IMG/VR virus record: IMGVR_UViG_3300025770_001492 | Location: 124,001 to 188,000 of that record | Length of the DNA stretch: 64,000 nt | Strand: one strand, 5' to 3' | Position numbers and translations under genes: made by a program | The notes under the pieces: generated by a model | The model's input: only the letters and a program-made list of their open reading frames with translations | The model's database searches: none | What the model was told of the DNA's origin: nothing | Part shown: piece after piece, positions 1 to 64,000 of the stretch | How positions within the stretch are numbered: position 1 is the stretch's first letter | Layout of the letters: each line of letters starts with the position of its first letter

Positions 1-116
1 TACTCTGCACATGCAGCGAGCATTTCTTTCGCTTCTTCAACATCAGAAGTAAACCACAATCCAACTTGAGGATGCTTTAAGGTTCTGCCTGTCTTTTTAT
101 TCAATAAAGTATACAT
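1..116 (-). CDS. hypothetical protein (partial, runs off window)
   Basis: ATG at 116 overlaps the stop of the upstream gene; open frame MYTLLNKKTGRTLKHPQVGLWF... to the window edge. Confidence 0.65.
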   Translation of the reverse strand, partial: MYTLLNKKTGRTLKHPQVGLWFTSDVEEAKEMLAACAE

Positions 117-508
117 CAACCTATATTAGTATCAGGCGATGGAACTTGAACCGTTGAGTTAGCATTATTTTGAGCTTGTCCAAATTGTTGAGGCTGACCT
201 ATGCCGCCGCCACGAACCGAACCAGATTTTGGCGTCGAGGGTGGGGACATATTAGAAGCAGGGGGAACAGGATTCGGCTGAGTGCCGGGACTCATGTTTG
301 AAGCTGGTCTTTTGTTGTTTGTTTGCAATTTGTCAGACACATTAAATGCCGATCTGGGCTTTTTAGAACTATTTAAATTATCTTGAGGATTGATGCCTGC
401 CATTTGTGGATTAGCAGGTGCTACAGGGCTTTCTCCTGCCCTTCCTGCTGCGTTCATTCCTGTGGCACTTGCTCCCGTGCCTTGCTCAAGCCATTTTCTG
501 AATTCCAT
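116..508 (-). CDS. low-complexity (P/Q/N/G/S) protein with capsid-targeting-like N-terminus
   Basis: Starts MEFRKWLE; PASNMSP repeated; TACATA 5 nt upstream of ATG. Confidence 0.7.
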   Translation of the reverse strand: MEFRKWLEQGTGASATGMNAAGRAGESPVAPANPQMAGINPQDNLNSSKKPRSAFNVSDKLQTNNKRPASNMSPGTQPNPVPPASNMSPPSTPKSGSVRGGGIGQPQQFGQAQNNANSTVQVPSPDTNIG

Positions 509-522
509 ACTATTATGTAGAT

Positions 523-801
523 ATGGGACGTAAAAAAACGCTAATCAACAAGAAAAACAAGAAAAGATTAGAAAGCTGTGCTTTTTGCGAATGTGCAGAC
601 TATGAAATTTTAGATGTCCACAGAATAAACGAAGGAGCAGACGGAGGAAGATATACCAGTCACAACTCCTTGACTGTCTGTGCAAACTGCCATCGGAAAA
701 TTCATTCTGGAAAAATAAAAACATTCAGAAAGCATCTAAGCACTGGCGGATATGTCCTTCATTGTGAAATCGAAGGACAAGAACAGTTTTTGAAACTATG
801 A
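523..801 (+). CDS. HNH endonuclease
   Basis: CAFC...LDVHRI..GADGG...N...VCANCHRKIH. Confidence 0.85.
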   Translation: MGRKKTLINKKNKKRLESCAFCECADYEILDVHRINEGADGGRYTSHNSLTVCANCHRKIHSGKIKTFRKHLSTGGYVLHCEIEGQEQFLKL

Positions 802-1062
802 TTACTTCTTTGCGTTATTGTCAGGCAAAAATTTTGCTGCATCGGCTGGCTTTAGCTGGCCGCTATCGATTGCTTTTATAACATTATTTTTTACAGCATC
901 TTTTACGGCTTTAGAATCTCCACCACTTTTGATTGTTTTTGTGGTGTCTGCTTTAATTTGCTGGCTCAACTGAGAATTCTCTGCGTCCTTTTCCGCATTG
1001 CCCTGTTGTCCCACTTCCATCTCTTTAAGAGATACCCATTTTTCAAAAGAATAATTATTCAT
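802..1062 (-). CDS. hypothetical protein, capsid-targeting-like N-terminus
   Basis: MNNYSFEKWVSLKE; TAGATA 7 nt upstream of ATG. Confidence 0.7.
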   Translation of the reverse strand: MNNYSFEKWVSLKEMEVGQQGNAEKDAENSQLSQQIKADTTKTIKSGGDSKAVKDAVKNNVIKAIDSGQLKPADAAKFLPDNNAKK

Positions 1063-1119
1063 AGTAATTTATCTATGTTTGAAGCGTAAATATTTAAAAC
1101 TTTATTTAAGGATGGATAA

Positions 1120-1305
1120 ATGAAAAAAATACTAACTTTACTAATTTTGGGAATGTGTTTTTCCCTAACTGGATGCTCTTCCGACGACTCTTCCTGCTGC
1201 TGTGAGGGGGATAAATGCCATTGTGTGGATATCGGTGCCTGCTGCTGTGAAGAAGGCAAATGCAAAATAGAATGTGATTGCGAAGGATGCGATTGCAGCA
1301 AATAA
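1120..1305 (+). CDS. small Cys-rich (metallothionein-like) lipoprotein
   Basis: MKK + hydrophobic stretch + lipobox LTGC; mature part rich in CCC/CxC; AAGGA upstream. Confidence 0.75.
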   Translation: MKKILTLLILGMCFSLTGCSSDDSSCCCEGDKCHCVDIGACCCEEGKCKIECDCEGCDCSK

Positions 1306-1327
1306 ACGTTGCGCAGACCACATAGCA

Positions 1328-1831
1328 TCAAATAGGTTTCAACCTCGCCATAAACTCTATCTCTTCTATCATGGCGACAACGCCTTCTTTAATCAAGTCA
1401 TCTACGGCTGTCTCTACTCCGAACCTTTTTCCGGGTCGCTGTAGATGATCCTTGTAGTCGTGACACAATATATCCTTAGCTCCACATCTAATTGATCCTA
1501 ATATATCCCTCTTCACAACCTCTGCATCGTGGTTGCCATCAATAAAAGCAAAATCTATTGATTCAGTAGTGGATTCAAAAAAATTATCACTAGACATGTG
1601 ATGAACAATACAATTGGTTAATTTCCTTGCTTTTATTCCAGCTACGAAAGCTGCCTTCCATTCTTCAATAGGCCATATATCGACACAATGAATTTTGCCG
1701 TTGCATATTTCAGCCATTGGAAAAATTGATGCACCTTGATATACGCCTATGTTGACTATATTCTGATAATTGTTTTCTTTGACAATCTCAGCCATTATTT
1801 GATATTGCTTATTTGAGCATTTTCCTCTCAT
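1328..1831 (-). CDS. class I SAM methyltransferase (Methyltransf_24-like)
   Basis: IGVYQGAS, CVDIW, FAFIDGNH, LCHDY; start chosen at ATG 1831 behind TATATA. Confidence 0.8.
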   Translation of the reverse strand: MRGKCSNKQYQIMAEIVKENNYQNIVNIGVYQGASIFPMAEICNGKIHCVDIWPIEEWKAAFVAGIKARKLTNCIVHHMSSDNFFESTTESIDFAFIDGNHDAEVVKRDILGSIRCGAKDILCHDYKDHLQRPGKRFGVETAVDDLIKEGVVAMIEEIEFMARLKPI

Positions 1832-1897
1832 GCCAGTATATAGTAATATCAAATAAATTGTATTTTTAAAAAGTTTGAGGTGTGGGTAAATAAATAT

Positions 1898-2659
1898 ATG
1901 ATTAATGTCTTAATGTGTACTTATAAATCTGGCGATGTATTGCCTTTATCTTTAAAGCCTCTTGTGGACTTTCCGGGAATCACCAAGATACTCATAGCAG
2001 ATGGTCCTCATGGTGGCCCAATTAAGCCGGGAATAAAATTTGATGAACCTTCTGTCTACAAGATAGCAGAAAAGTTTAACAAAAGTGGAAAAATACATTA
2101 TGAGTATACTGACACCTGCAAAAACAGAGCATTGAAGAACAACAGTGTTTTAAAGCACACTACAGACGATTGCAAATGGATTTTAAATGTAGACTCTGAT
2201 GAGGTTTATCACGAAGATGGGTTGAAAAGGCTATTTGAATTCATCCTCACTACTGGCAATGGGTACGATAAATATAGAATCAAAACTATTGACCCTATTG
2301 ATGATTTTTTCCACGAGATCAGAATACCAGATTGGAAGCCAAGACTTTACAAATACAAAAAAGGATACATCTGTCCTCCGGGCGATTGTAGAGCACATCA
2401 ATATGTTGTTGACCCAAACAAAATAAATTCTCACAGAGAAGCAATAGAAAAATTGCCAGAAGACATTTGTAAAATATATCATCTAAATGCTTTGAGAAAC
2501 GCAAGTCTCCCACGCAAGAGAATTAAAACACTTAAGGATGGTTCATATTGTTGGAGTGGCGGCAAAATGAAATTCTATTCTGAGAAATTCGAAATAGATC
2601 GAAAAGAAATACCTAACTGTATATTGAAATTAAACAAGGATACATTGTGGACTATATAA
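1898..2659 (+). CDS. glycosyltransferase family 2-like
   Basis: N-terminal VLMCTY, ILIADG, WILNVDSDE (DxD), PRLYK. Confidence 0.75.
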   Translation: MINVLMCTYKSGDVLPLSLKPLVDFPGITKILIADGPHGGPIKPGIKFDEPSVYKIAEKFNKSGKIHYEYTDTCKNRALKNNSVLKHTTDDCKWILNVDSDEVYHEDGLKRLFEFILTTGNGYDKYRIKTIDPIDDFFHEIRIPDWKPRLYKYKKGYICPPGDCRAHQYVVDPNKINSHREAIEKLPEDICKIYHLNALRNASLPRKRIKTLKDGSYCWSGGKMKFYSEKFEIDRKEIPNCILKLNKDTLWTI

Positions 2660-3321
2660 AATGGGCACAAACCGCAATAGAAAATGCTGGCAAAGAAGTT
2701 TCTAAGCTTAACAAGGGTGCTCTTATGGTTGACGGCATGTCTTCTACGAAGAGTCGCCATCTTCTTAATAATTTATGTGCATTTCCTGAAGCCGTTTATT
2801 TTGAGATAGGAAGTTGGAAAGGATCAACCATTATTGCTGCCTCGTTTGAAAATGAAGGTAAATTCTACGCTTTAGACCAATTCTCGTCTAAGTTTAAACA
2901 AAAAGAAAGTGCATCGGTAGACTTTTATGCTAACAAAGAAAGATTCTCTAAGCATTGCGATTATACTTTCTTCGAAGAAAACAGTTGGGAATTTGACGTG
3001 TCCAAGATAGAAGAAAAGGTTAATGTTTACTTCTATGATGGAGACCACACTCCTGAAGGCACCATTAAAGCTTTTACGCATTACAATGATGTTTTCGCAG
3101 ACACATTTATTATGGTGATGGATGATTGGAATAGAGGACACATTAGAACTTCCACTAAGGCTGCACTGAAGGGCTATAAGATACTCTTTGAGCAAGAGTT
3201 TTTTACTCCCGGTGGCAAGAATGACCCACATGGAACAAAAAGACTTGGATGCATGGAAGGAAGAGAAGTTGACACTTGGTGGAATGGTCTTTACTTGGCT
3301 GTGTTAGAAAAAACATCATAG
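2647..3321 (+). CDS. class I SAM methyltransferase (Methyltransf_24-like)
   Basis: YFEIGSWKGST, YFYDGDH, VMDDW, WWNG. Confidence 0.8.
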   Translation: MDYIKWAQTAIENAGKEVSKLNKGALMVDGMSSTKSRHLLNNLCAFPEAVYFEIGSWKGSTIIAASFENEGKFYALDQFSSKFKQKESASVDFYANKERFSKHCDYTFFEENSWEFDVSKIEEKVNVYFYDGDHTPEGTIKAFTHYNDVFADTFIMVMDDWNRGHIRTSTKAALKGYKILFEQEFFTPGGKNDPHGTKRLGCMEGREVDTWWNGLYLAVLEKTS

Positions 3322-3884
3322 TATTTGTCTGCAAACCAATTGACTTCTTTAAGAAAACTTTCCTTGCATTTTGTGTCGATGTCTTCAAAATTATCACAGT
3401 GATATTCTTTGTTTGTATTTATCTTTATATCTAAATCTTCTTGACATATTTCAACGTCATTGATTTCAAAATCATCAAGCAAGGATTGCAAATAAACAAT
3501 ATCAGTTGTCATTTTTTCAAATCTTATCATCTTTATACCTTCTTCTAAATAGGAGTCTAGTATAGTGTAATGTTCTTTCATAAAAGGAACAACTGTTTCG
3601 CATTTAAATTTAGGTCTTCTATTGTATGCGGATAGAAAAACATCATGAGGGTGACGAATTAGAATGGCTTTTTTTTCAACCTCTAAGTCTTTGAAAACAT
3701 TCATCAAATAAGAATTAACTTCTCCATAAAAATCTTTTTGAAATCTGGGTTGGACTTTTTCTATTGGTGCTTTTCTTTGTATGCCCGGTTCATGCAAAAC
3801 AGTCCAAACTTCAGACCTATTCATTAATTGGCTTAAAAAAGTAGTACCACTTCTCCCCATGCCTGTAATTGCAAAATTCTTCAT
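3291..3884 (-). CDS. sulfotransferase-family protein
   Basis: PAPS 5'PSB-like ITGMGRSGTTFL, HEP, LIRHPHDVFLS; ATG 3884 coupled to upstream stop. Confidence 0.75.
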   Translation of the reverse strand: MKNFAITGMGRSGTTFLSQLMNRSEVWTVLHEPGIQRKAPIEKVQPRFQKDFYGEVNSYLMNVFKDLEVEKKAILIRHPHDVFLSAYNRRPKFKCETVVPFMKEHYTILDSYLEEGIKMIRFEKMTTDIVYLQSLLDDFEINDVEICQEDLDIKINTNKEYHCDNFEDIDTKCKESFLKEVNWFADKYYDVFSNTAK

Positions 3885-4507
3885 AGTTCTAGCAAAGCCC
3901 TCAATACAGTATTTTTTCTTTTTACATCTAGCACTTTTGCCCATTTGCTGAGGTAATCTTCAAATTCTTTCTCTGAATACCACCAATGCACATGCGTAGG
4001 ATGATTGTAATGCTCCTTAAAGGGCACAGAGATTAACATCTTGGCCGCAGGCTTAGTAAGCTTCTTTAAGCCCTCAAATATCTCCGTAGGGTCTTCTACG
4101 TGCTCGAAACAATGAGATGACCATACAGAGTCATATTCAGCTTCTTCTACCGTCTCATCTAGGTGTAAACACTCAAACGACACATCGTCTTGTATTTCGT
4201 GAGGCTGCAAGCCTTTGAGATAATTAGCTATTGCAATTGCTGTGCGGCTATTATCGATACCATGCACCTTGCGGCCTTTAAAGGCTAGGCAGATGTCAGA
4301 ATGCCCTGAGCCGCATCCAAAATCAATGGTGTGCCCCGATATCTCAGGATATGATTCTAACATGTCCAAGTATTCAAAATGCTTAGCCCAAAATTTGAAA
4401 TACATTGTATGACGCTGCTTACTAAACATCCTGATATAGAAGATGTCATCTTCATCCCCTATGTCTTGTATGAGTTTAGCCAGTGTTGGGATGTCAGGCT
4501 CTACCAT
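3881..4507 (-). CDS. class I SAM methyltransferase
   Basis: IDFGCGSG, GIDNS, YDSVWSSHCFEHVEDP, ISVP. Confidence 0.85.
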   Translation of the reverse strand: MVEPDIPTLAKLIQDIGDEDDIFYIRMFSKQRHTMYFKFWAKHFEYLDMLESYPEISGHTIDFGCGSGHSDICLAFKGRKVHGIDNSRTAIAIANYLKGLQPHEIQDDVSFECLHLDETVEEAEYDSVWSSHCFEHVEDPTEIFEGLKKLTKPAAKMLISVPFKEHYNHPTHVHWWYSEKEFEDYLSKWAKVLDVKRKNTVLRALLEL

Positions 4508-5301
4508 GCGATATACTTACTCCAAAAGTCAATGTTGTCTAATATTGTTTGAGGATAGGTTTCGTCAACTGGGACCTTCGTAAGCGTTTGAACTTCGCCA
4601 GTCGAGAGCGTTCTGTCAAAAGGGTCTTGTTGTTTTGAAATTCTTTCTTTAATCTTTTCTTCATCCGTGAACTTGTTTTTCATAAATTCAGGATGTCCTG
4701 CATTATTGATCTTGTAAGCAATTCCTTCAGGATCGGTAAGATAACTAAAGTGCTTGCCATCTGTATTTATGACACCAATGCCCTTGCGTTCATTTCGGAG
4801 TTTATAAATATTTTCATTCCGCTTTCTCAGTTCTCTGCCTGTAATGGCGTAAGAACATCTCCATCCCTTATTTGCGTCTTTCTGGCCTCTTTGCAGATTA
4901 ATCTTGTAGTAATAGCAATGCATCGCCAGCTTTACGAAACCATGCTCAGACGCAGCATCGATGATCCTCGGAAGGTCTTTCTTGTTGTTAATTTCATCAA
5001 GGTCAGAACAAATCAGCACATCGTCATCATCGTAATCAAAGAATCTTAAAACACCATTCTTTTGAATGGTGTCATTCGGCCTATGAGCATTGGGTGAGAA
5101 TTCATCTTCAATAAAACAAAACTCTACTTTTGGATTGTTTTCATGCTTGTTGCCTTTTAAATTTAAAGGCTTTGGCAAACAATGCAGCGACTGATTCGAT
5201 TCAATAAGAAATATCTTATCTACCGTATCTATTTCTTCAGCAACCTTCAAATCAAGAAGGTCGTATTCATTAAAAAAAGGGGAACAACTATAAACTTTCA
5301 T
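4501..5301 (-). CDS. glycosyltransferase family 17-like (beta-1,4-GlcNAc transferase)
   Basis: FFNEYDLL, FLIESN, KPL, ICSDLDEI, YYY, GKHFSYL. Confidence 0.8.
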   Translation of the reverse strand: MKVYSCSPFFNEYDLLDLKVAEEIDTVDKIFLIESNQSLHCLPKPLNLKGNKHENNPKVEFCFIEDEFSPNAHRPNDTIQKNGVLRFFDYDDDDVLICSDLDEINNKKDLPRIIDAASEHGFVKLAMHCYYYKINLQRGQKDANKGWRCSYAITGRELRKRNENIYKLRNERKGIGVINTDGKHFSYLTDPEGIAYKINNAGHPEFMKNKFTDEEKIKERISKQQDPFDRTLSTGEVQTLTKVPVDETYPQTILDNIDFWSKYIAW

Positions 5302-6440
5302 TTTGACCACCACCAAAAATTTCTATCTTTTTTATAACCAGGAAGTAATTCCATTACGGCTCTTTCAACTCCTCCCTCAAGGTCGTGACGACCTTTGTGA
5401 GCAGAAGCAATATCGTCTCCGCAAAGAACACCGTTCTTAGTTAGTTTGGGAAGCAACGTTTTAATTGTTTTTTTCACACTCTCATAGTCATGAGACGCAT
5501 CAATGTGGCAAAATTTAACTGGTTTGTCTAATTTTTCCAGATAGTCAAAACAATCCATTTGATGTACTTTTACATTCCCTTTTGTGTGCTTCTCTATATT
5601 CTCATCAAAAATTGCCTTTACATCTACTGAAGCTGCGACCTTGGCCGTAGGATGAAGCTTTCCTGTAACGTTGCCTTCGTCGATATTGCCCTTCCATGTA
5701 TCGCAAGCATTAAAGGACATAGGCCATATTTTATTGGCAATTGCTGAACAACTCTTTCCTTTCCAGCAGCCGATTTCTATAAACAAGCCTTCGTCAGAAG
5801 TATCCAAAGCCATATTGACAACATTAATTAAAGACTTAACTTGATAGTCTGTATACTGATTCTCCATGTTGTCCGTGCTTCTTTTAAGGATCGTTAGGCC
5901 GCTGCAATTTGCATGATGCTCTAATTGATCCCAATCATCATTAGAACTCAAAAACTCCTCAATAGCTGGTTTAAGTCCTTTAGCACCAGTGTTGTGACCA
6001 CCAACAAGACCACAACTTTCTGTGTCGTGCATCACTATGTACTTAGTAACTTTGTTATGATGAAGTTCAAGCTCTTTCTTTAAATGATCGTATGTGTGAA
6101 AAGAATCAATGAAAAGCAAATCTGTTTTTTCTATTTCTGTTTCTACTGAACTCTCATGTTTAAATTCAAACTCAGTTCCTTCTGAAAGTTCTCCAATTTG
6201 CCCTACGCTTCCTTTTGGATGAATGTCGTATGTTACAAATTTACTCGGCCTTGCGGCAAGCCAGCAAACCGTTGAAACTCCATGCCTTGCACCAAATTCA
6301 GTAACATGACTGCACTCTTTGGCAAGGGAAAGCATTCTTGGAAAATGAGCATTAATGTCAGAAGAGGTTTTCTCACATATTTTGTAAAGACCAGACAAAG
6401 TAGGGCTGTCGGATTCAAGATAGTCAATTAGTTGTTTCAT
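5298..6440 (-). CDS. tandem two-domain SAM methyltransferase (2x Methyltransf_24-like)
   Basis: Domain 1 TEFGARHGVST..LFIDSFH..MHDT; domain 2 IEIGCWKGKS..HIDASHDY..CGDD. Confidence 0.8.
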   Translation of the reverse strand: MKQLIDYLESDSPTLSGLYKICEKTSSDINAHFPRMLSLAKECSHVTEFGARHGVSTVCWLAARPSKFVTYDIHPKGSVGQIGELSEGTEFEFKHESSVETEIEKTDLLFIDSFHTYDHLKKELELHHNKVTKYIVMHDTESCGLVGGHNTGAKGLKPAIEEFLSSNDDWDQLEHHANCSGLTILKRSTDNMENQYTDYQVKSLINVVNMALDTSDEGLFIEIGCWKGKSCSAIANKIWPMSFNACDTWKGNIDEGNVTGKLHPTAKVAASVDVKAIFDENIEKHTKGNVKVHQMDCFDYLEKLDKPVKFCHIDASHDYESVKKTIKTLLPKLTKNGVLCGDDIASAHKGRHDLEGGVERAVMELLPGYKKDRNFWWWSK

Positions 6441-6481
6441 TTTTTCTCCTCAATATTCTCTTGCTTGTTTTTCGACATATT

Positions 6482-7474
6482 TTAATTTCCTTTTGATACG
6501 TACTCTTTCATTCCGATTGAAGAAAAATAAGAATCTCCATAAATTCTAAAAGAGTCCTGAAGAGGTTGTTTTGCCTTGATTGCTTCTTTTAGATTCGTCT
6601 CAATCATGCCGTTACGACTCGAAATGTAATCGGCACGGCTCAAAATGCCCGCCTCAACAGATTGAACAGTTTTAACCGAACCCCATTCGGGAAGTCCGTG
6701 GTGACTGGCGATCAGATGAAGAACTTCATTAACCCAATCTTGCGTCACAAAGCTATCGCCTTGAAGTTTCTTCTTCTCTTGAGACACAAGTTCCATGCCA
6801 TAAAACAAATGACCAATAGTTCTCTCTGTTGTCAATGTTTCTGCGATACCCATATCGTTAAGATAATAAGTTTCAACTTTTCCAAGATCGTGAAGAATTG
6901 CTCCAGAAAACAACGCATCTCTATTTATAAAACTGTATCTCTTGCTTGCATCTGCAATTGCTCTACATAGATCTAAAACTTCAGAAGTGTGAACAATTAG
7001 TCCGCCACCATAATTGTGGTGAACTTTCCCGGCTGCGGGGCAAGCTCTCAATTTTTCTACGTCGAATGTCGAAAGACATTGCATGGTGAACTTGTGATGC
7101 TTATCATCGTCCCAAAAGCTAGAATCAGAAATAAGATTCAAAGCAGACCTCATCTCTTCTTCAGATGCTTTTTCAAATTCTAATATAGAGTGCTCTTCTT
7201 GCGGCAGCGTTTCTTTAGTGAGCCTGTGAAAGCCTCTGATGACGATGCTGCCCCGTTCGGCAAACTGGTCGTCATATCCTGTAATCTCAATAATGTCGCC
7301 CGTGTGAGGGAAAAGTGGCGACTCCTCAGCATTTGATGGTGCATTCCACATTAGAGACTTGATATTTCCGACACATGTTTTTAAAGCATTTTGCCAAAAG
7401 TAATCGCCATTCTTTGTGGTTCTTTTTTCCTGCTCAATTACGAGAGCATAAATCGGTACTGGTAATTGTGTCAT
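6482..7474 (-). CDS. YhaM/Cbf1-like OB-fold + HD-domain 3'-5' exoribonuclease
   Basis: N-terminal OB-like region (RTTKNGDYF); PAAGKVHHNYGGGLIVHT, ILHDLGK, GH, SHHG, ADYISS. Confidence 0.85.
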   Translation of the reverse strand: MTQLPVPIYALVIEQEKRTTKNGDYFWQNALKTCVGNIKSLMWNAPSNAEESPLFPHTGDIIEITGYDDQFAERGSIVIRGFHRLTKETLPQEEHSILEFEKASEEEMRSALNLISDSSFWDDDKHHKFTMQCLSTFDVEKLRACPAAGKVHHNYGGGLIVHTSEVLDLCRAIADASKRYSFINRDALFSGAILHDLGKVETYYLNDMGIAETLTTERTIGHLFYGMELVSQEKKKLQGDSFVTQDWVNEVLHLIASHHGLPEWGSVKTVQSVEAGILSRADYISSRNGMIETNLKEAIKAKQPLQDSFRIYGDSYFSSIGMKEYVSKGN

Positions 7475-7507
7475 AATAGGAATTTATACTATTTCGAGAA
7501 TGTTGAA

Positions 7508-8938
7508 TCAAGATCGACTTGCCTTGTTTATTATTTCTGTTGTTGACATGCCTTCAAGCAATTCAACAAATCTAACGTCTTCCACCAAATCGGAGCCAAT
7601 AACGACCTTGCCTTCCCAATCTCCACCTTTTACCAAAACATCAGGCATTATCTTTTTGATCAATGCATATGGAGTTTTCTGGTCAAAGGAAACGACAAAA
7701 TCAACACATTCTAACGCTGCCAGCATCTTTACTCTATCTTCTAGAGGAATTATTGGCCGCTTGTCACCTTTTATTCTTTTAATGCTATCATCAGAATTAA
7801 TGCCAACAACTAACTTGTCGCCAAACGATTTAGCTTCTTCCAAAACTTTTAAATGACCTGAATGTAATAGATCATAACACCCATTTGTAAAAACAAGTTT
7901 ATAATCTCTTTCTTGAGGAGGCATTGTCAATTTATCTGTACTCATAAGTATATCCGATGGTTTAATAGGCTTGTTGTGAGAGTTTTGCACATAAATTGCA
8001 CCAGCCTCATAAGCAATCTCACATGCATCAATTATATCCATCCCAACAGAAAGAGCCATGGCAAGGAAGGCGGCGAAGCAATCCCCTGCCCCAATTACAG
8101 ATTTAGCCTTGATGCTATCCCCCGATCTGTAATTAAAGTGCTTCCCGCCAACCTTACCGTATACTCCGTCGCCCCCATTTGTAACAACGACAGCCATGCA
8201 ACCGATTTTAGCTTGAAAATAATTGCACTGCTCTATCGGGTCTTCAAGCCCAGAAAGCTTTTTGGCTTCAAGAAAGTTAGGCTTAAACACAGTACATCCA
8301 CGCCACTTCTCAACCGGCCCATTTTTTGGGTCTACGATTGTTATAGTGTTTCCATCAGTGAGTGATGGCCAATCGACAAAAGTACCGTGAGAGTCTTCCT
8401 CGAAAATGCCTTTTCCATAATCTGAAAAGATTGCGACATCAAAACTTGATTTAAGCCACTCTGTTTGAAGTCGATCCCTAGCTTTTATAAAGTGTTCAGA
8501 TGAAAGTCCATAATTTTCCTTTTCAACATCAAGCCTGCATAGGGGGAAATCTCTTTGATAAAACCTGTTTTTTGTTGGTATTTTTTGACCGTATGATTCT
8601 TCAATATTCACAGATTCGTAAAAATTGACTTGGTTTTCATGCTGAAAACCAAGTCCCCAACTCTCAGAATTGAAAACTTTTAATGCCAAATCGTCAACAT
8701 ATCCCAAAAGTTCAACTCTTACAGGGAAGTGTTTAAATTGGGAGACAACATTGGCAGCACCACCAGGAACTGACTTTTCTGGCGATTCCCCTTCCATCAG
8801 CATCACAGGAATAGGGAATTCAGGACTGACTCGGTTTGCGCCAACTCTAAAATAGTTGTCAATCATGCAATCGCCAATAACTCCTATTCTTGGCGATTGC
8901 GTTTTGATGTTTTCTAAAAAAGTATTAAACTTATTCAT
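7508..8938 (-). CDS. hldE: bifunctional heptose-7-phosphate kinase / heptose-1-phosphate adenylyltransferase
   Basis: PfkB domain (GDCMID, RVSPE, GGAANV, SDYGKG, VDPK, GAGD) + FTNGCYDLLHSGH nucleotidyltransferase, KGGDW, STT. Confidence 0.92.
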   Translation of the reverse strand: MNKFNTFLENIKTQSPRIGVIGDCMIDNYFRVGANRVSPEFPIPVMLMEGESPEKSVPGGAANVVSQFKHFPVRVELLGYVDDLALKVFNSESWGLGFQHENQVNFYESVNIEESYGQKIPTKNRFYQRDFPLCRLDVEKENYGLSSEHFIKARDRLQTEWLKSSFDVAIFSDYGKGIFEEDSHGTFVDWPSLTDGNTITIVDPKNGPVEKWRGCTVFKPNFLEAKKLSGLEDPIEQCNYFQAKIGCMAVVVTNGGDGVYGKVGGKHFNYRSGDSIKAKSVIGAGDCFAAFLAMALSVGMDIIDACEIAYEAGAIYVQNSHNKPIKPSDILMSTDKLTMPPQERDYKLVFTNGCYDLLHSGHLKVLEEAKSFGDKLVVGINSDDSIKRIKGDKRPIIPLEDRVKMLAALECVDFVVSFDQKTPYALIKKIMPDVLVKGGDWEGKVVIGSDLVEDVRFVELLEGMSTTEIINKASRS

Positions 8939-8972
8939 GACGCAATAATAGAGTTACCTTTTTACAAATTAT

Positions 8973-9013
8973 AAAAAAAACGGGTGATCTATCGTAACTT
9001 AGATCACCCGTTT
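8973..9013 (-). terminator. intrinsic terminator
   Basis: AAACGGGTGATCT / AGATCACCCGTTT stem; A-run on + strand gives U-tract on -. Confidence 0.75.
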
Positions 9014-9082
9014 ATTAAGGAGAAATTGACCCAGTAAACATCAGGTCAACCAACACAATGGCGTTTGTGCAATCTAAAGTAG

Positions 9083-9388
9083 TTACTTCAAAGTTTTTTT
9101 AAAATGATTTTCACAAGATTTTATTGCAGGGTTCTTCTTACGATGTCTTGAGATAATGCGTTCAGAAAAAGTTTTAGAATTTCTTCCCTGAAATTCTTCA
9201 ATCACAATCGCATAGTAAGCATCGGGCATTGCGCCGTTCCCTAAAAAAATATGAGAATGGATGACTTTGTAGCAATTACACTTGCTTTCCCATATCCTTC
9301 GGTCGGATACGTCAGTGCGATCCTTTTTACATCGTTTTTTCCAGACAAGACTATTATTCCCCATACACTGTATTATGCGTCCTTGCAC
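9083..9388 (-). CDS. hypothetical protein
   Basis: ORF continuing the minus-strand operon; start uncertain. Confidence 0.55.
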   Translation of the reverse strand: MQGRIIQCMGNNSLVWKKRCKKDRTDVSDRRIWESKCNCYKVIHSHIFLGNGAMPDAYYAIVIEEFQGRNSKTFSERIISRHRKKNPAIKSCENHFKKTLK

Positions 9389-10418
9389 ACCTTACAAAAG
9401 TTGTACACTTGCTAAGATCTTTTAATCTGGTTGCCCCAACATAAGAACAAGCACTTCTTATGCCGCCTTCGATATTTTGGATAACATTCTGAACAGGGCC
9501 TTTATATGGTATTTTCACGACTTTTCCCTCTGCTGCACGATGGCTTGCCATGCCCCCTGAATATTTGTCCATAGCGGTTTCACTGCTCATCCCATAAAAA
9601 ATTAATGCTTCTTTTATATCTGGTCCAGCATCTGAATATTCCCATTCGCCTTCACATTCCTCTGTGCCAGACAACATCCCACCAAGCATTGCGAAATCTG
9701 CACCTGCTCCAAAAGCTTTTGCAATGTCGCCAGAGGTAGTGCATCCTCCATCGGCGCAAACCAGTCCTCCAAGTCCATGTGCAGCATCGGCACACTCAAT
9801 GATTGCAGACAACTGCGGGTAGCCAACGCCAGCAACAATGCGAGTTTCACAAACACTGCCCGGTCCAATTCCCACTTTAACAATGTCTGCACCCGCAAAT
9901 AAAAGTTCTTGTACCATTTCAGGAGTGCAAACATTTCCAACCATCAAATCGATGGCTGGGTATTGCTCTCTAAACCTTTTAACTTTGTCAACGAAAGCTG
10001 CACTGTACCCGTTCGCCACATCTATACAAACATGCTGTAGCCTTTCTCCACAGCCCGTGCCTTGAAAAAAGACACGTTCGAATTTGGCCATGTCTGAGTC
10101 AACAATTCCAAGTGTGTACCATGCGTGATTGATAACTTCATCTGATTCATTTTTGAAAAAATCAATTAATTCAGATGTTTTATAATGCTTATGAAGACAA
10201 ACGTCCATTCCATGTTTTGCGAATTCTCTGGCCATATCCATAGTGCCAACGGTGTCCATGTTGGCTGCGAATATTGGAAATCCGTCATACCAATTTTTTG
10301 AATTCTTATATTGATAAGTTCTCTTTATGACAACATTTGAACGACTTGCTGTCTCGGATCTCTTTGGCCGAATTAGAACGTCACAAAAATCAAGCTTAAT
10401 GCCGTCTTCAATTTTCAT
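9354..10418 (-). CDS. guaC: GMP reductase
   Basis: KLDFCDVLIRPKRS, AANMD, IDVANGYS, KVGIGPGSVC, GYPQLSA, FYGMSS-like, RSACSYVGA. Confidence 0.95.
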   Translation of the reverse strand: MKIEDGIKLDFCDVLIRPKRSETASRSNVVIKRTYQYKNSKNWYDGFPIFAANMDTVGTMDMAREFAKHGMDVCLHKHYKTSELIDFFKNESDEVINHAWYTLGIVDSDMAKFERVFFQGTGCGERLQHVCIDVANGYSAAFVDKVKRFREQYPAIDLMVGNVCTPEMVQELLFAGADIVKVGIGPGSVCETRIVAGVGYPQLSAIIECADAAHGLGGLVCADGGCTTSGDIAKAFGAGADFAMLGGMLSGTEECEGEWEYSDAGPDIKEALIFYGMSSETAMDKYSGGMASHRAAEGKVVKIPYKGPVQNVIQNIEGGIRSACSYVGATRLKDLSKCTTFVRCARTHNTVYGE

Positions 10419-10436
10419 TTTATAAATCCGTCTTTA

Positions 10437-10751
10437 CTACCAATCTTTTTTATACTCAAAACCCTGAATGTAGCTGTCTTCCTCTTTCTCCGAAGGGATC
10501 AATGACCATTTTCCTTCATCGTCTCCATCTGCTTTGTTCTCTTCAAAACTTGTTGTATATTTTTGCTCTATATCTTTAATGGGCAAATCAGGTTGAGGAT
10601 CATATGACCTTATCAAAAACCCACCTGCAAATCCTGCAAGTAAACCAATAAGTAAAACATTTAAAATTTCTGAGTGAATTAGGCTCTTGCCGTTCTCACT
10701 CTTTTCCGTTTTTTCCGACTCTTTTGTCATTTTCTGCCAATTCCTTTTCAT
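10437..10751 (-). CDS. single-pass membrane protein
   Basis: Hydrophobic ILNVLLIGLLAGFAGGFLI. Confidence 0.6.
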   Translation of the reverse strand: MKRNWQKMTKESEKTEKSENGKSLIHSEILNVLLIGLLAGFAGGFLIRSYDPQPDLPIKDIEQKYTTSFEENKADGDDEGKWSLIPSEKEEDSYIQGFEYKKDW

Positions 10752-11241
10752 AGTTTAAAATTAAGAAGTAGTTATGATCCTCTACATTTGAAATTTTCCA
10801 TTTTTTATCTAATTCAGGAAAAAAAGTATCACCTTTATGGCACTTAGCTTTGATTAAACTCACGATTACCGAGTCAACCAAATCGTTCTCAAGTACATAC
10901 CGATACAATTGCCCGCCACCAATTATGTAAATATCTTTATCTGGCCAAAGATCTTTTGAATAACCTAAAGCAGATTCAACAGATTCTGTTGAAATAAATG
11001 AATCATCTTGATGCATTGACTTTGGAAACTCTAAGCCTGTCGCATTAGAGGTGACAACAATGTTCTGCCTGTTTGGAAGAGGCTTTTTAGGAAGGCTATC
11101 CCAAGTTTTTCTTCCCATTACAACAACGTGATCCGTGGTTAATCTCTTAAAGTTTTTAAGATCTTCAGGAACGCTCCAAGGAATCTTTCCTTCATTTCCG
11201 ATGACTCTGTTTTCATCGTGTGCAACAATTAATTTAATCAT
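10696..11241 (-). CDS. folA: dihydrofolate reductase
   Basis: LIVAHDENRVIG..IPW..DLKNFK..VVMGRKTW..LPNRQN..IIGGGQLY..GDTFFP. Confidence 0.95.
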   Translation of the reverse strand: MIKLIVAHDENRVIGNEGKIPWSVPEDLKNFKRLTTDHVVVMGRKTWDSLPKKPLPNRQNIVVTSNATGLEFPKSMHQDDSFISTESVESALGYSKDLWPDKDIYIIGGGQLYRYVLENDLVDSVIVSLIKAKCHKGDTFFPELDKKWKISNVEDHNYFLILNYEKELAENDKRVGKNGKE

Positions 11242-12110
11242 ACTGCAACTTCGAACTTTATTTCTGGCTCAGGGTTATAATCTTCTAAGACGAAATCAGA
11301 AGGCTTGTAGTCTTCAATTGAATTGGCTGTGGCGAAGATTTTCAAAACGGGAGAATCAGGCTTGCCTCTAGAAAGATATTCCTCAACAGCTTCTATCTGA
11401 TTGACATAGATGTGACTGTCTGCTGTCGTATGAATAAACTCGTAAGGCTCTAAATCCGCTTGTTGGGCAAGCATATAAATCAAAGCACTATAGAATGCTA
11501 TGTTAAAAGGAACACCAACAGGGAAATCACAAGAGCGTTGCGTAAGCATACCGCTAAGTTTGCCATCATGCGTATAACACTGGAAAGTGTAATGACAAGG
11601 AGGCAATCTCATTTGATGCATCATCTTAGGATTCCATAGGGAGAAGAGAATCCTTCTATCATTTGGATTATTTTTTAAAAGATCAACCATGTAAGCAAGT
11701 TGATCAAAACCACCTTCTCCATAAAGTGGATTAGCATTAACTTCGCTTGAGCCGTTTCCATAGTGTCCACCAAAATGCCTAAGCTGGAAGCCATACAAGG
11801 GACCAAACGCACCGTCTACAAATCCATTTTCTTCTTCGAACTCTTTGTCCAGCCAAGGAGTCCAAAACCCACAACCTAGATCTTTCAAATCTTGGTTTAA
11901 AGTGCTACCGGACAAAAACCAAAGAAGCTCGCCAACCATTGATTTATGGCGAATTTTTCGTCTGGTCAAAAGAGGAAATCTCTCATCAATCCTATAGCGA
12001 GATTGCATTCCAAAAAGAGAAATAGTATCAACGCCTGTGCGATTTGTCTTTCTTATTCCGTGTTTTAGAATCTTTTCCAAAGCATCGTCATAATCTTGCA
12101 TCAAATACAT
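11238..12110 (-). CDS. thyA: thymidylate synthase
   Basis: NRTG, ELLWF, GPLYGFQ, DRR, LPPCH, QRSCD, VPFNIAFY, HIY. Confidence 0.95.
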   Translation of the reverse strand: MYLMQDYDDALEKILKHGIRKTNRTGVDTISLFGMQSRYRIDERFPLLTRRKIRHKSMVGELLWFLSGSTLNQDLKDLGCGFWTPWLDKEFEEENGFVDGAFGPLYGFQLRHFGGHYGNGSSEVNANPLYGEGGFDQLAYMVDLLKNNPNDRRILFSLWNPKMMHQMRLPPCHYTFQCYTHDGKLSGMLTQRSCDFPVGVPFNIAFYSALIYMLAQQADLEPYEFIHTTADSHIYVNQIEAVEEYLSRGKPDSPVLKIFATANSIEDYKPSDFVLEDYNPEPEIKFEVAV

Positions 12111-12119
12111 TTAAGTTCT

Positions 12120-12278
12120 CTAAGGCTTTACTTTTGATAATCTGTCTTTTATTTTTTCCAAAAGAGGCTCTTCACTCTCGTCGTAATCACGCACGAGTGC
12201 CAAACCACCAAGAGCCTTCTTTAAAAAATCAATTTCTTCAGATCGAAGCATGACAGGGTAAACCATTACATTTTTCAT
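12120..12278 (-). CDS. small hypothetical protein
   Basis: ATG 12278 right after ppiC stop. Confidence 0.55.
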   Translation of the reverse strand: MKNVMVYPVMLRSEEIDFLKKALGGLALVRDYDESEEPLLEKIKDRLSKVKP

Positions 12279-12279
12279 T

Positions 12280-12555
12280 TCAATCTCTGGCTGTGACTTG
12301 TAGCAGATGATAACCAAACTGCGTCTTCACTGGTCCTTGCACTTCGTTCAGGGGGCAGCTAAATACAACTTGATCAAACTCAGGAACCATTCTTCCTCTT
12401 CCAAAAGATCCTAGCCCACCACCAGTTTGACCTGATGGGCATTTTGAATAATCTTTGGCGGCTTGTCCAAAATCCGACCCAGATTCAATCTCTTTTTTCA
12501 GTTCTAAACATCGTGCCTCTGAGTCTACCAAAATATGTCTTGCAGTCGCTTGCAT
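12280..12555 (-). CDS. ppiC: parvulin-type peptidyl-prolyl isomerase
   Basis: ARHILV, SKCPSG..GG.LG.F..G.MVPEFD, GPVKTQFGYHL. Confidence 0.95.
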   Translation of the reverse strand: MQATARHILVDSEARCLELKKEIESGSDFGQAAKDYSKCPSGQTGGGLGSFGRGRMVPEFDQVVFSCPLNEVQGPVKTQFGYHLLQVTARD

Positions 12556-12576
12556 CTTAATTCTCTCTAAAGTTTA

Positions 12577-12720
12577 AAAAAAAAGACGCCCCAGAGGATT
12601 CGAACCCCAAAGCCCAGCATCTTGTGCTTGCTAGAGCGTTATGGGAATAATCGTTTTTCAAATGAATTGCTTCAAATGAAAGTTCGGCTTCCCAAACCGC
12701 TGACATTGTAGTGTCAGGTT
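12577..12720 (-). ncRNA. candidate structured RNA ending in T-arm-like hairpin and U-tract
   Basis: Minus strand ...CTAGCA/TGCTGG stem-GCTTT-GGGGTTCGAATCCTC-TGGGGCGTC-U-tract; further stems CTGACA/TGTCAG and TGGGAA/TTCCCA; no D-arm or anticodon arm. Confidence 0.5.
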
Positions 12721-12780
12721 TTCTAATATAATTATTTTTAACTTAAGTAATATTTAAAATCTTCTTTATAATTAATAAGC

Positions 12781-12813
12781 AAAAACAGTCTCCTGCCCTT
12801 TGGCAAGGATACT
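12781..12813 (-). terminator. probable intrinsic terminator
   Basis: Bulged TCCTGCC/GGCAAGGA hairpin next to an A-run (+), downstream of 12881..13279. Confidence 0.45.
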
Positions 12814-12880
12814 AGATCAGTGTTCCTGCGACGGTAATAATATAGTAATCAATCAGAATAATCAATGCCGAATTGAAAAA

Positions 12881-13279
12881 TTACATGGGTGACTGAGAAT
12901 CCAAGCCTTGCAGAAGTGCGGTGTTCAACTGATCAACAGGAATCGTATAAACTTTGTTATCTGGATCTTCATAAGCACTGACTCTGATTTGCTTTCCATC
13001 ATCGTCTTTTTTAAACTTTTTCTTTGTTGTATCACTTGTATCGTTCATCATCTGGATTTTAGCATGGGTTATATTTCCATCAGAATCACGATCATACCCT
13101 AAAATTTTATATCCAGATAGGTTATATGAATTTCCACCTATAGAAAACTGAGAAATAGTCTGCGGACTGTCTGCAACTAGTTCAGGGGGTATTCCTAGCT
13201 CGTCTTCAATTTGGTTTAAATAATCTATTTTTTGTTTTTGATATTCCAAAAAATCTCTAAATGATAAATTGTTGTTCAT
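12881..13279 (-). CDS. hypothetical protein, capsid-targeting-like N-terminus
   Basis: MNNNLSFRDFLE; TATATA 4 nt upstream of ATG. Confidence 0.75.
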   Translation of the reverse strand: MNNNLSFRDFLEYQKQKIDYLNQIEDELGIPPELVADSPQTISQFSIGGNSYNLSGYKILGYDRDSDGNITHAKIQMMNDTSDTTKKKFKKDDDGKQIRVSAYEDPDNKVYTIPVDQLNTALLQGLDSQSPM

Positions 13280-13324
13280 GCCTTATATACTCTATGAGTA
13301 GATCTTTTTTTGAGAAACATTAAT

Positions 13325-13678
13325 ATGAATAAATCTCCTGCATTTTCTGAATTTAGAAATCTAATGGACACATGGGACAAACAAGTCCTCCATGAGAACA
13401 CAATAGACAATTTTATAGATAAAAACGGCCTTTTATTATTTTTCACAAAAGGAAAAAATTGCTTTGGAGCACCAGAGCAAAGCAGGTTAATTTTTGCAAA
13501 ATTAAAATCCGATGATGAAGATTGCGAAGAAGACGGCTGGAGAGATGAAGCATCCTTCGCCGCATTAAATTTACAAGATGCACTAAACGGTGAAGAAAAA
13601 CAGCATATTTTTTCTAATAGAGACTTGAATTCTATAAAGATAATAGACAAACGTGCTCTTTACGAGAAGTTAAAATGA
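13325..13678 (+). CDS. hypothetical protein
   Basis: ORF coupled (ATGA) to the downstream nuclease. Confidence 0.7.
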   Translation: MNKSPAFSEFRNLMDTWDKQVLHENTIDNFIDKNGLLLFFTKGKNCFGAPEQSRLIFAKLKSDDEDCEEDGWRDEASFAALNLQDALNGEEKQHIFSNRDLNSIKIIDKRALYEKLK

Positions 13679-14358
13679 CCCTTCCTTTTGACAACACTAA
13701 TAAAAATCAAAGAAAGTATCAGTGTTTTGTATGCGGCAGACAATATATGTCTTTTTCTGAATTTAAGGAACATATATTAGAAACCCATGATGAAGGTCGT
13801 GAGTTTCTAATATGCCCATGCGAACACTGCGGTGCTCCTGTCAGGGATATGAGGATGCACTTCAAGGTGAAGCACCCACACTCTCCCATCCCCAAGAAGG
13901 GAATGATGAAAGCACTTGTCTGGAAAGATATGTCTCCAAAGAAAGGGAATTCAAAAGGCAAAAAAACTAAAAAGCCTAAATTCAGAGAAGGATATTACGA
14001 ATCTGCAAAAATGAAAAAATCGCTCCACTACCGATCTGGATATGAAGCGACAATATACGAATGCCTAGATTCTTGGCACAAGGTCGTGGCATTCGAAGTA
14101 GAGCCTTTCGAGATACCGTACATCTATAAAGGATCGGGACATAAGTATATTCCTGATTTACTTGTTCACTACAAAGATGGAGAAAAAGAAGTTTGGGAAA
14201 TAAAACCAGCAAACCAAACTACTCTTGAAAAAAATACCCAAAAATGGAGAGCAGCAGAGTTAGCATTAGAACATAGAGGGTGGAAATTCGTAGTTGTTAC
14301 AGAAGTTGGAATAGATAAACTAAAGCAGTTGGTAAGAAACCAATTTTTAAACGATTAA
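13675..14358 (+). CDS. C2H2 zinc-finger / TnsA-like (T4 gp4 head-completion-like) endonuclease fusion
   Basis: YQCFVCG...HILETH and CEHCG...HFKVKH fingers; YRSGYE..VEPFEIPY..YIPD..EIKP..KW.AA....GWKF.VVTE. Confidence 0.8.
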   Translation: MTLPFDNTNKNQRKYQCFVCGRQYMSFSEFKEHILETHDEGREFLICPCEHCGAPVRDMRMHFKVKHPHSPIPKKGMMKALVWKDMSPKKGNSKGKKTKKPKFREGYYESAKMKKSLHYRSGYEATIYECLDSWHKVVAFEVEPFEIPYIYKGSGHKYIPDLLVHYKDGEKEVWEIKPANQTTLEKNTQKWRAAELALEHRGWKFVVVTEVGIDKLKQLVRNQFLND

Positions 14359-14828
14359 TCGCCTTTAATTACTCTAAATGAATCTTCATCAAAGTGTTGC
14401 GTGCTGAACTCAAAGAGCCAAGTGTCTTTGATGCCTTCCATCATATGCCTTAGACCAATAGGAATTTGAAACGTATCCCCTTCTTCTAAAACTATAATTC
14501 CATGTTGTGAAAATTGCTTTATCTCTAATTTTTCCCCGTCTGCTGTGATGGTTTGTCCTTTTTTATCAACAGGATACATTTGGTTTTTCATCAAATCAGA
14601 GTGAACATCATCATCGCTCCACCAAACTTTCAATTCGCCCTTATGCACATAAAAAGTTTCTGTTTTAATCTTGTGGTAATGAAAGCTACACTTTTTTCCA
14701 CGCTTAAAAAACAAAAGCTTTCCACAATACTTTTCAGAATTGACTATCCAGTCTTCATATCCCCACCCTTTTGAAACAAAGACTCTGCTAGGTTGAGGAG
14801 TTACTTCGTGCCCTTGAATGTGCCTCAT
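14355..14828 (-). CDS. cupin (sugar-phosphate isomerase-like)
   Basis: KGWGYE, YCGKLL, SFHYHKIKTETFYV, HMM, EFSTQH. Confidence 0.8.
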   Translation of the reverse strand: MRHIQGHEVTPQPSRVFVSKGWGYEDWIVNSEKYCGKLLFFKRGKKCSFHYHKIKTETFYVHKGELKVWWSDDDVHSDLMKNQMYPVDKKGQTITADGEKLEIKQFSQHGIIVLEEGDTFQIPIGLRHMMEGIKDTWLFEFSTQHFDEDSFRVIKGD

Positions 14829-15535
14829 GCTATCGCCTTGTATCTATTTTTGATATATGGAACTACAATTTCATCAATCTTTTTATAAAGATCTTGAACA
14901 GTTCCATCATTACGAATAAACAAATGAACCAAGTCGGCACCCTCTGGCAAGCTGGTTAGCTCATTGGGATCTAAATTTAAAAGGAAATCACCTGTGTCTC
15001 CCTCTACATTTGTTTTCTTCCAAAAGTCTACCGCAGGCTTGATTTGCTTTTCAGACCCATTGGGATCATCGTTTTCACGTTCTGGATGCCAAACTAAAAT
15101 ATTTGTGCCGTTAACCGAGAATATCTTGTCTAATTCATTTATGTATCTGGCATCTGAAATGATGACTGAATCTTCTCTATTTAAAAACGGCTTATTAAGC
15201 CACACATCGCCCTGAATTTCTCGAAAGCCATCGCCTATAAATTGTAAAGATTGCCTAACGGGCTTTAAAAATCCTGGCGGAGGTTCTGGAATCGTTTTCC
15301 ACTTTTCGATAAAGTCCATATCGACACCAAAAGTGTCACAAAAAACCTTTTTAACCCCTGCGGCGAATGCATCTCTCCGGTAAGAAAGGTTGAAAATGCT
15401 GGATGAGTTGAAAGGACTTTGTATTGGGCGGCGATCAAGTATAGCGGAATACAAGTAGTCGGCAATTGTGTCTTTACCATTTTGCATCTGTCCAGCTACT
15501 CCAACAGCGGCAAAATTTAGATTTTCGGCTATCAT
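14825..15535 (-). CDS. deoxynucleoside monophosphate kinase (T4 gp1-like)
   Basis: GQMQNGKDT, FA..VK, RQSLQFIG, ISDARYINE, SE, IRNDGT. Confidence 0.85.
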   Translation of the reverse strand: MIAENLNFAAVGVAGQMQNGKDTIADYLYSAILDRRPIQSPFNSSSIFNLSYRRDAFAAGVKKVFCDTFGVDMDFIEKWKTIPEPPPGFLKPVRQSLQFIGDGFREIQGDVWLNKPFLNREDSVIISDARYINELDKIFSVNGTNILVWHPERENDDPNGSEKQIKPAVDFWKKTNVEGDTGDFLLNLDPNELTSLPEGADLVHLFIRNDGTVQDLYKKIDEIVVPYIKNRYKAIA

Positions 15536-15599
15536 TTTAATTTCCTGTTAAATATAATAAAATATAACACTAATTTAACTACAACAAGGTTGAAAATCA

Positions 15600-15878
15600 A
15601 TGGCAAAAAAAGTAGAAAAAACATGCAAGAACTGCCAATTATACAACCAAAAGAGCGGAGAATGTAGTGTAATAGTCCTTCATGAAGGAGAAAAAATAAA
15701 CATTCCTGTTGATCCAGAGGATGCATGTTTTTTTGAAAATGAATTCATAGAAAAATATAAACCTATTCAGGACGTAAAACAAGTTAAGCTTTGGGTAGAA
15801 GATCCAAAAACTGGCGAAAAGACTACGGATGGAGTCGTAAAAATAGAATACCCAACTGATTTTTTTGGTGAAGAATAA
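15600..15878 (+). CDS. hypothetical protein with CxxC
   Basis: CKNC...C...C; abuts the downstream Cys-rich gene. Confidence 0.7.
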   Translation: MAKKVEKTCKNCQLYNQKSGECSVIVLHEGEKINIPVDPEDACFFENEFIEKYKPIQDVKQVKLWVEDPKTGEKTTDGVVKIEYPTDFFGEE

Positions 15879-15879
15879 T

Positions 15880-17001
15880 ATGGCGACATTGGAAAACTGC
15901 TGCGGAGGAGGAGGAGGAGGAGGGGTAGACTCAAACTGCTGCGGTCCTTTTAGCCTCGGAACGCCTGGCAGTGGTTGGTCCTCTTGTTGCGACAACGTTT
16001 GTCCGCCACCCGTTTGCTGCTGTGGGAGCGTTACGTTCAATTATCAATGCGGTGGAGGCGGAACTGGTGCGTCAGACTGCTACCCTGTAAACCCATGCGA
16101 CCTCTGTCCTCCACCTTGTGAAGGTAGCCCGCCATCTTGTACTCCGCCATCATATGACCCGCCCGATTGCATTCCATCTTGCTGCCCGCCGTCGTATGAC
16201 CCACCGTCGTATGATCCACCGTCATATGATCCACCGTCATATGAAGATCCACCAATCACGTCCAGCGTAGCGTTGAGATTTCGGTCCATTCTGCCAGAGG
16301 GTCATCCTGATTACTCGAATAATAGGTCAAATCTATCCTATGCCTTGGAAGATTTTCCAGGAATAGAAGATTTTACGAATAGTTATATTGGCATGGAAAA
16401 CAACCCCAACTATACCAAATTCGCTCGTGAATCTGGTTCGCATTTGCCAAGCCGTGAATATATTTCCAGCGAGGATTCTTTTGAGTCTCTTGGAGCCATT
16501 CAGTCTCTTGAAGTCACTCCCAGTCCATCTGTTATTGACCCGTCCTGTTGTTGCGACCCATGTACTTGTGCAACGACTAGTGTCACCGTGACTTTCTCAG
16601 GTTGCTGCCTGTATATTGATGGGTGCAGCATCACCACTGTTGGATCTGGAGACCTAACATGGAACTCAGCATTCACTGCTGGCAGTTGCAGTGGGACAGT
16701 TTCTGTAAACGGGGACTCATCAGGAAGTTTATCTGTCGCAGACGGCGAGTCAGTCAGCGTATCAATCAGTGGCGTCTCAGGTGATTGCTGCAATTGTGAA
16801 TTAGTATCTCAAACAGGTTGTGGAATCGCATTTGACAATAGCAACCTCTACTCTCTTGTAAACGGGAAGTTAGCGTTAAACAAAAAAGAGTACATGAAGC
16901 AAAGAAACGCCCTAATCAAACACAGAGCGGAAACGAAACTCAGAAAATTATCCAAAGAAAGAAAGAATTCTTTGCTAAACAAAATCAGAAGAAGAAATTA
17001 A
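15880..17001 (+). CDS. Cys/Pro/Gly-rich repeat protein with basic C-terminal tail
   Basis: Many CC/CCC clusters, poly-G, PPSYD repeats, K/R-rich tail; ATG 15880. Confidence 0.75.
   Translation: MATLENCCGGGGGGGVDSNCCGPFSLGTPGSGWSSCCDNVCPPPVCCCGSVTFNYQCGGGGTGASDCYPVNPCDLCPPPCEGSPPSCTPPSYDPPDCIPSCCPPSYDPPSYDPPSYDPPSYEDPPITSSVALRFRSILPEGHPDYSNNRSNLSYALEDFPGIEDFTNSYIGMENNPNYTKFARESGSHLPSREYISSEDSFESLGAIQSLEVTPSPSVIDPSCCCDPCTCATTSVTVTFSGCCLYIDGCSITTVGSGDLTWNSAFTAGSCSGTVSVNGDSSGSLSVADGESVSVSISGVSGDCCNCELVSQTGCGIAFDNSNLYSLVNGKLALNKKEYMKQRNALIKHRAETKLRKLSKERKNSLLNKIRRRN
16144..16245 (+). repeat. 15-bp coding repeat (PPSYD): one copy plus four tandem copies
   Basis: CCRCCRTCRTATGAH units at 16144, 16186, 16201, 16216, 16231. 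Confidence 0.9.
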
Positions 17002-19028
17002 GTTATATCCTTTGCGCTTTGACAAATTTTATCTATAGATTCCTTTTTCATGTTCAAAATAGATTGAACTTTTCCTTGATTTGAAGAAACATCTTTTGCG
17101 TTCTTTATCCCAGCCTTCCAGAGTTTCTCTGCTCTGACCTTTCCTATATTTGCAATCCCACAGAGGGAGAGCAAGTGTGGTTTGACTCCATAATTAATTC
17201 TTAAACTTAGAGTCTTAAACCAATCTTTTTTGTTCCACTTGCAATTCATTTGATCTATTGCCTGCAAGACCTGAATCATCCTTGGAGCATCCCATTGCAG
17301 AGTTTTTGAAACTCCAGATATACTTCCACCGTGAATCCCATTCATGAGACAATAATACGCATATCCAAATTTTATCTCTGGGTCTTTGAACTGAAATCTG
17401 CCGTAAGATTTTTGAACCATGCTTTTAAAGCCAGCCATGTCTTTCTTTTCAGCATTACTTATGATTCCCGCTCTTGCATTTTCTACGTTAGCAAGAGCCA
17501 TGGCCACTCTTAAATCATTGTCTTCATATCCGCCATCAAACACATCTTTAAAGTTTCTTCTTAAATCAGCAACATCAAAAGGACTGAAGTAAAACAAAGA
17601 AGCAACTGTTCCAATGGCAGTGGCTTTATAGATGCCATTGTCTTCTTTTATTGCCCTGCATTTCAAAAGCATATCAATAGTAGAATCTGCTATTTGGTCA
17701 TCTAGATCCTTCGCTTGAAAGGATGCCAAGCTTTTTTCGTACCACTTATGCAGATCTTTTTTATTCTTAATCGATCCGTGGTGAATTTCACTGACTAAAT
17801 GAAAAGCAAGAGTCTTGTACTTAGCTTTTTTTCCATTTCCAACATGTTCTAATAATCTAGACTCAATTTTCTGATGTGCTTTTAATCTACTTCTATGCTT
17901 TTCTTCATTGTTGTGAGGCAGAAGTATATAAACATCTCCACGAGGGTCATATCCAGGTCTGCCAGCACGCCCTGCCATCTGCCATATATCATACGTTGCA
18001 ACCTCTTGCATACCCCTGTGTACTCCGAGAATTATGACTCTACGAGCAGGCATGTTGAGACCCCAAGCAAGAGTTGAAGTGGCAACAATTATTTGTAAAT
18101 TTCCTTCACGAAATTTCTTTTCTACAGAATGCCTTTTGTTCTTATCTAAATCTGCGTTATGAAACTCTGCTTCATATCCAGCTTTCTCCAAAGCCTTTTT
18201 AACCATATGCCCCGTTCTTTTGGTATGGACAAAAACGATAAACTTGTCTTCTTTATAGTCGTTTATGATATTCAGGGCAGAATTTAGTTTTTCCTCTTCT
18301 ATAGACTCATACTTTCCTTGAGAAATATAAGATTCATAATGCACGCCCAAAGGACACGGCCTATATTCCGATTCAATTAAATACGTTTCTTTGCCTGTAA
18401 GTTGGTAGCTGATCCACTCGGCTATTTCTCCAACATTAGGCATAGTAGCAGACAGAAAAACAACTCTAGCATTGGGGGCGACTTGAGTAAGCTTCATCAA
18501 GCCAACTTCTAAATGATCGCCCCTGCCTGGTACGGTCAAAAGATGAGACTCATCAACGACGAGCGTTCCTATGTCTTTGAGCCACTCATTGTTTTCAGAT
18601 TTATTGTTCCTGCATCTGGAGTTCAACATCTCAGATGTCATCAGAACTATGTCTGAATTTTCAAGCTCTTTTTTTCTGGCCGCTGTCAGTCTGTAGTCGC
18701 CTGTACAAATGGAAAGATTACAATCTGCAAAGTGGTGATTGGGATCGGTCCAGTCGTCAATTTTCTCTTTAGCCAATGCTTTTAGAGGTGCTAAGAACAT
18801 GGCCTTGCCGCCACGCTCTCTAATCTCATGAGCCATGATCATTTCAGAGCATATGGTCTTTCCCGCTGATGTCTTTGCTGCAACGATGACGTTGCAATCC
18901 TTATCGAATAATTCAAATATCCGACTTTGAACCGGATTGAAATTTTCAAAAGGAAAGTTTGCGTATGAAGGATATTGCTCAGTAGGAACCAAATCATTTT
19001 GATCAGTCAGATTTTTGACTGGTGGCAC
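16998..19028 (-). CDS. Ski2/Hel308-like DEAD/DEAH-box helicase
   Basis: FNPVQ, TSAGKT, PLKALA, TGD, DESH, SAT, RPCPL, STLAWGLNMPA, QMAGRAGRPGYD, C-terminal HhH IGKVRA; GTG start with GGAG RBS. Confidence 0.9.
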   Translation of the reverse strand: MPPVKNLTDQNDLVPTEQYPSYANFPFENFNPVQSRIFELFDKDCNVIVAAKTSAGKTICSEMIMAHEIRERGGKAMFLAPLKALAKEKIDDWTDPNHHFADCNLSICTGDYRLTAARKKELENSDIVLMTSEMLNSRCRNNKSENNEWLKDIGTLVVDESHLLTVPGRGDHLEVGLMKLTQVAPNARVVFLSATMPNVGEIAEWISYQLTGKETYLIESEYRPCPLGVHYESYISQGKYESIEEEKLNSALNIINDYKEDKFIVFVHTKRTGHMVKKALEKAGYEAEFHNADLDKNKRHSVEKKFREGNLQIIVATSTLAWGLNMPARRVIILGVHRGMQEVATYDIWQMAGRAGRPGYDPRGDVYILLPHNNEEKHRSRLKAHQKIESRLLEHVGNGKKAKYKTLAFHLVSEIHHGSIKNKKDLHKWYEKSLASFQAKDLDDQIADSTIDMLLKCRAIKEDNGIYKATAIGTVASLFYFSPFDVADLRRNFKDVFDGGYEDNDLRVAMALANVENARAGIISNAEKKDMAGFKSMVQKSYGRFQFKDPEIKFGYAYYCLMNGIHGGSISGVSKTLQWDAPRMIQVLQAIDQMNCKWNKKDWFKTLSLRINYGVKPHLLSLCGIANIGKVRAEKLWKAGIKNAKDVSSNQGKVQSILNMKKESIDKICQSAKDIT

Positions 19029-19052
19029 TTCGACACTCCTTCAAATAATAAA

Positions 19053-19168
19053 AACTCACAGAGTCGGGAATCGAACCCGAATTAGGGAATGACCCTTTAC
19101 AGATCCACTATCGACGCTCGTGCCACACGATATAGGGTATTGAACCTTACACGCCGCATCTGTGAGCC
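19053..19168 (-). ncRNA. candidate tRNA-like RNA with closing stem and two T-loops
   Basis: CTCACAGA/TCTGTGAG closing stem, T-arm TCGGG-TTCGATT-CCCGA, second GG-TTCAATA-CC hairpin, U-run after the 3' end. Confidence 0.55.
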
Positions 19169-19187
19169 GAAAGCTCCACCACTTCTG

Positions 19188-19487
19188 TTACGCATTCTGT
19201 CTTTTCTTCTTATCAGAAGATTTTTTGAAAGATTTTGAATCTTCTCCATATCTCCTAATATTTTCTTTTTTAACATAATCTCCAACCATGTCAAGCATGT
19301 CGAACCATTCTGTACATGAAGAAGCGGCAGAAAGCCAGTTATCAACACTTCTTTCTCTTGATAAAAACTCTGCCGACTCTGCTTTGTCTCCACTCAGAGA
19401 ATGAGTGAAACGAATCGATAGATAACGTAGATCTTCGTCAGAAAGCTTTCTGACATACTCTTTTAAAACATTCTCAATCTTTTTCAT
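19188..19487 (-). CDS. hypothetical protein
   Basis: ATG ORF with GAGGGA upstream. Confidence 0.7.
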   Translation of the reverse strand: MKKIENVLKEYVRKLSDEDLRYLSIRFTHSLSGDKAESAEFLSRERSVDNWLSAASSCTEWFDMLDMVGDYVKKENIRRYGEDSKSFKKSSDKKKRQNA

Positions 19488-19502
19488 GAGTCCGTCCCTC
19501 TA

Positions 19503-19796
19503 ATGTTAGACCCTAGTGAATTTGAAAAAATAATACTTTCAAAATGGACAGAGTTCTTTGACAATAGAAAATTACTTTCTATTGCAAAAAAATTAGCAAT
19601 AGAAAATCTAGACATAGATTCCTCCTGTCAGATTACAAAGCTAACTCTATCTCGTTTTGAAAAACAAAAATCAAGTTTTTTATTATGGATAGATTATACA
19701 ATCCTAGAATATAAAAACAATATCACTTCGGCAACTAGCGAAATAATTTTGAACAAAGATGGAAAAACCATCCATATAAAAACAATTAAAAACTAA
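19503..19796 (+). CDS. hypothetical protein
   Basis: ORF fills the gap between divergent and convergent neighbours. Confidence 0.6.
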   Translation: MLDPSEFEKIILSKWTEFFDNRKLLSIAKKLAIENLDIDSSCQITKLTLSRFEKQKSSFLLWIDYTILEYKNNITSATSEIILNKDGKTIHIKTIKN

Positions 19797-20095
19797 ACTA
19801 CAGATAAAATGTGTTGTTCTTCTCCATTTTGCCCGATGGCTTGGTCCTCAAATATAAACTTATTTGTATCGGCGTTAAAACTCAATCCTAAATTGTAAGC
19901 ATCCATAGAAGCAGTTCTGCCGTCTTGGGTCGCTATCATCCAACAGTAATTGTCTTTCTTTACTAAATCGCCAACCTTGTCCTCTTGAACTGTCCCAATC
20001 TCTAGAACAATACCATCGGGTAAAATAAGTTCGACGTATCCCTCTTCTAAAAGATGACTAATTAGAAGTTGTTGAATTTTTTTAGATTTATTCAT
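19793..20095 (-). CDS. hypothetical protein
   Basis: AGGAG RBS, TAAATA upstream. Confidence 0.7.
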   Translation of the reverse strand: MNKSKKIQQLLISHLLEEGYVELILPDGIVLEIGTVQEDKVGDLVKKDNYCWMIATQDGRTASMDAYNLGLSFNADTNKFIFEDQAIGQNGEEQHILSVV

Positions 20096-20181
20096 GTTTC
20101 CACTCCTGTATTTAAGTTATGAGCTTCCTTCTTATATACAAATAATAAGAAAGGAAAACTTAAAAAGAAAACAAAAGATAG

Positions 20182-20649
20182 TTAATAAAAATTAACTGTG
20201 GTAGGGTCAATATATCCGTATTCAAAGCCTTCATAAACACATCTTTCAACACTCTCTGACTCTTCAAGATTACTTTTCATTGGCTTCCCTCCATCATCTA
20301 CTAACAAAGTCCAACAATAAATTTTCCTATTACCTCTGAGCATCTCCACAAGAGAGAGACGATGGCCGCCTAGAATCTTTTGGGCTAATTTTGCAACCAA
20401 GTTAAATGGTAAAAAGGGAGCATCTTTAGACATTACTTGTAATGTCTCTAAATAATGATTTTCATACTTTGCTTTGCTAAAATGTAGGATTATTCTATAT
20501 CCATCTATGGTGCAATCTGTAATTTTTAAAAAATTTAAATCATCTTCCCAAACTGGATCGCCTAAAGGAAAATTATAAGGAATTAATAAATTCCCCATAT
20601 TCTTCATACGATCAATTATTTCATCTAATTTAAGTTTTTCATAAGACAT
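20182..20649 (-). CDS. hypothetical protein
   Basis: GAGG RBS, TATATA upstream. Confidence 0.7.
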   Translation of the reverse strand: MSYEKLKLDEIIDRMKNMGNLLIPYNFPLGDPVWEDDLNFLKITDCTIDGYRIILHFSKAKYENHYLETLQVMSKDAPFLPFNLVAKLAQKILGGHRLSLVEMLRGNRKIYCWTLLVDDGGKPMKSNLEESESVERCVYEGFEYGYIDPTTVNFY

Positions 20650-20690
20650 AATGTACCTCAGAAGTATATATTGATAAGCATCTGATAAAA

Positions 20691-21767
20691 TTAAAATCTG
20701 TACTCAGTAGAGTACAGATTTTTTTCATCGTTCAAAGAATTTAAAAGGTCATTGTCGCTTAATCCCATAGATTTTATAGCCTCATCTAATTTCTCTTTAG
20801 ATTGTGATCTTGATAAATTAGACCACACTCCTGGCGAATCTGAATCAAAGATATTGTTTTTTAAACGAGCTAAAAACCAATTCCTAACTTGTTCCATCCC
20901 TTTCGAAAGAATATATTCCTCGTGAAAAAACCCTAAAAAGTACAAAACTTCATCAGGATCTAACCAAAGAAAAGATGACCAAGGATCATCACACTTGTAA
21001 CTTCTTGGAGCCATTGCCCAACTTGAAACGTCTACAAAATGCAACAAAAGTTTAATCCAGTTTTTGACCAAGAAAGGATTAACGCAACCATCTGATTCTA
21101 TTATTCTAAATTCTATAGTATTTCTATTCCTTCTGCATTTATGGTATGTGTTTAAAGAATAATATTTCATAGTTCCTAAAGAGTTTATTATCTCTCCATC
21201 TGAATAGTCACAATCGTGCTCAAACAAGTCTGTTAAACCGATAGCCTGACAATACCTATTTATTTTTCTATTGGCTGGCACTGAGTCCAAAAATACGCTT
21301 TCGCATTTGATCCAATATTTCAATATATTAGCAATTTGTGCGTCCGATAGGTCAGAAACATCAATATGACAATGAAAGGAACATCTCGAATCTACTCCCA
21401 CCGAAGTGTTGTCTTTAATAAATTCTACAACTTTGCAAACCTCTTCCAATCCATCCCAACCGGAAAGAACAGGAGAACAAAGTTCCATTCCACAACTTGA
21501 ATCCGGCTTCAGCCTCCAATTTTCGTTATCGTGAGTATGATGCCAGCCTGTAACCTGCACAGTTGAATCTAAATTAGACTTATCAGACTTTAAATAGTAA
21601 CTTCTCAAAAAATCGCTACATTCTTTAGAGAAATCCATCATTCCCAAGGGCTGTTCGCCTCGTTCTAAAGGGTTGCTCTTGAAATCCCTGCGATCTTGGG
21701 AGTTTAATTCAATTTCGACTCCAAAATTTCTTTTAGAGTCCGATTTTAATAAAAAGCTTTCTACCAT
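20691..21767 (-). CDS. putative amidoligase (COOH-NH2 ligase, Amidoligase_2-like)
   Basis: FGVEIE, W..KPDSS..ELCSPVL, CSFHCH, KYYSLN, TIEFR. Confidence 0.85.
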   Translation of the reverse strand: MVESFLLKSDSKRNFGVEIELNSQDRRDFKSNPLERGEQPLGMMDFSKECSDFLRSYYLKSDKSNLDSTVQVTGWHHTHDNENWRLKPDSSCGMELCSPVLSGWDGLEEVCKVVEFIKDNTSVGVDSRCSFHCHIDVSDLSDAQIANILKYWIKCESVFLDSVPANRKINRYCQAIGLTDLFEHDCDYSDGEIINSLGTMKYYSLNTYHKCRRNRNTIEFRIIESDGCVNPFLVKNWIKLLLHFVDVSSWAMAPRSYKCDDPWSSFLWLDPDEVLYFLGFFHEEYILSKGMEQVRNWFLARLKNNIFDSDSPGVWSNLSRSQSKEKLDEAIKSMGLSDNDLLNSLNDEKNLYSTEYRF

Positions 21768-21857
21768 GTTTTTTATTTTACATAATAAAATATTTGATTG
21801 CAACCTTGCTTTTCTTTGAGAAAAATGCAATAATCTAAAAATATATTGGAGAAAAAA

Positions 21858-22343
21858 ATGTTAACCAAAAAAGACCACAACTGCATATTGCTAAAAACCA
21901 AAGATAAAAGAAATTTCTTTACGTCTGAGAAAAATTTAAATTATCTAATAGAGTTTTCAAATTTTTTCAATGCTGAAATAAAGCATGTCAAAATTAAAAA
22001 AGGCGAAGTGCTTAATCTAGAAGAATTGGCTTCTGCAATTTCAAACCCAGATTATTCAGCAAACTTTGAATATGAAACAGTCGAATCAGTCCCTAAAGTG
22101 CTAGACCAAAAGGGTGTGCCTCGAAAAGAAAAAATGAGAAGAGCAGCAATCATTAGGAACCATATAAAGAAAGAATTCGAAAAGGGAAAGACTGTAGACC
22201 TTTCGAAAGTCAAGAAAAGATATGAAAGGTATGAGTTAAGCTCTGCATGTTTTTCTTCTCACATTTCTCATGTTAAAAAAGAAATGGAAAAACAAGGATG
22301 CAAAATCAAAAAAGTTGGCGGAGGGAAGTACGTTAAAATCTAA
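21858..22343 (+). CDS. hypothetical basic protein
   Basis: GGAG RBS; followed by a terminator. Confidence 0.65.
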   Translation: MLTKKDHNCILLKTKDKRNFFTSEKNLNYLIEFSNFFNAEIKHVKIKKGEVLNLEELASAISNPDYSANFEYETVESVPKVLDQKGVPRKEKMRRAAIIRNHIKKEFEKGKTVDLSKVKKRYERYELSSACFSSHISHVKKEMEKQGCKIKKVGGGKYVKI

Positions 22344-22366
22344 AAATAAGATTCTAACGCACCTAC

Positions 22367-22398
22367 AAAAAAACCTCGCCTTACGGCGAGGTTTTTTT
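22367..22398. terminator. bidirectional intrinsic terminator
   Basis: A7-CCTCGCC-TTAC-GGCGAGG-T7 between convergent genes. Confidence 0.9.
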
Positions 22399-22440
22399 GA
22401 TCACAACTAACCCAGTGATACGCCAACTCTCTTCAAGAGC

Positions 22441-23715
22441 TTATTCAGATTCTTCTGGCGTGAACTCATCACTATTAAATTGATCTTCTAATCCGAGATT
22501 CTTCAACACGTCTGCATCCTTGACCATGTCAACATTTTCATCTGCGATGCCCTCTGTTTTGAGATCGGCTGCTGCTAATTTGGAAGCTCCCTCCCAAATG
22601 GAAAGATAATCTCTTACCTGTTCTTCGTTTTCAGCATCGATAAGTGATGGGCACTTGAGGAGAATCTCTTCTGGGACCACACCCTCAGCAGCAGATGCTT
22701 TGAATGTGACCTCTTCCCCGCCTGCCCACGGTTCATTGACGATCCAATTTCCCTTGGGACTTGGTCGCTCAATCCTTTCTGCTTGCTTCAGGCTCATCAG
22801 AAGTCCTCCTAGAGGTGAGATTCCTTGATCGAAGAAAAGCTGAACACCTTCGACGACGCCAAAAGGTTTGAAAGCTCTATTCTTCTTGTTGCGGAAATTC
22901 AGATTAACACCACATGGGACTTCGTGCTTGTCAAGCATGTGCTTTGTCGCACTAGTTCTGAGACGACACGAGGCGTAGAAAGGGAGTGCTTTTCCACCAC
23001 CAGCAGTGGTTTCGTCGCTGCCAAACATAACTCCAATCTTTTGCCTAGTTTGATTTACGATGTACAGAGATGCATTGTGATCATTCAAAAAAGGATTCAA
23101 CCTTCTAAGAGCATCGCCTGCGGCTCTTGCTCTTTCTCCCGGTCGCTCTTTGGAACCTACAACTCTCTTAAATTCAGCCGCAGTATAGTTTTCAGGTAGC
23201 TCATTAGTTTTCCACTCTCGTTCCGTTGGAACAACAGAAATTGAGTCCCACACGAAAAGCTTTGGAATATCGACGCCGTAATGCTTTGTGATCAATTTGA
23301 TAGAAGTTCTAATCTTGGCTTCAACTTGCTCAATAGAGATCGGCTCATACGTTATAAGTTTATCAACATCTACTTTGGCTGCATTTTTTGCAAATTCAGG
23401 ATTTCCTGCACGTTCGCAGTCTAGATAGACAGCAATCCCTCCCATGCGTTGACAAGCACCAAGAACACAATTTCCCAAAAGGGACTTGGCCGATGCAGAA
23501 GGTCCATAAACTTCTGTGATTTGTCCACCTGGAATGCCTCCGCCTACGTACTTGCCAGAACAGATTCTATTTAGAGCTAAATTCCCGGTATCAATGAAAT
23601 ACTTTGAAGCTCCCACTTCGCTCATTATTTGACCTCCAGTCTCAGAAGCAAGCTCCTTCAGAAAGTCATCATCAGATTTAGTTTTAGTTGTTTTTTTAGT
23701 TCCTTTTTTAGCCAT
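22441..23715 (-). CDS. uvsX: RecA/UvsX-like recombinase
   Basis: IDTG..ALN, GGIPGGQITEVYGPSASAKS, YLDCE, WDS, NQTRQKIG.MFG..ETTAGGKAL.FYAS.R, KN. Confidence 0.9.
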   Translation of the reverse strand: MAKKGTKKTTKTKSDDDFLKELASETGGQIMSEVGASKYFIDTGNLALNRICSGKYVGGGIPGGQITEVYGPSASAKSLLGNCVLGACQRMGGIAVYLDCERAGNPEFAKNAAKVDVDKLITYEPISIEQVEAKIRTSIKLITKHYGVDIPKLFVWDSISVVPTEREWKTNELPENYTAAEFKRVVGSKERPGERARAAGDALRRLNPFLNDHNASLYIVNQTRQKIGVMFGSDETTAGGGKALPFYASCRLRTSATKHMLDKHEVPCGVNLNFRNKKNRAFKPFGVVEGVQLFFDQGISPLGGLLMSLKQAERIERPSPKGNWIVNEPWAGGEEVTFKASAAEGVVPEEILLKCPSLIDAENEEQVRDYLSIWEGASKLAAADLKTEGIADENVDMVKDADVLKNLGLEDQFNSDEFTPEESE

Positions 23716-23762
23716 AATTCACTCCGTAATTTTTGTTTGTTGTTGATTGTTGATTGTTGATT

Positions 23763-23795
23763 AAAAAAGAGCCTTGCCCAAACGGGCAAGGCTCT
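23763..23795 (-). terminator. intrinsic terminator
   Basis: AGAGCCTTGCCC/GGGCAAGGCTCT stem with U-tract on -. Confidence 0.85.
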
Positions 23796-23807
23796 AGCAA
23801 AGCTACT

Positions 23808-23904
23808 AGCGTATAGGATTCAAACCCATTAAGCCCAGTTATTATTTTAAGTTATTACTGGTGTTCCCTCTGTCAGGGCATGTGTCGCTCACCACATCGC
23901 CGCT
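23808..23904 (-). ncRNA. candidate multibranch RNA with T-arm-like hairpin
   Basis: AGCG/CGCT closure; hairpins ATGTG/CACAT, CCCT/AGGG, CCAGT/ACTGG, then GCTTA and ATGGG-TTTGAAT-CCTAT. Confidence 0.4.
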
Positions 23905-23916
23905 TTCGCTTCTGAA

Positions 23917-24903
23917 TTAACTGCTTAGATTTCTTAGTTCATTCAAGAAGTCATCATCAGCCATTGATTCTGTTTCTCCAGAAGTTGGCAACTCCGTTTC
24001 AGCGACAGCAACTGCGGCAGCAGCGGGAGCGGGAGCGGAGTCCAAAGGAGCATCTGTTACCGTTGCTGATGCAACTGTTGCACTCGGAGATGTTTGAAAT
24101 TCAGTAGGATCAAACCCACTAGAACCAGAGCTATCTTGAACCAACCCAAGATGAACTTTAAGCTCATGCTTAAGCTCATCTTCTGGCCTCAAGGCTCTCA
24201 GAGATGCAATATCGTGCAAATCTGTCATCCATTTTTCAATTTGATCTGGCTCACCTAATGGGCTTGGATCTAAGAATTTAGAATCGCTGTAATTAGGATA
24301 AGAATCACGACCTGATTGTCGCATCGTTTTGATTAACTTAAAGTCTCTGCCGTTTGTCGGATGAGTTACATCCCCCAAAGCAGCCTCATTGATCGATTTG
24401 TCGCCAACAATCGCTCGAATGATCATCTTGTGTAAAGTTTTACCAACAGACAAGATTTTGGGACCAACATTTTCTTCCATCTTTTGAGTCTGCTCATTGA
24501 ACACAGATCGAACAACAACATTGTAATAGTAACGCTCGATTGGCTTTATCTTTCGAGCATTTGCCTGCATTTGATTAGCTTCTTCAGGCGACTTCTTTTC
24601 CGACTCTTGCCACAGCCAATTATAATATTTGCAAATAGGACAATTATCGCCCTTCCATCGTGAACCGTCTAGTTCTTTAGGGCAGTGGCAGCTTTTGTTG
24701 TTTACTCTATGAATCCTTGTAGAGCAGTAGAAAGGATTTTTATCCCTGCCAAAAGCACTTGCTGGTGCTGGTGGTAGAAGCCTTAAAACTAAGGCCCCAT
24801 TGCCTTCTGGCATTTTTACAAAGTTTGCAAGATAATCACCTGCTTGTGATTCTGTTGATAATCGATCATTTTCTGCTTGTAGAGCACCGATGTCTAAAGT
24901 CAT
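23917..24903 (-). CDS. single-stranded DNA-binding protein (T4 gp32-like)
   Basis: LRLLPP, CHCP..CPIC Zn site, RYYYNV, GRDF.L, YPNYS.S.F, acidic tail DDDFLNEL. Confidence 0.85.
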   Translation of the reverse strand: MTLDIGALQAENDRLSTESQAGDYLANFVKMPEGNGALVLRLLPPAPASAFGRDKNPFYCSTRIHRVNNKSCHCPKELDGSRWKGDNCPICKYYNWLWQESEKKSPEEANQMQANARKIKPIERYYYNVVVRSVFNEQTQKMEENVGPKILSVGKTLHKMIIRAIVGDKSINEAALGDVTHPTNGRDFKLIKTMRQSGRDSYPNYSDSKFLDPSPLGEPDQIEKWMTDLHDIASLRALRPEDELKHELKVHLGLVQDSSGSSGFDPTEFQTSPSATVASATVTDAPLDSAPAPAAAAVAVAETELPTSGETESMADDDFLNELRNLSS

Positions 24904-24968
24904 TTTTGTTCTCCGTAGTTTTTAAAGGTAATGCAACGTTTGTTATAGTTTTCGTTGCGTGGTTGATT

Positions 24969-24997
24969 GTTATAAATAGTATCGTCAATAAGGTCAA
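24969..24997 (-). promoter_or_regulatory. sigma70-type promoter upstream of gp32-like gene
   Basis: TTGACC-N17-TATAAC on the minus strand. Confidence 0.6.
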
Positions 24998-25042
24998 TGG
25001 ACTTTAGTTATATTTTTATTTTATTTTTAGGTAGGCATCGGT

Positions 25043-25513
25043 TCAGTTTTTAAGGTCTGGCTCTGATGTTGCGAAACTGCATTCCGCCCCTCCTGCAAAG
25101 CCTCCAATAGTTTTCTTTTTGATTTGATTTTTGGCCTTTTCAACGGCTCCAGATTTTATAGCTTCTAGCTTTTCTTCAGGGGTTGTTGCACCTGTCGCCA
25201 CTAGTTCCTCGTTTAACTTTTTTCTATTTTCTGCTTGTTGGCCACTTTCTTCTTCTAAAGCTTTCAGGATCTCTAAATTCTTCTCTAGTTTTTCCATCAC
25301 TTCTGCATCCTTTTCTGGATTAGGTTCTTTTTTTCGGTATGTAGTAGACAAACCGGCTTTAGCGGCAGCTTTGCGAGCACGCTCTTGAGAATCTCTTTCG
25401 GCCCTTTTCTCCTTTGCCTCTTCACGAATTGCTGACCTGCGTGCCAGAACTCTCCCCTTGGCTAATTTTTCTCTTTTTTTCTTTTTCTTTTCTTGTTTTT
25501 TTAAATTGCTCAT
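25043..25513 (-). CDS. charged coiled-coil hypothetical protein
   Basis: GAGG RBS before MSNLKK; K/E-rich. Confidence 0.7.
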   Translation of the reverse strand: MSNLKKQEKKKKKREKLAKGRVLARRSAIREEAKEKRAERDSQERARKAAAKAGLSTTYRKKEPNPEKDAEVMEKLEKNLEILKALEEESGQQAENRKKLNEELVATGATTPEEKLEAIKSGAVEKAKNQIKKKTIGGFAGGAECSFATSEPDLKN

Positions 25514-25515
25514 AT

Positions 25516-26331
25516 TTACCTCACGCTTGGCATGTTGTCGCCAATTACGCCGCTCCATTGTAATTTTGAATCTGACTGGTCTTGGATCTGGACACCTCTT
25601 TCCCGATCCCCGATTAACTGTGATGTTTCCGTTTTGAAGAACTTATCTGACATTGCTTGTTTGTTGCCATTATCATCTAAAGTAAAATACTGCATGCCTG
25701 CGTATTGATTTCCAGCAGCTTTTTCTTCGTATATTGGATATTTTTTACCCAAAGTAAACCTAAGACCTCGACGTTTGGCATCTTGTGCTAACCCGTCTAT
25801 AACAGGATCGAACACCTCGTACCTCAAAGGAGCGTTTTTAAATTGCGACTTGCCTTTGGGACTAGGTGCTGTAGCCTGTGGGTGTGTTTTTCTAGATGGT
25901 GTGTTTTGCGACGATTCGTGTGGGAAAGGCACGCTGGCAGTCTCGGCCCCAGCAACCCCAAGCGAATTGATTAAATCAGGATTGGCATCAAGCAAGGCTT
26001 TGAGTTGGTCTATGGGATCACTTTGCTCAAGGCTCTCGCCTTTCAACGTTGACCCATCATCAAACTTAAACTTCCTATTTTTTATAACAATGCCGTCTTT
26101 CGCCTCTCTGAATGTTACGCTTTTTTTCTTAAATTCGCTTATCTCTAAACTTGTAACTAGAATACTTCTCCGAGCCAAGAGTGCCATTACTTTGCCAGCT
26201 AAATAATCTAATTCCACATCTTCCCACGCCTCACCTACAATTACCATGCCTTCTTTTGTTTCTTCTTTGTTATATTCTCCACGCTCTATTTCTTCGTGGT
26301 AATAGTATACAACTTCGTAACCCATTGACAT
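25516..26331 (-). CDS. hypothetical protein
   Basis: 271-aa ORF, GAGG RBS. Confidence 0.75.
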   Translation of the reverse strand: MSMGYEVVYYYHEEIERGEYNKEETKEGMVIVGEAWEDVELDYLAGKVMALLARRSILVTSLEISEFKKKSVTFREAKDGIVIKNRKFKFDDGSTLKGESLEQSDPIDQLKALLDANPDLINSLGVAGAETASVPFPHESSQNTPSRKTHPQATAPSPKGKSQFKNAPLRYEVFDPVIDGLAQDAKRRGLRFTLGKKYPIYEEKAAGNQYAGMQYFTLDDNGNKQAMSDKFFKTETSQLIGDRERGVQIQDQSDSKLQWSGVIGDNMPSVR

Positions 26332-26375
26332 TTACCTCTTTTACTATTATTTCTCTTTAAGATAGTTTGAAAAAC

Positions 26376-26999
26376 TTATTTTTGAACTATTCCAACACCG
26401 TATCTTGTTTTTATTACAAAAGGATCTCTATTTTTAATGTTACAAAAATTACTAAAAGAATCTTTGGCAGACTTGTCAGATACAACACGATCCACCACTA
26501 AAAATCCACCCGAACTTAGAAAAGGCCACAAAATCTCCAAGCATTCTAGATGAGTGTCATACAATATTCTCTCATTTACCATAATAAGATCCCATTTCTT
26601 ACTATGAACACTTTTTTCAAAAGCTTCATCATGAAAGCCTCCGTGATAAAAACTAAAATTATTTTTGTAATGATTTTTTACATTTTTAATAGAAAGACGA
26701 GACGAGTAAAAAACTTCATTTTTTCTTTGAAAAGCTAAAAAATCTTCCACCGAATTACAGCTTTTCATAAAGCAAGCAGAAGAAAGCCCCAAATTAAAAC
26801 CTATTTGAATATAGCTCTTAGGAGAAATATGTTTCCCAAGATGATAATAAAATGGCATATACAAGGGATCTGCATAAGCACCTGATTTCCTAGATGATTC
26901 ATCAATAAACCGAAGTGAACTTAAAATTATTCTAGGAGATATCAACCCATCCTGTAGATTTGACTCTAGATTAGAAACTATTTCTTTCAATTCTTTCAT
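26376..26999 (-). CDS. degenerate class I methyltransferase-like protein
   Basis: IQIGFNLGLSS, WDLIMVN, LSSGGFLVVD, RYGVGI. Confidence 0.55.
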   Translation of the reverse strand: MKELKEIVSNLESNLQDGLISPRIILSSLRFIDESSRKSGAYADPLYMPFYYHLGKHISPKSYIQIGFNLGLSSACFMKSCNSVEDFLAFQRKNEVFYSSRLSIKNVKNHYKNNFSFYHGGFHDEAFEKSVHSKKWDLIMVNERILYDTHLECLEILWPFLSSGGFLVVDRVVSDKSAKDSFSNFCNIKNRDPFVIKTRYGVGIVQK

Positions 27000-27083
27000 T
27001 TTAACACCAAATACACAAACAGCCTTTTCCCTATCGCCCCAATTGTTTAAAAGACTTGAGAAAAGGCTGCTTGCTTAAAAATT

Positions 27084-27111
27084 AAAAAACTGACTGTTCC
27101 TCCAGTCAGTT
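27084..27111 (-). terminator. intrinsic terminator
   Basis: AACTGACTG/CAGTCAGTT stem with U-tract on -. Confidence 0.7.
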
Positions 27112-27286
27112 CTTTGCACTCTTAGCTAAGACGTTTGTCTTAATTTTTGAAAACCACACAAGATGTGCCTTTAAAGCATCCATCTTCTGTGCAAGTGATT
27201 TTCTTCTTTTTCATGTGTGTCATCCGCACAGGCAGACCCATCATATTTCGAAGGCAAATTCTAAGAATACAAATTATTTACTCTTG

Positions 27287-28165
27287 TTAATCTATTAAAT
27301 TTTTAAAATTTAACAACCTATTTCCCACTTTCCTGCACGCATGAGAACACCCTTTATCCCTTCGGAAAAGGTGATTAAACCTATGTTTAACCTGTGGGAT
27401 TTCATGCAGTACACACACTCTTTCCATTCGTCTCTCTATATTAGAAATTTCAGTACAAATAGCAAGAGGAATCTTGTATCGCCTAAGAATTTTTTTCTTT
27501 TCTATAGTGGGGCAAATATCGTCTTTTTTATATTTTTCATATAATTCCCCAGACTCACATTCTTTTGTGTGCTTAATTTGGATTAAATCTATTACTCCGC
27601 AATTTTCATAATTTAAGATTTTAGGCCAAACCCAATCAAGTCCCCATCCACTTTTGGTCTCTATAAAAGTTTTTCTAAGCGTTTTGAAAGATTCTCTACT
27701 GAAAACCGGAGCCATTCGTTCTACGACGTTGGTAAATCGGAATTCTGTTCCAGTGTGATTGGACACAATGGGCCACTCTTTTTTATCCGAACCTATAAAA
27801 CTATCACTAGTCATCGAAGGCTGTGCCAAATTTAAACCTTTATCTTTGCAATACCGAAACATGTGAGACAAAGATTCGCTGTTTACAGACACGTCGTCAT
27901 CTGGGCACCAGATGAATTCATAATTTGAAAAAGACTTTTCAAATTTATCATACATTTCAGATATTAAATGCCACTTATATCCTTTTGATTTTAAATAATA
28001 TTTGGCATCATCTTTGTACATCTCTTCTTTGTGGACAAGATCGCCATAGTAAATCAAAGCCAAATCAAAAGATTTGTTTTTGGCATCAGAAATCCACTCT
28101 TTGTGAATAGATTGATCACCAACAGCAGCGATAACCAAATTTGACTTTCTTCTCTTCCAAATCAA
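27287..28165 (-). CDS. DUF707-like putative glycosyltransferase
   Basis: FDLALIYY, GYKW, WCPDDD, LAQPS, VERMAPVFSR, GWGLD. Confidence 0.75.
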   Translation of the reverse strand: MIWKRRKSNLVIAAVGDQSIHKEWISDAKNKSFDLALIYYGDLVHKEEMYKDDAKYYLKSKGYKWHLISEMYDKFEKSFSNYEFIWCPDDDVSVNSESLSHMFRYCKDKGLNLAQPSMTSDSFIGSDKKEWPIVSNHTGTEFRFTNVVERMAPVFSRESFKTLRKTFIETKSGWGLDWVWPKILNYENCGVIDLIQIKHTKECESGELYEKYKKDDICPTIEKKKILRRYKIPLAICTEISNIERRMERVCVLHEIPQVKHRFNHLFRRDKGCSHACRKVGNRLLNFKNLID

Positions 28166-28725
28166 TTCGCACCACCTATGATATTGTCAACCTTCGCACC
28201 ACCTATGATATTGTCAACCTTGACATCAAGGTCACTTGAGGTCGTTGTTAAGCGACCGTCACTATTGGCCGGATCGAACCATTGTTTTTCCATTTCTTTT
28301 CTAAATGTATTTGCTCTATTTTGAGCCGAATCGTGTGCCTTGTCCCAAGCTCTAAGATGCTGTTGCAGGCATTTGACGGTGTGCTTCGCTCGTGCGATTC
28401 CTTTCTTTGCTTCTTCGAGTTCTTCATCTGATTTAGCACTTGCATCTGCTAATTTGTCAGAACATCCATTTTCTTTATAGGAAACAAACAAGCTTGCATA
28501 TTTACTTTCATAGTCAGCATCTCTTGCATCTTTAAGATATTCTGCATCTGCTAGTTGTCGAGCAAAGTATGCGTACCACGCACCTGCATCTTGTAACCAT
28601 TCGCCTACAGACTGTTCGTTGAAGATCAGCCTATTGGGGTCAAGATATACTTTTTGCTCACCAACTTTTACGCTAGGCGTCTGTTCTAATATTTCTTCTA
28701 AAGTTTCTACTGTTACGTCTGGCAT
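28162..28725 (-). CDS. UvsY-like recombination mediator
   Basis: Helical protein with WYAYF..L, next to gp41-like helicase; size and charge pattern fit UvsY. Confidence 0.6.
   Translation of the reverse strand: MPDVTVETLEEILEQTPSVKVGEQKVYLDPNRLIFNEQSVGEWLQDAGAWYAYFARQLADAEYLKDARDADYESKYASLFVSYKENGCSDKLADASAKSDEELEEAKKGIARAKHTVKCLQQHLRAWDKAHDSAQNRANTFRKEMEKQWFDPANSDGRLTTTSSDLDVKVDNIIGGAKVDNIIGGAN
28166..28221. repeat. perfect 27-bp tandem duplication
   Basis: TTCGCACCACCTATGATATTGTCAACC x2, encoding KVDNIIGGA x2. Confidence 0.9.
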
Positions 28726-28744
28726 TTTATTTCCCTTTGTTAAA

Positions 28745-30409
28745 CTAGTCTAGTCCTGGTATTTCGTCTTTTACATCTACATCATCGTCATTGTTTCCAA
28801 TTTCTTTAGAAAAATTTGCCGATGCTCCTTCAATCGCATTCAGGTGATCAGATGCATTTCCAATTATACTGGCAGTTGGGTCGTTCTTTAACTCATTTTC
28901 CACGCCTTGAGTACCGTGTTCCTCTTTTGTGGACTGGTATTCTTTAAGAACTTTCATATATGTATCTTTCGATATCTGTCGCATGCACAACGTGTGTCTA
29001 TTAATTTCTATATGAAAGTGATACTTCGCTTGACCGTTTCTATTTTTGGCAATAAAGACCCTAGCCAATCTAATTGGCTCGCAATCGTTTTCATCTTGAA
29101 ACTGATTCAGAGTCCACAAGGCATCGAGCGGCTTAACTTGGTCAAAGGAGTCTGAGAGATGTTCGTCATCAATTACATCTCCCATTTTTGCAATTTCTTT
29201 AGAACTTCTATTTGCCTGCATAGCTGTAATAATGCAAATCTTCTCAGAAACAGCCCAGCCTCTCAGGTCTCTAACAATCTTGTATCTAGATTCATAGGTC
29301 TTCACGCCAGGATAATCTGCCATTTCTCCGATATAATCAACAATGACCAAATCAGGAGTAAATCCTTGAAGTTTAAGCTGATTGTGGTATGCCATTAGAT
29401 CGCTCGGACCCATTTGGCCACCAGGAAACTGCTTAATAATTAAAAGCCTTTTGTCCTCTTTGTCTTCTACATATTCGTTAATTGCATTGATGACAATTTC
29501 AGGGTTGTCTTTCTCCATGAGAGTGTTGATTCCAGGCATGCTCTCTACACCTACCGGATTTGCTATTTGTGAATCAAACCTGTCAGCAGTAAGATCTTCT
29601 GAATTTTCGAGAGTGATGTAAAGGACTTTTTTTCCAATATTAACATTAGCAATAGCACCTCTCACAAGAGCTAAAGATTTCCCCGTCCCACTCAATCCCA
29701 TCCAAGATGCTATCTCGCCTCGACTGAGACCGCCACCAATAATATGGTCATCAATTGCCTTAAATCCACTTGTGAAGATCTCTCCTTCTTCTGCCGCTTT
29801 CTTCTTTCTTTCGTATCTCTCTTCCGGCCCTTCGAAGTAGTTTTCGCCAATATCAACATCACGATCAACCAACAAGGCTTCACGTAACATTTCTTTAATT
29901 TTGTCCCAAGACCTCTTTCCTTTGAATTCTTGGATGCACCTGTGAAACGTTATCTTCAGTTCGGCTTCTTTAGCAAACTCAGTAATCTTATCGCTGTAAT
30001 ACGATCTTGATTCAATTCCAGGATTGTAGAACTTCAGGACAGTACTGAGTTCCTTCAGAAAATGAACACGAACTTCTGCATCTTTTCCCTCTGTTAAATC
30101 CCTTAGTTCCTGTGCTAATTGAATTCTAGTTGGTAGAGATGTGTATTCTTGAAAGTGTGAAAATAAAATTTTGCACAACTTTTGATGAACTTCATTGGCG
30201 AAGTAAGTGTGCTTAACTAGCTGAATATTTTGTCGGCAAAAGCTTTCATCTTGAAGAAGCAGAGAGACAATTTCCCGTTGAAAATCTTCGCTCCAATTGT
30301 ACGCATCGCCAGACGCAGGGTCAGGATCATTGGCCATTAATTCAGCCAATGCTTCCTGCTCTTCATCTGACAAGTCGCCTTCGTCTAGGAAATCAATTCC
30401 TTCTGCCAT
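28745..30409 (-). CDS. DnaB-like replicative helicase (T4 gp41-like)
   Basis: SGFKAID..GGGLSRGE..GLSGTGKS, YITLE, VDYIG, TAMQANR, SDS, KNRNG. Confidence 0.9.
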   Translation of the reverse strand: MAEGIDFLDEGDLSDEEQEALAELMANDPDPASGDAYNWSEDFQREIVSLLLQDESFCRQNIQLVKHTYFANEVHQKLCKILFSHFQEYTSLPTRIQLAQELRDLTEGKDAEVRVHFLKELSTVLKFYNPGIESRSYYSDKITEFAKEAELKITFHRCIQEFKGKRSWDKIKEMLREALLVDRDVDIGENYFEGPEERYERKKKAAEEGEIFTSGFKAIDDHIIGGGLSRGEIASWMGLSGTGKSLALVRGAIANVNIGKKVLYITLENSEDLTADRFDSQIANPVGVESMPGINTLMEKDNPEIVINAINEYVEDKEDKRLLIIKQFPGGQMGPSDLMAYHNQLKLQGFTPDLVIVDYIGEMADYPGVKTYESRYKIVRDLRGWAVSEKICIITAMQANRSSKEIAKMGDVIDDEHLSDSFDQVKPLDALWTLNQFQDENDCEPIRLARVFIAKNRNGQAKYHFHIEINRHTLCMRQISKDTYMKVLKEYQSTKEEHGTQGVENELKNDPTASIIGNASDHLNAIEGASANFSKEIGNNDDDVDVKDEIPGLD

Positions 30410-30463
30410 TCTCACTCCGAATAAAGCAACACGTTTCTGCTTATCTGACTCTGTGTTGAGTTG

Positions 30464-31027
30464 TTAAAAATCAGAAGAAACCAAGTAGTCATATTCCGAA
30501 AGACTCACCTGCCCTGATCTGATTCCTTTTTCTCTAGTAATTCTTTTGCCCATAGATTTTTGAGCATTCCAGGTTATAGATTTACAATATGTTACAAATT
30601 TACTGTCTATTCGTAAAGGTGCTTTTCTAGAGAGTCTTTCTTTTTTTGGAACTATCTTCTTAACAAGTTTTTCTAGAATCTTTTCTTGATGAGGTCCAAA
30701 CTTTTGCTTATTCGCTCCGTGTCGAGTTTTATTTCTCCAAAGCTCACACAACTCTTCAACCACACATTTTACAAATTTATCTTGTGCGTGTTTGGCACAA
30801 AGCTCCAAGCATCCAACAATGTAAACCTGCCTCTTGTAGTAAGAGCCTGCCCTAATTAAGGCTATTCTGAGTTCTTGTGAAATATCTGTTTGTTCATCCG
30901 TGTGATTATTTCTAGAATTTTTTTTAATCAACTGCCATGCGGCATATTCGCACAAATCGCCAAACTTTTCATCAAGCTTTTCATATTCCTCTGATGTTAC
31001 AGGAAATTGAGTAAATATAGATTTCAA
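30464..31027 (-). CDS. sigma70 region-2-only protein (gp55-like late sigma candidate)
   Basis: L..KFGDLCEYAA..DISQELRIALIRA (2.1-2.2) and FVTYCKSITWN (2.3-2.4); no region 4. Confidence 0.55.
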   Translation of the reverse strand: MKSIFTQFPVTSEEYEKLDEKFGDLCEYAAWQLIKKNSRNNHTDEQTDISQELRIALIRAGSYYKRQVYIVGCLELCAKHAQDKFVKCVVEELCELWRNKTRHGANKQKFGPHQEKILEKLVKKIVPKKERLSRKAPLRIDSKFVTYCKSITWNAQKSMGKRITREKGIRSGQVSLSEYDYLVSSDF

Positions 31028-31038
31028 GGTATCTCCAA

Positions 31039-32310
31039 TTAGTTTATAGGCTTCATGTCATTGAGATTTTTCCCAATCTCACATGAAATTTTTAATTTTA
31101 AATTTGGATACAGATTATCGTCATCTGACTCCAGAATATCTTTTGATAAGTTATAAACCTTACGACAGTCGCTCGGCCTAACATAAAAAATATAACCATC
31201 ATGAACGTGCATCGCTATTCTTGCATCTTTAATTTCCCGGTGCAGCATGACAAGTTTATGCAAACAGACCGTAGATGCAGGAGATTGAATTACAAAATTT
31301 CTAATCCTATAATCTTGCTCTCCAAAAAATCGCTTTTTTCCGTAATGGTCTAAAGCATATCCGTCATCTTTAACAATTTGCTTGGCAACATATTCCAATG
31401 CGACCGAGTATTTATTTTGTATCTTTGTAATCAACTTATTGGCGACATCAAACGGTATCCCAAGCCGTTTCGAAAGGGACTTTGCGCCCTGTCCAAATAT
31501 GACAGGTAAAAATATACCCTTACAAATCCTTCTCGAATCTGGTGTTGGCTCCAATGTCGTGATATCTCTCCAAATCGTATTATACAAATCTTGCCCTGTT
31601 GCAAGATTTTTCCCCAACTCAGGATCATCAGAAAGCCATTGCAGCATAGAAACTTCCTGATGATTGAAGTCTATGTACATGAAAATTTCATCAAATCCAG
31701 CAGGTCTGAACAATTCTCTATCGGACTCGTTAATTGAATGGGGATTAAAGCTTTTGTCTGAGAATTTTGAGCATTTGCTTCGACCGTTAACTTGTCCAAG
31801 AATCTCGTAATAGGAATTTAGCTTTAATCTGTTTTTGGTGTGTATGATGCCTGCGTTTTCTATATCAGGTATCACACTAGTTATAAGCGGGAGATAAATA
31901 TTTTTGTAAATATATTTTAATTTATCCCAATTTGCGTCCTGCATGATGCTGACTAGTCTGGACTGGGCAGTTTTAAAACTCTCTGGGGCTTTCTCAAACA
32001 CTCCAAAAAAACACTCTAAAACCTTTAAGTCCAACAAGTTAGAGTCCAAATCATATTTCAATCCAAGCACATTGCCAACATGGGAAAATAAGTTTTTCAA
32101 ATCCCATCCAATCAACACTTTATTTGGATCATTTATATAAAAATCAATTTCGCCCAATTGTTCAGCAAGCTGACTTCTGTCGCTCGACAGATCTATTTGC
32201 ACTCGTTTGTTTCCGCCAATAATAATCAATCTTTTAGAAACAGTGCCTTCTACAGCAATAAAAATATTGCTATCTACCAACTGCTCTAAGGCTTGTGCTA
32301 ATTCGCTCAT
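31039..32310 (-). CDS. compact family A DNA polymerase lacking the thumb subdomain
   Basis: Motif A DFNHQE, motif B R..CK..F...IFG, NFVIQS, motif C VHDG; degenerate exo remnant; E..GI helix joined almost directly to the NGR strand. Confidence 0.8.
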   Translation of the reverse strand: MSELAQALEQLVDSNIFIAVEGTVSKRLIIIGGNKRVQIDLSSDRSQLAEQLGEIDFYINDPNKVLIGWDLKNLFSHVGNVLGLKYDLDSNLLDLKVLECFFGVFEKAPESFKTAQSRLVSIMQDANWDKLKYIYKNIYLPLITSVIPDIENAGIIHTKNRLKLNSYYEILGQVNGRSKCSKFSDKSFNPHSINESDRELFRPAGFDEIFMYIDFNHQEVSMLQWLSDDPELGKNLATGQDLYNTIWRDITTLEPTPDSRRICKGIFLPVIFGQGAKSLSKRLGIPFDVANKLITKIQNKYSVALEYVAKQIVKDDGYALDHYGKKRFFGEQDYRIRNFVIQSPASTVCLHKLVMLHREIKDARIAMHVHDGYIFYVRPSDCRKVYNLSKDILESDDDNLYPNLKLKISCEIGKNLNDMKPIN

Positions 32311-32332
32311 AGTAAGAGTGTAATGAAAAATC

Positions 32333-32393
32333 AAACAACTAACAAGATCGAAAAAACAACTAACGAGTTAAAACAAGTTTAAAAAACAAGTTT
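32333..32393. repeat. iteron-like direct repeats
   Basis: AAACAACTAAC at 32333 and 32354 (21-bp spacing); AAAACAAGTTT at 32370 and 32383. Confidence 0.6.
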
Positions 32394-32399
32394 TGTATG

Positions 32400-32890
32400 C
32401 GCATAATCTCCTCCAAGTTTTATCTGGCCTTAATGCTTTCACCCTATTAATTAATTACTAATAATAACAAGGGGGATATAAGAGCACAGATAAACTGAGT
32501 TAATGTTCTTACTGACTTGTCTAATAAGAATCATTGTGTACAAGCAATAACAAAATCCAATTTGAAATTTACATAAAGCAATTGTCTTGAATTACTTTTT
32601 CTTTATAAATTTCTTGTAAACGTCCTAACCAAAGTAAAGGAGAAAGATCTTTTTCAACTTTCTCACCCCAAGAGTTGGGTACGAATGGTTACGTAACAAT
32701 CCAACTGTTTTGCCGTTTTTAGGGGATGGTTTCAATACTCTGGCTCACCTAGTTTACTGCTCTCATGTAGATCTGGAGTTAGATCCGATTAGCAAGCAGG
32801 GCCACCTCGCAGAGTCAGGTTTTGTTTATCAGGCTGTAATTTGGGATTTTTTCAAATAATTCCTGATAAGGCAGGATGATGCCTAGCATG
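32400..32890. ncRNA. large structured non-coding element (ncRNA, long leader and/or replication origin)
   Basis: No ORF >=60 aa; consecutive stems AGTTT.TATCTG/CAGATA.AACT, TTCTTA/TAAGAA, GAAATTTA/TAAATTTC, TAACCA/TGGTTA, GAGAAAG/CTTTCTC, ACTCTG/CAGAGT, TTATCAGG/CCTGATAA, AGGCA/TGCCT. Confidence 0.6.
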
Positions 32891-32907
32891 TTTTTAAAGT
32901 TGAAACT

Positions 32908-32966
32908 AAGTTAGTAACTCTAAATAATAAAGTCAACTTGACTTGAGAAAAAAAATTTTATATAAA
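32908..32966. promoter_or_regulatory. back-to-back sigma70-type promoters
   Basis: Palindrome AAGTCAACTTGACTT supplies TTGACT on both strands; + TTGACT-N17-TATAAA, - TTGACT-N17-TAACTT. Confidence 0.6.
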
Positions 32967-32995
32967 TCTCAATTCGAACAAAGGAAAATTTCTCA

Positions 32996-33685
32996 ATGCC
33001 AGACCCTCTCGAAGCAATTTTGCATCATCAAATGAATAAACTTGAGGCGAAGGCTTATAAAATCTCCCTAATGTGGGTCGAGATGTCTAGAGAGCAATTT
33101 CCTAATTATCAACATGTTCGAATTCGAAAAACAGGTGATCCTCGAAAATCCCTTCTTTTTAAACACTGCTACAAATTAGCAAAAGAAACCAACGGCATAT
33201 TGCCAGACAAAGAATATAAACTATACATTCTAGCTCAACTTCATATTTTAAAGTCAATTAACGATGGAAAAATACACGCCTTAATTGATCCTCAGTGCTT
33301 GCATGGAGAAAAAGCTTGGAGAAGATGGCAAGTTTGGAAAAGAAGATATGATGCTCACCGCATTAAAACTCAATCAATAGAAAACTTGAGTTCAGATAGC
33401 ACCTCTAGAGTGCTGAGGGAATTAGAAAAAACAAAAATGTTTTTAGCTGATCGCAACTGCCTAATTTATAGGCAGTACGAAGAAAAAGTTTTAGATAGAA
33501 CCATGATTAAATGGATAACATTTGGATGGGTGTCACCAATTTATTCGCTGTTAAGCCCTTGGATGGCTAAGGTTCTGAATGAACCAATTGAGAAAGCATT
33601 CTCTTTTGACTTTTCTATCTATAAATCTTCGATCAACGATGAAGTCGTAAATAGGTTTAAGGAAATTTTTGACTATGAACAATAG
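32996..33685 (+). CDS. T4 gp59-like helicase loader (putative)
   Basis: Size and pattern resemble gp59: AYKISLM, FKHCYKLAKE, YILAQL, AWRRWQVW, IKW...VSPIYSLL. Confidence 0.5.
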   Translation: MPDPLEAILHHQMNKLEAKAYKISLMWVEMSREQFPNYQHVRIRKTGDPRKSLLFKHCYKLAKETNGILPDKEYKLYILAQLHILKSINDGKIHALIDPQCLHGEKAWRRWQVWKRRYDAHRIKTQSIENLSSDSTSRVLRELEKTKMFLADRNCLIYRQYEEKVLDRTMIKWITFGWVSPIYSLLSPWMAKVLNEPIEKAFSFDFSIYKSSINDEVVNRFKEIFDYEQ

Positions 33686-33923
33686 ATTTTTTTTAGACGA
33701 AGAAAATAGTGTTTGGAAATACTACGACTTAAAAAACACCGAATCAAATATGAGATGTTGCCGATTTGAAGGCTATACAAATACCAAAGAACGACAAGAA
33801 ATCTGGGTATGTAGAAGAAGCTGCCCTGAAGAAACTTGGATGGAAATTTTTGAACATCAAGCACAAATTATTATTGACTCGGAGAAACATAATGGAATTC
33901 CAAACAGACCATCTCAAGTCTGA
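33675..33923 (+). CDS. hypothetical protein
   Basis: Overlaps the upstream stop in operon fashion. Confidence 0.5.
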   Translation: MNNRFFLDEENSVWKYYDLKNTESNMRCCRFEGYTNTKERQEIWVCRRSCPEETWMEIFEHQAQIIIDSEKHNGIPNRPSQV

Positions 33924-34167
33924 TGACTTAAGGCAAATATGTAGATTCGCATATGAAAATTGTAAAATTTGGTATGGCGAAATATTTATTGAAGATATAG
34001 ATGATGAAAATTGTTCATTAGAAAATATAATGTCTTATATTGACGAAGACTTTAATTTTAGAATAAGCATAAATGATGATATAGAAATGGGCTTCTATGA
34101 AGATAGTTGTTATTGCTGGTTCGTGTTAGAAAAAGATCATATTAGCAATATTGCATCCTTAGTTTAA
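33892..34167 (+). CDS. hypothetical protein
   Basis: ATG 33892 with GGAG RBS. Confidence 0.6.
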   Translation: MEFQTDHLKSDDLRQICRFAYENCKIWYGEIFIEDIDDENCSLENIMSYIDEDFNFRISINDDIEMGFYEDSCYCWFVLEKDHISNIASLV

Positions 34168-34395
34168 TCAAACAGTCTTGCTTAACCACTCTTTAAAGCT
34201 AAAGTTTTTTATAAGCAAGGAATCTATTTGTCTATTTGGATTAACAATTATTTTGTTAATTTCTTTCTTTCCTTTTTCAGATGTTATTGCTTTCCATGCT
34301 TTTTTTCTTGTCGGATAGCTCATATCTTTAAAAGATGATCTTAAATTTTTTACAATATCTTCTATTGCATCTCTTTTATTTGATTTTTTACTCAA
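34168..34395 (-). CDS. hypothetical protein with C-terminal FKEWL motif
   Basis: Ends NFSFKEWLSKTV. Confidence 0.6.
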   Translation of the reverse strand: MSKKSNKRDAIEDIVKNLRSSFKDMSYPTRKKAWKAITSEKGKKEINKIIVNPNRQIDSLLIKNFSFKEWLSKTV

Positions 34396-34396
34396 C

Positions 34397-35176
34397 TTAG
34401 TACCATTTCAGAGTATTAGTGATTGTTTCTATTATTTCAGAATTTTCCTGTGTAGGAAAGAAATTCAAATCAGTATCAGAAGGACTCATGGCCCACTCAT
34501 GTTGTCCCATTCCAGACTCTATGTTGTAGTTCAATATTCGAATCATCCCTTTTTCTTTTTCGAATATTATAGAAGTTTGATTTTCCTCGACTCTTTGATG
34601 ATCTGGTGCTTGGTTGCCATGTCCTTTAACTCCCAGTCTGATGATATAATTAGAATTACTTATTTTCTTAATGCCCTCATAGATGAAGATATTCTTTGCG
34701 TTTCTTCTTATAGAATCAGCCATTTGTACAACTAGGCTTTCGAGTTTATTATATTCTCTCTTTGGAGAATCTATATCCTCTTTATTTATCACTTGCACTT
34801 CGTCTAAAACTTCATTGGCGACTATATCTTCATATCCCCCATATCCGCCTCTGTTTATTTGAAAAATTCTTTTTGTATACCAAGTTGGGTTCCCAGTTAA
34901 ATCGCTTCCTAGTCTGTCGATCATGAGATTCAGACCAGTACCACACCAGCACTTTATAGAACCGGAATTATCTCCCCATTGTACCTCATTCATGAAATTG
35001 CTACGCCCTTCATTGGTTCCAATTTTTTTAGATGCGAGTATAGAAAACAGCTTTTCTAAATCAAAAGATTTTATAGGCATATCGTTTTGATGTGACTTCT
35101 CAGCATCTTTGTTGTTTTGATCAAATCCAAAAATATCTTTAAATTCTAACCATGTTTTAAAGCCTTTAACTGTCAT
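34397..35176 (-). CDS. hypothetical protein, capsid-targeting-like N-terminus
   Basis: MTVKGFKTWLE. Confidence 0.75.
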   Translation of the reverse strand: MTVKGFKTWLEFKDIFGFDQNNKDAEKSHQNDMPIKSFDLEKLFSILASKKIGTNEGRSNFMNEVQWGDNSGSIKCWCGTGLNLMIDRLGSDLTGNPTWYTKRIFQINRGGYGGYEDIVANEVLDEVQVINKEDIDSPKREYNKLESLVVQMADSIRRNAKNIFIYEGIKKISNSNYIIRLGVKGHGNQAPDHQRVEENQTSIIFEKEKGMIRILNYNIESGMGQHEWAMSPSDTDLNFFPTQENSEIIETITNTLKWY

Positions 35177-35177
35177 T

Positions 35178-35534
35178 TTATTCCTTTGTAGGTTTCTCTA
35201 TAGATTCTTCTGCGGTTTTTTCAGGCAACATATTTTTTAAGGTCTCTTCTATACTTTTCAGCATTTTAGTTTGTTCTTTTTCTTGTTTGAATATTCTCAT
35301 ATCCATAGCTTCCACCTTCTTCACCAGTTTTCCCAAATTCAACTTGTCTTCGCCATATTCTTTTTGCATTTCAGCCCAAACTTCTTTCAACGCTTTAAGA
35401 GAAGTCGTGAAATCATCTTCAGTTAAAGTTGAAAGATTTAACTTTGTCTCTTCTGTTTCAATTATATTACCTTCGTCGTCTACGACTTCGAAGGTAGTTG
35501 TTAAAGTTGTATTTCTATGTAAAACAGTTGTCAT
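35178..35534 (-). CDS. hypothetical protein
   Basis: AAGGAG RBS, TAAATA upstream. Confidence 0.7.
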   Translation of the reverse strand: MTTVLHRNTTLTTTFEVVDDEGNIIETEETKLNLSTLTEDDFTTSLKALKEVWAEMQKEYGEDKLNLGKLVKKVEAMDMRIFKQEKEQTKMLKSIEETLKNMLPEKTAEESIEKPTKE

Positions 35535-35565
35535 TTTATCTCCTTTGTACTATATTTATGAACTT

Positions 35566-37098
35566 TTAAACATTTTCTATTTCTACTAGAGTTGTTTTAG
35601 CACACCATCTAATTGTTTCACTTGCTACTCCTGTCACTTTGATTGCTAATGCATCATTTGTGTTGTCTGCTTCTGCGTCTGTATCCCAAGAAGCGGTATC
35701 TTCAGCTATTGTTGTTTTTGTTGGAGTTCCTACTAAAGCTGTTGTTCCACTGGTGTTTTCAATAACTCCTTCTATTCTATATCCTCCTCCATCACCAGAT
35801 GTTACACTTCTTCCTACGATTAATATATCAAAAAGATAAGTTTGGCCGCTTGGTATTGATATTCTAGCATTTGTAACATCTCCTATAAACATTTCTGTTT
35901 GAGTAGCGTTAGTTGTCTCACATGCAGACACAACATAGCTTGTTTGTGCTTTTTTAATTGTTTCTGTGACTGTTATGTTTGACCAATAACTTAAATCAGA
36001 TTGCAGTAACACTCCTGAAGTTGTAACTACAGCATCGTAATTCCCTGATTCTCCCGCAATGACTCCATCAAAAGATCCATTGTATTTCCCGTCTAGTGAT
36101 GTTGACCATGTTTCGCTTCCTCCTAAAGGAGCATCATTATCTGTTTGATCTTCTCCATATAGAATATTATCCACCCATACTCGAACGCTTCCTATTGGCC
36201 CAACTTGAAATTCCCACATTAAATCAAAATCTACGTTTTGAGGCAGTGAAGCATTGGGTATTTCAACTCTAGCGAAGTCGTCAACATCAGGAGTTGCGCT
36301 GCCATCTCCCAATCTAACAACTAAGTCGTAAGATCCATTAAATCCGCAATATCCACCTCTGAATGAATTGCCCATTTCGAAAATACAACCTTCTGGATTT
36401 GTTCCTGTTGGTATGTTTACAGTTGTTTTAAATACAGCGTTTTGACTTCTTCCTATATTTTGAGGAGATCCTCCACCTGTATATGAAAAAGCTGAATTTA
36501 CATTGCTTCCGCTTGTAATAACTTCATCAGCAGACGCAACAGGGGTAGCACCCTCTTCGAAAGCTCCAGAACTCCTAGCATGCTGACATCTTAATGTGGC
36601 TAAAGCATTTTTCCCTGTTGCCAGAGAATAATCGCCACTGGCAGTGCAATCTTCTCCTATTTCTACTCCATTTGTGCTTATAGGGTTTAATGCAATGTTT
36701 CCGCTTGTTGATGAAACTATGTTTCCGTCAAATTTTAAATTATCAACTGTTAAGGACCCGTTTATCCCAATTGTTGTAGACGATCCATCATTTGTTCTTA
36801 CAAAGTCCGTGGTTCCTCCAAAACTTCCCGCATTATTATATTGCACATAAGTATCAGAGCCTCCTGGCGATCCTCCACCATTCGAATCAACATACGACTT
36901 AGTAGCTGCATCTTGGTTTGCAGTAGGATCGGTTATATTTACGATTTTGTTGGTTTGCATGTCAAGATTACCAGTAAATCTTAATTGGTTTGCTCCATCG
37001 ATAGTGGTTAGGCCAAGAGCTTCAATAGATTCATCGTCAGATGTAATTTCGTTCTCTTGTATTTTTAAATATTTTCCACTTATGAATTTAACTACCAT
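35566..37098 (-). CDS. tail-fibre/virion appendage protein with inserted lectin (ConA/LamG)-like domain
   Basis: Shared module QLRFTGNLD.QTNKIVN.TDPTANQDAATK.YVD, GGSPGGS..VQYNNAGSFGG, beta-rich insert (GCIFEMG..VRVWVDN). Confidence 0.7.
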   Translation of the reverse strand: MVVKFISGKYLKIQENEITSDDESIEALGLTTIDGANQLRFTGNLDMQTNKIVNITDPTANQDAATKSYVDSNGGGSPGGSDTYVQYNNAGSFGGTTDFVRTNDGSSTTIGINGSLTVDNLKFDGNIVSSTSGNIALNPISTNGVEIGEDCTASGDYSLATGKNALATLRCQHARSSGAFEEGATPVASADEVITSGSNVNSAFSYTGGGSPQNIGRSQNAVFKTTVNIPTGTNPEGCIFEMGNSFRGGYCGFNGSYDLVVRLGDGSATPDVDDFARVEIPNASLPQNVDFDLMWEFQVGPIGSVRVWVDNILYGEDQTDNDAPLGGSETWSTSLDGKYNGSFDGVIAGESGNYDAVVTTSGVLLQSDLSYWSNITVTETIKKAQTSYVVSACETTNATQTEMFIGDVTNARISIPSGQTYLFDILIVGRSVTSGDGGGYRIEGVIENTSGTTALVGTPTKTTIAEDTASWDTDAEADNTNDALAIKVTGVASETIRWCAKTTLVEIENV

Positions 37099-38163
37099 TT
37101 ATCCTCCAAGTATTCCATTTCCTACGGTTGACCAAGTTTCATCTTTAATTCCTCCGTGGAAAGGAATTGGTGCTCCACTTGCCTCTCCTCTAACCTCGAC
37201 TGCTGTCATCTTCGCACACCAGTGTGTAGTCGAATTTGACCCATGTATCCCTTTTAAAATTACACTTACATCTCCTGCGGATGGAGTGTTGCTTGCAAGA
37301 CTTAAGGTCACATCTAGATCAGGACTTCCTGATGCTATTGCTGTTTTTGTTGGAGTTCCTACAAATGATCCGGTTCCATCGTTGTTTTTAATTAATCCGT
37401 TATATCTATATGCGTTTCTTTTTTGATTGGTCCCATCGTCTGTTGTTCCCACTATTAAATATTCAAAAAGCGAATTCCCGTCAGTTGGTAATTCAAATGA
37501 ATTGTAATTTCCGCCTGGATATATTTCAGCCGTAGCATCGTCTGAACGTTGACGATTGTGATATGTTAGATAGAGAGTTTGGTAGACATTTACTGATTTC
37601 CCAAGATTCCCAGAGCTAGTTAAATGTTGTCCAACTCTACCTTCTCCTAAAGGTTCGGCATCGGTTCCATGAACAAGTAAGAAGTCTTCTGTAACTGTTG
37701 GGTTAAAATGCTCTGAACTGTTTATTACAAATCCATTGTTATTGATTGGGTCTACAACTAGATTTTGAAGAGATATGTTATTATTTGTTCTAATTTCATT
37801 TGGATTTTGGCCACTTATCCCAATTCTATCAATTTCAACATTATCCGTAGCCGTTACATTTCCCGATCCATCAAATATGAAACCTGCTCCTCCACCAAAG
37901 CTGCCTGCATTGTTGTATTGCACATGAGTATTTGACCCGCCTGGTGATCCTCCACCATTTGCATCAGCGTATGCCTTAGTAGCAGCTTCTTGGTTTGCCG
38001 TTGGGTCTGTAAGATTGACTACTTTATTTGTCTGAAGATCCATATCGCCAGAAAATTTTAGCTGCCTTGCTCCATCCATCTGAGTTCTTGCCAATGAAGA
38101 TACCAGATCTCTCCCATCAGTAGAAATAACTATTATTCTTCCGCTTATTTGTTTAACAGACAT
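37099..38163 (-). CDS. tail-fibre/virion appendage protein
   Basis: Same N-terminal module and VQYNNAGSFGG; C-terminal domain paralogous to 35566..37098. Confidence 0.7.
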   Translation of the reverse strand: MSVKQISGRIIVISTDGRDLVSSLARTQMDGARQLKFSGDMDLQTNKVVNLTDPTANQEAATKAYADANGGGSPGGSNTHVQYNNAGSFGGGAGFIFDGSGNVTATDNVEIDRIGISGQNPNEIRTNNNISLQNLVVDPINNNGFVINSSEHFNPTVTEDFLLVHGTDAEPLGEGRVGQHLTSSGNLGKSVNVYQTLYLTYHNRQRSDDATAEIYPGGNYNSFELPTDGNSLFEYLIVGTTDDGTNQKRNAYRYNGLIKNNDGTGSFVGTPTKTAIASGSPDLDVTLSLASNTPSAGDVSVILKGIHGSNSTTHWCAKMTAVEVRGEASGAPIPFHGGIKDETWSTVGNGILGG

Positions 38164-38176
38164 GAACTTATATATT

Positions 38177-38204
38177 AAAAAAGGATGGCAAATTGCCATC
38201 CTTT
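38177..38204 (-). terminator. intrinsic terminator
   Basis: AAAGGATGGCAA/TTGCCATCCTTT with U-tract on -. Confidence 0.7.
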
Positions 38205-38229
38205 AGAGTTTTAATAATTTAAATCAAAT

Positions 38230-39384
38230 TTATTGGTTGTAATTAACTAGAATCACATCTCCAGACTCAGGGGCAGTATTAAATGTTATAATGGCTCCTG
38301 ATAAAGTGTAATCATTTGCACCACCAGTATTCTGGATGATGCCATTTAGATAAATACAATCAGTATTTGACAAAGGTGTTGCCGCCATTGTGAAGTCTGT
38401 ATTTGATCCATTAACTGTTCCTGTAGGAGTTTCTCTTGTTACCCAAGTATCTGTAACATATGAATCCGCAATGGTAAAGGCTGCACTTGAACTCATTGTC
38501 AGGTCGCCCCCAACTGCGTTGTAGGTAGTGTCAGATGCACCTTGTCCAACAAGCAATGCAGCAGAAGCTCCATCGGCAAGAGAAAGCCCACTAGAACCTA
38601 GAGCGAGAGTTGATCCATCAAGATTAACTTCAATATCATCAGCATTTACGGTAATTCCACCCGAAGTTGCAGCACCAATATTAACATCACCGCCAGATGC
38701 TGCTAGACCGCTTCCTGCACCGACTGAAATACCGCCAGCACCAAGGTTTAGTCCCGAATTAGTATCCAGATTTATTGTGATGTCGTTTGCATTTGCTGTT
38801 AATCCACCGCTTGTTGCGGCAACAACATCTACTGTTTCATCAGTCTTCGTAAGACCAGCACCAGCTACAAGATCGCCTAAAAGTTGTCCGGTTTGAGAGA
38901 ATTTTTCAAAAGTCAGAGCGGTTGTATCTAGAGTGATAGATCCGGTTGTAGTTAGCAACCAGCCAGTGTCTGCGTTTGAAGTTCCTTCTTCAATGAATGC
39001 AAACATGCCAGTTGTAACTTCGGCACTTGTGTTTGCGTCTGAAGATCTGACAGGAGCACCAGATGCGGTTACATCATAAATACCGTTTTGGTTACCAGTT
39101 GATTGATTCTTAAGAAGAATTCTATCGTCTGCTACAAGAGTCACTCCGTCTACGGTTTGACCTGCTGTGAATGCTGAAGCAAAAGTTCCATTAGACGTAG
39201 TTGCTACCCTAATGCTTTCTTTAAAATCAATTACACCACCTGCAACTTGAGCATCAACATATGCTTTCGTTGCAGCTTCCTGATTTGCTGTCGGATCTGT
39301 AAGATTGACAATTTTATTGGTTTGCAAGTCAAGATTGCCAGTAAATCTTAACTGACGAGCACCATCTGTTTGTGTTACGGCCAT
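38230..39384 (-). CDS. tail-fibre-like structural protein, paralog 1 (384 aa)
   Basis: AATK.YVD, DFKES.RVATT, DR.L.KNQ....NGIY, AGAGL/SGGL repeats, C-terminal beta-sandwich. Confidence 0.8.
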   Translation of the reverse strand: MAVTQTDGARQLRFTGNLDLQTNKIVNLTDPTANQEAATKAYVDAQVAGGVIDFKESIRVATTSNGTFASAFTAGQTVDGVTLVADDRILLKNQSTGNQNGIYDVTASGAPVRSSDANTSAEVTTGMFAFIEEGTSNADTGWLLTTTGSITLDTTALTFEKFSQTGQLLGDLVAGAGLTKTDETVDVVAATSGGLTANANDITINLDTNSGLNLGAGGISVGAGSGLAASGGDVNIGAATSGGITVNADDIEVNLDGSTLALGSSGLSLADGASAALLVGQGASDTTYNAVGGDLTMSSSAAFTIADSYVTDTWVTRETPTGTVNGSNTDFTMAATPLSNTDCIYLNGIIQNTGGANDYTLSGAIITFNTAPESGDVILVNYNQ

Positions 39385-39436
39385 TTTTTTCCTTCCTTGG
39401 ATTTTAATTTTATGGTAATTTTATGGTAATTTTATT

Positions 39437-40591
39437 TTATTTGGCATAATTAACTAATAAAACATCTCCGGTTTCAGGAGCACTATTGAAAGTGATTGAG
39501 TTTGTTGAAATGGTGTAATCATTTGAACCGCCAACATTTTGAAGTATACCATTTAAATGGACACATTCTGTTCCACTTAAAGGCGTTGCTGCCAACGTGT
39601 AAGAAGCATTGCTTCCATTTACAAGTCCTGATGGAACTTCTCTGTAAACCCAAGTATCTGTAACATATGAATCCGCAATGGTAAAGGCTGCACTTGAACT
39701 CATTGTCAGGTCGCCCCCAACTGCGTTGTAAGTCGAATCAGATGCACCTTGTCCAACAAGCAATGCAGCAGAGGCTCCATCGGCAAGAGAAAGACCACTA
39801 GCACCTAGAGCGAGAGTTGATCCGTCAAGATTTACTTGGATATCATCAGCATTTACGGTAATTCCACCCGAAGTTGCAGCACCAACATTAACGTCACCGC
39901 CAGATGCTGCCAAACCACTTCCTGCACCGACTGAGATACCGTTAGCACCAAGGTTTAGTCCCGAATTAGTATCTAGATTTATTGTGATGTCGTTTGCATT
40001 TGCTGTTAATCCACCGCTTGTTGCGGCAACAACATCTACTGTTTCAGCAGTCTTCGTAAGACCAGCACCAGCTACAAGATCTTCTAAAAGTTGTCCAACT
40101 TCACTGAATTTTTCAAAAGTCAGAGCCGTTGTATCTAAGGTGATAGTTCCAGTTGTAGTTAGTAACCATCCGGTTTTTGCGTTTGAAGTTCCTTCTTCTA
40201 CAAAACAAAACAGTCCACTTGTAACTTCTGCACTTGTGTCTGCATCTGATGACCTACTTGGAGCACCAGTAGCTTGTACTATGTAGATTCCGTTCTCGTC
40301 TCCTGATGACTGGTTTTTGATTAAAATTCTATCATTAGTTGCAAGAGTCACTCCGTCTATAACGTCGTTATTTTCAAAATCACTAGCTAGAGTTCCTGTT
40401 GCCGTAGTTGCAACTCTGACACTTTCTTTAAAATCAATTACACCACCTGCAACTTGAGCATCAACATATGATTTCGTAGCAGCGTCTTGATTTGCTGTCG
40501 GATCTGTAAGATTGACAATTTTATTGGTTTGCAAGTCAAGATTACCAGTAAATCTTAATTGACGAGCACCATCTATTTGTGTTACGGCCAT
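39437..40591 (-). CDS. tail-fibre-like structural protein, paralog 2 (384 aa)
   Basis: Colinear and highly similar to 38230..39384. Confidence 0.8.
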   Translation of the reverse strand: MAVTQIDGARQLRFTGNLDLQTNKIVNLTDPTANQDAATKSYVDAQVAGGVIDFKESVRVATTATGTLASDFENNDVIDGVTLATNDRILIKNQSSGDENGIYIVQATGAPSRSSDADTSAEVTSGLFCFVEEGTSNAKTGWLLTTTGTITLDTTALTFEKFSEVGQLLEDLVAGAGLTKTAETVDVVAATSGGLTANANDITINLDTNSGLNLGANGISVGAGSGLAASGGDVNVGAATSGGITVNADDIQVNLDGSTLALGASGLSLADGASAALLVGQGASDSTYNAVGGDLTMSSSAAFTIADSYVTDTWVYREVPSGLVNGSNASYTLAATPLSGTECVHLNGILQNVGGSNDYTISTNSITFNSAPETGDVLLVNYAK

Positions 40592-40676
40592 GTTTTCCCT
40601 CCTTGAATATTTAAACTGACATTGTAGTTATTCATTATTATGTATTTTTTACAATCTTTCATGCGTTTATATTGGT

Positions 40677-41444
40677 ATGGCTATAGAAAGATTCACAAAC
40701 GATGCTGCAACTACGCTTGCTGCTAATATCACCAGTATAGTACAGACTACTGTCGCCGTTGATTCAGATGCAGATTTTCCTACTAGTCCTCAATTTAGGA
40801 TTAAAATAGGAGAAGAAATAATGTTGGTGACTGCATTGCCAGCAGCGAATCAATTTACAGTAATAAGGGGAGTAGAAGATACAAACCCTTTAACGTACTC
40901 TTCAGGAGTAGATGTTACACATTTACTTACTGCGGGTTCTTTTGCGAACGCAATTCGGGGAGATATAGCTTTTTCCAGTGATTCTGGTGTTTCCAATGCA
41001 TATGTTGTTTCTTTGGAAATAGCTCCTGAAGAATATAAAACTGGAATGATAGTTCGATTTGATCCATCAAATGGAAATACGGGATCTTCAACTATAAACG
41101 TTAATTCTTTAGGCGTCAAAAATATAAAGAAAAATGTTTCAGACGACTTGGATGAAGGCGATATTTTAAGCGGAAAAATTTGCTCTTTAATTTATGACTC
41201 ATCAGGTAATTTTCAACTTCTCACTTTTCCTGAAATGGTGCTCGGTATAACTCCAACTGGATCGGTTGATGGCACAAACGATACTTTCACGATGCCAGAC
41301 ACCTATATATCTAACACAACAGTTGTTTATCGCAATGGACTGCGACAAAAAGAAGGAGACGATTACTCAGAATCGGGCAGTACAGTAGTTTTCATATCTC
41401 CCCCACCTGTTGGAGACTCATTGCTGGCTGACTATAAGAAATAG
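40677..41444 (+). CDS. virion structural protein
   Basis: N-terminal TTLAANI..EEIM..RG, NTGSSTINVNSLG, C-terminal PTGSVDGTN..RNGL...DY domain shared with the 384-aa paralogs. Confidence 0.7.
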   Translation: MAIERFTNDAATTLAANITSIVQTTVAVDSDADFPTSPQFRIKIGEEIMLVTALPAANQFTVIRGVEDTNPLTYSSGVDVTHLLTAGSFANAIRGDIAFSSDSGVSNAYVVSLEIAPEEYKTGMIVRFDPSNGNTGSSTINVNSLGVKNIKKNVSDDLDEGDILSGKICSLIYDSSGNFQLLTFPEMVLGITPTGSVDGTNDTFTMPDTYISNTTVVYRNGLRQKEGDDYSESGSTVVFISPPPVGDSLLADYKK

Positions 41445-41452
41445 GGAAAAAT

Positions 41453-42775
41453 ATGGCAAGGACGTTCACAGGTCGCTTAGGAAATGAAAAGAGTCGCTTG
41501 GCTAATATTGTATTAGCTTACAGCGAGACAGAAAAATCTTTTATTGCTTCTGGCGGCGTAAATGCATCTGGGCAGTCCAATGCTCAGGTCAATCTTTCTT
41601 ACACTGCTTCAGGTGGAATTTTAATCTCTGGTGATTCTACTGATAGTGAAGGAAATCGACAAATAGCAAGTGGCGGAGTTGTTGTAAGTGGCGAATCCGA
41701 CATTAACTTAATTCTCAGTTTTTCAGGGTCGGGAATTATAACAGCAAGTGGTCGAGCAGCATGGATTGTGAACCCTGTTGTAAGAGTTGCAACCGGCGGA
41801 GTCGAATTATCTGGCAGTGCTCTTTGCGTATTTGAAGAAAGATCGTGTACTTTAACAATTTCAGGAGTTAATGGCCCTGGCGAGGCTGAACCTGCGGGCG
41901 TTCCTGTTGAAGAAGAGTTTAGAGTATTCGTTGACTGTTACAGTCAGTCGTCTGTAGGTGGATCGTCGGACAAACAATTTGTTGAATGTATTGAAATGCG
42001 ATACATTAATTCAGCATTTCTTTCGGCTAGAACTTTCTGCAATCAAGGATTGTTTGTACTAAATGATCCGGTTGGAAGGCAAATAAGACTTTTAGAAGCA
42101 AAATCTGAGGATGCCACCCCTTTATCTTTCTTCGGTTCTAGGAGGCATTACAAACCTGTAGCTCCTATTGAAGAAAAAATTATTGAGCAAGAGGTTTTGG
42201 ATTCAATTGTTATTGAAGATCCTATTCTTAAAAATATTAAAAATACAAAAAAAAGAGCATCCAAAAACAATAATATTTTGAATCAAAACAAGGTTGAAAA
42301 AGAAGAAATTTGCTTTGACTCAATAATCGAGAAATCTTTAGAAATTCTTGGAGTAAACTACAGCTACGTTGGATTTTCAAAGAAAAAAGACAACTCAGAA
42401 AATTTAGTTATAGAAGCAGTAATTTTAAATGAACCTATTTCCAAAACCATATCAAACAGTAAAAAGAGAGCAAGGAGAATGAATACTTTGCTTGAAACAA
42501 ATAAAATCAATAAACCAATTGAGATTGAGAATGAATTAGATTTTTATGAATCTAATGACAACCTTTCTTCGCTTGCTTTAGTGGCTAAGGAAAAGCAAAA
42601 AGTTAAGTCTCCAAAAATCAAAGTCGAAAGCCCACAACCGATTTTGAATCATGGGAAGTCTATAAAGAAAAACGTTCACAGAAGAAGTTCTGCACCTAGA
42701 AGACACCCTAAACTTCATGCAAATAAAAAAGAAATAGAAAAATTGCAAGAAATGAGAGAGAACGCACTAAGATAA
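41453..42775 (+). CDS. hypothetical protein with ASGG repeats and K/E-rich C-terminus (probably structural)
   Basis: Repeated ASGG..xSG units in the N-terminal half. Confidence 0.65.
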   Translation: MARTFTGRLGNEKSRLANIVLAYSETEKSFIASGGVNASGQSNAQVNLSYTASGGILISGDSTDSEGNRQIASGGVVVSGESDINLILSFSGSGIITASGRAAWIVNPVVRVATGGVELSGSALCVFEERSCTLTISGVNGPGEAEPAGVPVEEEFRVFVDCYSQSSVGGSSDKQFVECIEMRYINSAFLSARTFCNQGLFVLNDPVGRQIRLLEAKSEDATPLSFFGSRRHYKPVAPIEEKIIEQEVLDSIVIEDPILKNIKNTKKRASKNNNILNQNKVEKEEICFDSIIEKSLEILGVNYSYVGFSKKKDNSENLVIEAVILNEPISKTISNSKKRARRMNTLLETNKINKPIEIENELDFYESNDNLSSLALVAKEKQKVKSPKIKVESPQPILNHGKSIKKNVHRRSSAPRRHPKLHANKKEIEKLQEMRENALR

Positions 42776-42800
42776 AGCAGTTTACTTTGATGGTGCAATT

Positions 42801-43682
42801 ATGTTTTGGAAAGACAGCTTAGTTTCTGTAGATCAATTAGATAAGTATTCTATATCTGAAATATTTTCTCAGACTGATTTGTTTAAAATAAGTCCTTTTC
42901 CGTGCGGTTCGGGAGATAAAGTTTTTGCCACTATGTTCTTTGAACCATCCACTAGAACTAGACTTTCTTTCGAGTCTGCAATTGTTAGACATGATTACCG
43001 TTTAATAACTGTTGAAAATGGGAAAGTAAGCTCGTCTGACAAAAAAGGCGAATCTTTAGAAGATTGTGTCAAAACAGTCTCGCAGTATGTTGACTGCATC
43101 ATACTAAGACACCCAGAAAAGGGTGCTGCTAAAAGAGCAGCAAAAGTTTCAGATGTTCCAATTATAAACGCTGGTGATGGCGACGGAGAACATCCCACTC
43201 AATCTTTGTTGGACATGTATACTATTTACGAGAATAAAAAGACAGATAAACAAAACTGTTGGTCTTTGGAATCTGTGTTTGAACCATTAAATGTCCTTTT
43301 TTACGCAGATTTAGAAAATGCCAGAACAGTCAATTCTCTTGAAAAACTTCTTTCTTTATATGGGGCATCTGTCGAAAAAAGAAGTCTTTTTGACGACCCC
43401 AATAAAGATAAAGATTTATGGAAAAAGGCTGATGTCGTTTATATCACTAGGCTTCAAAAAGAAAGAAAAGATCCTGATCGGCCTTTATGCAAAATACCAG
43501 AAAATGTGGTAAATGAAGAAATATTAAAATCAACCAATGAAAATTGTATTTTTCTTCATCCCTTACCAAGGTGTGGCGAAGTAGATCCAGCAATAGACAA
43601 AGATGAAAGAGTACTATTTTGGCCACAGGTTAAAAATGGCATGTACACCAGAATGGCTTTAATTTCTATGATGAATATCTGA
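42801..43682 (+). CDS. pyrB: aspartate carbamoyltransferase catalytic subunit
   Basis: FFEPSTRTRLSFE, KGESL.D, RH, INAGDG..EHPTQ.LLD, TRLQKER, HPLPR. Confidence 0.93.
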   Translation: MFWKDSLVSVDQLDKYSISEIFSQTDLFKISPFPCGSGDKVFATMFFEPSTRTRLSFESAIVRHDYRLITVENGKVSSSDKKGESLEDCVKTVSQYVDCIILRHPEKGAAKRAAKVSDVPIINAGDGDGEHPTQSLLDMYTIYENKKTDKQNCWSLESVFEPLNVLFYADLENARTVNSLEKLLSLYGASVEKRSLFDDPNKDKDLWKKADVVYITRLQKERKDPDRPLCKIPENVVNEEILKSTNENCIFLHPLPRCGEVDPAIDKDERVLFWPQVKNGMYTRMALISMMNI

Positions 43683-43705
43683 ACCTAAAAACTATATATT
43701 TTGTT

Positions 43706-43960
43706 ATGGAATTTAGATATTGGATAGAATCTGAAGCGAAAGCACTGGCGTCTAGAGACATGGTGCTTAATTTTCTTCAAGATAAATTAAACATTAATGA
43801 TCCCGAAGCAATCCTAAATATGTCTACAGATCAGATAGACTCAGGCGTTATTGCAGATCTTTCCCAAAGAGGAATTATATCTTCTGATGATGAGCTTCAA
43901 TCTATAATCAAGAACGGAATTAAGATATCTGAATTAATAAACATTCTTTCAAAGCAATGA
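43706..43960 (+). CDS. hypothetical protein, capsid-targeting-like N-terminus
   Basis: MEFRYWIESE; TATATA 7 nt upstream of ATG. Confidence 0.75.
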   Translation: MEFRYWIESEAKALASRDMVLNFLQDKLNINDPEAILNMSTDQIDSGVIADLSQRGIISSDDELQSIIKNGIKISELINILSKQ

Positions 43961-43970
43961 GGCAAAATGA

Positions 43971-44762
43971 ATGGGAAATTATAAAATTTTAATGTGTAAG
44001 CCAACGCATTACGGCATTAAATATTCTATAAACCCTTGGATGAATCTAGAAAATCAATCAGACTACTCAAAATCTCAAAAACAATGGCAAAAACTTCATG
44101 ACACAATCCTCTCCACAGGAGCAGAAATTGAACACGTTGAACCTCATTCAGATGTGCCAGATATAGTATTCACAGCAAACGCTGCTCTTATATATGAAAA
44201 TAAATGCATCATATCGAACTTCAAATTTGATGAAAGAAAAAAAGAAGAAAAATTTTACGAGGAAAAACTTGGTGAATATTACGACATTGTCAGATTACCA
44301 AGAGAGTTAAATTTTGAAGGAGCAGGAGATGCTTTGTTTTCAGAAAATAAATTAATTATGGCGCATGGATTTAGGACTAGTATTGATTCTTTACATGCAA
44401 TTGACGAGGTGTTGGAACTTGATTCAATTAAGGTCAAATTGATAGACCCTTATTTTTATCATTTAGATACATGTTTTTGTCCTCTTGAAAAAAATAAAGC
44501 AATTTACTTTCCGAAAGCATTCCACAGGGATTCTGTTAAAGCTTTAAATGAAAATATGGACATGATACCTGTTCCTGAAAACGATGCAAAAAAGTTCGCA
44601 TGTAATGCTGTGGTAATTGGAAATTATGTTATAATTCCAGAAGGATGTGATGAAACTAAAAGACTTTTAGAGAGAATGAACTTTAATGTACTGTGCTGCG
44701 ATATGAGTGAATTCATAAAAGCAGGCGGTGCTTGCAAATGTCTGACTCTCATGATGGTGTAA
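43971..44762 (+). CDS. amidinotransferase-superfamily hydrolase (DDAH / arginine dihydrolase-like)
   Basis: INPWM, PDIVFTAN, FEGAGD, YHLDTCF, FACN, EF.KAGG..KCL. Confidence 0.88.
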   Translation: MGNYKILMCKPTHYGIKYSINPWMNLENQSDYSKSQKQWQKLHDTILSTGAEIEHVEPHSDVPDIVFTANAALIYENKCIISNFKFDERKKEEKFYEEKLGEYYDIVRLPRELNFEGAGDALFSENKLIMAHGFRTSIDSLHAIDEVLELDSIKVKLIDPYFYHLDTCFCPLEKNKAIYFPKAFHRDSVKALNENMDMIPVPENDAKKFACNAVVIGNYVIIPEGCDETKRLLERMNFNVLCCDMSEFIKAGGACKCLTLMMV

Positions 44763-44764
44763 TA

Positions 44765-45415
44765 ATGGAAATACTAATAATTCGACACGGACAGAGTGAA
44801 CACAATGTCTCCTATGAAGGCACTTTGGATTCTTCTTTGACCAAAAAAGGAAATGAGCAAGTTTACAATACAGCTTGCTGGCTTAAAGATAACTTTGATT
44901 TATCTGGTTACAAGGGAGTATCGAGTCCATATTTAAGAACTCTTCAAACTTCTTATATTTTACGAAGTCAAACTAATATTGATTTCGAAGTAAATGAACT
45001 TGTTCGAGAATATCATGTAAAAAAAGATGAACCTGAACTTGTAGAAAATCAAGGAATGCCTATTAAATTTAGGGAAAATCTGTTTGGAGATTTTGACTGG
45101 AGCAGATGGAATGGGAAAGATGGAAAGTATGGAGTTTCTGAAGACCTCAAAATATACCCGAATGAAACTATGGACGATTTCTTGGGAAGAATAGAATTTT
45201 ATTTAAAAGGTTTAAATGAAGATTCTAAATATCTCATCGTAGGACACGGAGCATCATGTCGTGCTCTCCATGATGTATCAATAAACAAAGATTTAAAAAG
45301 TATCAAAGAAAGATATGCAAAACCGATTAAAGAGTATAAAGATAGCATTGAGAATTCTAGTTTAATATGGATTAAAGATGAAAAATGCAAATGGTTTTCT
45401 AAAGTAGTTTGGTAA
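44765..45415 (+). CDS. histidine phosphatase family protein
   Basis: IIRHGQSEHN, SSPYLRTLQT, E, LIVGHG. Confidence 0.88.
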   Translation: MEILIIRHGQSEHNVSYEGTLDSSLTKKGNEQVYNTACWLKDNFDLSGYKGVSSPYLRTLQTSYILRSQTNIDFEVNELVREYHVKKDEPELVENQGMPIKFRENLFGDFDWSRWNGKDGKYGVSEDLKIYPNETMDDFLGRIEFYLKGLNEDSKYLIVGHGASCRALHDVSINKDLKSIKERYAKPIKEYKDSIENSSLIWIKDEKCKWFSKVVW

Positions 45416-45420
45416 AAAAC

Positions 45421-46044
45421 ATGAAACCTTGTTGGATTTTAACAACCCCAAGATCTGGATCGACCTTTTTAAGCAGGAGATTAAACCAGACAGGACTTTT
45501 TAACCCACCGTTTGCAGAGTGGTATAATAGCGAGACACTCTTTGATGAATTTCTTGTAAAGAACCCAGTTCCGTTTTGCAAGATACATAAATTTCAATAT
45601 AATGAACATCTGCCGTCGTTTCCAAAAAATGTATTTTTTATACATTTAACTAGAAAAGACTTGGCAGAAGCAACAGTTTCACAGTATTTCGCAGGACATA
45701 CTAAAATGTGGAACACTACGTGTGAGAAAGACCTCTCAGAACACGCAAACGTGGATGTCCCTTACAATAGAGATACAATGCTTCGCTTGTACTTTGATAT
45801 GATACATGAGTCAAAAGGATGGGTCGAATTCTTAAAAGATAAAAAACACCTAGAGTTCGATTATGAGGACCTAATGACTGATTGTAGTTCTATTGTGGAC
45901 AAAATAGTTGAATTAACTGAGACTCAAAACAATGAACCAAACAAATATAAAGACATGCACACTCCATTAAAGATGTATCATCCACTTAAGGAAGAATATG
46001 TAAAAAAATTCAAGGAAACAATTAAACAAATAGAGAATAATTAA
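45421..46044 (+). CDS. Stf0-like sulfotransferase
   Basis: TTPRSGSTFL, HLTRKDL....VS..FA...W, YEDL. Confidence 0.8.
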   Translation: MKPCWILTTPRSGSTFLSRRLNQTGLFNPPFAEWYNSETLFDEFLVKNPVPFCKIHKFQYNEHLPSFPKNVFFIHLTRKDLAEATVSQYFAGHTKMWNTTCEKDLSEHANVDVPYNRDTMLRLYFDMIHESKGWVEFLKDKKHLEFDYEDLMTDCSSIVDKIVELTETQNNEPNKYKDMHTPLKMYHPLKEEYVKKFKETIKQIENN

Positions 46045-46419
46045 ATGATTATAAAAAAATCCGAGACGTTTGAGGTAAGGCTGTACATTGGTTCAATGTT
46101 CGGGTATCACGGAGATAATTTCACAAAAGAAGAACTCAAAAAAGAAGTCGGATTTATACAGAAACAATTTAAAGAAAAATATACATTTGAGTCGGGGGTT
46201 ATACCTGTAAGGATGACACAAACGGAATTCATATCAGAAGACTACTCAGAAAAAGGCTGGGAGTTAGCTGCGATAAATTATCCACGATTCGAAAAAGCCG
46301 AGTCCACAATTACTGTATTCATGTACGAATTAGCAAGGCATTTGCTAGTGAGATTCAACCAACACCGAATCAGTTTAATCACGCCTGAAGAAACTGTGTT
46401 GTTTGAAGAAGAAAAATAG
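46045..46419 (+). CDS. hypothetical protein
   Basis: INYPRF-containing ORF in operon. Confidence 0.7.
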   Translation: MIIKKSETFEVRLYIGSMFGYHGDNFTKEELKKEVGFIQKQFKEKYTFESGVIPVRMTQTEFISEDYSEKGWELAAINYPRFEKAESTITVFMYELARHLLVRFNQHRISLITPEETVLFEEEK

Positions 46420-46433
46420 GTTATCATTTCAAA

Positions 46434-47888
46434 ATGAAGAAAGCTGTAATAAAGGTTCAAAACTGCTATTCTTGGTTAAACACCAATTGTGATGATACCC
46501 GAATAAATCTTTGGAAAGCCCTTAGACATAGAGAAAAAGGGTATTTTCACAGTCGTCTTTATAAACAAAGGCTGTGGGATGGATATACAGAGTTTTTCAA
46601 AAAAGAAAGTGGAAGATTTTTATCTGGCCTACTGCCAGAGGTTACTGCTGCTTTAGATCATTGGAAAATACCTCATACCATTATCGATGAGAGAGGTGAG
46701 CCTGAATTTTTGTATGACGAAATTGGCTCGGACTTCTTGGATCAATGGATTCATCACCTTCCTCAGAAAGATCAAGATCGATGGCAAGGAATGCGTGACT
46801 ATCAAATTGATCTCACCAATCAAGTCATCAAACACAAGAGAGGTGTTGTTTTTGCCCCAACCTCAGCAGGTAAAACTGCAATCATGGTTGCAATTTTAAA
46901 AACAATTCCTGAAAACGTGCCAACTCTTATTCTTGCAAATAAGAAAAGCCTTTGTGATCAAAACTATGATGCCTTGACAAGCTGGGGATTTGAAAATGTC
47001 GGACGACTTTATGACAAGTACAAAGATCCAAACATCTTCACATGTGCGACTGTACAATCTTTGCATAAAATAGAAAAGTTAATTCCTAAAGTTAAAGTCA
47101 TGGTAGTGGATGAAATTCATGACATGATGAGTAAGACGCCAAAGAAGTTTTACACAAAAATGAAAAACTGCTCGGTTAGAGTAGCCGTCAGTGCTACGCC
47201 TTTTAAATTTGGCGGAAAAGATAAAACACAAAAGTTCTCTGTAAAAGGCCACTTTGGACCTGTGCTTAAAACAAAGTCAGCAGATAACGACAAGGGAATC
47301 CTTACAACAAAGACTCTTCAAGATAGAGGAATCTTATCTTCTTGTAACTGTACGTTCTATCCAGTGAAAGAACCTCAGATTCCGTATGATATTTATCTTG
47401 ATGCAGTAACCAATGGTATAGCTGAGAGTTGGCATTTTCACGACATTGTGAGCCGATTGGCTAGATCTTTGAAGGGCAGAACCCTTATCTTGGTCGAAAG
47501 ACTTGCACACGGAGAAGCCTTGCAAAGTCTGATTCCTGATGCTTTATGGGTTCGTGGAGAAGATAACCTAGATGCAAGAAAAGATGTCATCGACCAGCTA
47601 CAGTACTCTAAAGGCAATAAAATAGCAATCGCCACCCAAGGTATTTTCAATGCTGGGATCAACGTGTTTGTCCACAATCTTATCAATGCGGCTGGAGGAC
47701 AAGCAGATCACCAGATTATACAGCGATTTGGGCGAGGATTGAGACTTGCATCTGATAAAGACGGACTTGAATACTATGATTTTGTTTTCGATATAAATGA
47801 ATATTTGCTAGATCATTCAAAGAAAAGAATTAAAATTATAAAGAATGAAGGACATAAAGTAGATATTCGTGAAGAATTAGACTTTTAA
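46434..47888 (+). CDS. uvsW: UvsW-like SF2 helicase
   Basis: WDGY, RDYQ, PTSAGKT, DEIH, SATP, GINV, QRFGRGLR. Confidence 0.88.
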   Translation: MKKAVIKVQNCYSWLNTNCDDTRINLWKALRHREKGYFHSRLYKQRLWDGYTEFFKKESGRFLSGLLPEVTAALDHWKIPHTIIDERGEPEFLYDEIGSDFLDQWIHHLPQKDQDRWQGMRDYQIDLTNQVIKHKRGVVFAPTSAGKTAIMVAILKTIPENVPTLILANKKSLCDQNYDALTSWGFENVGRLYDKYKDPNIFTCATVQSLHKIEKLIPKVKVMVVDEIHDMMSKTPKKFYTKMKNCSVRVAVSATPFKFGGKDKTQKFSVKGHFGPVLKTKSADNDKGILTTKTLQDRGILSSCNCTFYPVKEPQIPYDIYLDAVTNGIAESWHFHDIVSRLARSLKGRTLILVERLAHGEALQSLIPDALWVRGEDNLDARKDVIDQLQYSKGNKIAIATQGIFNAGINVFVHNLINAAGGQADHQIIQRFGRGLRLASDKDGLEYYDFVFDINEYLLDHSKKRIKIIKNEGHKVDIREELDF

Positions 47889-47904
47889 ACATAAATAATT
47901 TATT

Positions 47905-49884
47905 ATGTTTAGAAATTGGATAGAAAATAAAGAACAGTTAAATAAATCGGTCAACAAGTCAATTGACGAAATTGTTTATGGCGATATGGATGAAAAGACA
48001 GATGCTCTGTCTAAAAAAGAGCATCCTCTCTTTAAAGGAAGATTTAAGGTAGACCCACCACCTTCCAACACCTCGAAAGAAACTATCGAGGAACTTAAAG
48101 AGCTAGAAAAGATGAGTCATTTTAAGTCCAAAGATATCATGAAAGATATGAAGGATTTTGATGTGGCTCAAGTCAAGCCATTTGAAGATTATCTTAAACA
48201 AAATTCTCTAGATTTCGATTTCAAAATGCTTAACAAAATACTTAAGCAAGGCGAAATACTTGGACTAAAGCTTAAAAAGAAGTTCAACAGACCAAGACCG
48301 CATCAGATCGCACCCAAGATGGGTCTAAACATAATGTATCATGATTTGAAAACAGACGATACGCCAGCTTATCCTTCAAATCACTCTTTGATTTCTTCTT
48401 TAATTGCTCTATATCTTTCTTCGCTATATCCGAAACATGAAAAAGGATTCATGGACATTGCAGACAGGATCGGAATTAGCCGATTATATGGAGGGACTCA
48501 TTATCGAAGCGATCATGATTCTGCAAGGAAACTAGCTAAGGACATCATGAAGTCTTGGAAACCTGCTGTTAAGCCTGCAAAATATTCGTTCACTGAGTGG
48601 ATGCTGAAGCTCGAAGACCAAGGTATCCACGCATTCATGCGAGTGGCAAGTGAAAAATATAAAGACGACAGAAGTAAAGACATTCTTGTTATTTATGGAA
48701 ATACGACGCCAATTAAAGACAAACTAAAAGAAATAACAAAATTTACTTGGAACCAAGGTGGCTATTGGAGCACGGGCAGGTGGAGTCTGAATAATGATGT
48801 GATTCAAAAACTCATAGAGCTAACTGGAATAACTGATTTGAAAGAAATCATAGATGCTGGACCGCAATTTAACGCTGATTCGACTGAGGCAGAAGAAGAG
48901 AAAGATGCACCCAAGAGTCAAGTTGATGCGATTCTTGGTAACATGGAACAGGAAATTGAAAACGCTAAAGGCAAAGCGGGCGGTAAAGCAAAACAAATTC
49001 TCACCATGATTGAAAACTATCTTGAAAAATTGGCCAACTTGGTTGATGAAGAAATCAAATCAGGATTCGTTAAAGACTTTATGCGGTTTGCTGCTAAATT
49101 CCACAACTACTCTTTCAATAATCAAATGTTGATTTACGCACAAAAGAAAGATGCAACTTACGTAAACTCTGAAAGTCGTTGGCTTAAACTCGGAAGAGCA
49201 GTTACCAATAAGGATCAAGGAATTATAATTCTTGCGCCTATGACAGGAAAGAAAAAAGAAAAAGATGCAGATTTAGAGGGGCAAAAGGAAGAAAGAAAAT
49301 TTGTATTCTTCAGACCCGTTAAAGTTTATGATATTTCTTCAACACAAGTCATATCAGGACAAGAAGACAAGGCAAAAGTGTTTGAGCCAAATGATTGGCG
49401 ACAAGATACTGATGAAAACACTGAAGAACTTACCCTGCTCATCAATGCAGGAATAGAAATAGCCAAGCAAAAAGATATATCTATCGACTATGAGGAACTA
49501 GCTCAAGGTACGGGCGGCTACTCTGCGGGTGGAAAGATTGTAATCAACAACACCTATGGTGGAATCAACAAGTTTAGCACTCTCGTACATGAACTCGCCC
49601 ATGAAATACTCCATCAAGTAATGAAGCCAGAAGAAAGAGCAAAAGAAAACAAAAGAGATTTTGAATATGATGCTGAATCTGTGGCCTATATCGTTCTTCA
49701 ATACTTTGGATTTGAAACCAAAGACTCTCCAAGATATATCGCTCTATGGAAAGGCGACAGCAAAGCAGTTAAAGGAAGAAGAGAAAATATCAGCAAAGCA
49801 TCAAAGGAAATCATTCAAGGCATAAAAAAGAATGTCGAGGATATGGTAATTCAAGATGATCTCCCTGAAGAAGATGCTGCCTAA
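47905..49884 (+). CDS. polyvalent fusion: PAP2-type phosphatase + ArdC-N ssDNA-binding + zincin metallopeptidase
   Basis: K..FNRPRP / YPSNH / SR..G.HY.SD; FHNYSFNNQMLI..Q..AT..W..LGR.V; HELAH...EYDAES. Confidence 0.85.
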   Translation: MFRNWIENKEQLNKSVNKSIDEIVYGDMDEKTDALSKKEHPLFKGRFKVDPPPSNTSKETIEELKELEKMSHFKSKDIMKDMKDFDVAQVKPFEDYLKQNSLDFDFKMLNKILKQGEILGLKLKKKFNRPRPHQIAPKMGLNIMYHDLKTDDTPAYPSNHSLISSLIALYLSSLYPKHEKGFMDIADRIGISRLYGGTHYRSDHDSARKLAKDIMKSWKPAVKPAKYSFTEWMLKLEDQGIHAFMRVASEKYKDDRSKDILVIYGNTTPIKDKLKEITKFTWNQGGYWSTGRWSLNNDVIQKLIELTGITDLKEIIDAGPQFNADSTEAEEEKDAPKSQVDAILGNMEQEIENAKGKAGGKAKQILTMIENYLEKLANLVDEEIKSGFVKDFMRFAAKFHNYSFNNQMLIYAQKKDATYVNSESRWLKLGRAVTNKDQGIIILAPMTGKKKEKDADLEGQKEERKFVFFRPVKVYDISSTQVISGQEDKAKVFEPNDWRQDTDENTEELTLLINAGIEIAKQKDISIDYEELAQGTGGYSAGGKIVINNTYGGINKFSTLVHELAHEILHQVMKPEERAKENKRDFEYDAESVAYIVLQYFGFETKDSPRYIALWKGDSKAVKGRRENISKASKEIIQGIKKNVEDMVIQDDLPEEDAA

Positions 49885-49919
49885 ATTGAAGAACTTGTTC
49901 AAGAAGTTTCAGTATTGAT

Positions 49920-50129
49920 TCATTCGTAGTGACCTCCGAAGACCATATTGAGGCCGTATGGTTGGGTAGGAGGTTGAGTAACGACAACAGTATCTCCAAT
50001 TAGTTCCGGGTTGGATTTTGGTACGTTGATTAGAAGAGTTGTGCCATCTGGATAGATGACTTCTATACAGAAGTCTTTGTCCGTGTCTAGGTCCGAACGG
50101 TGTTTGGTTTGAATCATAGTTGTAGTCAT
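49920..50129 (-). CDS. small hypothetical protein
   Basis: Coupled (ATGA) to the upstream gene. Confidence 0.55.
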   Translation of the reverse strand: MTTTMIQTKHRSDLDTDKDFCIEVIYPDGTTLLINVPKSNPELIGDTVVVTQPPTQPYGLNMVFGGHYE

Positions 50130-50635
50130 CGTTGGTTAAGAGCATTTCCGGGGCATTGTTCGATTGCAGGAGCAACTTTTATCCAAAGCTTTTCGGGCGG
50201 GATCTTGTAATGAAGTCTCAAATCTTGACATATCCAAGACTGCTGGCCAGACAAAAGCTTGAAAGCACAGTTCTCTTCATCTGGAAAAGGAATGACATTG
50301 TAAATATCGCCACCATATTTTTCTTCAATCCACTCCAAACACACATCTGCATCTGGAAAGACTTCTTCAGAAAAATAAAGAAGAAACCCATCTTCTGGAC
50401 TCTTAATCGACTTCTGACTGGCCGCTTCGGTGACAAGCCGGTCAGCACCAACTACGATTGGAGATAATCCTTGCCCCACTGAGCCAGCAGGAGCGAAGTT
50501 ATGCCGGTTTCCAGATGCATCGTCCCACACCCAAGCATTTTTGTGCTTGTATGGCTTGACTACATTGATGCCTTGAATTTTTTCAAATTCAAAATCCTCA
50601 GAAGATTCATTCTGACTATTGAATATCTTGCTCAT
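50126..50635 (-). CDS. DUF6717-like protein
   Basis: I.V.KPY...WV.DD, V.GAD, F.L.FS...FP, W.C..L..Y...PE.L. Confidence 0.6.
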   Translation of the reverse strand: MSKIFNSQNESSEDFEFEKIQGINVVKPYKHKNAWVWDDASGNRHNFAPAGSVGQGLSPIVVGADRLVTEAASQKSIKSPEDGFLLYFSEEVFPDADVCLEWIEEKYGGDIYNVIPFPDEENCAFKLLSGQQSWICQDLRLHYKIPPEKLWIKVAPAIEQCPGNALNQR

Positions 50636-51194
50636 TTGGACAACCTGTGATTTCTCTTAATGCTTTTTCGAACTTGTTCAAAGAAACTCTAACAAATGCG
50701 TTTAAAATCCATCTGCGAGTATTGTTGCTCTTCAACATTACCCAGGCTTTCATATCTACATTTGTACTTTTTTTATCCTTATAAATCAATACGATTGTCT
50801 CATATCTTCTGTATTTTTTGTTGCTTCCTGCGAGTTTTGTTTCTATTTTCATAGACTTAAAATCAACAGAAATCTTCTCCTCTAATTTTAAAACTACTTT
50901 TTCTCTGAGAACTGTTGTCTCAATCTCTTTTATAGAAAAAATCTCCAAAACACTGTTGATGCCTTCGCTATCTATCCTTAAAGAATATCTGGAAGAACGT
51001 ATTTTCGAACTTAATAGTTTTTGACCATTTTTAGCGTAAAGATCATTCTTGTTAGAAAGGATGTCCACAATAACATCCTTGAACTCTTTATTGAGAGTAA
51101 AGTCTAATTTAGAATTTGGAGCTTCATCCGCTGCTCTGCAAGCCCCCGTTAACATTAATAAAAATATTAATGACCTAGTTATTGCCTTCTTCAT
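50616..51194 (-). CDS. exported protein with signal peptide
   Basis: GGAGG RBS; MKKAITRSLIFLLMLTGACRA. Confidence 0.65.
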   Translation of the reverse strand: MKKAITRSLIFLLMLTGACRAADEAPNSKLDFTLNKEFKDVIVDILSNKNDLYAKNGQKLLSSKIRSSRYSLRIDSEGINSVLEIFSIKEIETTVLREKVVLKLEEKISVDFKSMKIETKLAGSNKKYRRYETIVLIYKDKKSTNVDMKAWVMLKSNNTRRWILNAFVRVSLNKFEKALREITGCPNEQDIQ

Positions 51195-51243
51195 ATTATC
51201 ACCTCCGTGGCGATAATATCTATGCAATTTAGTTAAAATATCC

Positions 51244-51462
51244 TTAAGATGCAACAAATATCCGAATCCCGTGAAGAACTAATTCTTGTCGGGATTCTGA
51301 AATGTAGTATGTAGAACCTTTTGGACCCTGAACTCTTGCATAATCTTGTCTCATCGGAGAAAGTCTTTGGAGTTCATCGGCCTTATCAAAGGCATCTTCT
51401 ATATTTTCGAAAAAACTAATAGTTCGCCACTCTGATGGCGTTTGTATCTGAACTTGAAACAT
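51244..51462 (-). CDS. hypothetical protein
   Basis: ORF in minus-strand run. Confidence 0.55.
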   Translation of the reverse strand: MFQVQIQTPSEWRTISFFENIEDAFDKADELQRLSPMRQDYARVQGPKGSTYYISESRQELVLHGIRIFVAS

Positions 51463-51510
51463 TTTGAAGTTTATTTAATGCTGAATGTAGTTTATCCAAT
51501 GATGTCACCA

Positions 51511-52083
51511 TTAGTTCTTGTCTCGATTTCCATTCACCTCTAGATCCTCTAGTTTTAAAAGCGGTTGCCAAGGGACGCCACGTTGAGCTAGTAGCTTTTC
51601 CGCACCCTCTTGTCTGTCAATGATGGTGATCGCTTTAATCACCTCGGCACCAAAGTCGCTAATCTTATCAAAGGCATCTGCCAGTGTCTCTCCACTAGCT
51701 GCTACGTCGTCTACTAAGATTACTTTGTCCTTTGGTTGCACTGTTCCAAGGGGCTTGTCTTCGCCTTTTCTAATAAGAAAAGCTCGCAAGTCTTTTCCTA
51801 CTCGTCCTTGATTATAGCAAAATGCTCCAACGATTGGCGCAGAACCTAAACTAGGACCACCAATTGCATCAAATTCAGTTCTAAATGTTCTTCCGACATC
51901 TGTCATATACAGGACGCCCCACATGGCTTTAACTATTTCAAACACTCCCTCAGCCGATAAGGTTAACTTTTTGCAGTCAAAATAAAAATTTGTTTCATCT
52001 CCGTTTGGAAGAGTGAAATCTCCGTATTCTAAAGCATGTTTTTTAACAGCCTGTATTAAACTGTCTTTTTCTTTATTCTTCAT
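51511..52083 (-). CDS. pyrE: orotate phosphoribosyltransferase
   Basis: GDFTL..G....YFDCK, IGGPSLG, RK, VILVDDV..SG, IIDRQEG. Confidence 0.85.
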   Translation of the reverse strand: MKNKEKDSLIQAVKKHALEYGDFTLPNGDETNFYFDCKKLTLSAEGVFEIVKAMWGVLYMTDVGRTFRTEFDAIGGPSLGSAPIVGAFCYNQGRVGKDLRAFLIRKGEDKPLGTVQPKDKVILVDDVAASGETLADAFDKISDFGAEVIKAITIIDRQEGAEKLLAQRGVPWQPLLKLEDLEVNGNRDKN

Positions 52084-52510
52084 TGTTTTTCCTCATTTTA
52101 GCTACAACTGATTTGACTATGTCTCCCTCAACCGGAGCACCCTGTTGCTTCAGTTTTTGCATCGCCATCCCCATTGCTTGACCTTCAGATTTAACGCTCG
52201 AAAAATTTAACCCTTCTTTGAGTATGAACTCTTCAACCTGATCCGCTGACCAATATTGAGGCAACAAGGAGTTTAAAGCCTCGTTTTCCTTGTTTAAACG
52301 AGTAAACCTTTCGTCATCTTGAGATAAATGAGCCAAACATTCATCGTTCGATTTGATGAGCTTCTTCACTATGTTGTGGCCACGATCATCCGTCAAAGCT
52401 TTCATCTCTTGCTGACATTCGCCTAAAACACAGCGAAAAATGTCTTTTTCAACTGATCTGAAGGGTGCTTTGTTTAATGCTTCTTTTAACTTTGTTTCAA
52501 AATTCATCAT
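52073..52510 (-). CDS. GatB/YqeY domain protein
   Basis: LKEAL..R..LGE..KKLIK...E...L..LLPQ...G.AMG..M. Confidence 0.75.
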   Translation of the reverse strand: MMNFETKLKEALNKAPFRSVEKDIFRCVLGECQQEMKALTDDRGHNIVKKLIKSNDECLAHLSQDDERFTRLNKENEALNSLLPQYWSADQVEEFILKEGLNFSSVKSEGQAMGMAMQKLKQQGAPVEGDIVKSVVAKMRKNNEE

Positions 52511-52842
52511 TTTTTACTTTCTTCCTTAATTCCTTCAAATACATTTCCCACGACAAATTTTGAGATTTGTTTATAAAGTGGAATATTGCCGAACCAAAAA
52601 CAACCACTTCTATACTCAATCTCGTATTTAAGATGACTATATGATTCGTCCAATGACGGAACACACAAATCACCCTCATAAACATCTACACCATTTTGAT
52701 CTTTGAGTCCTGTGTATCGCTGGAGATGTATATCATTGTCGTAGTTGTGATGACATTGATTTTCCTCAAACCAATACAGGTCGTCAATCATTTCCATTTC
52801 TTTTCGACGTGTATTCCACGCCCTGAATTTAATCTCTCTCAT
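52507..52842 (-). CDS. YopX family protein
   Basis: MREIKFRAW, YTGLKD.NG..YEGD, VVGNVFE. Confidence 0.88.
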   Translation of the reverse strand: MREIKFRAWNTRRKEMEMIDDLYWFEENQCHHNYDNDIHLQRYTGLKDQNGVDVYEGDLCVPSLDESYSHLKYEIEYRSGCFWFGNIPLYKQISKFVVGNVFEGIKEESKK

Positions 52843-53108
52843 ACCGATTCAGCCCTTATGTAATTTATATTTTCAATCAAATGACTCGTGACTCGTTTGG
52901 AATATTCCAAATATTGTCGTTCAAATTCTTTAAGATCTTTACAAGATAGGTAAACAGGAAGTCGATTTGGTTCGTCAACTCCACCAAATGGAATTCGCCA
53001 TTTAGCCGTGCCTTCATAATCGATGTTCATATTTCCATTGAGGTAATCACGTAAAGTGATTTCCTCGTTTTCATGAATGTAAACGAACTCTTCAAGCGGC
53101 ATTTTCAT
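52839..53108 (-). CDS. hypothetical protein
   Basis: GAGG RBS. Confidence 0.65.
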   Translation of the reverse strand: MKMPLEEFVYIHENEEITLRDYLNGNMNIDYEGTAKWRIPFGGVDEPNRLPVYLSCKDLKEFERQYLEYSKRVTSHLIENINYIRAESV

Positions 53109-53127
53109 ATAGAATTCCTCTGTGTAT

Positions 53128-53183
53128 AAAAAAAGCCAGAAGCATTATCCTACTAAGTAGGACTTGATCTTTGCTTCTGACTT
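53128..53183 (-). terminator. terminator after tRNA pair
   Basis: CAGAAGCA/TGCTTCTG stem with inner CCTACT/AGTAGG and U-tract on -. Confidence 0.55.
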
Positions 53184-53186
53184 CAG

Positions 53187-53260
53187 TAGGGCCGACTGGA
53201 CTCGAACCAGTAACCGCCGGTTTATGAGACCGGTGAACTAACCAATTGTTCTACAGCCCC
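53187..53260 (-). tRNA. tRNA with CAT anticodon (elongator Met or Ile2); CCA not encoded
   Basis: GGGGCTG/CGGCCCT acceptor, CCGGT-CTCATAA-ACCGG anticodon arm, ACTGG-TTCGAGT-CCAGT T-arm. Confidence 0.92.
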
Positions 53261-53366
53261 GTGTGGGTGTCATCATACCGATTCTTGTTCTGCTTGTAAA
53301 GTGTTTTCTGATAAGATCAGGTCCCACTTTGTTTTATAAAGATCTTCAATCAAAAAATTAAGATAG

Positions 53367-53637
53367 TAGGAACGGCGGGACTCGAACCCGCACTGGATGG
53401 ATTTTCTTACTACTACAACTTTCGTTGCCATTTCTGTTTGTAGTCTGGACTTTATCTTCACCATGTCTTTCGATTTAGGTGGAACCCGTCAAGTCTCTAC
53501 ACCACTCCCAAAAAGGGTTCGGCTCGGTATTGCCATTTTACAGGTTTCACCGAATTTGGGTTCTCCACTTTATACGTTTCCGCATAAAGGCTCAAATTAC
53601 TCAAGTCCATTGACTCTGCCAATTGGTCTACGTTCCC
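53367..53637 (-). tRNA. trnL: tRNA-Leu(UAA), intron-split (exons 53603..53637 and 53367..53405)
   Basis: GGGAACG/CGTTCCT acceptor; spliced anticodon arm ATGGA-CTT^AAAA-TCCAT; GCGGG-TTCGAGT-CCCGC. Confidence 0.9.
53406..53602 (-). mobile_element. group I (IC3-like) intron, 197 nt, no homing ORF
   Basis: P1 with U.G, P AATTCGGTGAAA, Q AATACCGAGC, R GTGTAGAGACTTGACGG, S AAGATAAAGTCC, terminal G. Confidence 0.92.
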
Positions 53638-53641
53638 TCTT

Positions 53642-53797
53642 TTACTTTTTGCCTACTTCGTCTCTTTCGTGAGACCAAGTAGGATAACCAACCTTCTCAA
53701 AGACTACGCTTTGAGAAGTTTTCAACCATTTTTTGTATATCAAAATTCCATTGTGATATACAAAGAGTTGATCGTCTTTTATTTCTTTATAGATCAT
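53642..53797 (-). CDS. 51-aa protein not in the ORF track
   Basis: MIYKEIKDDQLFVYHNGILIYKKWLKTSQSVVFEK...; ATG directly after the rmlC stop. Confidence 0.6.
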   Translation of the reverse strand: MIYKEIKDDQLFVYHNGILIYKKWLKTSQSVVFEKVGYPTWSHERDEVGKK

Positions 53798-54256
53798 CTA
53801 ATCAATCTTAAATTTTGATTCATTTTCGTGTTCATGCCGAATTTCATCTACTGGGTATTTTTTACCTGGACCGGCATATAATTGGTTTGGCGCATTGAAT
53901 ACCAAGCCATCATTTTCAGAAACACATTTATAGCCATGCACTACGCCTGGCGGAACGATAACACTAATAGGATTTGACTCTCCCACCAAGTGAACTTCAT
54001 AAAACCCACTAGATCTATTATCCCAAAGATGCAATTCAAAATCGCCAGGACCTACGAAACAAAATAGATCTGTTTGATAATGATGTTCGTGGGGTCCACG
54101 AGTTACATTTGGTTTTGTCCAGCTAATGTACGCCATTACTGGTTGGTGTAAAGTTTTGAGTTCATCATCCCGAAACAATTCAAACAGAAAACCTCTGTTA
54201 TCTTCATTTTTAGGAATTGAATTGATGACTACTCCGTAAATTTTTGTTTCATTCAT
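53798..54256 (-). CDS. rmlC: dTDP-4-dehydrorhamnose 3,5-epimerase-like cupin
   Basis: DNRGFLFELFR, RGPHEH..QTD, VPPGVVHGY. Confidence 0.82.
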   Translation of the reverse strand: MNETKIYGVVINSIPKNEDNRGFLFELFRDDELKTLHQPVMAYISWTKPNVTRGPHEHHYQTDLFCFVGPGDFELHLWDNRSSGFYEVHLVGESNPISVIVPPGVVHGYKCVSENDGLVFNAPNQLYAGPGKKYPVDEIRHEHENESKFKID

Positions 54257-54672
54257 ATTTTGAAATATCTCTTTGTTCTTTCGATAAATTCTTCCATTGG
54301 ATTTTCAAGAGTTTTTGGGACTGGACGACCGGCCACTGACATATCCAGCATCATGTCCTCTGGGATTGCTCGCTCAAGGGCGTATCGTTGGCCGACTTTT
54401 GAGTAGAACTTTTCACTTTTTCGGCAAAGTGCCCACCCAATTCGCACTTTACCGTCTTTTCCACGGTAAGCGGCCAATACTCCAACGGGAGCAGATTTTC
54501 CAATCTTTACAGAAAACCCATTTTTCGTTTCAGTTAAACAAACTGGTGTGGGTCCTTTTCGAACATATTTAATGATGACATCCGTTTCGTTTCGAAAGGA
54601 TTTACACCAATCATTACATTCTTGAACGAAGTCTTGCTTGCTTCGAATTTTCTTTTCGATAGTCAAAGTCAT
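54253..54672 (-). CDS. hypothetical phage protein
   Basis: AGGAG RBS; IGWALC..E.F...G...ALER. Confidence 0.7.
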   Translation of the reverse strand: MTLTIEKKIRSKQDFVQECNDWCKSFRNETDVIIKYVRKGPTPVCLTETKNGFSVKIGKSAPVGVLAAYRGKDGKVRIGWALCRKSEKFYSKVGQRYALERAIPEDMMLDMSVAGRPVPKTLENPMEEFIERTKRYFKI

Positions 54673-54707
54673 TTCAATATCTCCTAAAAGGTTTTAGTGC
54701 CTTTGAA

Positions 54708-54908
54708 TCAGACACGAACGTACCTGAAATTGTTATCCTCTAGAACTATACCGTTGATTTCTGCGATGTAAAGTATTCCTTCGAGAGAAACTTCTAGTTG
54801 TGCAGCATCAATAATAGATTCTGCTTCTTCTTCGTCCAAATCACCACCACAGACGAGATTTGCAACGATTCGATTGAGTTTATTCCACGCTTCATCTCTA
54901 GTCATCAT
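54708..54908 (-). CDS. hypothetical protein
   Basis: GGAG RBS. Confidence 0.6.
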   Translation of the reverse strand: MMTRDEAWNKLNRIVANLVCGGDLDEEEAESIIDAAQLEVSLEGILYIAEINGIVLEDNNFRYVRV

Positions 54909-54924
54909 ACAACTCCATCCAGTT

Positions 54925-55146
54925 TCATGTCATTCTAAAGTAATCTTCTAATTCAACCAACGCTGCTCGGATTTCTGAAGCCCGGTCAAGCTTGAAATAC
55001 TGGTCACCGATTGAAGTCCTTCTTAATACTTTGATGCAGATTGCCTCTAGTTGTTCATTTTTATCGGTCAGTCGCTTGATCTCCTCATCTTTGATTTCAA
55101 GCTGTTTGTCGAGCCATTGCTTCATTATCCATATTGAGTCATTCAC
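54925..55146 (-). CDS. hypothetical coiled-coil protein
   Basis: Overlapping operon arrangement. Confidence 0.55.
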   Translation of the reverse strand: MNDSIWIMKQWLDKQLEIKDEEIKRLTDKNEQLEAICIKVLRRTSIGDQYFKLDRASEIRAALVELEDYFRMT

Positions 55147-55324
55147 AGTTGCACATCCTTATTTTGTTTCTCATCCTCAAAATCACATCTGCCAGAAAAC
55201 AGCTTTCACAAATATGACCAACACTAGAATCACAAAATTCACATTCTTCAGTTCCATCAGAGCATTCTTTTTCCTCTGTTTTTAGGAGTTCCAATGCTGT
55301 TTGGATATCTTCATCAAGTGTCAC
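55139..55324 (-). CDS. small CxxC...CxxC protein
   Basis: CEFC...CESC; coupled to the upstream gene. Confidence 0.55.
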   Translation of the reverse strand: MTLDEDIQTALELLKTEEKECSDGTEECEFCDSSVGHICESCFLADVILRMRNKIRMCNCE

Positions 55325-55881
55325 TTGTATTTCCTGTATATCGCACTATTGTCGTTCCAGAGTGGGTCGCTTTCGTCGATATACGATTCGACTAAAGAGA
55401 TTTTATGCTCGTTTTTGTTTGCCCATTTTTCAAGCCCGCTCCAAGAGTCTTTTAAAAACCTCCAACAATCGGTCGGATATCCATGATACGGACCAGTGGA
55501 AGGAGCTTGGATATAAATTAATCCATCTTTTTTCAAAACTCTGCATATTTCTAAGAATGTAACCCAAAACATATCATCATGTTCAAAGCAGGAAGATGAT
55601 ATTATTATATCAAAAGATTCATCGCTGAATGGCATTTCATGCGCCGACCCAACCACATCGACGTTTCTGCCTGAATCTTGGTCTAACCCTATATATTCCT
55701 TAACCGGAACGCCACCGTCAGCAGGATTCCAGCGGCTAGGATCAATGAATATAGGTCGCATGTTAAACCCCTGAATATCCAGAGAACCCACGTCCAGAAC
55801 TGATTTGCCCTCTAACAGCGGATCATTCTTGCAATATTTTTCATAGAACATCAAAACGTTTTTCAGTGCAGATTTGTGCAT
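55321..55881 (-). CDS. class I SAM methyltransferase
   Basis: VLDVGS, YIGLD, FDIIISSSCFEHD, RVLK..G, YHGYP.DCWRF. Confidence 0.88.
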   Translation of the reverse strand: MHKSALKNVLMFYEKYCKNDPLLEGKSVLDVGSLDIQGFNMRPIFIDPSRWNPADGGVPVKEYIGLDQDSGRNVDVVGSAHEMPFSDESFDIIISSSCFEHDDMFWVTFLEICRVLKKDGLIYIQAPSTGPYHGYPTDCWRFLKDSWSGLEKWANKNEHKISLVESYIDESDPLWNDNSAIYRKYK

Positions 55882-56071
55882 TTTCTATAACCACTTTTAT
55901 TTTTTTTCCGACTTGAATAATGTCTCCGACATGGAATTCGTGTTCCATATTCAGATTTTGAACCGGAAATCCATTTAGCTTTATAGCTTGATCAGAAACA
56001 AGCCTTCGGCCCTCAGCCATACTAACTAAAGCCTTATTTTTAAGCAATATCTCATTTATCGTAGTTTTCAT
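55841..56071 (-). CDS. stand-alone S4 RNA-binding domain (TyrRS C-terminal-like)
   Basis: LVSMAEGRRLV...AIKLNG...GDIIQVGKK. Confidence 0.75.
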   Translation of the reverse strand: MKTTINEILLKNKALVSMAEGRRLVSDQAIKLNGFPVQNLNMEHEFHVGDIIQVGKKIKVVIENAQICTEKRFDVL

Positions 56072-56304
56072 CTCTGTTCTTTCCGAAATTAGAGGAAACC
56101 CATTTATTTTGAAGCATGTTAGCATAAATATTAACATGCTTCAACGTTATCACACAACTGCTCCGATGGCATAATGAATTCAATTTGGGAAAATTAATGA
56201 GTCTCACCGAACCCACTTGACAGATCTGAAAAAATCTATACAACTTTGGAACGATGTTGACTATTATGTCATTACGTGCTGTAACTTAATGTAAGGAGTT
56301 AGTT

Positions 56305-56649
56305 ATGAAAAACGCAGCTAAGTTTTCGTTAATGGCGGCAGTTGTTCTGTCTACCATGACAATTATGAGTGCCGACGCAGATGCAGGATTGTTCTGTCGT
56401 CAGCCAGTTCGAACAATGTTGAAAAACACTGTTTGCCGAGTTAAAACTTGTCGTCCCGTTCGATCAATGGCTTGCAATACAGCCTGTCGAGTTCGCACGG
56501 TCAAGCCGGTTCGAAGAGTTCTTCGTGGCTCAGTGAATGTTGTTCGTTCTGTTTTGCCACCGTATGGTTGTTGTAATAGTTGTTCAACTGCAACTGTAAC
56601 AGAAACAGAAACACAAAAAGCACCTGCACCTGCACCTCCTGCTAATTAG
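56305..56649 (+). CDS. secreted Cys/Arg-rich protein with PVR repeats
   Basis: AAGGAG RBS; signal peptide ending ADA; QPVR/RPVR/KPVR; own terminator. Confidence 0.8.
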   Translation: MKNAAKFSLMAAVVLSTMTIMSADADAGLFCRQPVRTMLKNTVCRVKTCRPVRSMACNTACRVRTVKPVRRVLRGSVNVVRSVLPPYGCCNSCSTATVTETETQKAPAPAPPAN

Positions 56650-56676
56650 CAGGAAGCTAGGTTAAAGTAAAAGAGC

Positions 56677-56704
56677 AAAAAGCCCGCCATTCGGCGGGCT
56701 TTTT
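56677..56704. terminator. bidirectional intrinsic terminator
   Basis: A5-GCCCGCC-ATTC-GGCGGGC-T5. Confidence 0.9.
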
Positions 56705-56707
56705 CTA

Positions 56708-56935
56708 TTATCTATTACACTCATCGCATGGATATCGAGTATCGTCCGAATAGCAGTCATGTGGATCATTTGCTGGCCCATCATAGTGGTTCAACTCATG
56801 CGACCAAACCCATCCAGAGTCATTGCACTTTTCGCACAATGGGTATGGGCAATTTTTGCATCCATTATGACAGCATTTCTTTTGCTTGAGCAGGAACTCT
56901 CTGCTGAATGGTTGTTTTTCATATGAGTTTTTCAT
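56708..56935 (-). CDS. small Cys-rich protein (DUF5522-like)
   Basis: FLL....CCHNGCKNCPY plus two further CxxC. Confidence 0.6.
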   Translation of the reverse strand: MKNSYEKQPFSREFLLKQKKCCHNGCKNCPYPLCEKCNDSGWVWSHELNHYDGPANDPHDCYSDDTRYPCDECNR

Positions 56936-57785
56936 ATTTGTCCCATATATCATCTAAGTTTTCAGTAGGCTGAAATCTTTGATAATAAGAAGAGAAGTGT
57001 GCCATGATGGGTCCTGCGTGTACGCAGTTTATTTTTCCTAGTCTTTTAGGGATTGCCTTCGTAAGATCTAATTCTTCATTCATTGCGACACTTTTGAATT
57101 GTCCTCCAAACCAACTGATGCAATTAATGAGAACTCTTTCCTGCTGTCTAAGCAGGACATTTCCTATTTTGTATTTTTCTAAATTGTTATTTTTTACATC
57201 TTCAATGAATTGATTATGTATATCGCATATAGCTCTGCCTTTATAAAAGCAGTTTGTACAGTTCCATTCATATTTGCAATCTTTCAGGGATTCCAAATCT
57301 AGGACTTTTCTTTGATATAAAATGTAATTTAAAAAAGGACTATTCACGATCAGCGGATAGACCAGCAGATATTCTTCGTTTTCGACTCTGAACTTCAGTA
57401 GTTCTTCGATTGCGTTATCTTGCATGTAGCAGATATCATCATCGAATCTAATATAGACTGCATTTTCATCTCTGCAATATTTGAAAAAGTTGTGTATTCT
57501 ATAGCATCTGTACCCATGATCTCTGTGGGAGCAGAATTTGTGCTGTTCTTCAGGAAACTCCCAAGCCTTATCATTTGCTTCTTTTATTTCTATTTTTGGA
57601 TTTTCACTTTTCATTTGATGAATATAATCGACATCTTCTGGGTTATCGGTATTAAGCCAGATTTGCCACTCATCAATGATGTCGCACTTTTCTACATATT
57701 TTCTTAATAGTTTTAAGTTTTTCTTTCGTCCTGCCGGTGTTACGGCAACAACTTTGTATATTTTACTTTTTCCTGAAATAGGCAT
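56919..57785 (-). CDS. GT-A fold glycosyltransferase-like protein
   Basis: VTPAGR, WLNT, YIRFDDDI, IVN, INCI.W.G, HFS...Q. Confidence 0.7.
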   Translation of the reverse strand: MPISGKSKIYKVVAVTPAGRKKNLKLLRKYVEKCDIIDEWQIWLNTDNPEDVDYIHQMKSENPKIEIKEANDKAWEFPEEQHKFCSHRDHGYRCYRIHNFFKYCRDENAVYIRFDDDICYMQDNAIEELLKFRVENEEYLLVYPLIVNSPFLNYILYQRKVLDLESLKDCKYEWNCTNCFYKGRAICDIHNQFIEDVKNNNLEKYKIGNVLLRQQERVLINCISWFGGQFKSVAMNEELDLTKAIPKRLGKINCVHAGPIMAHFSSYYQRFQPTENLDDIWDKYEKLI

Positions 57786-58425
57786 GTACTGATCCTTGAA
57801 GTGTTTTTACATTTAAATCATTTATTGTTTCTGGTTTGTCGTTTAAAAATTCATCCACGGCTTCTTTTGCTCCAGGAAAATCTATTAAACCATAGTCATC
57901 TATCACGCAAACAGAACCCTTTGTCAGTCTAGGATAGACGCCTTCAATGCTTGTCTTAATAGATTCATACAAGTCTCCGTCTAAATGTGCAAAACATATT
58001 TGATCGGGAAGATGTTTTGGAACTGTATTTTCAAACCAGCCTGGAATTACTTTTTTGCATCCTAATAGATCGAATACCGAAAGATTTTTAAGAAGAACGT
58101 CTGGTGATGTTGCAAACATGCCGGGTTTTGCCCAAGGATGATTTTCGTATTTCCATGGACCACCTCGGCTAGGCTTGTCTTTTTCGGAAAAATCAGGCAA
58201 TCCTTGAAATGAATCAAGTAGATATAGATCTTTGTCAGATTTTTGCCACTCCATTACTGCCGCTATTACTCTTGTGGATAATCCGTCGCATGTCCCCAAT
58301 TCAGCAACATCGCCTTCCACGCCATATTCCAGCACTTGAGTAACAAGGTGGTAATGGTTCATTAGACGAGAAGAATTCATCCTTGGGTCGTTGATATTTA
58401 ATAGGGCTTTTATTTTATTGTTCAT
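57763..58425 (-). CDS. TylF/MycF/NovP-family O-methyltransferase
   Basis: GDVAELG, DSFQGLP, PGWFENT, AHLDGDLYES, IDDYG. Confidence 0.9.
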   Translation of the reverse strand: MNNKIKALLNINDPRMNSSRLMNHYHLVTQVLEYGVEGDVAELGTCDGLSTRVIAAVMEWQKSDKDLYLLDSFQGLPDFSEKDKPSRGGPWKYENHPWAKPGMFATSPDVLLKNLSVFDLLGCKKVIPGWFENTVPKHLPDQICFAHLDGDLYESIKTSIEGVYPRLTKGSVCVIDDYGLIDFPGAKEAVDEFLNDKPETINDLNVKTLQGSVHAYFRKK

Positions 58426-58484
58426 TTTTAGATCCTTCGATTTTAAATTAGTAGAATTTCGATTTTAATCATAAATAATGTATC

Positions 58485-58913
58485 ATGAATTTTAAAGACT
58501 TTATTGTATCAGAAGAAGATATGGCACCGATGGGAGACCCTATGGGCGGTGGAATGCCGATGGGAGACCCTATGGGCGGTGGAATGCCGATGGACCCTAT
58601 GGGTGGAGCACCCCCAATGGACCCTATGGGAGGGATGGGTGGAGGAGCACCCCCAATGGACCCTATGGGAGGGATGGGTGGAGGAGCACCAGGCGGCGTT
58701 CAACCACCAATACAATTTAAACCTAATTCTGTTTGGGATGTTTTAGATAAAATATTAAATGGAGAGCCTGTTAACGATAAAGAAGATGAAGAAAAAGAAA
58801 AAGAAAAAGAAGTAGATCAATCTGGACAAGAAAATTTAGATATGTTAAGTTCCCCTCAACAGCAAGAACCGGGAATGGCCCCCACTGGTCAAGTTGAGAA
58901 TCCTCAGCTTTAA
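58485..58913 (+). CDS. Met/Gly/Pro repeat protein, capsid-targeting-like N-terminus
   Basis: MNFKDFIVSEE; (PMGDPMGGGM) and (APPMDPMGGMGGG) repeats; TAAATA 7 nt upstream of ATG. Confidence 0.8.
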   Translation: MNFKDFIVSEEDMAPMGDPMGGGMPMGDPMGGGMPMDPMGGAPPMDPMGGMGGGAPPMDPMGGMGGGAPGGVQPPIQFKPNSVWDVLDKILNGEPVNDKEDEEKEKEKEVDQSGQENLDMLSSPQQQEPGMAPTGQVENPQL

Positions 58914-58945
58914 ATAAACATATTATTTTTTACTAGTGGTGATAT

Positions 58946-60070
58946 ATGGTGGACAAAACCCCCAATGCAGTTGGAAGAGTTTTGCTGTTTTCTGATTTGC
59001 ATATCCATCCTCACAAGCGAAAAACAGAACGTCTTGAGGATTGTCTAAAAGTTTTGGAATGGGTTTTCGATACTGCCATCGAACGAGGAATTGAAAACAT
59101 TCTCTTTGGCGGCGATCTTTTCCATGACAGGCAAAAAATAGATGTCTTAACTTATCAGCGAACATTCGAGATATTTGACAAAAAGATATCAGAATGGAGA
59201 AAGGGCAACGGCGAAGCCAAAATTTGGCTTTTGTTGGGCAATCATGATTTGTGGCACCTTAAAAAACATGATGTGTCTAGCGTGTACCCCCTTGCTGCTA
59301 TAGATGGCGTTGAAATTATTTCAGAACCCTGTACTCGAACTATTTGCTCGAACTCTGAGGGAGAAGAATTTCAGGTTAGCTTTCTTCCGTACACGCACAA
59401 TCCGCCTGAAGATCTTGGAAAAATAGAAAATAAGTCTGAGAACAAAGTTTTAGTCGGGCATATAGCAATTGATAATGCTGTCTGGAACAGACTCCACGGA
59501 ACTCGTTCAGAAGTTTCAATTGAACACGATGGAGACATGATCAAAGTTGACACTAAAATATTTGACGGATGGAATCAGGTATTTCTAGGACACTACCACG
59601 CAGAGCAACAGTTGGATTTCAATACTGAGTACATAGGAAGCCCTTTGCAGTTGAGTTTTGGAGAGGCTTTTCAACACAAACACATAGTCCAATTCGATTT
59701 AAAAAACAACGACAAAGAATATATCAGAAACACATTCAGTCCTCAGCATTTTATAATTCCAGAAGCCGATTTGGAAAAATATGTTTTAGATAATAATTTT
59801 ATCAGAGTTCTTGTGGAAGATATATCTGATTCTAAAACTATAGAGATGAGGCAAAAGCTGACTGAAGACAACGATGTCGGCAGTTTGGAAATTCAGCAAT
59901 CATCAAAGAAAAAAGAAGAACACATAGTCGAGGATGCTAAGGCTATTTTGTTCAAAGAAGAAGAAATGTTAGATCAATACGTTGATGAAGTAGAGAAGGG
60001 TTCTGGTTTGGACACACTGGAAAAAGAACATCTGCTAGAAATTGGTAAGAATATATTACAGTCAGAGTAA
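58946..60070 (+). CDS. Mre11/SbcD-like nuclease (T4 gp47-like)
   Basis: SDLH, GGDLF, GNHD, GH, GHYH, YIGSP. Confidence 0.92.
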   Translation: MVDKTPNAVGRVLLFSDLHIHPHKRKTERLEDCLKVLEWVFDTAIERGIENILFGGDLFHDRQKIDVLTYQRTFEIFDKKISEWRKGNGEAKIWLLLGNHDLWHLKKHDVSSVYPLAAIDGVEIISEPCTRTICSNSEGEEFQVSFLPYTHNPPEDLGKIENKSENKVLVGHIAIDNAVWNRLHGTRSEVSIEHDGDMIKVDTKIFDGWNQVFLGHYHAEQQLDFNTEYIGSPLQLSFGEAFQHKHIVQFDLKNNDKEYIRNTFSPQHFIIPEADLEKYVLDNNFIRVLVEDISDSKTIEMRQKLTEDNDVGSLEIQQSSKKKEEHIVEDAKAILFKEEEMLDQYVDEVEKGSGLDTLEKEHLLEIGKNILQSE

Positions 60071-60079
60071 GATTTTAAA

Positions 60080-60952
60080 ATGAAAGACGCAATAATTTCT
60101 TGGGCTAGTGGTTACGATTTCTGCCGCTTACCGGAATTCAATATATTTCTAAACTCTATTAGAAGATCTGGCTTCAAGGGCGACGTTGTTCTGTTTAGTC
60201 ACGATCTCGATGATGAAATCCATGACAAATTTTTGTCAATGGACTACAAGATAGTGATGACGGAGAAAGATAGAGTTCATTTGGTTGTAAGAGACAGGTT
60301 TTTACTGCTTTATGAATGGCTAATAAAGAACGGGGACAATTATGACAACATCATAATGACAGACTCAAAAGACGTACTCTTCCAAAAAAATCCTTCTGAC
60401 TACTTTTACATGAGGCAACTTTGTGCAGAAGGTGACAGGCCATTCACGAATCTGGGTGAAGAACAATCAATGAGCCACCAAGAACTTGAGAAATACGTTC
60501 TTTTGTGTTGCGAGGGAAGTGTCCACTACAAAAGCGAATGGAATTCTCAGAATCAAATTCGACTGCAAATGAATGTAGATGAATTCAAAATGCCTTTTAT
60601 TAAAAGGCCAATAATTAATTCTGGATTCATCGCAGGAAGTCCAGAAGAATTGAAAAATCTATGTTTATTAATGTGGTCAAATTCTATCAGAACTGTTACA
60701 AAATTAAGTGAACAGGCAACTCTTAATTATCTTTATTTCTTTTTAGAGAAAGACCCCATTTACAAGCTTTATTATCCTCAAGACGATCCGTTTTGCTTGA
60801 CAGGAGAAGGCGTTAAGCAAGGGTGGGTTGAATGTACAAAAATGAAAAAAGACGGATTAGTTTACAATTCTGAAACGGATATGCCTTACTTTGCTTTCCA
60901 CCAATGGGAAAGAACCCAATATAGAGATGAAATAATGGAGATGTATTCATGA
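60080..60952 (+). CDS. glycosyltransferase-like protein
   Basis: DRF, MTDSKDVLFQ.NP, INSGFI.G, EQA.LN, HQW. Confidence 0.65.
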   Translation: MKDAIISWASGYDFCRLPEFNIFLNSIRRSGFKGDVVLFSHDLDDEIHDKFLSMDYKIVMTEKDRVHLVVRDRFLLLYEWLIKNGDNYDNIIMTDSKDVLFQKNPSDYFYMRQLCAEGDRPFTNLGEEQSMSHQELEKYVLLCCEGSVHYKSEWNSQNQIRLQMNVDEFKMPFIKRPIINSGFIAGSPEELKNLCLLMWSNSIRTVTKLSEQATLNYLYFFLEKDPIYKLYYPQDDPFCLTGEGVKQGWVECTKMKKDGLVYNSETDMPYFAFHQWERTQYRDEIMEMYS

Positions 60953-62982
60953 TAGATCTGAAATTTAACTTTGTTGCAGCACAAAACTTTCTTTGTTTTG
61001 GGCCTGAAGGTATTGAGGTAGACCTTACAGAATACGGAAATATCATTTTGATTCGTGGAGAAAACATGGATGTTTTCGAAGAAGAAGAGAAAGTGTCTTC
61101 AAATGGCGTTGGGAAGTCCTCAATACCAGAAACGATTGTGTATACCCTTTATGGCAAAACAATAAAGCAACCCAACAAATTAAGTCACAATAATGTGATT
61201 AATAATAAGACTGGGAAGAAATTAAGAACAGAGGCCAGATGGGATAACTTTAGAGTTATTAGAACTAGAAAGCCTGATTCATTGAGAATTTGGGAGTCTC
61301 CAGACGGAGATTGGAGTCAAATTGATAATGAAGGATGGGCAGACCAACATGAGATTTCTTTAGGAGGCATGCCCGCTACTCAGAAGTTAATAGAAGAAAA
61401 GATTGGTTTAAACTATCAAACATTTGTCAATGTGGCTGTCTTTACAGACAATAACTCTGGATCTTTTTTAGAATGCGATACTCCAACTAAACGTCAAATC
61501 GTAGAAAACTTATTAAGCTTAGACAAATATAGGCATTATTCTGAGACCGCTAAAAAGTCTAGAAATGAATTTAAAGAAAATATAAAATTAATTTCATCTG
61601 AGTATGATCGAGTTCTTGGTGATAAAACATCGTGCGACAATAGGTTAAAGCAAGCGAAAGAAGAAGAAGTATCTTGGAAAAAAGATAAAGAACAAGAGAT
61701 AGTCACATTAAAGGCTTTTATAGAAAAAACAAAGTTAAAATTAGCCGAAACGGATTTGGGCGATGCGATTAATGAATACAGAAGTGCCCAAGAGGAAATA
61801 GAGACCATTGATTTGTCAATTAAAGAAAAAGATTCAGTTCTAGCAAAGGTTAAGACTTTGTTGGACAAGGCTACCGAAAAGTTAAATTCTGAATCTGTTT
61901 TAAAAAATGATTCGTTTAATAAAATAAACTCACTATCAAGCTCTATAGCATCTTTGCAACGAGAAGTTTCTAAAAATGAAAAAACTATAGAAAATTATGA
62001 ATCTAAGAAGGACACCAAATGCCCCACATGCTTGGGATTTGTCAAAGAAGAAAATTACATTTCTTTAGTAGATTCATGTAAAGAGATTATATCATCGAAG
62101 AATTCAGAGATAAACAATCTCACAACGCAAAAGAACACAGAAGATGCGGCTTTTCAAAAACAAGAATCTTCGATATCTAAAATAAACGAAAGCATAAATA
62201 CTGGACAAAACCATTATCGTTTACATTCAAAGCAGATAGACGACTTTAGAAATAGAAGATCTATCTTAGAGAAGATAGAAAAGCCAGAAGGCGATGTTCA
62301 AACAGCGGTTTTAACTTCTAAAATAGATGAATCAAAAAAACAAATAGTAAATATAGAAGAGCAAATAAAAGGAACGTCTCCCTATGAAGCAATCATCAAG
62401 AGATGTAAAGAAGAGTTTTTAAGCAAAGAAAAGGAATGTTTATCTAAAAGAACAGAATTGAAAAAAGCTGAGAAAGAATTGCCTTACTATGAATTCTGGG
62501 TTAAAGCTTTTGGAGATTCTGGAATTAGGAAGATTGTAGTAGACGGCATAGTGCCAGCACTTAACTCTAGAGTGTCCCATTGGTTACAATTTTTAATTGA
62601 TGGAAAAATTTCTTTATCTTTCAACAATCAGTTTGAAGAAACCATTGATAGAAATCCAAAAGATGGCGATCCTTTTGTTTACTACGCAATGAGCGGCGGC
62701 GAAAGGAGAAGGCTTAATTTAGCTGTTTCTCAAGCGTTTGCACACGTCATGATGCTTAACTCTGGGGCTTCACCATCTTTAGTATTTTTGGATGAAGTTA
62801 CCACAAACATCGACCCAATTGGTGTCCAAGGCGTCTACAATATGATTGTCGAACTATCGAATCATAAACAAGTCTTTGTTACAACTCATGACCATGATTT
62901 ATTGGACATGTTATCTGGTTGTAAAAGTATTAATTTAAAGAAAATTAACGGATTCACAACGCTCTGTGATGACCGTAATTAA
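60949..62982 (+). CDS. Rad50/SbcC-like ATPase (T4 gp46-like)
   Basis: NGVGKSS, coiled coil with CPTC hook, MSGGE, FLDE, TTH. Confidence 0.93.
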   Translation: MIDLKFNFVAAQNFLCFGPEGIEVDLTEYGNIILIRGENMDVFEEEEKVSSNGVGKSSIPETIVYTLYGKTIKQPNKLSHNNVINNKTGKKLRTEARWDNFRVIRTRKPDSLRIWESPDGDWSQIDNEGWADQHEISLGGMPATQKLIEEKIGLNYQTFVNVAVFTDNNSGSFLECDTPTKRQIVENLLSLDKYRHYSETAKKSRNEFKENIKLISSEYDRVLGDKTSCDNRLKQAKEEEVSWKKDKEQEIVTLKAFIEKTKLKLAETDLGDAINEYRSAQEEIETIDLSIKEKDSVLAKVKTLLDKATEKLNSESVLKNDSFNKINSLSSSIASLQREVSKNEKTIENYESKKDTKCPTCLGFVKEENYISLVDSCKEIISSKNSEINNLTTQKNTEDAAFQKQESSISKINESINTGQNHYRLHSKQIDDFRNRRSILEKIEKPEGDVQTAVLTSKIDESKKQIVNIEEQIKGTSPYEAIIKRCKEEFLSKEKECLSKRTELKKAEKELPYYEFWVKAFGDSGIRKIVVDGIVPALNSRVSHWLQFLIDGKISLSFNNQFEETIDRNPKDGDPFVYYAMSGGERRRLNLAVSQAFAHVMMLNSGASPSLVFLDEVTTNIDPIGVQGVYNMIVELSNHKQVFVTTHDHDLLDMLSGCKSINLKKINGFTTLCDDRN

Positions 62983-63091
62983 TAATGATTTTTTTTTATA
63001 AAAAAACAAATCATAAGCTTTAGATAATGTTCCCCATACACTCAAATATAAAACTTAAATAATTTTTAAAAGAAAAAAAAGAGGACAAAAT

Positions 63092-64000
63092 ATGTCAATT
63101 CGTGCATTGCAAGATTATACGTATTATTCAAAATACGCACGTTACAACAAAAAAGAAATAAGAAGAGAAACATGGAATGAAGCGAGCGGTAGAGTCGAAG
63201 ACATGCACATTAGGAAGTACCCAGAAGTTGAAGAAGACATTAGGTGGGCGTTTAAGATTTCTAAAGATAAAAGAGTATTAGGATCACAAAGAGCATTGCA
63301 GTTCGGAGGCACTCCCATAGAAAAGAAAAATGCAAGAATGTATAATTGCACTGTTTCTTTTTGTGATCGGATGAGATTTTTTCAAGAGTGCTTTTGGCTT
63401 TTGCTTTGTGGATGTGGAACAGGATTTTCTGTTCAAAAACACCACATTGGAAAACTACCCGACTTTGTGGAAAATTTAAATGGTGAACGTGGACTCAGTT
63501 CCCGTAAAGAAAGAATATTCACAGTCCCAGATACAATTGAAGGCTGGGCAGATTCACTAGGAATTTTGCTGGCCACTTATATGCCTCATCCTGACTACCT
63601 CGACTGGAAAGGATGCAATGTTAAATTTGACTTTTCTCAAATCAGACCCAAAGGAGCACATTTGGCATCAGGAGTTGGAAAAGCTCCTGGTCCAGAACCT
63701 CTGATACAAGCTTTGAAAACGATTAGGGAAATGCTTGATGAGCGTGTAAAGCAAGGCCACACACGTCTGAGGACAATCGATGCATATGATGTAATTATGC
63801 ACGCTAGTGATGCGGTTTTGTCTGGTGGCGTTCGTAGATCTGCAACCATTTGCATTTTCGCACCAGACGATGAAGACATGATTAATGCAAAAACGGGGAA
63901 TTGGTTTGTCGATAACCCTCAACGAGCACGATCTAACAACTCTGCACTGTTGCTAAGAAACGAAACTTCAAAAGATGAATTTGAAAAAATTATGACTGCT
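63092..64000 (+). CDS. nrdJ: class II (B12-dependent) ribonucleotide reductase, partial
   Basis: SKYAR..RRETW, GSQRALQFGG, YNC, LCGCGTGFSV, GKAPGPEPL, GGVRRSA, R..SNNS; open to the window end. Confidence 0.88.
   Translation, partial: MSIRALQDYTYYSKYARYNKKEIRRETWNEASGRVEDMHIRKYPEVEEDIRWAFKISKDKRVLGSQRALQFGGTPIEKKNARMYNCTVSFCDRMRFFQECFWLLLCGCGTGFSVQKHHIGKLPDFVENLNGERGLSSRKERIFTVPDTIEGWADSLGILLATYMPHPDYLDWKGCNVKFDFSQIRPKGAHLASGVGKAPGPEPLIQALKTIREMLDERVKQGHTRLRTIDAYDVIMHASDAVLSGGVRRSATICIFAPDDEDMINAKTGNWFVDNPQRARSNNSALLLRNETSKDEFEKIMTA

What the first reader, a model, noticed from the sequence alone, without database searches (positions are those of the whole stretch)
116..58913. Dispersed family of proteins with a T4 capsid-targeting-like peptide (F-x-x-W/F-L/I..E)
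Seen: unrelated proteins start MEFRKWLE (116..508), MNNYSFEKWVSLKE (802..1062), MNNNLSFRDFLE (12881..13279), MTVKGFKTWLE (34397..35176), MEFRYWIESE (43706..43960), MFRNWIENKE (47905..49884) and MNFKDFIVSEE (58485..58913). The motif also occurs C-terminally (FSFKEWL, 34168..34395) and internally (YSFTEWMLKLE). Known: T4 internal proteins use an N-terminal capsid-targeting sequence (MKTYQEFIAE type) that the prohead protease removes after Glu. Inference: a portable tag routes a cargo set into the head for injection, which predicts part of the injected proteome.
Basis: partly seen in the sequence, partly recalled or inferred. Interest (0 to 1): 0.75.

Follow-up and report, generated by a model that had tools for sequence, protein, structure and literature searches.

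The report
Capsid-targeting-like tag on phage proteins
An uncultured marine giant phage related to T4 puts the same short peptide (F-K/R-x-W/F-L/I-E) at the start of two dozen unrelated proteins; the peptide closely resembles the T4 signal that loads proteins into the phage head, so it may mark the proteins this phage injects into its host.

Summary
All quoted peptides are at the stated coordinates. In the 245.5-kb virus record holding the window, about 24-27 ORFs start with M-x(0-5)-F-[KR]-x-[WF]-[LIV]-(x0-3)-E. An annotation-free count gives 24 observed against 3.1 expected (P=5e-14).

Selection acts on the peptide, not the DNA: nine Leu/Ile/Val codons are used and the offset from Met varies. 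The carriers share nothing else.

The tag is conserved in orthologues down to 40% identity. In the PAP2-ArdC protein it also sits at a gene-fusion junction. AlphaFold2 places it in a disordered N-terminal extension.

The own record is only 49% complete and lacks head genes. Its relatives, including published LR756511.1, carry the tag together with the T4-type prohead protease (Peptidase_S77); two IMG/VR relatives also match Pfam Gp23, and LR756511.1 encodes a 78%-identical capsid protein.

The tag matches T4 IPII/IPIII (MKTYQEFIAE) at the residues shown to matter. Glu, not Asp, is enriched just after it.

Packaging and cleavage remain untested. The phage also encodes ClpXP, so a degron or other docking motif is the main rival.

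Best reading: an expanded CTS-like cargo tag, confidence about 0.55.

The parts
116..508 (-). Tagged ORF, 130 aa, MEFRKWLEQ...; basic (pI 10.3), Pro/Gln/Asn-rich and low-complexity; tag at 485-502
   Evidence: no Pfam or PHROG family
802..1062 (-). Tagged ORF, 86 aa, MNNYSFEKWVSLKE...; tag at 1021-1047; CATAGATA box at 1070-1077, 7 nt upstream of the ATG, with no Shine-Dalgarno sequence
7508..8938 (-). HldE-like bifunctional sugar kinase/nucleotidyltransferase, 476 aa, with a weaker tag-like start MNKFNTFLEN (8912-8929); doubtful member
   Evidence: Pfam PfkB + CTP_transf_like; PWM score 15.5; the G001 orthologue has only a partial motif
12881..13279 (-). Tagged ORF, 132 aa, acidic, MNNNLSFRDFLEY...; tag at 13244-13261, offset 6 residues from Met
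34397..35176 (-). Tagged ORF, 259 aa, MTVKGFKTWLEFKDIFGF...; tag at 35144-35161. It has a Shine-Dalgarno sequence and is the second-to-last gene of an operon of tail-fibre-like genes. A CATAAATA box lies at 35553-35560.
   Evidence: 35 homologous clusters; in the 32-sequence alignment F6 and E11 are nearly invariant (at least 90%) down to 40% identity. AF2: residues 1-33 have pLDDT<50 and the globular fold starts near residue 36. Neighbours. Box.
34168..34395 (-). 75-aa ORF ending ...NFSFKEWLSKTV*; C-terminal copy of the motif at 34183-34197
   Evidence: conserved as FSFREWI in an 87%-identical relative
43706..43960 (+). Tagged ORF, 84 aa, acidic, MEFRYWIESE...; tag at 43712-43729; TATATA box upstream and no Shine-Dalgarno sequence
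47905..49884 (+). 659-aa fusion protein: tag 1 (MFRNWIENKE, 47908-47925), PAP2 phosphatase domain, tag 2 (YSFTEWMLKLE, 48589-48615), then an ArdC-N plus HExxH anti-restriction-like domain. CATAAATA box at 47890-47897, 7 nt before the ATG.
   Evidence: Pfam PAP2 and ArdcN, PHROG anti-restriction. Stand-alone ArdC-like homologues start with the tag that aligns to tag 2; W232 is invariant and F229 is at least 90% conserved. Box.
58485..58913 (+). Tagged ORF, 142 aa, MNFKDFIVSEE..., followed by Met/Gly/Pro repeats; tag at 58491-58514; CATAAATA box at 58470-58477, 7 nt before the ATG

Best explanation
The motif is a portable peptide address tag of about 8-12 residues, normally at the N-terminus. 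Its consensus is M-x(0-5)-F-[K/R]-x-[W/F]-[L/I]-(x0-3)-E. It is used by a clade of uncultured huge myophages of the T4 superfamily; the window's own phage is marine.

Most likely it is the clade's version of the T4 capsid-targeting sequence. On this reading the short amphipathic segment (F, W/F and L/I on one face) docks the carrier onto the scaffolding core while the prohead assembles. The T4-type prohead protease (Peptidase_S77) then cuts after the following Glu. The mature cargo stays in the head and leaves with the DNA at infection. Cargo would include small charged or low-complexity proteins, a Nudix hydrolase, a nucleotidyltransferase, and a PAP2 phosphatase fused to an ArdC-like anti-restriction protein.

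Shown:
- The tag exists, is selected at the peptide level and sits on unrelated proteins.
- It is conserved in orthologues and is gained or lost as a module.
- It is retained at a fusion junction and lies in a disordered extension.
- It is followed specifically by Glu.
- It co-occurs with T4-type head genes in the clade.

Inferred:
- Binding to the scaffold core.
- Cleavage by the protease.
- Presence in virions and injection.
For: 1. Peptide-level selection. Nine different Leu/Ile/Val codons occur at the aliphatic position, TGG or TTT/TTC at the aromatic position, and AAA/AGA at the basic position. The offset from Met varies from 1 to 6 residues.

2. Enrichment at starts. 69-fold, P=3.5e-27; annotation-free, 24 against 3.1 expected, P=5e-14.

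3. Portability.
- The carriers share no other similarity.
- The Nudix protein is tagged here but not in relative G001.
- The internal tag of 47905..49884 aligns to the N-terminal tags of stand-alone ArdC-like homologues.

4. Conservation. In the 259-aa family F6 and E11 are nearly invariant (at least 90%) down to 40% identity.

5. Structure. Residues 1-33 of that protein are predicted disordered, ahead of a confident globular domain.

6. Clade context.
- G001 shares 143 of 378 proteins with the window's record; the tail sheath is 69% identical.
- G001, G002 and LR756511.1 encode Peptidase_S77 (E about 1e-25 to 7e-28). G001 and G002 match Pfam Gp23 (E about 1e-86), and LR756511.1 encodes a capsid protein 78% identical to G001's.
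- All carry the tag, at 0.2-0.9 per 10 kb. T4 has 0.12, and S-SSM7 and G003 have about 0.

7. Match to T4.
- ipII and ipIII start MKTYQEFIAEA.
- Residues 4 and 7 are needed for targeting and 8 and 10 for processing (PMC9026906).
- The gp23 maturation site after Glu65 reads FGSFLTE|A, the same pattern.
- G001 has five proteins starting MKTF, for example MKTFQEWLNEN. Three of them form a run 4 kb from the capsid gene, under a TATAAATA box.

8. Glu specificity. Glu makes up 33 of 150 residues after the tag against 7.4% background (P=1e-8), while Asp is not enriched. 24 of 25 tags have Glu within 6 residues, against 37% expected.

9. Plausible cargo. An ArdC-like anti-restriction domain plus small charged proteins.
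Against: - There is no direct evidence of packaging or cleavage.
- The window's own record (CheckV 49% complete) has no Peptidase_S77 or gp23 match. A 25-kb extension found in another contig also has none. The head machinery is therefore inferred from relatives.
- Tagged genes are dispersed among replication and metabolic genes. Across 28 head-module loci of the clade they are no denser than genome-wide (0.54 against 0.61 per 10 kb).
- Some carriers are ordinary enzymes that are not obvious head cargo: HldE-like here, and carbamoyltransferase, FMN reductase and a CCA-adding-type enzyme in G001.
- In this phage Glu usually follows the aliphatic residue directly (15 of 25), whereas T4 has one residue between.
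- G003 is another huge phage with Peptidase_S77 and gp23, and it lacks this tag.
- The phage encodes ClpX and ClpP.
- The expression time of tagged genes is unknown. No T4 gp55 homologue was detected.
Confidence: 0.55

Rival explanations
1. The tag is a short linear docking motif for a different hub. The leading candidate is a degron read by the phage's own ClpXP, for timed removal of early effectors. Another possibility is an address for some other phage assembly or compartment, rather than the prohead core.
For: - The record encodes a ClpX homologue (1659-2948, with AAA_2 and the ClpX zinc finger) and a ClpP homologue (116495-117208). T4 and S-SSM7, which lack the expanded tag family, have no ClpP.
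- The tag is terminal (N-terminal, once C-terminal) and disordered, as degrons are.
- Carriers are dispersed among non-structural genes and include enzymes.
Against: - G003 has ClpP but no tag family.
- The Glu-specific enrichment after the tag and the residue-by-residue match to the T4 CTS and to the gp23 cleavage context have no explanation under a ClpX model.
- By eye the tag does not fit the published ClpX N-motif classes (own knowledge, not tested).
Confidence: 0.2
2. The peptide motif is a by-product of a nucleic-acid signal at the 5' end of the genes. Candidates are a promoter or initially transcribed region, a translation-start enhancer for leaderless mRNAs, or a recombination handle for cassette shuffling.
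For: - Tagged genes are enriched for an A/T box (CATAAATA or TATATA) 4-8 nt upstream of the ATG without a Shine-Dalgarno sequence. The counts are 8/19 against 20/359 in this record (P=1e-5) and 12/33 against 39/675 in G001 (P=6e-7).
- Conserved regulatory cassettes are known to mediate shuffling in T4-type genomes (PMC2839356, seen).
Against: - Synonymous and conservative codon variety at every motif position, and a variable offset from the ATG.
- More than half of the tagged genes lack the box, and several have ordinary Shine-Dalgarno sequences.
- About 20 box-bearing genes have no tag.
- The motif is also conserved internally at a fusion junction and at a C-terminus.
Confidence: 0.07
3. There is no shared function. 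The similar starts are a compositional or gene-calling artefact in an AT-rich genome.
For: The genome is 37.7% G+C, and Phe, Lys, Asn and Ile codons are common.
Against: - The annotation-free test with a six-frame background gives P=5e-14, and the reversed motif occurs once.
- AT-rich controls are not enriched: G003 at 30% G+C, S-SSM7 and T4.
- The tag is conserved in orthologues.
Confidence: 0.02

Closest known systems
Bacteriophage T4 capsid-targeting sequence of internal proteins IPII and IPIII (MKTYQEFIAE; Mullaney and Black 1996, as reviewed in PMC9026906 and PMC3012670)
   Same: - A short tag at the extreme N-terminus of otherwise unrelated proteins.
- The same spacing: aromatic-x-x-aromatic-aliphatic-(x)-Glu.
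- A phage lineage with Peptidase_S77 protease, a scaffold and a gp23-type capsid.
- An anti-restriction-type protein among the carriers.
   Different: - The consensus is F-K/R-x-W/F-L/I-E rather than Y-Q-E-F-I-A-E.
- Glu is mostly adjacent to the aliphatic residue.
- There are at least 24 carriers in half a genome, against 2 (ipII, ipIII) plus one tag-like protein of unknown function (gp61.1) found by this scan of T4.
- Carriers include enzymes and a two-tag fusion protein, and there is one C-terminal copy.
- Many of the genes look leaderless.
- Function is untested.
T4 gp21 maturation sites in gp23 (FGSFLTE|A after Glu65) and gp24 (MAKINELLRE)
   Same: A hydrophobic pair followed by x-Glu. 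The clade's capsid protein starts MNARFLNE|A and has RLMNE|A at residue 52.
   Different: Those are cleavage sites in shell proteins, not cargo addresses. Cleavage in this clade is only inferred.
Long N-terminal propeptides of ejection and inner-body proteins in phiKZ-like giant phages (SPN3US, 201phi2-1; PMC5694885)
   Same: Many head-internal proteins are processed after Glu by a related prohead protease. The propeptides are thought to target proteins into the prohead.
   Different: Those propeptides are 80-160 residues long, are not one shared short motif, and are cut at S/A/G-x-E. They belong to a different phage lineage.
Cargo-loading peptides of encapsulins and encapsulation peptides of bacterial microcompartments
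   Same: A short amphipathic terminal peptide on a flexible linker directs diverse cargo into a protein shell.
   Different: They have different sequences, are usually not cleaved, and serve cellular compartments rather than a virion. This comparison rests on own knowledge and was not tested.

Membership tests
T4-type capsid-targeting sequence (CTS) | A short peptide at the extreme N-terminus, shared by otherwise unrelated proteins | tested here: met
T4-type capsid-targeting sequence (CTS) | Sequence determinants of IPIII: aromatic at positions 4 and 7 (targeting), aliphatic at 8 and Glu at 10 (processing) | tested here: met
   The tag logo is F, x, x, W/F, L/I, then Glu within 0-3 residues. 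The T4 sequence was read from NC_000866. The determinants come from PMC9026906. The spacing of Glu differs by one residue in most copies.
T4-type capsid-targeting sequence (CTS) | The phage encodes the T4-type prohead protease (Peptidase_S77), a scaffold and a gp23-type capsid protein | tested here: inconclusive
   Absent from the window's own 49%-complete record and from a 25-kb extension. Peptidase_S77 is present in relatives G001, G002 and LR756511.1, all of which carry the tag. G001 and G002 match Pfam Gp23, and LR756511.1 has a capsid protein 78% identical to G001's.
T4-type capsid-targeting sequence (CTS) | Removed by the prohead protease after Glu | not testable with these tools
   Indirect only: Glu, not Asp, is enriched after the tag.
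T4-type capsid-targeting sequence (CTS) | Carriers are present inside virions, and the tag is sufficient to package a foreign protein | not testable with these tools
   The phage is uncultured. No cultured relative carries a homologue of the 259-aa tagged protein.
ClpX N-terminal degron | A cognate ClpXP is available | tested here: met
   ClpX and ClpP homologues are present in the record.
ClpX N-terminal degron | The motif matches a known ClpX recognition class, and the carrier is degraded | not tested
   No tool was available. G003 has ClpP without the tag family.
Sec/Tat signal peptide | A hydrophobic h-region of 7 or more residues after a basic n-region | tested here: not met
   Tags are followed by Glu and polar residues. 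Plainly hydrophobic starts were excluded from the counts.

The most novel reading that the evidence does not exclude
One short peptide defines a large packaged and injected effector set in a widespread clade of huge phages; the window's member is found in many seawater metagenomes. The set would be on the order of 25-50 proteins per genome. New cargo would be captured in plug-and-play fashion through cassettes made of a promoter abutting the ATG (probably giving leaderless mRNA) plus the tag. Tandem tags would let the prohead protease cut fusion proteins into separate cargoes. If so, the injected proteome of uncultured giant phages could be read directly from sequence.
Probability: 0.35. Interest if true: 0.8.

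Novelty: new variant of a known kind. Interest (0 to 1): 0.6.

Why it matters
If the tag is a capsid address, it gives a sequence-only way to list the proteins that an uncultured, widespread marine giant phage carries into its host. That list would include candidate anti-defence effectors such as the ArdC-like protein.

It would also extend the T4 CTS principle from a few internal proteins to dozens of cargoes. The tag would become a compact handle for loading foreign proteins into large capsids.

In the library searched, no listed paper linked capsid targeting with jumbo, huge or cyanophages.

Tried and rejected
- **Megablast against phage records.** A 5-kb stretch of the window found no close relative.
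- **Pfam and PHROG scans of tagged proteins.** Most have no family.
- **ESM Atlas look-alikes of the 259-aa protein.** Only weak leads to the papain-like or deamidase fold, all scoring below 0.9. Not used.
- **Foldseek of its AF2 model against the PDB.** No match at E<0.001.
- **RNA evidence.** Four marine metatranscriptome runs gave only five contig fragments of 150-270 nt on a 6-kb stretch. No 5' ends or timing could be read.
- **T4 gp55 late sigma as a query.** No hit in G000-G002, so the late nature of the CATAAATA box is unproven.
- **Finding the head module of the window's own phage.** One end matched no other contig. The other end was extended by 25 kb (contig G004) without reaching gp23.
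- **Idea that tagged genes cluster at the head module.** This looked true in G001, with 7-8 tagged genes within 15 kb. It was not general across 28 loci of the clade.
- **Idea that tagged proteins are more variable than average.** 7 of 20 have a G001 homologue against 143 of 378 overall, so there is no difference.
- **G003.** It has S77, gp23 and ClpP but no tag family, so it does not separate the two main hypotheses.


Full report
**Where the window lies**

The window is bases 124,001-188,000 of a 245,522-bp IMG/VR virus record. The record has 37.7% G+C and CheckV rates it 49% complete. Nearly identical DNA is present in many seawater metagenomes, so this is an uncultured marine phage.

The window encodes:
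- replication genes: a DnaB-like helicase, family A polymerase pieces, helicases and an SbcC-like protein;
- a run of tail-fibre or collagen-like structural genes.

Elsewhere the record has a tail sheath and a baseplate hub, so it is a myophage.

**The observation**

Scanning the whole record shows that the family is larger. About 24-27 ORFs start with M-x(0-5)-F-[K/R]-x-[W/F]-[L/I/V], usually followed by Glu. Eight of these are in the window. One of the eight, the HldE-like enzyme at 7508..8938, is a weak case.

Two counts show the enrichment:
- In heuristically called genes the strict motif occurs 18 times in the first 8 positions and 6 times in the other ~71,600 positions. This is 69-fold, P=3.5e-27.
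- A count that needs no gene calls gives 24 hits at 2,375 ATG-initiated ORFs of at least 40 aa in six frames. The expectation is 3.1, P=5e-14, and the reversed motif hits once.

**Peptide or DNA signal**

Selection is on the peptide.
- The aliphatic position uses nine different Leu, Ile or Val codons.
- The second aromatic is TGG or TTT/TTC.
- The basic position is AAA or AGA.
- The motif sits 1 to 6 residues from the Met.

The carriers have no other similarity to each other. Most are 46-260 aa, polar, strongly basic or acidic, sometimes low-complexity, and match no Pfam or PHROG family.

The carriers that do have domains are:
- a Nudix hydrolase, whose domain starts at residue 21;
- a DUF6036-type nucleotidyltransferase;
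- the 659-aa protein at 47905..49884.

**The fusion protein**

The 659-aa protein has a PAP2 phosphatase domain and an ArdC-N plus HExxH anti-restriction-like domain.

Related phages encode the ArdC-like part as a stand-alone protein. The N-terminal tag of that protein aligns with the internal motif here; W232 is invariant and F229 is at least 90% conserved. The window protein is therefore a fusion of two tagged genes, and it kept both tags.

The C-terminal copy at 34168..34395 is conserved as FSFREWI in an 87%-identical relative. It is probably functional rather than debris.

**Conservation and structure**

The 259-aa tagged protein (34397..35176) has 35 homologous clusters in metagenomes. 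In the 32-sequence alignment F6 and E11 of the tag are nearly invariant (at least 90%) down to 40% identity.

AlphaFold2 on that alignment gives a confident globular domain from about residue 36. Residues 1-33 have pLDDT below 50. The tag is thus a conserved short motif in a flexible N-terminal extension. The fold has no PDB match.

**What kind of phage**

The own record has no match to Pfam Gp23 or Peptidase_S77. Relatives found through the 259-aa protein do.

G001 (458.8 kb, 91% complete) and G002 (298.6 kb) encode a Peptidase_S77 protease (E about 1e-25). It lies next to a coiled-coil, scaffold-like protein and a gp23-type capsid protein (E about 1e-86).

G001 shares 143 of 378 proteins with the window's record, and the sheath is 69% identical. 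Its capsid protein is 78% identical to that of LR756511.1, a published 595-kb uncultured phage, and about 29% identical to those of cyanophages and other T4-like phages. LR756511.1 also matches Peptidase_S77. More than 300 IMG/VR contigs carry this capsid gene.

The clade is therefore a widespread group of huge T4-superfamily myophages. The window's phage very probably has the same head genes in its missing half.

**The tag is a clade character**

Scoring with a position weight matrix gives these densities per 10 kb:

| Genome or set | Tags per 10 kb |
|---|---|
| Window's record | 0.94 |
| G001 | 0.61 |
| 28 head-module loci of the clade | 0.54 |
| LR756511.1 | 0.20 |
| T4 | 0.12 |
| G003 (a more distant huge phage with S77 and gp23) | 0.03 |
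| Cyanophage S-SSM7 | 0 |

Orthologue pairs between the window's record and G001 usually keep the tag. The Nudix protein is the exception: it is tagged here and not in G001.

**Comparison with T4**

The T4 record was read directly. ipII and ipIII start MKTYQEFIAEA, and the 54-aa gp61.1 of unknown function starts MKTFKEFIKED.

The review PMC9026906 reports that only the first 10 residues of IPIII are needed for packaging. Residues 4 and 7 matter for targeting, residues 8 and 10 matter for processing, and Asp at position 10 blocks cleavage.

Those positions are Tyr, Phe, Ile and Glu. The tag here has Phe, Trp/Phe, Leu/Ile and Glu with the same spacing. The T4 gp23 maturation site after Glu65 reads FGSFLTE|A, which is the same pattern again.

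G001 even has five proteins that start MKTF, such as MKTFQEWLNEN. Three of them form a run 4 kb from the capsid gene, under a TATAAATA box.

In the six residues after the hydrophobic pair, Glu is 33 of 150 against a 7.4% background (P=1e-8). Asp is at background level. 24 of 25 tags have a Glu within six residues, against 37% expected. This is what a Glu-specific protease site predicts.

**Best explanation**

The tag is most likely the clade's capsid-targeting and processing signal. It would load a large and diverse cargo set into the prohead for delivery with the DNA.

Shown:
- the existence of the tag, its peptide-level selection and its portability;
- its conservation, its disordered context and the Glu signature;
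- its co-occurrence with T4-type head genes.

Inferred:
- docking on the scaffold core;
- cleavage;
- presence in virions and injection.

I put this reading at about 0.55.

**What weighs against it**

- The head genes are inferred from relatives.
- Tagged genes are scattered and not enriched at head modules.
- Some carriers are ordinary enzymes: HldE-like here, and a carbamoyltransferase, an FMN reductase and an HD plus poly(A)-polymerase-type enzyme in G001.
- Glu spacing differs slightly from T4.
- The phage encodes its own ClpX and ClpP, so a degron or another docking function cannot be excluded (about 0.2). G003 has ClpP, S77 and gp23 but no tag family, so it does not separate the two readings.
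- A nucleic-acid explanation is unlikely given the codon data. Even so, there is a real association with a promoter-like box, described next.

**A side finding**

About 40% of tagged genes have an A/T box (CATAAATA or TATATA) ending 4-8 nt before the ATG, with no Shine-Dalgarno sequence. Only about 6% of other genes do (P=1e-5 here, 6e-7 in G001). The same arrangement is seen in LR756511.1.

The box resembles the T4 late promoter TATAAATA (own knowledge), and at that spacing the mRNAs would be leaderless or nearly so. Similar boxes precede the head operon of G001 and a structural operon here.

Timing could not be established. No gp55 homologue was found, and the metatranscriptome contigs were too sparse.

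**Novelty**

The T4 CTS and the polymorphic internal proteins of T-even phages are well known. In the library searched, none of the listed papers that mention jumbo, huge or cyanophages also mentions capsid targeting.

Three things look new:
- the tenfold expansion of the family;
- the enzyme and fusion cargoes;
- the cassette-like gene starts.

I rate this a new variant of a known kind, interest 0.6.

Noticed in passing
window 47890-47897, 58470-58477, 1070-1077 (minus strand), 35553-35560 (minus strand); genome-wide in G000, G001 and LR756511.1: A CATAAATA or TATATA box ends 4-8 nt upstream of the ATG of many genes that lack a Shine-Dalgarno sequence. It resembles the T4 late promoter TATAAATA and implies leaderless or near-leaderless mRNAs. 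It is enriched at tagged genes: 8/19 against 20/359 here, and 12/33 against 39/675 in G001.
   Followed up: partly
G000:1659-2948 (minus strand) and G000:116495-117208 (minus strand), outside the window: The phage encodes its own ClpX (AAA_2 plus the ClpX zinc finger) and ClpP homologues. Relatives G001, G002 and G003 also have ClpP.
   Followed up: partly
G000:117459-122479 (minus strand), just upstream of the window: A PrkA-like AAA kinase (704 aa), a 410-aa ORF that may be YeaH/DUF444 (judged by eye only) and a SpoVR-like protein (530 aa) lie in a row next to ClpP. The PrkA-like and SpoVR-like proteins are 61-63% identical to their G001 homologues, and ClpP lies beside them there too. This is a stress-response module that is unusual in a phage.
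   Followed up: partly
window 38230-39384 and 39437-40591 (minus strand): Two tandem 384-aa paralogues share the start MAVTQ(T/I)DGARQLRFTGNLDLQTNKI. They match PHROG head-decoration and tail-fibre families. They are followed by 366-aa and 510-aa fibre-like genes and then the tagged 259-aa gene.
   Followed up: no
T4 NC_000866 18966-19130 (minus strand), gene 61.1: T4 itself has a third CTS-like start, MKTFKEFIKED, on a 54-aa protein of unknown function next to the primase gene.
   Followed up: no
G001:442142-443587 (locus L064:2142-3587): The clade's gp23-type capsid protein starts MNARFLNE|AREIE and has RLMNE|AMTD at residues 48-52. Both resemble T4 gp21 cleavage contexts, which suggests a shorter propeptide than T4's 65 residues.
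   Followed up: no
window 53186-53260 (minus strand): A tRNA-Met (CAT) gene.
   Followed up: no
window 7508-8938 (minus strand): A bifunctional HldE-like heptose kinase/adenylyltransferase. Many sugar-nucleotide and glycosyltransferase-like genes lie elsewhere in the record, which suggests surface-sugar or DNA-modification chemistry.
   Followed up: no
window 34397-35176, residues 12-18 of the product: Directly after the tag, the 259-aa family has a second highly conserved disordered motif, KDIFGF(D/E). G17 and F18 are invariant, and D14 and F16 are at least 90% conserved. Its role is unknown.
   Followed up: no

What the first reader, a model, noticed from the sequence alone, without database searches (positions are those of the whole stretch)
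31039..32995. Thumb-less family A polymerase directly downstream of a ~500-nt fully structured non-coding element
Seen: the ~424-aa PolA keeps motifs A (DFNHQE), B and C (VHDG). The helix ending DIENAGII runs almost straight into the NGR..S strand, so the thumb that normally lies between them is absent, and the exonuclease is degenerate. Upstream is the longest gene-free gap in the window (32311-32995), filled end to end with stems and multi-way junctions. A leftward TTGACT-N17-TAACTT promoter would transcribe all of it as a ~590-nt leader. Known: the PolA thumb grips the duplex for processivity, and ncRNA+polymerase pairs are familiar for retrons and DRT reverse transcriptases. Inference: this could be an RNA-associated PolA module in which the RNA acts as primer, template or scaffold replacing the thumb. 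G-U pairs favour + in some stems and - in others, so the strand is not settled.
Basis: partly seen in the sequence, partly recalled or inferred. Interest (0 to 1): 0.85.

Follow-up and report, generated by a model that had tools for sequence, protein, structure and literature searches.

The report
Thumbless phage polymerase behind structured RNA
An uncultivated large phage encodes a short family-A DNA polymerase that really lacks its thumb, and the about 590 bases in front of it hold a conserved, covarying RNA of no described family. The two are neighbours in many related phages, but nothing yet shows that the RNA works with the enzyme.

Summary
Both halves of the observation hold. The 423-aa PolA (31039-32310, minus strand) has invariant polymerase motifs A, B and C. 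Its exonuclease fold has lost the catalytic residues, and 13 residues stand where KlenTaq has about 115 residues of thumb. It belongs to a uniform family of about 257 clusters (50% identity), found only in uncultivated phages, on contigs up to 596 kb.

The 661-bp gap is the longest ORF-free stretch in the window. It does not fold better than shuffled sequence. Five related lineages nevertheless keep it with long invariant blocks and compensatory base-pair changes, and invariant G-U pairs place the RNA on the PolA strand. A conserved TTGACT-N17-TAACTT promoter precedes it. No terminator, second promoter or Shine-Dalgarno motif was found before PolA. No Rfam family matches.

Sequence profiles find three families of such elements directly upstream of PolA, on its strand, in 32 of 58 loci. 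One huge-phage clade has no spacer, so the enzyme can exist without an RNA encoded directly upstream.

Best reading: a structured 5' leader of the replication operon. That the RNA acts as primer or as a replacement for the thumb is neither supported nor excluded. A thumb-truncated, exonuclease-dead phage PolA (divPolA1) was described in 2024, but it is at most a remote relative.

The parts
31039..32310 (-). Thumb-less family-A DNA polymerase, 423 aa
   Evidence: Pfam PF00476 E 4.7e-24; AF2 pLDDT 95.3; Foldseek hits to Pol nu, Pol theta, Klenow and Taq; P0001 is 100% identical and 423 aa long
31936..32310 (-). N-terminal exonuclease-like domain (about residues 1-125) with degenerate active site
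   Evidence: Whole-length structural superposition on Klenow-type enzymes; positions matching Klenow D355 and D424 not conserved, E357 kept in 26 of 73
31786..31851 (-). Junction where the thumb is missing (GIIHTKNRLKLNSYYEILGQVN)
   Evidence: Profile positions 163-176 replace KlenTaq chain residues 157-272; translation checked
31654..31671 (-). Motif A, DFNHQE (catalytic D214, steric-gate E219)
   Evidence: Both invariant in 73 of 73 homologues; coordinates checked
31492..31533 (-). Motif B, RRICKGIFLPVIFG
   Evidence: R260, K264 and G273 invariant; F267 in 72 of 73
31192..31209 (-). Motif C, HVHDGY
   Evidence: H370 and D371 invariant
32311..32398 (-). 88-nt U-rich linker (53% U) between RNA core and PolA AUG; no Shine-Dalgarno motif
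   Evidence: No conserved pairing in the linker and only a two-pair invariant stem just inside the ORF, 0 compensatory changes; no terminator or minus-strand promoter listed here; composition
32399..32901 (-). Conserved core of the structured RNA, about 503 nt, from predicted start to the invariant UGCGC
   Evidence: Alignments A1 and A3; RNAalifold gives 39 of 98 pairs with compensatory changes; no Rfam match
32758..32907 (-). 5' domain of the RNA (7 helices, 35 pairs)
   Evidence: Model R2; 95.9% of cells paired; 15 compensatory pairs against 1-4 in slid controls; 0 of 500 shuffles
32613..32761 (-). Central domain of the RNA (7 helices, 37 pairs; invariant blocks AACCAUCCCC, GGGGUGA, UUUGGUUAGGAC)
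   Evidence: Model R1; 93.8% of cells paired; 11 compensatory pairs against 0-3 in slid controls; 0 of 500 shuffles
32393..32612 (-). Variable region and 3' domain of the RNA, less conserved and weakly supported
   Evidence: Only 14 predicted pairs, 5 compensatory; one further covarying hairpin (UCUUAUU/AGUAAGA) seen by eye in A11
32908..32936 (-). Sigma-70-type promoter of the RNA and PolA operon: TTGACT, 17 bases, TAACTT
   Evidence: Coordinates; position and hexamers conserved in L002, L005, L008 and L010; below the threshold of the consensus scan
32938..32966 (+). Divergent promoter-like site TTGACT, 17 bases, TATAAA for the 229-aa gene; the two -35 boxes sit back to back in a near-palindrome
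   Evidence: Sequence
30464..31027 (-). 187-aa all-helical protein, 11 nt after the PolA stop, with GGAG before its TTG start; near-constant partner of this PolA
   Evidence: Present directly after PolA in nearly all loci; 53-96% identical where PolA is 33-45%; AF2 pLDDT 90, no significant fold match
32996..33685 (+). 229-aa protein of unknown function, divergent partner across the spacer
   Evidence: Homologue found upstream and divergent in 49 of 58 loci, at 520-950 nt in 29 of them; no Pfam, PHROG or Atlas lead

Best explanation
The gap is not empty DNA. It encodes an RNA of about 500 nt with conserved, covarying structure. The RNA is transcribed from a conserved sigma-70-type promoter in the same direction as PolA.

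No terminator, second promoter or Shine-Dalgarno motif was found between it and the PolA start codon. It is therefore most likely made as the 5' leader of the replication-operon transcript (PolA, the 187-aa protein, a DnaB-type helicase and further genes).

Its many invariant unpaired nucleotides suggest that it binds something, either a protein of the replication module or a small ligand. It would then act in cis on the amount, stability or translation of that transcript. It may also be cut off as a stable RNA.

The polymerase is a catalytically competent DNA polymerase with a dead exonuclease and no thumb, so it is expected to be poorly processive on its own.

Shown: the conservation, the covariation, the strand, the constant position upstream of PolA, the loss of the thumb, and the retention of the catalytic residues. 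Inferred: transcription from this promoter, co-transcription with PolA, and any regulatory action.
For: - Conserved length and sequence in five lineages whose PolAs are 56-84% identical to this one.
- Compensatory changes well above both controls in two domains.
- Invariant G-U pairs that are valid only on the PolA strand.
- Promoter hexamers conserved in position.
- No terminator-like site and no other minus-strand promoter-like site between 32399 and 32310.
- Related elements (families W, B and C) sit on the PolA strand, ending roughly up to 430 nt before the called PolA start, in 32 of 58 loci, and nowhere else in the loci held.
- In family-C loci and in L010/L016, where the 229-aa gene lies 1.2 kb or more away, the RNA still sits next to PolA.
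- Families W and C share the -10 region, the AACUU start, hairpin 1 (with compensatory changes across both families), the hairpin-2 loop ending AUCCC, and AAAACCUG.
Against: - No expression platform was found. The linker and the start-codon region show no conserved pairing, so this is not a classic riboswitch or attenuator.
- About 500 nt of conserved structure is far more than known phage translational operators need.
- There are no transcript data.
- The -10 hexamer is weak (3 of 6) and the consensus scan missed the promoter.
- A phage-specific promoter or a processing site in the linker cannot be excluded.
- 26 of 58 loci have no detected element, and one clade has no spacer.
Confidence: 0.4

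Rival explanations
1. Stand-alone ornate RNA. The element would be a discrete, stable, large non-coding RNA of the GOLLD or ROOL kind, made or processed separately. Its job would be unrelated to the polymerase, and it sits here only because this is the main intergenic region of the early/replication module.
For: - Size of about 500 nt, multi-helix junctions and long invariant unpaired blocks.
- A structured core sharply separated from PolA by an unstructured, poorly conserved linker.
- The nucleotide blocks stay invariant even in the lineage whose PolA is only 56% identical.
Against: - No terminator after the core.
- Never found away from PolA. Pattern scans of viral, metagenome and genome collections returned only this clade plus apparent chance hits.
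- Related elements in other clades keep the same position and strand.
Confidence: 0.2
2. Origin primer RNA. The transcript would fold, form a persistent hybrid with the template in the U/T-rich tract, be cut by an RNase H, and be extended by the adjacent distributive PolA to start replication. This is how ColE1 RNA II is extended by Pol I, and it resembles R-loop origins of T4.
For: - A structured transcript of about 590 nt from a strong promoter at the head of the replication module, between divergent genes.
- A T-rich tract with a 21-nt tandem repeat lies just downstream of the core.
- The neighbouring enzyme is a family-A polymerase expected to make only short extensions.
- The element stays next to PolA when the locus is rearranged.
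Against: - No conserved antisense promoter or RNA I-like element was looked for or noticed.
- The repeats in the linker are not conserved beyond the closest relatives.
- The local GC-skew change follows gene orientation.
- No RNase H gene was seen in the window.
- A clade without the spacer keeps the PolA.
Confidence: 0.13
3. The RNA would be a stoichiometric partner of the polymerase, acting as scaffold, clamp or template and substituting for the missing thumb.
For: Constant adjacency and shared strand of RNA and PolA across families W, B and C. The thumb is truly absent.
Against: - The LR756511 clade and several other loci keep the same thumb-less enzyme with no upstream spacer.
- The RNA diverges into families that sequence profiles cannot link to one another, while the PolA stays alignable end to end.
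- The invariant steric-gate Glu and ordinary motifs A to C give no sign of RNA-templated synthesis.
- There is no precedent for this in family A.
Confidence: 0.07
4. Duplex grip supplied in trans by a protein. The 187-aa all-helical protein, encoded 11 nt after the PolA stop, would be the accessory subunit, as MP is for the truncated staphylococcal CCPol or thioredoxin for T7 polymerase. The RNA would then be irrelevant to the missing thumb. This concerns the polymerase only and is compatible with the leader-RNA reading.
For: - A 165-200-aa ORF follows PolA within about 36 nt, often overlapping the stop, in nearly all loci.
- It is also the only other protein of this module found in GenBank phages, again right after PolA in LR756511.
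- The confident model has long helices of 25-35 residues.
Against: - It is 53-96% identical where PolA is 33-45% identical. A dedicated partner would be expected to change at a similar rate, and such conservation fits better a protein that binds a conserved host machine.
- Language-model and structure look-alikes point weakly to sigma-70 region 2.
- No fold match to any polymerase thumb.
Confidence: 0.15

Closest known systems
divPolA1 of Flavobacterium phage vB_FspM_immuto and related 155-190 kb phages (Virol J 2024, PMC11348598)
   Same: About 440 aa, palm catalytic residues kept, thumb truncated, exonuclease aspartates replaced. It sits at the head of a run of replication genes (SSB, RecA-type recombinase, DnaB).
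   Different: Only remote similarity: hhalign E 0.019, and BLASTP 23% identity over 78 residues. tblastn at E 1e-5 found none of the divPolA1 phages. Motif C there reads YTYDAF, not HVHDGY. The immuto genome has no homologue of the 187-aa partner beside its divPolA1, no 229-aa gene annotated in the last 5 kb, and no long spacer.
CCPol-MP of staphylococcal SCC elements (as summarised in PMC10201439)
   Same: A truncated family-A polymerase encoded with a small partner protein and a helicase.
   Different: CCPol has lost most of the exonuclease domain, not the thumb. No RNA is involved. Not tested here beyond reading the paper.
ColE1 RNA II extended by DNA polymerase I (established knowledge, not tested here)
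   Same: A structured transcript of 500-600 nt from a sigma-70 promoter, working together with a family-A polymerase.
   Different: No origin, RNase H site or antisense regulator has been shown here, and there is no sequence similarity.
Large ornate RNAs of phages and bacteria: GOLLD, ROOL, OLE, HEARO (Rfam)
   Same: Size, many helices, long invariant unpaired stretches, phage origin.
   Different: No match to any of the 4227 Rfam models, even at E up to 10. Not beside tRNA genes. Always directly upstream of one particular gene and on its strand.
Translational operators of T4 replication genes (gp43, gp32, RegA targets; established knowledge)
   Same: RNA elements in the leaders of phage replication genes that bind replication proteins.
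   Different: Those are short hairpins or pseudoknots that overlap the ribosome-binding site. Here the structure is about 500 nt and lies 88 nt from the start codon, with no conserved pairing in between.
Retron and DRT reverse transcriptases with their non-coding RNAs
   Same: A polymerase gene next to a structured non-coding RNA.
   Different: The enzyme here is family A, with the steric-gate Glu and no reverse-transcriptase domain. The locus is a phage replication module, not a defence island.

Membership tests
Family A DNA polymerase (Pfam PF00476) | Significant match to the family profile | tested here: met
   E 4.7e-24, 85.5 bits against a cut-off of 34.3, but only over profile positions 141-380
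Family A DNA polymerase (Pfam PF00476) | Catalytic motif A Asp, motif B Arg/Lys, motif C His-Asp | tested here: met
   D214, R260, K264, H370 and D371 invariant in 73 of 73
Family A DNA polymerase (Pfam PF00476) | Thumb subdomain between the first palm helix and the strand before motif A | tested here: not met
   13 residues in place of KlenTaq chain residues 157-272; confident model without it
Family A DNA polymerase (Pfam PF00476) | Active 3'-5' exonuclease carboxylates (present in proofreading members only) | tested here: not met
   Equivalents of Klenow D355 and D424 variable or hydrophobic; E357 kept in 26 of 73
divPolA1 (PMC11348598) | Truncated thumb together with replaced exonuclease aspartates | tested here: met
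divPolA1 (PMC11348598) | Sequence relatedness to the immuto / LR796625 group | tested here: inconclusive
   hhalign E 0.019, colinear over palm and fingers; BLASTP 23% over 78 aa; no tblastn hit at 1e-5
divPolA1 (PMC11348598) | Replication genes in a conserved run downstream | tested here: met
   DnaB, gp32-like SSB and RecA/UvsX-like genes lie downstream on the same strand
divPolA1 (PMC11348598) | A second, regular DNA polymerase elsewhere in the genome | not testable with these tools
   None in the 64-kb window; the other 180 kb or so of the contig could not be read
Any Rfam 15 family (including GOLLD, ROOL, OLE, HEARO, group I/II introns, RNase P, tmRNA, 6S, riboswitches) | Covariance-model score at or above gathering | tested here: not met
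   Only a tRNA-Met elsewhere in the window; best hits in the gap 14.6-18 bits, E 1.1-6.1; none in the 16 loci tested from other clades
Riboswitch or attenuator-type leader | Conserved aptamer plus an expression platform (terminator, or a helix covering the ribosome-binding site or start codon) | tested here: not met
   Conserved structured core present, but no terminator and no conserved pairing in the linker or at the AUG
Retron / DRT module | Reverse transcriptase next to its non-coding RNA | tested here: not met
   The enzyme is PF00476 with an invariant steric-gate Glu
ColE1-type RNA II primer | Mapped origin, RNase H processing, extension by Pol I, antisense RNA I | not testable with these tools
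Sigma-70 family (for the 187-aa partner) | Match to region 2 or region 4 profiles or folds | tested here: not met
   No Pfam or PHROG hit; profile against PDB E 0.15 or worse; Foldseek E 1 or worse against PDB, about 0.5 or worse against BFVD; only Atlas look-alikes with TM 0.34-0.42

The most novel reading that the evidence does not exclude
The leader RNA and the thumb-less PolA would form one functional unit for starting replication. The folded transcript would be the primer, or the origin-marking ribonucleoprotein partner, which the distributive PolA extends or holds. That would be a phage-encoded counterpart of RNA II with Pol I, built around a new class of large RNA and widespread in huge phages.
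Probability: 0.15. Interest if true: 0.9.

Novelty: new variant of a known kind. Interest (0 to 1): 0.62.

Why it matters
Two things stand out.

The first is a large, uniform family of family-A polymerases that have shed the thumb and the proofreading site. It has about 257 clusters at 50% identity and no cultured representative, and it sits at the head of the replication module of large and huge phages. How such an enzyme holds DNA, and whether it is the replicase or an initiator or repair enzyme, is open. The only published parallel (divPolA1, 2024) is at most a remote relative.

The second is a set of large structured RNAs, absent from Rfam, that has kept its place in front of this gene while the RNA sequence diverged into at least three families. 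RNAs of this size with many invariant unpaired nucleotides are rare, and most have turned out to be ribozymes or ribonucleoprotein cores.

The pairing gives a concrete, testable system for the question of what large phage RNAs do. It also offers a possible entry to how huge phages start or control replication.

Tried and rejected
- **Known RNA family.** Rfam at gathering score on the window, at E up to 10 on the gap, and at gathering score on 19 loci found nothing but tRNAs. ARAGORN found one tRNA-Met far away.
- **Hidden coding gene.** The longest ATG ORF in the gap is 19-60 aa and is not conserved. Indels are not multiples of three and the substitutions are compensatory.
- **Thermodynamic support.** Rejected: z-scores run from -0.2 to -1.7.
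- **The RNA elsewhere in public data.** Two gapped patterns were run on viral contigs, and one of them also on metagenome contigs and on genome contigs. They returned only this clade. The other hits were a GC-rich coding region in a Thermomicrobiales MAG and an ORF-poor contig, neither of which matches the profile or model R1.
- **Models R1 and R2 on distant PolA loci.** No significant hit. R2 gave weak hits (12.1 and 9.5 bits) at the right place in L047 and L089, which led to the comparison with family C.
- **Linking families W, B and C by iterated nhmmer.** They stay separate. The homology between W and C rests on shared motifs and one shared covarying hairpin. Family B is unresolved.
- **The 187-aa protein as sigma factor or as thumb.** Neither was shown.
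- **The 229-aa protein.** No lead.
- **Inserted ORFs upstream of PolA in spacer-less clades.** No Pfam match, except an HNH-helicase in L028.
- **Membership in divPolA1.** Inconclusive.
- **Start-codon sequestration.** Not found.
- **One failed call.** A DNA search was one base over the size limit and was not repeated.
Full report
**What is there**

The window is part of a 245-kb uncultivated phage contig. Around the finding, on the minus strand, lies a replication and recombination module. It holds a 423-aa PolA (31039-32310), a 187-aa protein, a DnaB-type helicase, a gp32-like single-strand binding protein and a RecA/UvsX-like recombinase. A DEAD-box helicase also lies on the minus strand. 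An Mre11/Rad50-like pair lies on the plus strand at 58946-62982. A 229-aa gene of unknown function points the other way from 32996. Between the two lies 32335-32995, the longest stretch of the window without any ORF of 50 aa or more (661 bp; the next is 325 bp).

**The polymerase**

Pfam DNA_pol_A matches only residues 205-425, which is profile positions 141-380 of 381.

A search of 5.8 billion proteins gave 157 relatives. Nearly all are 415-445 aa long and align end to end, on contigs up to 596 kb. A profile search of 1.84 billion representatives found 257 clusters at E up to 1e-30, against 8,526 at 1e-10. The best 150 are mostly 400-460 aa, apart from a few truncated entries and a few with an N-terminal extension. 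This is a sharply bounded family.

The AlphaFold2 model built on 73 homologues is very confident (pLDDT 95.3, pTM 0.93). It superposes over its whole length on Pol nu, Pol theta, Klenow, Bst and Taq.

The family profile aligns positions 141-163 to KlenTaq chain residues 136-157 (the helix that ends in EATGV) and positions 176-412 to residues 272-525. So 13 residues stand where KlenTaq has about 115, which is the thumb.

D214 and the steric-gate E219 (motif A), R260, K264 and G273 (motif B) and H370-D371 (motif C) are invariant in all 73 sequences; F267 is kept in 72. The positions matching the exonuclease carboxylates are mostly not conserved.

**What is already known**

The 2023 reclassification of family A polymerases describes 'broken' thumbs and insertions in the thumb but no loss of it (PMC10201439).

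A 2024 paper describes divPolA1 in Flavobacterium phage immuto and 13 related genomes. It has a truncated thumb and all three exonuclease aspartates replaced, it sits before a conserved run of replication genes, and a regular polymerase lies elsewhere in the genome (PMC11348598).

I fetched the immuto genome to compare.
- Its gene 1 (441 aa) is only remotely similar to this family: hhalign E 0.019, and BLASTP 23% identity over 78 residues.
- Its two small neighbouring proteins are unrelated to the 187-aa protein.
- There is no long spacer before it.

So the design is known, but this family is a separate or very distant lineage. Among GenBank phages only the 595-kb LR756511.1 carries this PolA and the 187-aa protein.

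**The gap as RNA**

Folding of the single sequence gives no support. The z-score is -1.7 for the whole gap and -0.2 to -1.5 for pieces of 143-150 nt.

Comparison gives strong support. Relatives whose PolA is 84, 83, 65 and 56% identical to this one keep a spacer of 663-753 bp. It holds long invariant blocks such as CAGCCUGAU, AAAACCU, AACCAUCCCC, GGGGUGA, UUUGGUUAGGAC and UGCGC, separated by helices that change by compensatory substitution. RNAalifold found 39 of 98 pairs with changes on both sides.

| Domain (window coordinates) | Cells paired | Slid controls | Compensatory pairs | Slid controls | Shuffles reaching it |
|---|---|---|---|---|---|
| 5' domain, 32758-32907 | 95.9% | 30-43% | 15 | 1-4 | 0 of 500 |
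| Central domain, 32613-32761 | 93.8% | 39-55% | 11 | 0-3 | 0 of 500 |

There are only about five independent lineages, so these figures are indicative, not proof. The 3' third is less conserved and only weakly supported.

Several G-U pairs are invariant. On the other strand they would be C-A mismatches.

**Transcription unit**

On the minus strand, TTGACT (32936-32931), 17 bases and TAACTT (32913-32908) precede the conserved core. The hexamers and their position are kept in the relatives, with better -10 boxes in L008 and L010.

Its -35 box lies back to back with a plus-strand TTGACT-N17-TATAAA site that faces the 229-aa gene.

The core ends at the invariant UGCGC (about 32399). The next 88 nt up to the PolA ATG are 53% U, poorly conserved and without conserved pairing. 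They hold no terminator-like site, no further minus-strand promoter-like site and no Shine-Dalgarno motif. The 187-aa gene, in contrast, has GGAG before its start.

The simplest reading is one transcript: a leader of about 590 nt, then PolA and the genes after it.

**How general the pairing is**

Neither nhmmer nor the two covariance models find this RNA (family W) outside its own clade. Pattern scans of the viral, metagenome and genome collections returned only that clade plus apparent chance hits.

The architecture, however, is much older than family W.
- A homologue of the 229-aa gene lies upstream and divergent in 49 of 58 distinct PolA loci. It is 520-950 nt from the PolA start in 29 of them.
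- These spacers hold other conserved non-coding elements. Iterated nhmmer defines family B (10 loci) and family C (15 loci among the spacers, 16 in the whole-locus search).
- Together with W that makes 32 of 58 loci. Every hit is on the PolA strand, ends up to about 430 nt before the called PolA start, and none lies elsewhere in the loci held.
- Family C hairpins covary (11 of 15 pairs), and family B shows a few compensatory changes.
- None of the 16 loci of these clades that I tested matches Rfam.

Families W and C share several features: the -10 region, the AACUU start, a first hairpin that covaries across both families, a second hairpin whose 9-nt loop ends in AUCCC, and AAAACCUG. I judge them probably homologous over the first 100 nt or so. 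Family B could not be linked to either.

In family-C loci where the 229-aa gene lies 1.2 kb or more away, and in L010/L016 where a glyoxalase gene has come between it and the RNA, the RNA stays next to PolA.

In the clade of LR756511 (L001, L051, L075, L088) a 391-aa ORF of unknown function fills the space, with no spacer. In L017 a 551-aa ORF precedes PolA. The thumb-less enzyme can therefore exist without such an RNA encoded directly upstream.

**The partner protein**

A 165-200-aa ORF follows PolA within about 36 nt, often overlapping the stop codon, in nearly all loci. It is 53-96% identical to the window's copy where PolA is 33-45% identical.

Its model is confident (pLDDT 90.2) and all-helical, but it has no significant match in PDB or BFVD. 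It also has no Pfam, PHROG or PDB-sequence match. Atlas look-alikes hint at sigma-70 region 2 with low scores.

It could be an accessory subunit that supplies the grip on the duplex, or a transcription factor. Its slow rate of change argues mildly for the second.

No other DNA_pol_A fragment and no other DNA polymerase family was found in any ORF of 100 aa or more in the window. The rest of the genome could not be read.

**Interpretation**

I rate the explanations as follows.
- A structured 5' leader acting in cis on the replication operon: most likely (0.4).
- A separately acting large RNA: 0.2.
- An RNA II-like origin primer extended by the neighbouring PolA: 0.13.

A thumb function supplied in trans by the 187-aa protein (0.15) concerns the enzyme only and is compatible with any of these.

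What is shown: the missing thumb, the intact catalytic core, the dead exonuclease, the conserved and covarying RNA, its strand, and its persistent position before this gene. What is inferred: transcription from the conserved promoter, co-transcription with PolA, and every functional statement.

**Verdict**

The polymerase is a new lineage of a recently described design. The RNA is an undescribed family within a wider, undescribed set of leader elements upstream of this PolA.

Noticed in passing
window 30464-31027 (-): The 187-aa all-helical protein after PolA is more conserved than PolA itself (53-96% against 33-45% identity). It follows PolA in nearly every locus and has no fold or family match, only weak sigma-70 region 2 look-alikes.
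   Followed up: partly
window 32931-32943: The -35 boxes of the two divergent promoter-like sites sit back to back in a near-palindrome (AAGTCAACTTGACTT). This could be one shared control site for both transcription units. It is conserved in the close relatives.
   Followed up: partly
L031, L032, L035, L039 (e.g. L031:3370-3806), and L033, L038, L042, L044, L045, L055: A second family (B) of conserved non-coding element lies upstream of PolA. It has a covarying hairpin CCAUG...GAUAG/CUAUC...CAUGG and is followed by a small conserved ORF of 55-67 aa (longer, about 86-93 aa, in L033 and L042) just before PolA. It has no Rfam match.
   Followed up: partly
L047, L076, L079, L089, L053, L063, L086, L087 and 8 more (e.g. 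L076:3099-3680): A third family (C) of about 480-580 nt has very long invariant blocks (GUCUUUGUAG, ACGGGA, UAUGUUUAAACACAGA, CUAAGUCGGCACUCGG) and covarying hairpins. Its 5' part resembles the window's RNA.
   Followed up: partly
L001, L051, L075, L088 (e.g. L051:2814-3986) and L017:2312-3964: In the clade of the 595-kb phage LR756511 the spacer is replaced by a 391-aa ORF that overlaps the PolA start. In L017 a 551-aa ORF takes that place. Neither has a Pfam match.
   Followed up: partly
window 32333-32374: A tandem 21-nt direct repeat (AAACAACTAAC[A/G]AG...) lies in the U-rich linker between the RNA core and the PolA start. It is only partly kept in the closest relatives.
   Followed up: partly
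window 32996-33685 (+): The 229-aa protein with no detectable family is a conserved divergent neighbour of the PolA operon in 49 of 58 loci (33-89% identity outside the window's own contig).
   Followed up: partly
window 53186-53260 (-): A single tRNA-Met (CAT) gene, the only Rfam or ARAGORN hit in the window.
   Followed up: no
window, ORFs of 100 aa or more from 116 to 26331 and from 33766 to 60952: There are many sugar- and small-molecule-modifying enzymes for a phage: several SAM methyltransferases, sulfotransferases, glycosyltransferases, a dTDP-sugar epimerase-like protein and a TylF-like O-methyltransferase. There are also an ornithine/aspartate carbamoyltransferase, thymidylate synthase, DHFR, an IMPDH/GMP reductase and an amidoligase.
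   Followed up: no
window 47905-49884 (+): A 659-aa protein combines a PAP2 phosphatase domain with an ArdC-N (anti-restriction, ssDNA-binding) domain, which is an unusual fusion.
   Followed up: no
P0022, P0123, P0126, P0131, P0148: A few members of the thumb-less PolA family carry an N-terminal extension of 80-120 aa, giving total lengths of 507-545 aa. The extension was not examined.
   Followed up: no

What the first reader, a model, noticed from the sequence alone, without database searches (positions are those of the whole stretch)
47905..49884. PAP2 phosphatase-ArdC-metallopeptidase fusion with two targeting-like peptides: possible injected polyprotein
Seen: N-terminal tag, then a PAP2/acid-phosphatase domain (PSNH in place of PSGH), then a second tag-like YSFTEWMLKLE exactly at the domain boundary. 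After that come a small GNTTPIKDKLK..W domain, ArdC-N and an HELAH zincin. Known: ArdC-N plus metallopeptidase is the core of polyvalent proteins that travel with and protect incoming DNA. Inference: two cargo genes fused, possibly re-separated by the prohead protease. The phosphatase might counter nucleotide- or lipid-phosphate-based defence signals.
Basis: partly seen in the sequence, partly recalled or inferred. Interest (0 to 1): 0.7.

Follow-up and report, generated by a model that had tools for sequence, protein, structure and literature searches.

The report
Tagged phosphatase–ArdC fusion, huge marine phage
A giant marine phage has joined two once-separate genes, a soluble phosphatase and an ArdC-type DNA-protecting protease, into one protein, and each half keeps a short peptide that closely resembles phage T4's signal for loading proteins into the capsid; about twenty other proteins of this phage carry the same peptide, so the peptide may mark the set of proteins injected with the DNA.

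Summary
ORF 47905-49884 (+, 659 aa) reads tag, PAP2 phosphatase, tag, small alpha/beta domain, ArdC-N, HExxH zincin.

**Fusion.** Among 1.84 billion cluster representatives only its own cluster has the full fusion. Relatives encode each half separately, and each half starts with the tag. The junction is identical in assemblies from four studies.

**Tag.** The core F-[KR]-x-[WF]-[LI]-E starts 24 of 334 genes here (about 3 expected). The tagged proteins are not paralogues. Orthologues in a collinear 595-kb relative, LR756511.1, keep the tag. It has the same aromatic-x-x-aromatic-aliphatic pattern as T4's capsid targeting sequence MKTYQEFIAE. LR756511.1 encodes T4-type capsid, portal and prohead-protease genes.

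**Best reading (about 0.5).** A recent fusion of two capsid-targeted cargo proteins. Packaging, injection and cleavage at the inner tag are inferred, not shown. The phosphatase substrate is unknown.

**Verdict.** A new variant of known kinds: ArdC-type polyvalent proteins and the T4 capsid targeting sequence. The tag system is the more interesting part.

The parts
47905..49884 (+). Whole ORF, 659 aa: tag1, PAP2, linker, tag2, small domain, acidic linker, ArdC-N, zincin
   Evidence: The junction and the whole ORF are identical in independent metagenome assemblies.
47890..47899 (+). CATAAATAAT motif 6 nt upstream of the ATG, with no Shine-Dalgarno sequence; possibly a promoter -10 element giving a near-leaderless mRNA (inference)
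   Evidence: The same 10-mer precedes two other tagged genes. ATAAATA lies within 30 nt upstream of 4/28 tagged versus 7/306 untagged genes (Fisher P 0.009).
47908..47925 (+). Tag 1 (F2-R-N-W-I-E7), a T4 CTS-like N-terminal peptide
   Evidence: Conserved as MFRNWIE in P0002-P0004. Short low-confidence helix at residues 2-8 in the AF2 model.
48052..48555 (+). Soluble PAP2 / class-A-acid-phosphatase-like domain (residues ~50-217) with KxxxxxxRP, PSNH and SRxxxxxHxxxD motifs
48556..48582 (+). Fusion junction / linker (residues 218-226, WKPAVKPAK). It contains a KPA..KPA repeat that matches both the tail of the standalone PAP2 and the N-terminal extension of the standalone ArdC-like proteins.
   Evidence: The linker has in-frame indels among P0001-P0004.
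48583..48615 (+). Tag 2 (YSFTEWMLKLE, residues 227-237): the former N-terminus of the ArdC-like gene
   Evidence: W232 is at least 90% conserved in 38 family members. Standalone homologues start here.
48622..48864 (+). Small alpha/beta domain (residues ~240-320, 'YGNT.PIKD.LK..GF.YF.G.WS'), family-specific, probably a nucleic-acid-binding or polyvalent-protein accessory domain
   Evidence: Only weak fold matches: T4 UvsW N-domain Z 4.9, XPB N-terminal half 2fz4 Z 4.0, DUF3560/DUF5710/'large polyvalent protein associated domain' at E 0.01-0.14.
48994..49329 (+). ArdC-N ssDNA-binding domain (residues 364-475)
   Evidence: N406, W426, R431, P445 nearly invariant
49417..49854 (+). Zincin metallopeptidase (MPTase) domain (residues ~505-650). 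Motif H562-E563-x-x-H566-E567-x-x-H570 at nt 49588-49614, plus E587.

Best explanation
**Shown**
- The gene is a recent, lineage-specific, in-frame fusion of two formerly separate genes.
- One is a soluble class-A-type PAP2 phosphomonoesterase with an intact catalytic set.
- The other is an ArdC-type protein: a small alpha/beta domain, the ArdC-N ssDNA-binding domain and a zincin peptidase.
- Each gene carried its own short N-terminal peptide, M-x(0-5)-F-[KR]-x-[WF]-[LI]-E. After the fusion the second peptide sits at the domain boundary.
- The host genome is a marine phage of roughly 500 kb. It is collinear with the 595-kb huge phage LR756511.1, which has T4-type portal, prohead protease and major capsid genes.

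**Inferred**
- The peptide works like the T4 capsid targeting sequence (CTS). It would dock the protein onto the scaffolding core of the prohead, so the protein is packaged and later ejected with the DNA.
- In the newly infected cell, ArdC-N would bind incoming or exposed single-stranded DNA, and its zincin would act on a host restriction or defence component, or on the protein itself.
- The phosphatase would remove a phosphate from a substrate that is still unknown.
- The two halves may be separated again, either by the Glu-specific prohead protease near the inner tag or by the protein's own zincin. This last step is the weakest.
For: **Fusion**
- Of 8,940 hits among 1.84e9 representatives, the only one among the best 150 listed that covers residues 1-659 is the query's own cluster. 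The other listed hits match either ~222-659, starting at their own residues 4-13, or 13-230.
- Standalone forms of both halves carry the tag.
- The fusion is intact in 85-90% identical variants and in four independent assemblies.

**Domain identities**
-.

**The tag is a separate module**
- It starts 24 of 334 genes against 3.1 expected (P 2e-15), and the tagged proteins share no BLAST similarity with each other.
- Synonymous codons vary, so the conservation is at the protein level.
- In relatives it is often followed by G/S/A-rich linkers, with 3-5 tagged genes per 20 kb. More distant ArdC-bearing phage loci have none among about 220 genes.
- Six of nine orthologue pairs examined that share 29-66% identity with LR756511.1 keep the tag.
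- Tagged proteins with a recognisable domain are enzymes of an effector type: NUDIX, PAP2 and ArdC.

**Likeness to the T4 CTS**
- The T4 CTS is MKTYQEFIAE.
- In T4, targeting depends on residues 4 and 7 (Y, F) and processing on residues 8 and 10 (I, E) (PMC9026906).
- LR756511.1 tags read MKTFSEWLE.., MKTFAEWME.. and MKTFNQWLE...

**T4-type head machinery in the clade**
- LR756511.1 has Gp23 (E 5e-87), Peptidase_S77 (E 6.7e-28) and Portal_T4 (E 1.2e-74).
- 116 of 334 genes of this genome have collinear homologues in LR756511.1. That head module lies about 23 kb past the last collinear match, where this contig ends.

**Precedent**
- ArdC travels with the DNA during conjugation, and ArdC-N plus a zincin peptidase domain (MPTase) is the commonest pair in the multidomain 'polyvalent proteins' that phages and plasmids are predicted to deliver with their DNA (PMC5512222).
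Against: - No virion proteome, no N-terminal sequencing and no expression timing are available.
- The contig itself (CheckV 49% complete) holds no head genes. A T4-type head is inferred from a relative.
- The conserved Glu usually follows the aliphatic residue directly ([WF]-[LI]-E). The T4 rule [LI]-x-E is met by only some tags and not by the inner tag (..MLKLE).
- Roughly 6% of genes are tagged, far more than T4's handful of CTS proteins.
- One tagged protein is a heptose kinase/adenylyltransferase-like enzyme whose orthologue has no tag.
- Tags are not enriched next to the capsid gene in 20 related loci.
- AF2 places both tag helices with low confidence.
- The fusion may be selectively neutral, since it occurs in only one shallow lineage.
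Confidence: 0.5

Rival explanations
1. The fusion is real, but the tag is not a capsid-loading signal. It would be a short docking helix for some other hub, such as a phage or host chaperone, a protease or degron receptor, the replication or transcription machinery, or a membrane. The PAP2-ArdC protein would then be made and would act inside the infected cell, and the inner tag would be a functionless relic.
For: - The tag sits on many proteins (about 6% of genes), including one metabolic-looking enzyme.
- It is not enriched near the head module.
- The cleavage motif is inconsistent.
- Tagged genes often have their own AT-rich promoter-like motif and no Shine-Dalgarno sequence, which could mark any temporal class.
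- Anti-restriction genes are often early genes (general knowledge).
Against: - The match to the experimentally mapped T4 CTS positions is specific, and the clade has T4-type head genes.
- A tag followed by a flexible linker and then an unrelated enzyme is the usual layout of cargo-loading peptides.
- ArdC-type proteins are known to travel with the DNA.
Confidence: 0.33
2. The 'tag' is simply the first helix of each folded domain, a structural element that recurs by convergence, and not a transferable module.
For: - In the ArdC-like family the tag helix directly precedes the first strand of the small domain, and W232 is at least 90% conserved.
- More distant members use MNW[YF].. instead.
Against: - The same motif starts more than 20 proteins with no detectable similarity to each other.
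- In relatives it is often separated from the rest of the protein by low-complexity G/S/A linkers.
- It is poorly packed in both AF2 models.
- It precedes unrelated folds: PAP2, NUDIX and the ArdC small domain.
Confidence: 0.1
3. The long ORF is an assembly or sequencing artefact that joins two adjacent genes.
For: The full architecture is found in a single 50%-identity cluster only.
Against: - The identical junction appears in Logan contigs of four runs from four studies, with 0 differences and 0 indels over 48300-48899.
- The sequence is present in at least 17 marine runs.
- P0002-P0004 (85-90% identity) keep one frame through a linker that itself has in-frame indels.
Confidence: 0.02

Closest known systems
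ArdC anti-restriction protein of IncW plasmids R388/pSa (PDB 6I89, 6SNA)
   Same: It has an ArdC-N ssDNA-binding domain followed by an HExxH zincin. It is the best solved-structure match for residues ~360-650 (Foldseek E 1.7e-7, probability 1.0). Pfam ArdcN scores above its threshold.
   Different: Sequence identity is only about 15%. The phage protein has three extra N-terminal modules (tag, PAP2, tag plus small domain). Delivery would be through a capsid and not a type IV secretion system. Activity is untested.
Polyvalent proteins of phages and conjugative elements (Iyer et al. 2017, PMC5512222)
   Same: It is a multidomain conflict protein built around ArdC-N plus a zincin peptidase (MPTase), predicted to travel with the DNA and possibly to be cut into parts by its own peptidase.
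   Different: That survey never mentions a PAP2 or any other phosphatase domain (0 occurrences). This protein has only 2-3 effector domains and carries a CTS-like tag at each former gene start.
T4 capsid targeting sequence of IPII/IPIII, and the packaged effectors IPI* and Alt
   Same: It is an N-terminal peptide of about 10 residues with the aromatic-x-x-aromatic-aliphatic pattern followed by Glu. T4's MKTYQEFIAE compares with MKTF.EWLE or M.F[KR].[WF][LI]E here. It sits on unrelated cargo proteins, and the clade has T4-type gp20/gp21/gp23 genes.
   Different: The position of the Glu differs ([WF]-[LI]-E against F-I-A-E). Ten times more proteins carry it. Some tags are followed by long flexible linkers. 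An internal copy exists after the fusion. Neither encapsidation nor cleavage has been shown.
Class A non-specific acid phosphatases (PhoN, PhoC, P. aeruginosa enzyme 7F17/7F18)
   Same: It is a soluble PAP2 fold with all three signature motifs and the N-terminal PPP..S..T..EL region.
   Different: There is no signal peptide. Motif 2 is PSNH, not PSGH. The gene is phage-encoded, tagged and fused to ArdC. The score is far below the PhoC equivalog cut-off (29 against 430 bits).
Encapsulin cargo-loading peptides (from general knowledge, not tested here)
   Same: A short conserved terminal peptide plus a flexible linker directs unrelated enzymes into an HK97-fold shell.
   Different: Those peptides are usually C-terminal and have other motifs. 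Encapsulins have no DNA, no ejection and no maturation protease.

Membership tests
PAP2 superfamily (PF01569) | Three motifs: KxxxxxxRP, PSGH, SRxxxxxHxxxD | tested here: met
   K124..R131-P132, P157-S158-N159-H160 and R193..H199..D203 are invariant in A2, apart from G159N, which the phage subgroup shares. The Pfam score of 37.4 exceeds the cut-off of 27.2.
Class A non-specific acid phosphatase (PhoC/PhoN type) | Secreted periplasmic enzyme with a signal peptide; equivalog-level similarity | tested here: not met
   The N-terminus is the hydrophilic tag, not a signal peptide. NCBIfam PhoC scores 28.9 bits against a cut-off of 430. The similarity is at fold and motif level only.
PAP2 superfamily | Phosphomonoesterase activity and substrate | not testable with these tools
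   Needs the purified domain and a substrate panel.
ArdC family | ArdC-N ssDNA-binding domain | tested here: met
   Pfam ArdcN scores 35.5 against a cut-off of 22.6 over residues 364-475. The conserved residues N406, W426, R431 and P445 are present.
ArdC family | C-terminal zincin (HExxH plus a third ligand) with the ArdC fold | tested here: met
   H562, E563, H566, H570 and E587 are invariant. Foldseek matches 6I89/6SNA over 259 columns at probability 1.0.
ArdC family | Anti-restriction activity and transfer with the DNA | not testable with these tools
PHROG 7245 is annotated 'anti-restriction protein', which is an annotation and not a test.
Polyvalent proteins (Iyer et al. 2017) | Two or more conflict-related domains in one polypeptide of a phage or conjugative element, typically including an MPTase | tested here: met
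   PAP2, small domain, ArdC-N and MPTase lie in one ORF of a phage genome.
Polyvalent proteins (Iyer et al. 2017) | Packaged in the capsid and delivered with the DNA | not testable with these tools
   Only inferred from the tag.
T4-type capsid targeting sequence | N-terminal peptide of 10-19 residues with targeting determinants at positions 4 and 7 (aromatic) and an aliphatic residue at 8 | tested here: met
   The consensus is F(0), [KR](1), x, [WF](3), [LI](4) within the first 10 residues. The T4 positions are taken from PMC9026906. In tag 1 the aromatics are at residues 2 and 5, so the spacing is kept but the register is 2 residues shorter.
T4-type capsid targeting sequence | gp21 cleavage site [LI]-x-E at the end of the peptide | tested here: inconclusive
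   Glu follows in most tags, but mostly as [WF]-[LI]-E. [LI]-x-E occurs in some tags (WLIKE, WVSLKE, FLLNE). Tag 2 (MLKLE) does not fit. Tag 1 has I-D-E at residues 20-22.
T4-type capsid targeting sequence | The phage has a T4-type prohead protease, scaffold, capsid protein and portal | tested here: inconclusive
   None is found in the 245-kb contig, which is 49% complete. All are present in the collinear relative LR756511.1, which also carries the tags.
T4-type capsid targeting sequence | The peptide is sufficient for encapsidation and is removed on maturation | not testable with these tools
   Needs virion proteomics or reporter fusions. The complex prediction was not accepted for these sequences.

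The most novel reading that the evidence does not exclude
A conserved peptide like the T4 capsid targeting sequence, M-x(0-5)-F-[KR]-x-[WF]-[LI]-E, marks dozens of unrelated proteins for loading into the capsid. These include a NUDIX hydrolase, a PAP2 phosphatase and an ArdC-type protein. The phages that use it form a widespread clade of ~500-600-kb aquatic phages with T4-type heads. If so, a large injected 'effector proteome' could be read straight from the sequence. On this reading the PAP2-ArdC protein is a two-cargo polyprotein. It would be cut at or near the inner tag during head maturation, and would deliver both a phosphatase and an anti-restriction protein with the DNA.
Probability: 0.3. 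Interest if true: 0.8.

Novelty: new variant of a known kind. Interest (0 to 1): 0.62.

Why it matters
- **A readable sorting signal.** If the tag is a capsid-loading signal, the set of proteins that huge uncultured phages inject could be predicted from sequence alone. This half-genome already gives about 20 candidates. Most have no known function. The few with recognisable domains (NUDIX, PAP2, ArdC) look like host-takeover or counter-defence enzymes.
- **A new domain for polyvalent proteins.** The fusion adds a phosphatase to the repertoire of ArdC-type polyvalent proteins.
- **A natural example of modularity.** The fusion shows that tagged cargo genes are modular units that can be joined, with the old tag kept at the seam.
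- **A possible tool.** A portable loading tag for T4-type capsids from a different lineage could be useful for protein-delivery phage engineering in laboratory systems.
- **If the tag does something else.** It would still be an undescribed, strongly conserved N-terminal sorting or binding motif of a very abundant phage clade. The clade's capsid protein has 388 IMG/VR matches, and the best 80 kept are 78-92% identical.

Tried and rejected
- **Nearby phage genomes.** Megablast of the region against INPHARED found nothing. tblastn found only ArdC-like C-terminal halves in 8 records, so no phage record holds the fusion.
- **Gene adjacency in relatives.** In loci that carry a standalone half, the other half is not adjacent (L001, L002, L013, L014). 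The ancestral gene order could not be shown.
- **PAP2 fused to a virion protein.** I asked whether the long K/E-rich proteins with an N-terminal PAP2 domain (P0182/P0202) are virion proteins. PHROGs gave no annotation for the neighbours in L038.
- **Literature search for the tag.** A full-text search for FKEWL, FKNWL and similar strings found nothing relevant.
- **Promoter and terminator scan (47500-50300).** Promoter-like sites were no more frequent than in shuffled sequence, and no terminator was found.
- **Fold of the small domain.** No match was significant. Foldseek against the PDB gave E of at least 0.16. VIA-align gave Z no higher than 4.9. AFDB clusters gave E of at least 0.01. I treat the DUF5710, DUF3560 and polyvalent-associated-domain hits as leads only.
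- **Head genes in this phage.** Peptidase_S77, Gp23 and Portal_T4 were absent from the contig and from four fragmentary relatives. Walking beyond the contig end by exact-protein look-ups reached about 15 kb of fibre-like and sugar-modification genes but no head module, so I stopped.
- **Complex prediction.** A job with a tag peptide plus the LR756511.1 scaffold and protease was not accepted, because those proteins are not from the window or from a protein search. It was not run, so there is no result either way.
- **Tag enrichment near the capsid gene.** In 20 related loci the tag frequency was 47/536, about the genome-wide rate.
- **T4-late-promoter link.** The association of ATAAATA with tagged genes is weak (P 0.009, 4 genes) and says nothing about timing.
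- **RNA-level explanation of the tag.** Rejected, because codons vary synonymously and the distance from the ATG varies by 0-5 codons.
Full report
**1. What is there**

The window is bases 124001-188000 of a 245,522-bp single-contig IMG/VR phage record with 37.7% GC. CheckV rates it about 49% complete.

The ORF at 47905-49884 (+) encodes 659 aa. An in-frame stop lies two codons upstream of its ATG, so the start is fixed.

The domains were confirmed as follows.
- **PAP2.** Pfam scores PAP2 over residues 118-203 above its gathering threshold.
- **ArdC-N.** Pfam scores ArdcN over residues 364-475 above its gathering threshold. PHROG 7245 ('anti-restriction protein') covers 393-636.
- **Relation to solved phosphatases.** phmmer against the PDB links residues 50-217 to soluble class A acid phosphatases (7F18, E 1e-8).
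- **PAP2 catalytic residues.** An alignment with standalone relatives shows every catalytic residue conserved: K124, R131, S158, H160, R193, H199 and D203. PSNH replaces PSGH in this phage subgroup only.
- **Structure.** An AF2 model built on 100 homologues is confident for residues 240-650 (pLDDT about 90). Its best solved match is R388 ArdC (6I89/6SNA, E 1.7e-7, probability 1.0, 259 columns).
- **Zincin.** The motif is H562-E-x-x-H566-E-x-x-H570 plus E587, and these residues are invariant in the close family.
- **Small domain.** Residues 240-320 form a small alpha/beta domain specific to this family. Its fold matches are weak: T4 UvsW N-domain Z 4.9, the N-terminal half of XPB (2fz4) Z 4.0, and DUF3560, DUF5710 and 'large polyvalent protein associated domain' at E 0.01-0.14. 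I leave its identity open.

**2. It is a fusion of two genes, and it is real**

A word-indexed search of 5.8 billion proteins found the full architecture only in the query's own cluster and in three variants of 85-90% identity. A full HMMER scan of 1.84 billion cluster representatives agreed: among the best 150 hits listed, the only one covering residues 1-659 is the query's own cluster.

Dozens of homologues of 36-66% identity are standalone proteins of 430-600 aa. They match residues ~222-659 starting at their own residues 4-13. A standalone 219-aa PAP2 protein (P0079) is 56% identical over residues 19-217.

Examples are MKFADWLLKEEE..LTFREWLILLE..MSFRQWLLME and ..LSFLEWLFEQE. W232 is at least 90% conserved in 38 members. 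The standalone PAP2 begins MKFKLWLEG.

The seam reads ..KSWKPA-VKPAKYSF... It resembles both the C-terminal tail of P0079 (..NSKIPT) and the N-terminal extension of the nearest standalone ArdC-like proteins (..QSKPAQLSF..). This suggests a deletion between two short K-P-A-coding repeats. That is an inference.

The sequence is present in at least 17 marine or seawater metagenome runs. Assembled contigs of four runs from four studies cover the junction with no difference and no indel. These are assembled contigs, not raw reads. The 85-90% variants keep the frame even though the linker carries in-frame indels. An artefact is excluded for practical purposes.

**3. The tags belong to a genome-wide system**

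The numbers are as follows.
- F..W[ILMV] falls in the first 12 residues in 11 of its 24 occurrences among 334 predicted genes (P 1.5e-10).
- With F or W at the second aromatic position, 24 genes start with the motif against 3.1 expected (P 2e-15). About 21 remain after removing hydrophobic signal-like N-termini.
- The consensus is M-x(0-5)-F-[KR]-x-[WF]-[LI]-E.

Several properties point to a separate protein-level module.
- The tagged proteins share no BLAST similarity with each other.
- Codons vary synonymously, and the distance from the ATG varies, so the signal is in the protein and not the RNA.
- Only three tagged proteins have recognisable domains: this ORF, a NUDIX hydrolase, and a heptose kinase/adenylyltransferase-like enzyme whose orthologue lacks the tag.
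- Related huge-phage fragments carry 3-5 tagged genes per 20 kb, often followed by G/S/A-rich linkers. More distant ArdC-bearing phage loci have none among about 220 genes.

Internal tags at domain seams recur in two other proteins.
- The ORF after P0079 has ..GMKFKEWLIKE.. at about residue 178.
- The 1085-aa and 1380-aa PAP2 proteins have ..KLAKFITKED.. in front of their PAP2 domain.

**4. What phage, and why the T4 analogy is more than a resemblance**

The nearest record in INPHARED is LR756511.1, a 595-kb uncultured huge phage.
- 116 of the 334 genes here have homologues there, with median identity 42%. They lie in collinear order (1-245 kb here against 191-493 kb there).
- LR756511.1 has about two dozen tagged genes, such as MKTFSEWLEADRE, MKTFAEWMEERE and MKFADWLELKDE.
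- Six of nine orthologue pairs examined keep the tag at 29-66% identity.
- LR756511.1 encodes a T4-type major capsid protein (Gp23, E 5e-87), prohead protease (Peptidase_S77, E 6.7e-28, plus a paralogue) and portal (E 1.2e-74). These sit in one module at 523-534 kb with a coiled-coil scaffold-like gene between protease and capsid gene.
- That module lies about 23 kb past the last match to our contig, where the contig ends. Its absence here is therefore expected.
- The capsid protein has 388 IMG/VR matches, and the best 80 kept are 78-92% identical, on contigs up to 533 kb. This is a large clade.

In T4 the capsid targeting sequence (CTS) is MKTYQEFIAE. Suppressor analysis located targeting at residues 4 and 7 (Y, F) and processing at residues 8 and 10 (I, E) (PMC9026906). 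The tag has the same aromatic-x-x-aromatic-aliphatic core, usually followed by Glu. Several LR756511.1 tags even share the leading MKT. This supports 'works like a CTS'. Membership cannot be tested here.

**5. Limits of that reading**

- Glu mostly follows the aliphatic residue directly. T4's [LI]-x-E rule is met by only some tags and not by the inner tag (MLKLE).
- Tag 1 is followed by I-D-E at residues 20-22.
- The number of tagged genes is far above T4's.
- Tags are not enriched beside the capsid gene in 20 related loci (47/536). However, several relatives have a small ORF inside the head module that starts MKTF.QY[LIV].
- AF2 does not place the tag helices with confidence.
- No proteomic or timing data exist.
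- A complex prediction with the relative's scaffold and protease was not accepted by the tool.

**6. Mechanism**

*Shown:* a soluble PAP2 enzyme with an intact active site is covalently joined to an ArdC-type ssDNA-binding zincin protein through a former N-terminal tag.

*Inferred, with an overall confidence of about 0.5:*
- Tag 1, and perhaps tag 2, dock the protein to the prohead core, so it is packaged and ejected with the DNA.
- ArdC-N binds exposed ssDNA. The zincin acts on a defence protein or on the polyprotein itself, as proposed for the zincin peptidase (MPTase) domains of polyvalent proteins (PMC5512222).
- The phosphatase hydrolyses an unknown phosphomonoester. Phage phosphatases that defeat nucleotide-based defence are known, but they belong to another fold (a Macro-domain ADPR-1''-phosphate phosphatase). 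The counter-defence idea is therefore plausible but unsupported here.
- Re-separation of the halves is the least supported step, at about 0.25.

**7. Novelty**

ArdC-N plus a zincin peptidase, and capsid targeting sequences, are both known. Three things are new here.
- A PAP2 domain in such a protein. The polyvalent-protein survey mentions no phosphatase at all.
- The two-tag seam, which documents a fusion of cargo modules.
- A CTS-like tag system on about 6% of the genes of a widespread huge-phage clade. I found no description of it.

I rate the finding a new variant of known kinds, with interest 0.62.

Noticed in passing
window 116-508(-), 802-1062(-), 12881-13279(-), 34397-35176(-), 43706-43960(+), 58485-58913(+); weaker at 7508-8938(-): Other genes in the window start with the same tag: MEFRKWLEQG, MNNYSFEKWVSLKE, MNNNLSFRDFLEY, MTVKGFKTWLEF, MEFRYWIESE and MNFKDFIVSEE. 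None has a Pfam or PHROG match. Outside the window the tag starts, among others, a NUDIX hydrolase (genome 218514-218939) and a 995-aa protein (214067-217054).
   Followed up: partly
window 47890-47899, 58469-58478; genome 219535-219544(-): The 10-mer CATAAATAAT lies 4-6 nt upstream of the ATG of three tagged genes that lack a Shine-Dalgarno sequence. It resembles the T4-type late promoter core (TATAAATA, from memory) and would give near-leaderless mRNAs. The association with tags is weak (Fisher P 0.009).
   Followed up: partly
L002:671-1843: The ORF after the standalone PAP2 gene P0079 (4-bp overlap) has an internal ..GMKFKEWLIKESAEDLL.. at about residue 178, between two different-looking halves. 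This is either another in-frame fusion of tagged modules or an internal start.
   Followed up: no
P0182, P0202 (L038:1451-5593): These 1085-aa and 1380-aa proteins have an N-terminal PAP2 domain of the same subfamily, preceded by a tag-like KLAKFITKED and followed by about 800-1100 residues of K/E-rich low-complexity sequence. They lie in a one-strand gene block of an unannotated 10-kb contig.
   Followed up: partly
whole genome against LR756511.1 (loci L042-L071): The contig is collinear with 191-493 kb of the 595-kb huge phage LR756511.1 (116 shared genes, median 42% identity). The clade's T4-type capsid protein has 388 IMG/VR matches; the best 80 kept are 78-92% identical, on contigs up to 533 kb.
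   Followed up: yes
genome 107030-109762(-) and 114260-115645(-) (loci L008:7030-9762, L008:14260-15645): The DnaE-like polymerase is split into two ORFs (461 aa and 910 aa) about 4.5 kb apart, with other genes between them, one of them tagged. In LR756511.1 it is a single 1179-aa ORF.
   Followed up: no
L114, L121, L133, L146, L157 and others; LR756511.1 531014-533587(-): The portal proteins of the clade begin with an aromatic-rich N-terminus (M.W.DFFK[LI]F.Y). In several relatives a small ORF inside the head module, on the opposite strand, starts MKTF.QY[LIV]..E, which is very close to T4's MKTYQEFIAE.
   Followed up: no
window 42801-46044: Just upstream, on the same strand, lies a run of metabolic genes: an aspartate/ornithine carbamoyltransferase-like gene, a DDAH/amidinotransferase-like gene, a histidine phosphatase and a sulfotransferase. 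A ResIII/DEAD helicase follows at 46434-47888. This may be a small-molecule or DNA/sugar-modification pathway.
   Followed up: no
genome 117459-122479(-): The phage carries PrkA kinase and SpoVR homologues, with a 424-aa gene between them. LR756511.1 shares them at 55-66% identity.
   Followed up: no
window 38230-39384(-) and 39437-40591(-): Two adjacent 384-aa paralogues match PHROGs annotated as head decoration, tail fibre or virion structural protein. A tRNA-Met gene lies at 53186-53260(-).
   Followed up: no
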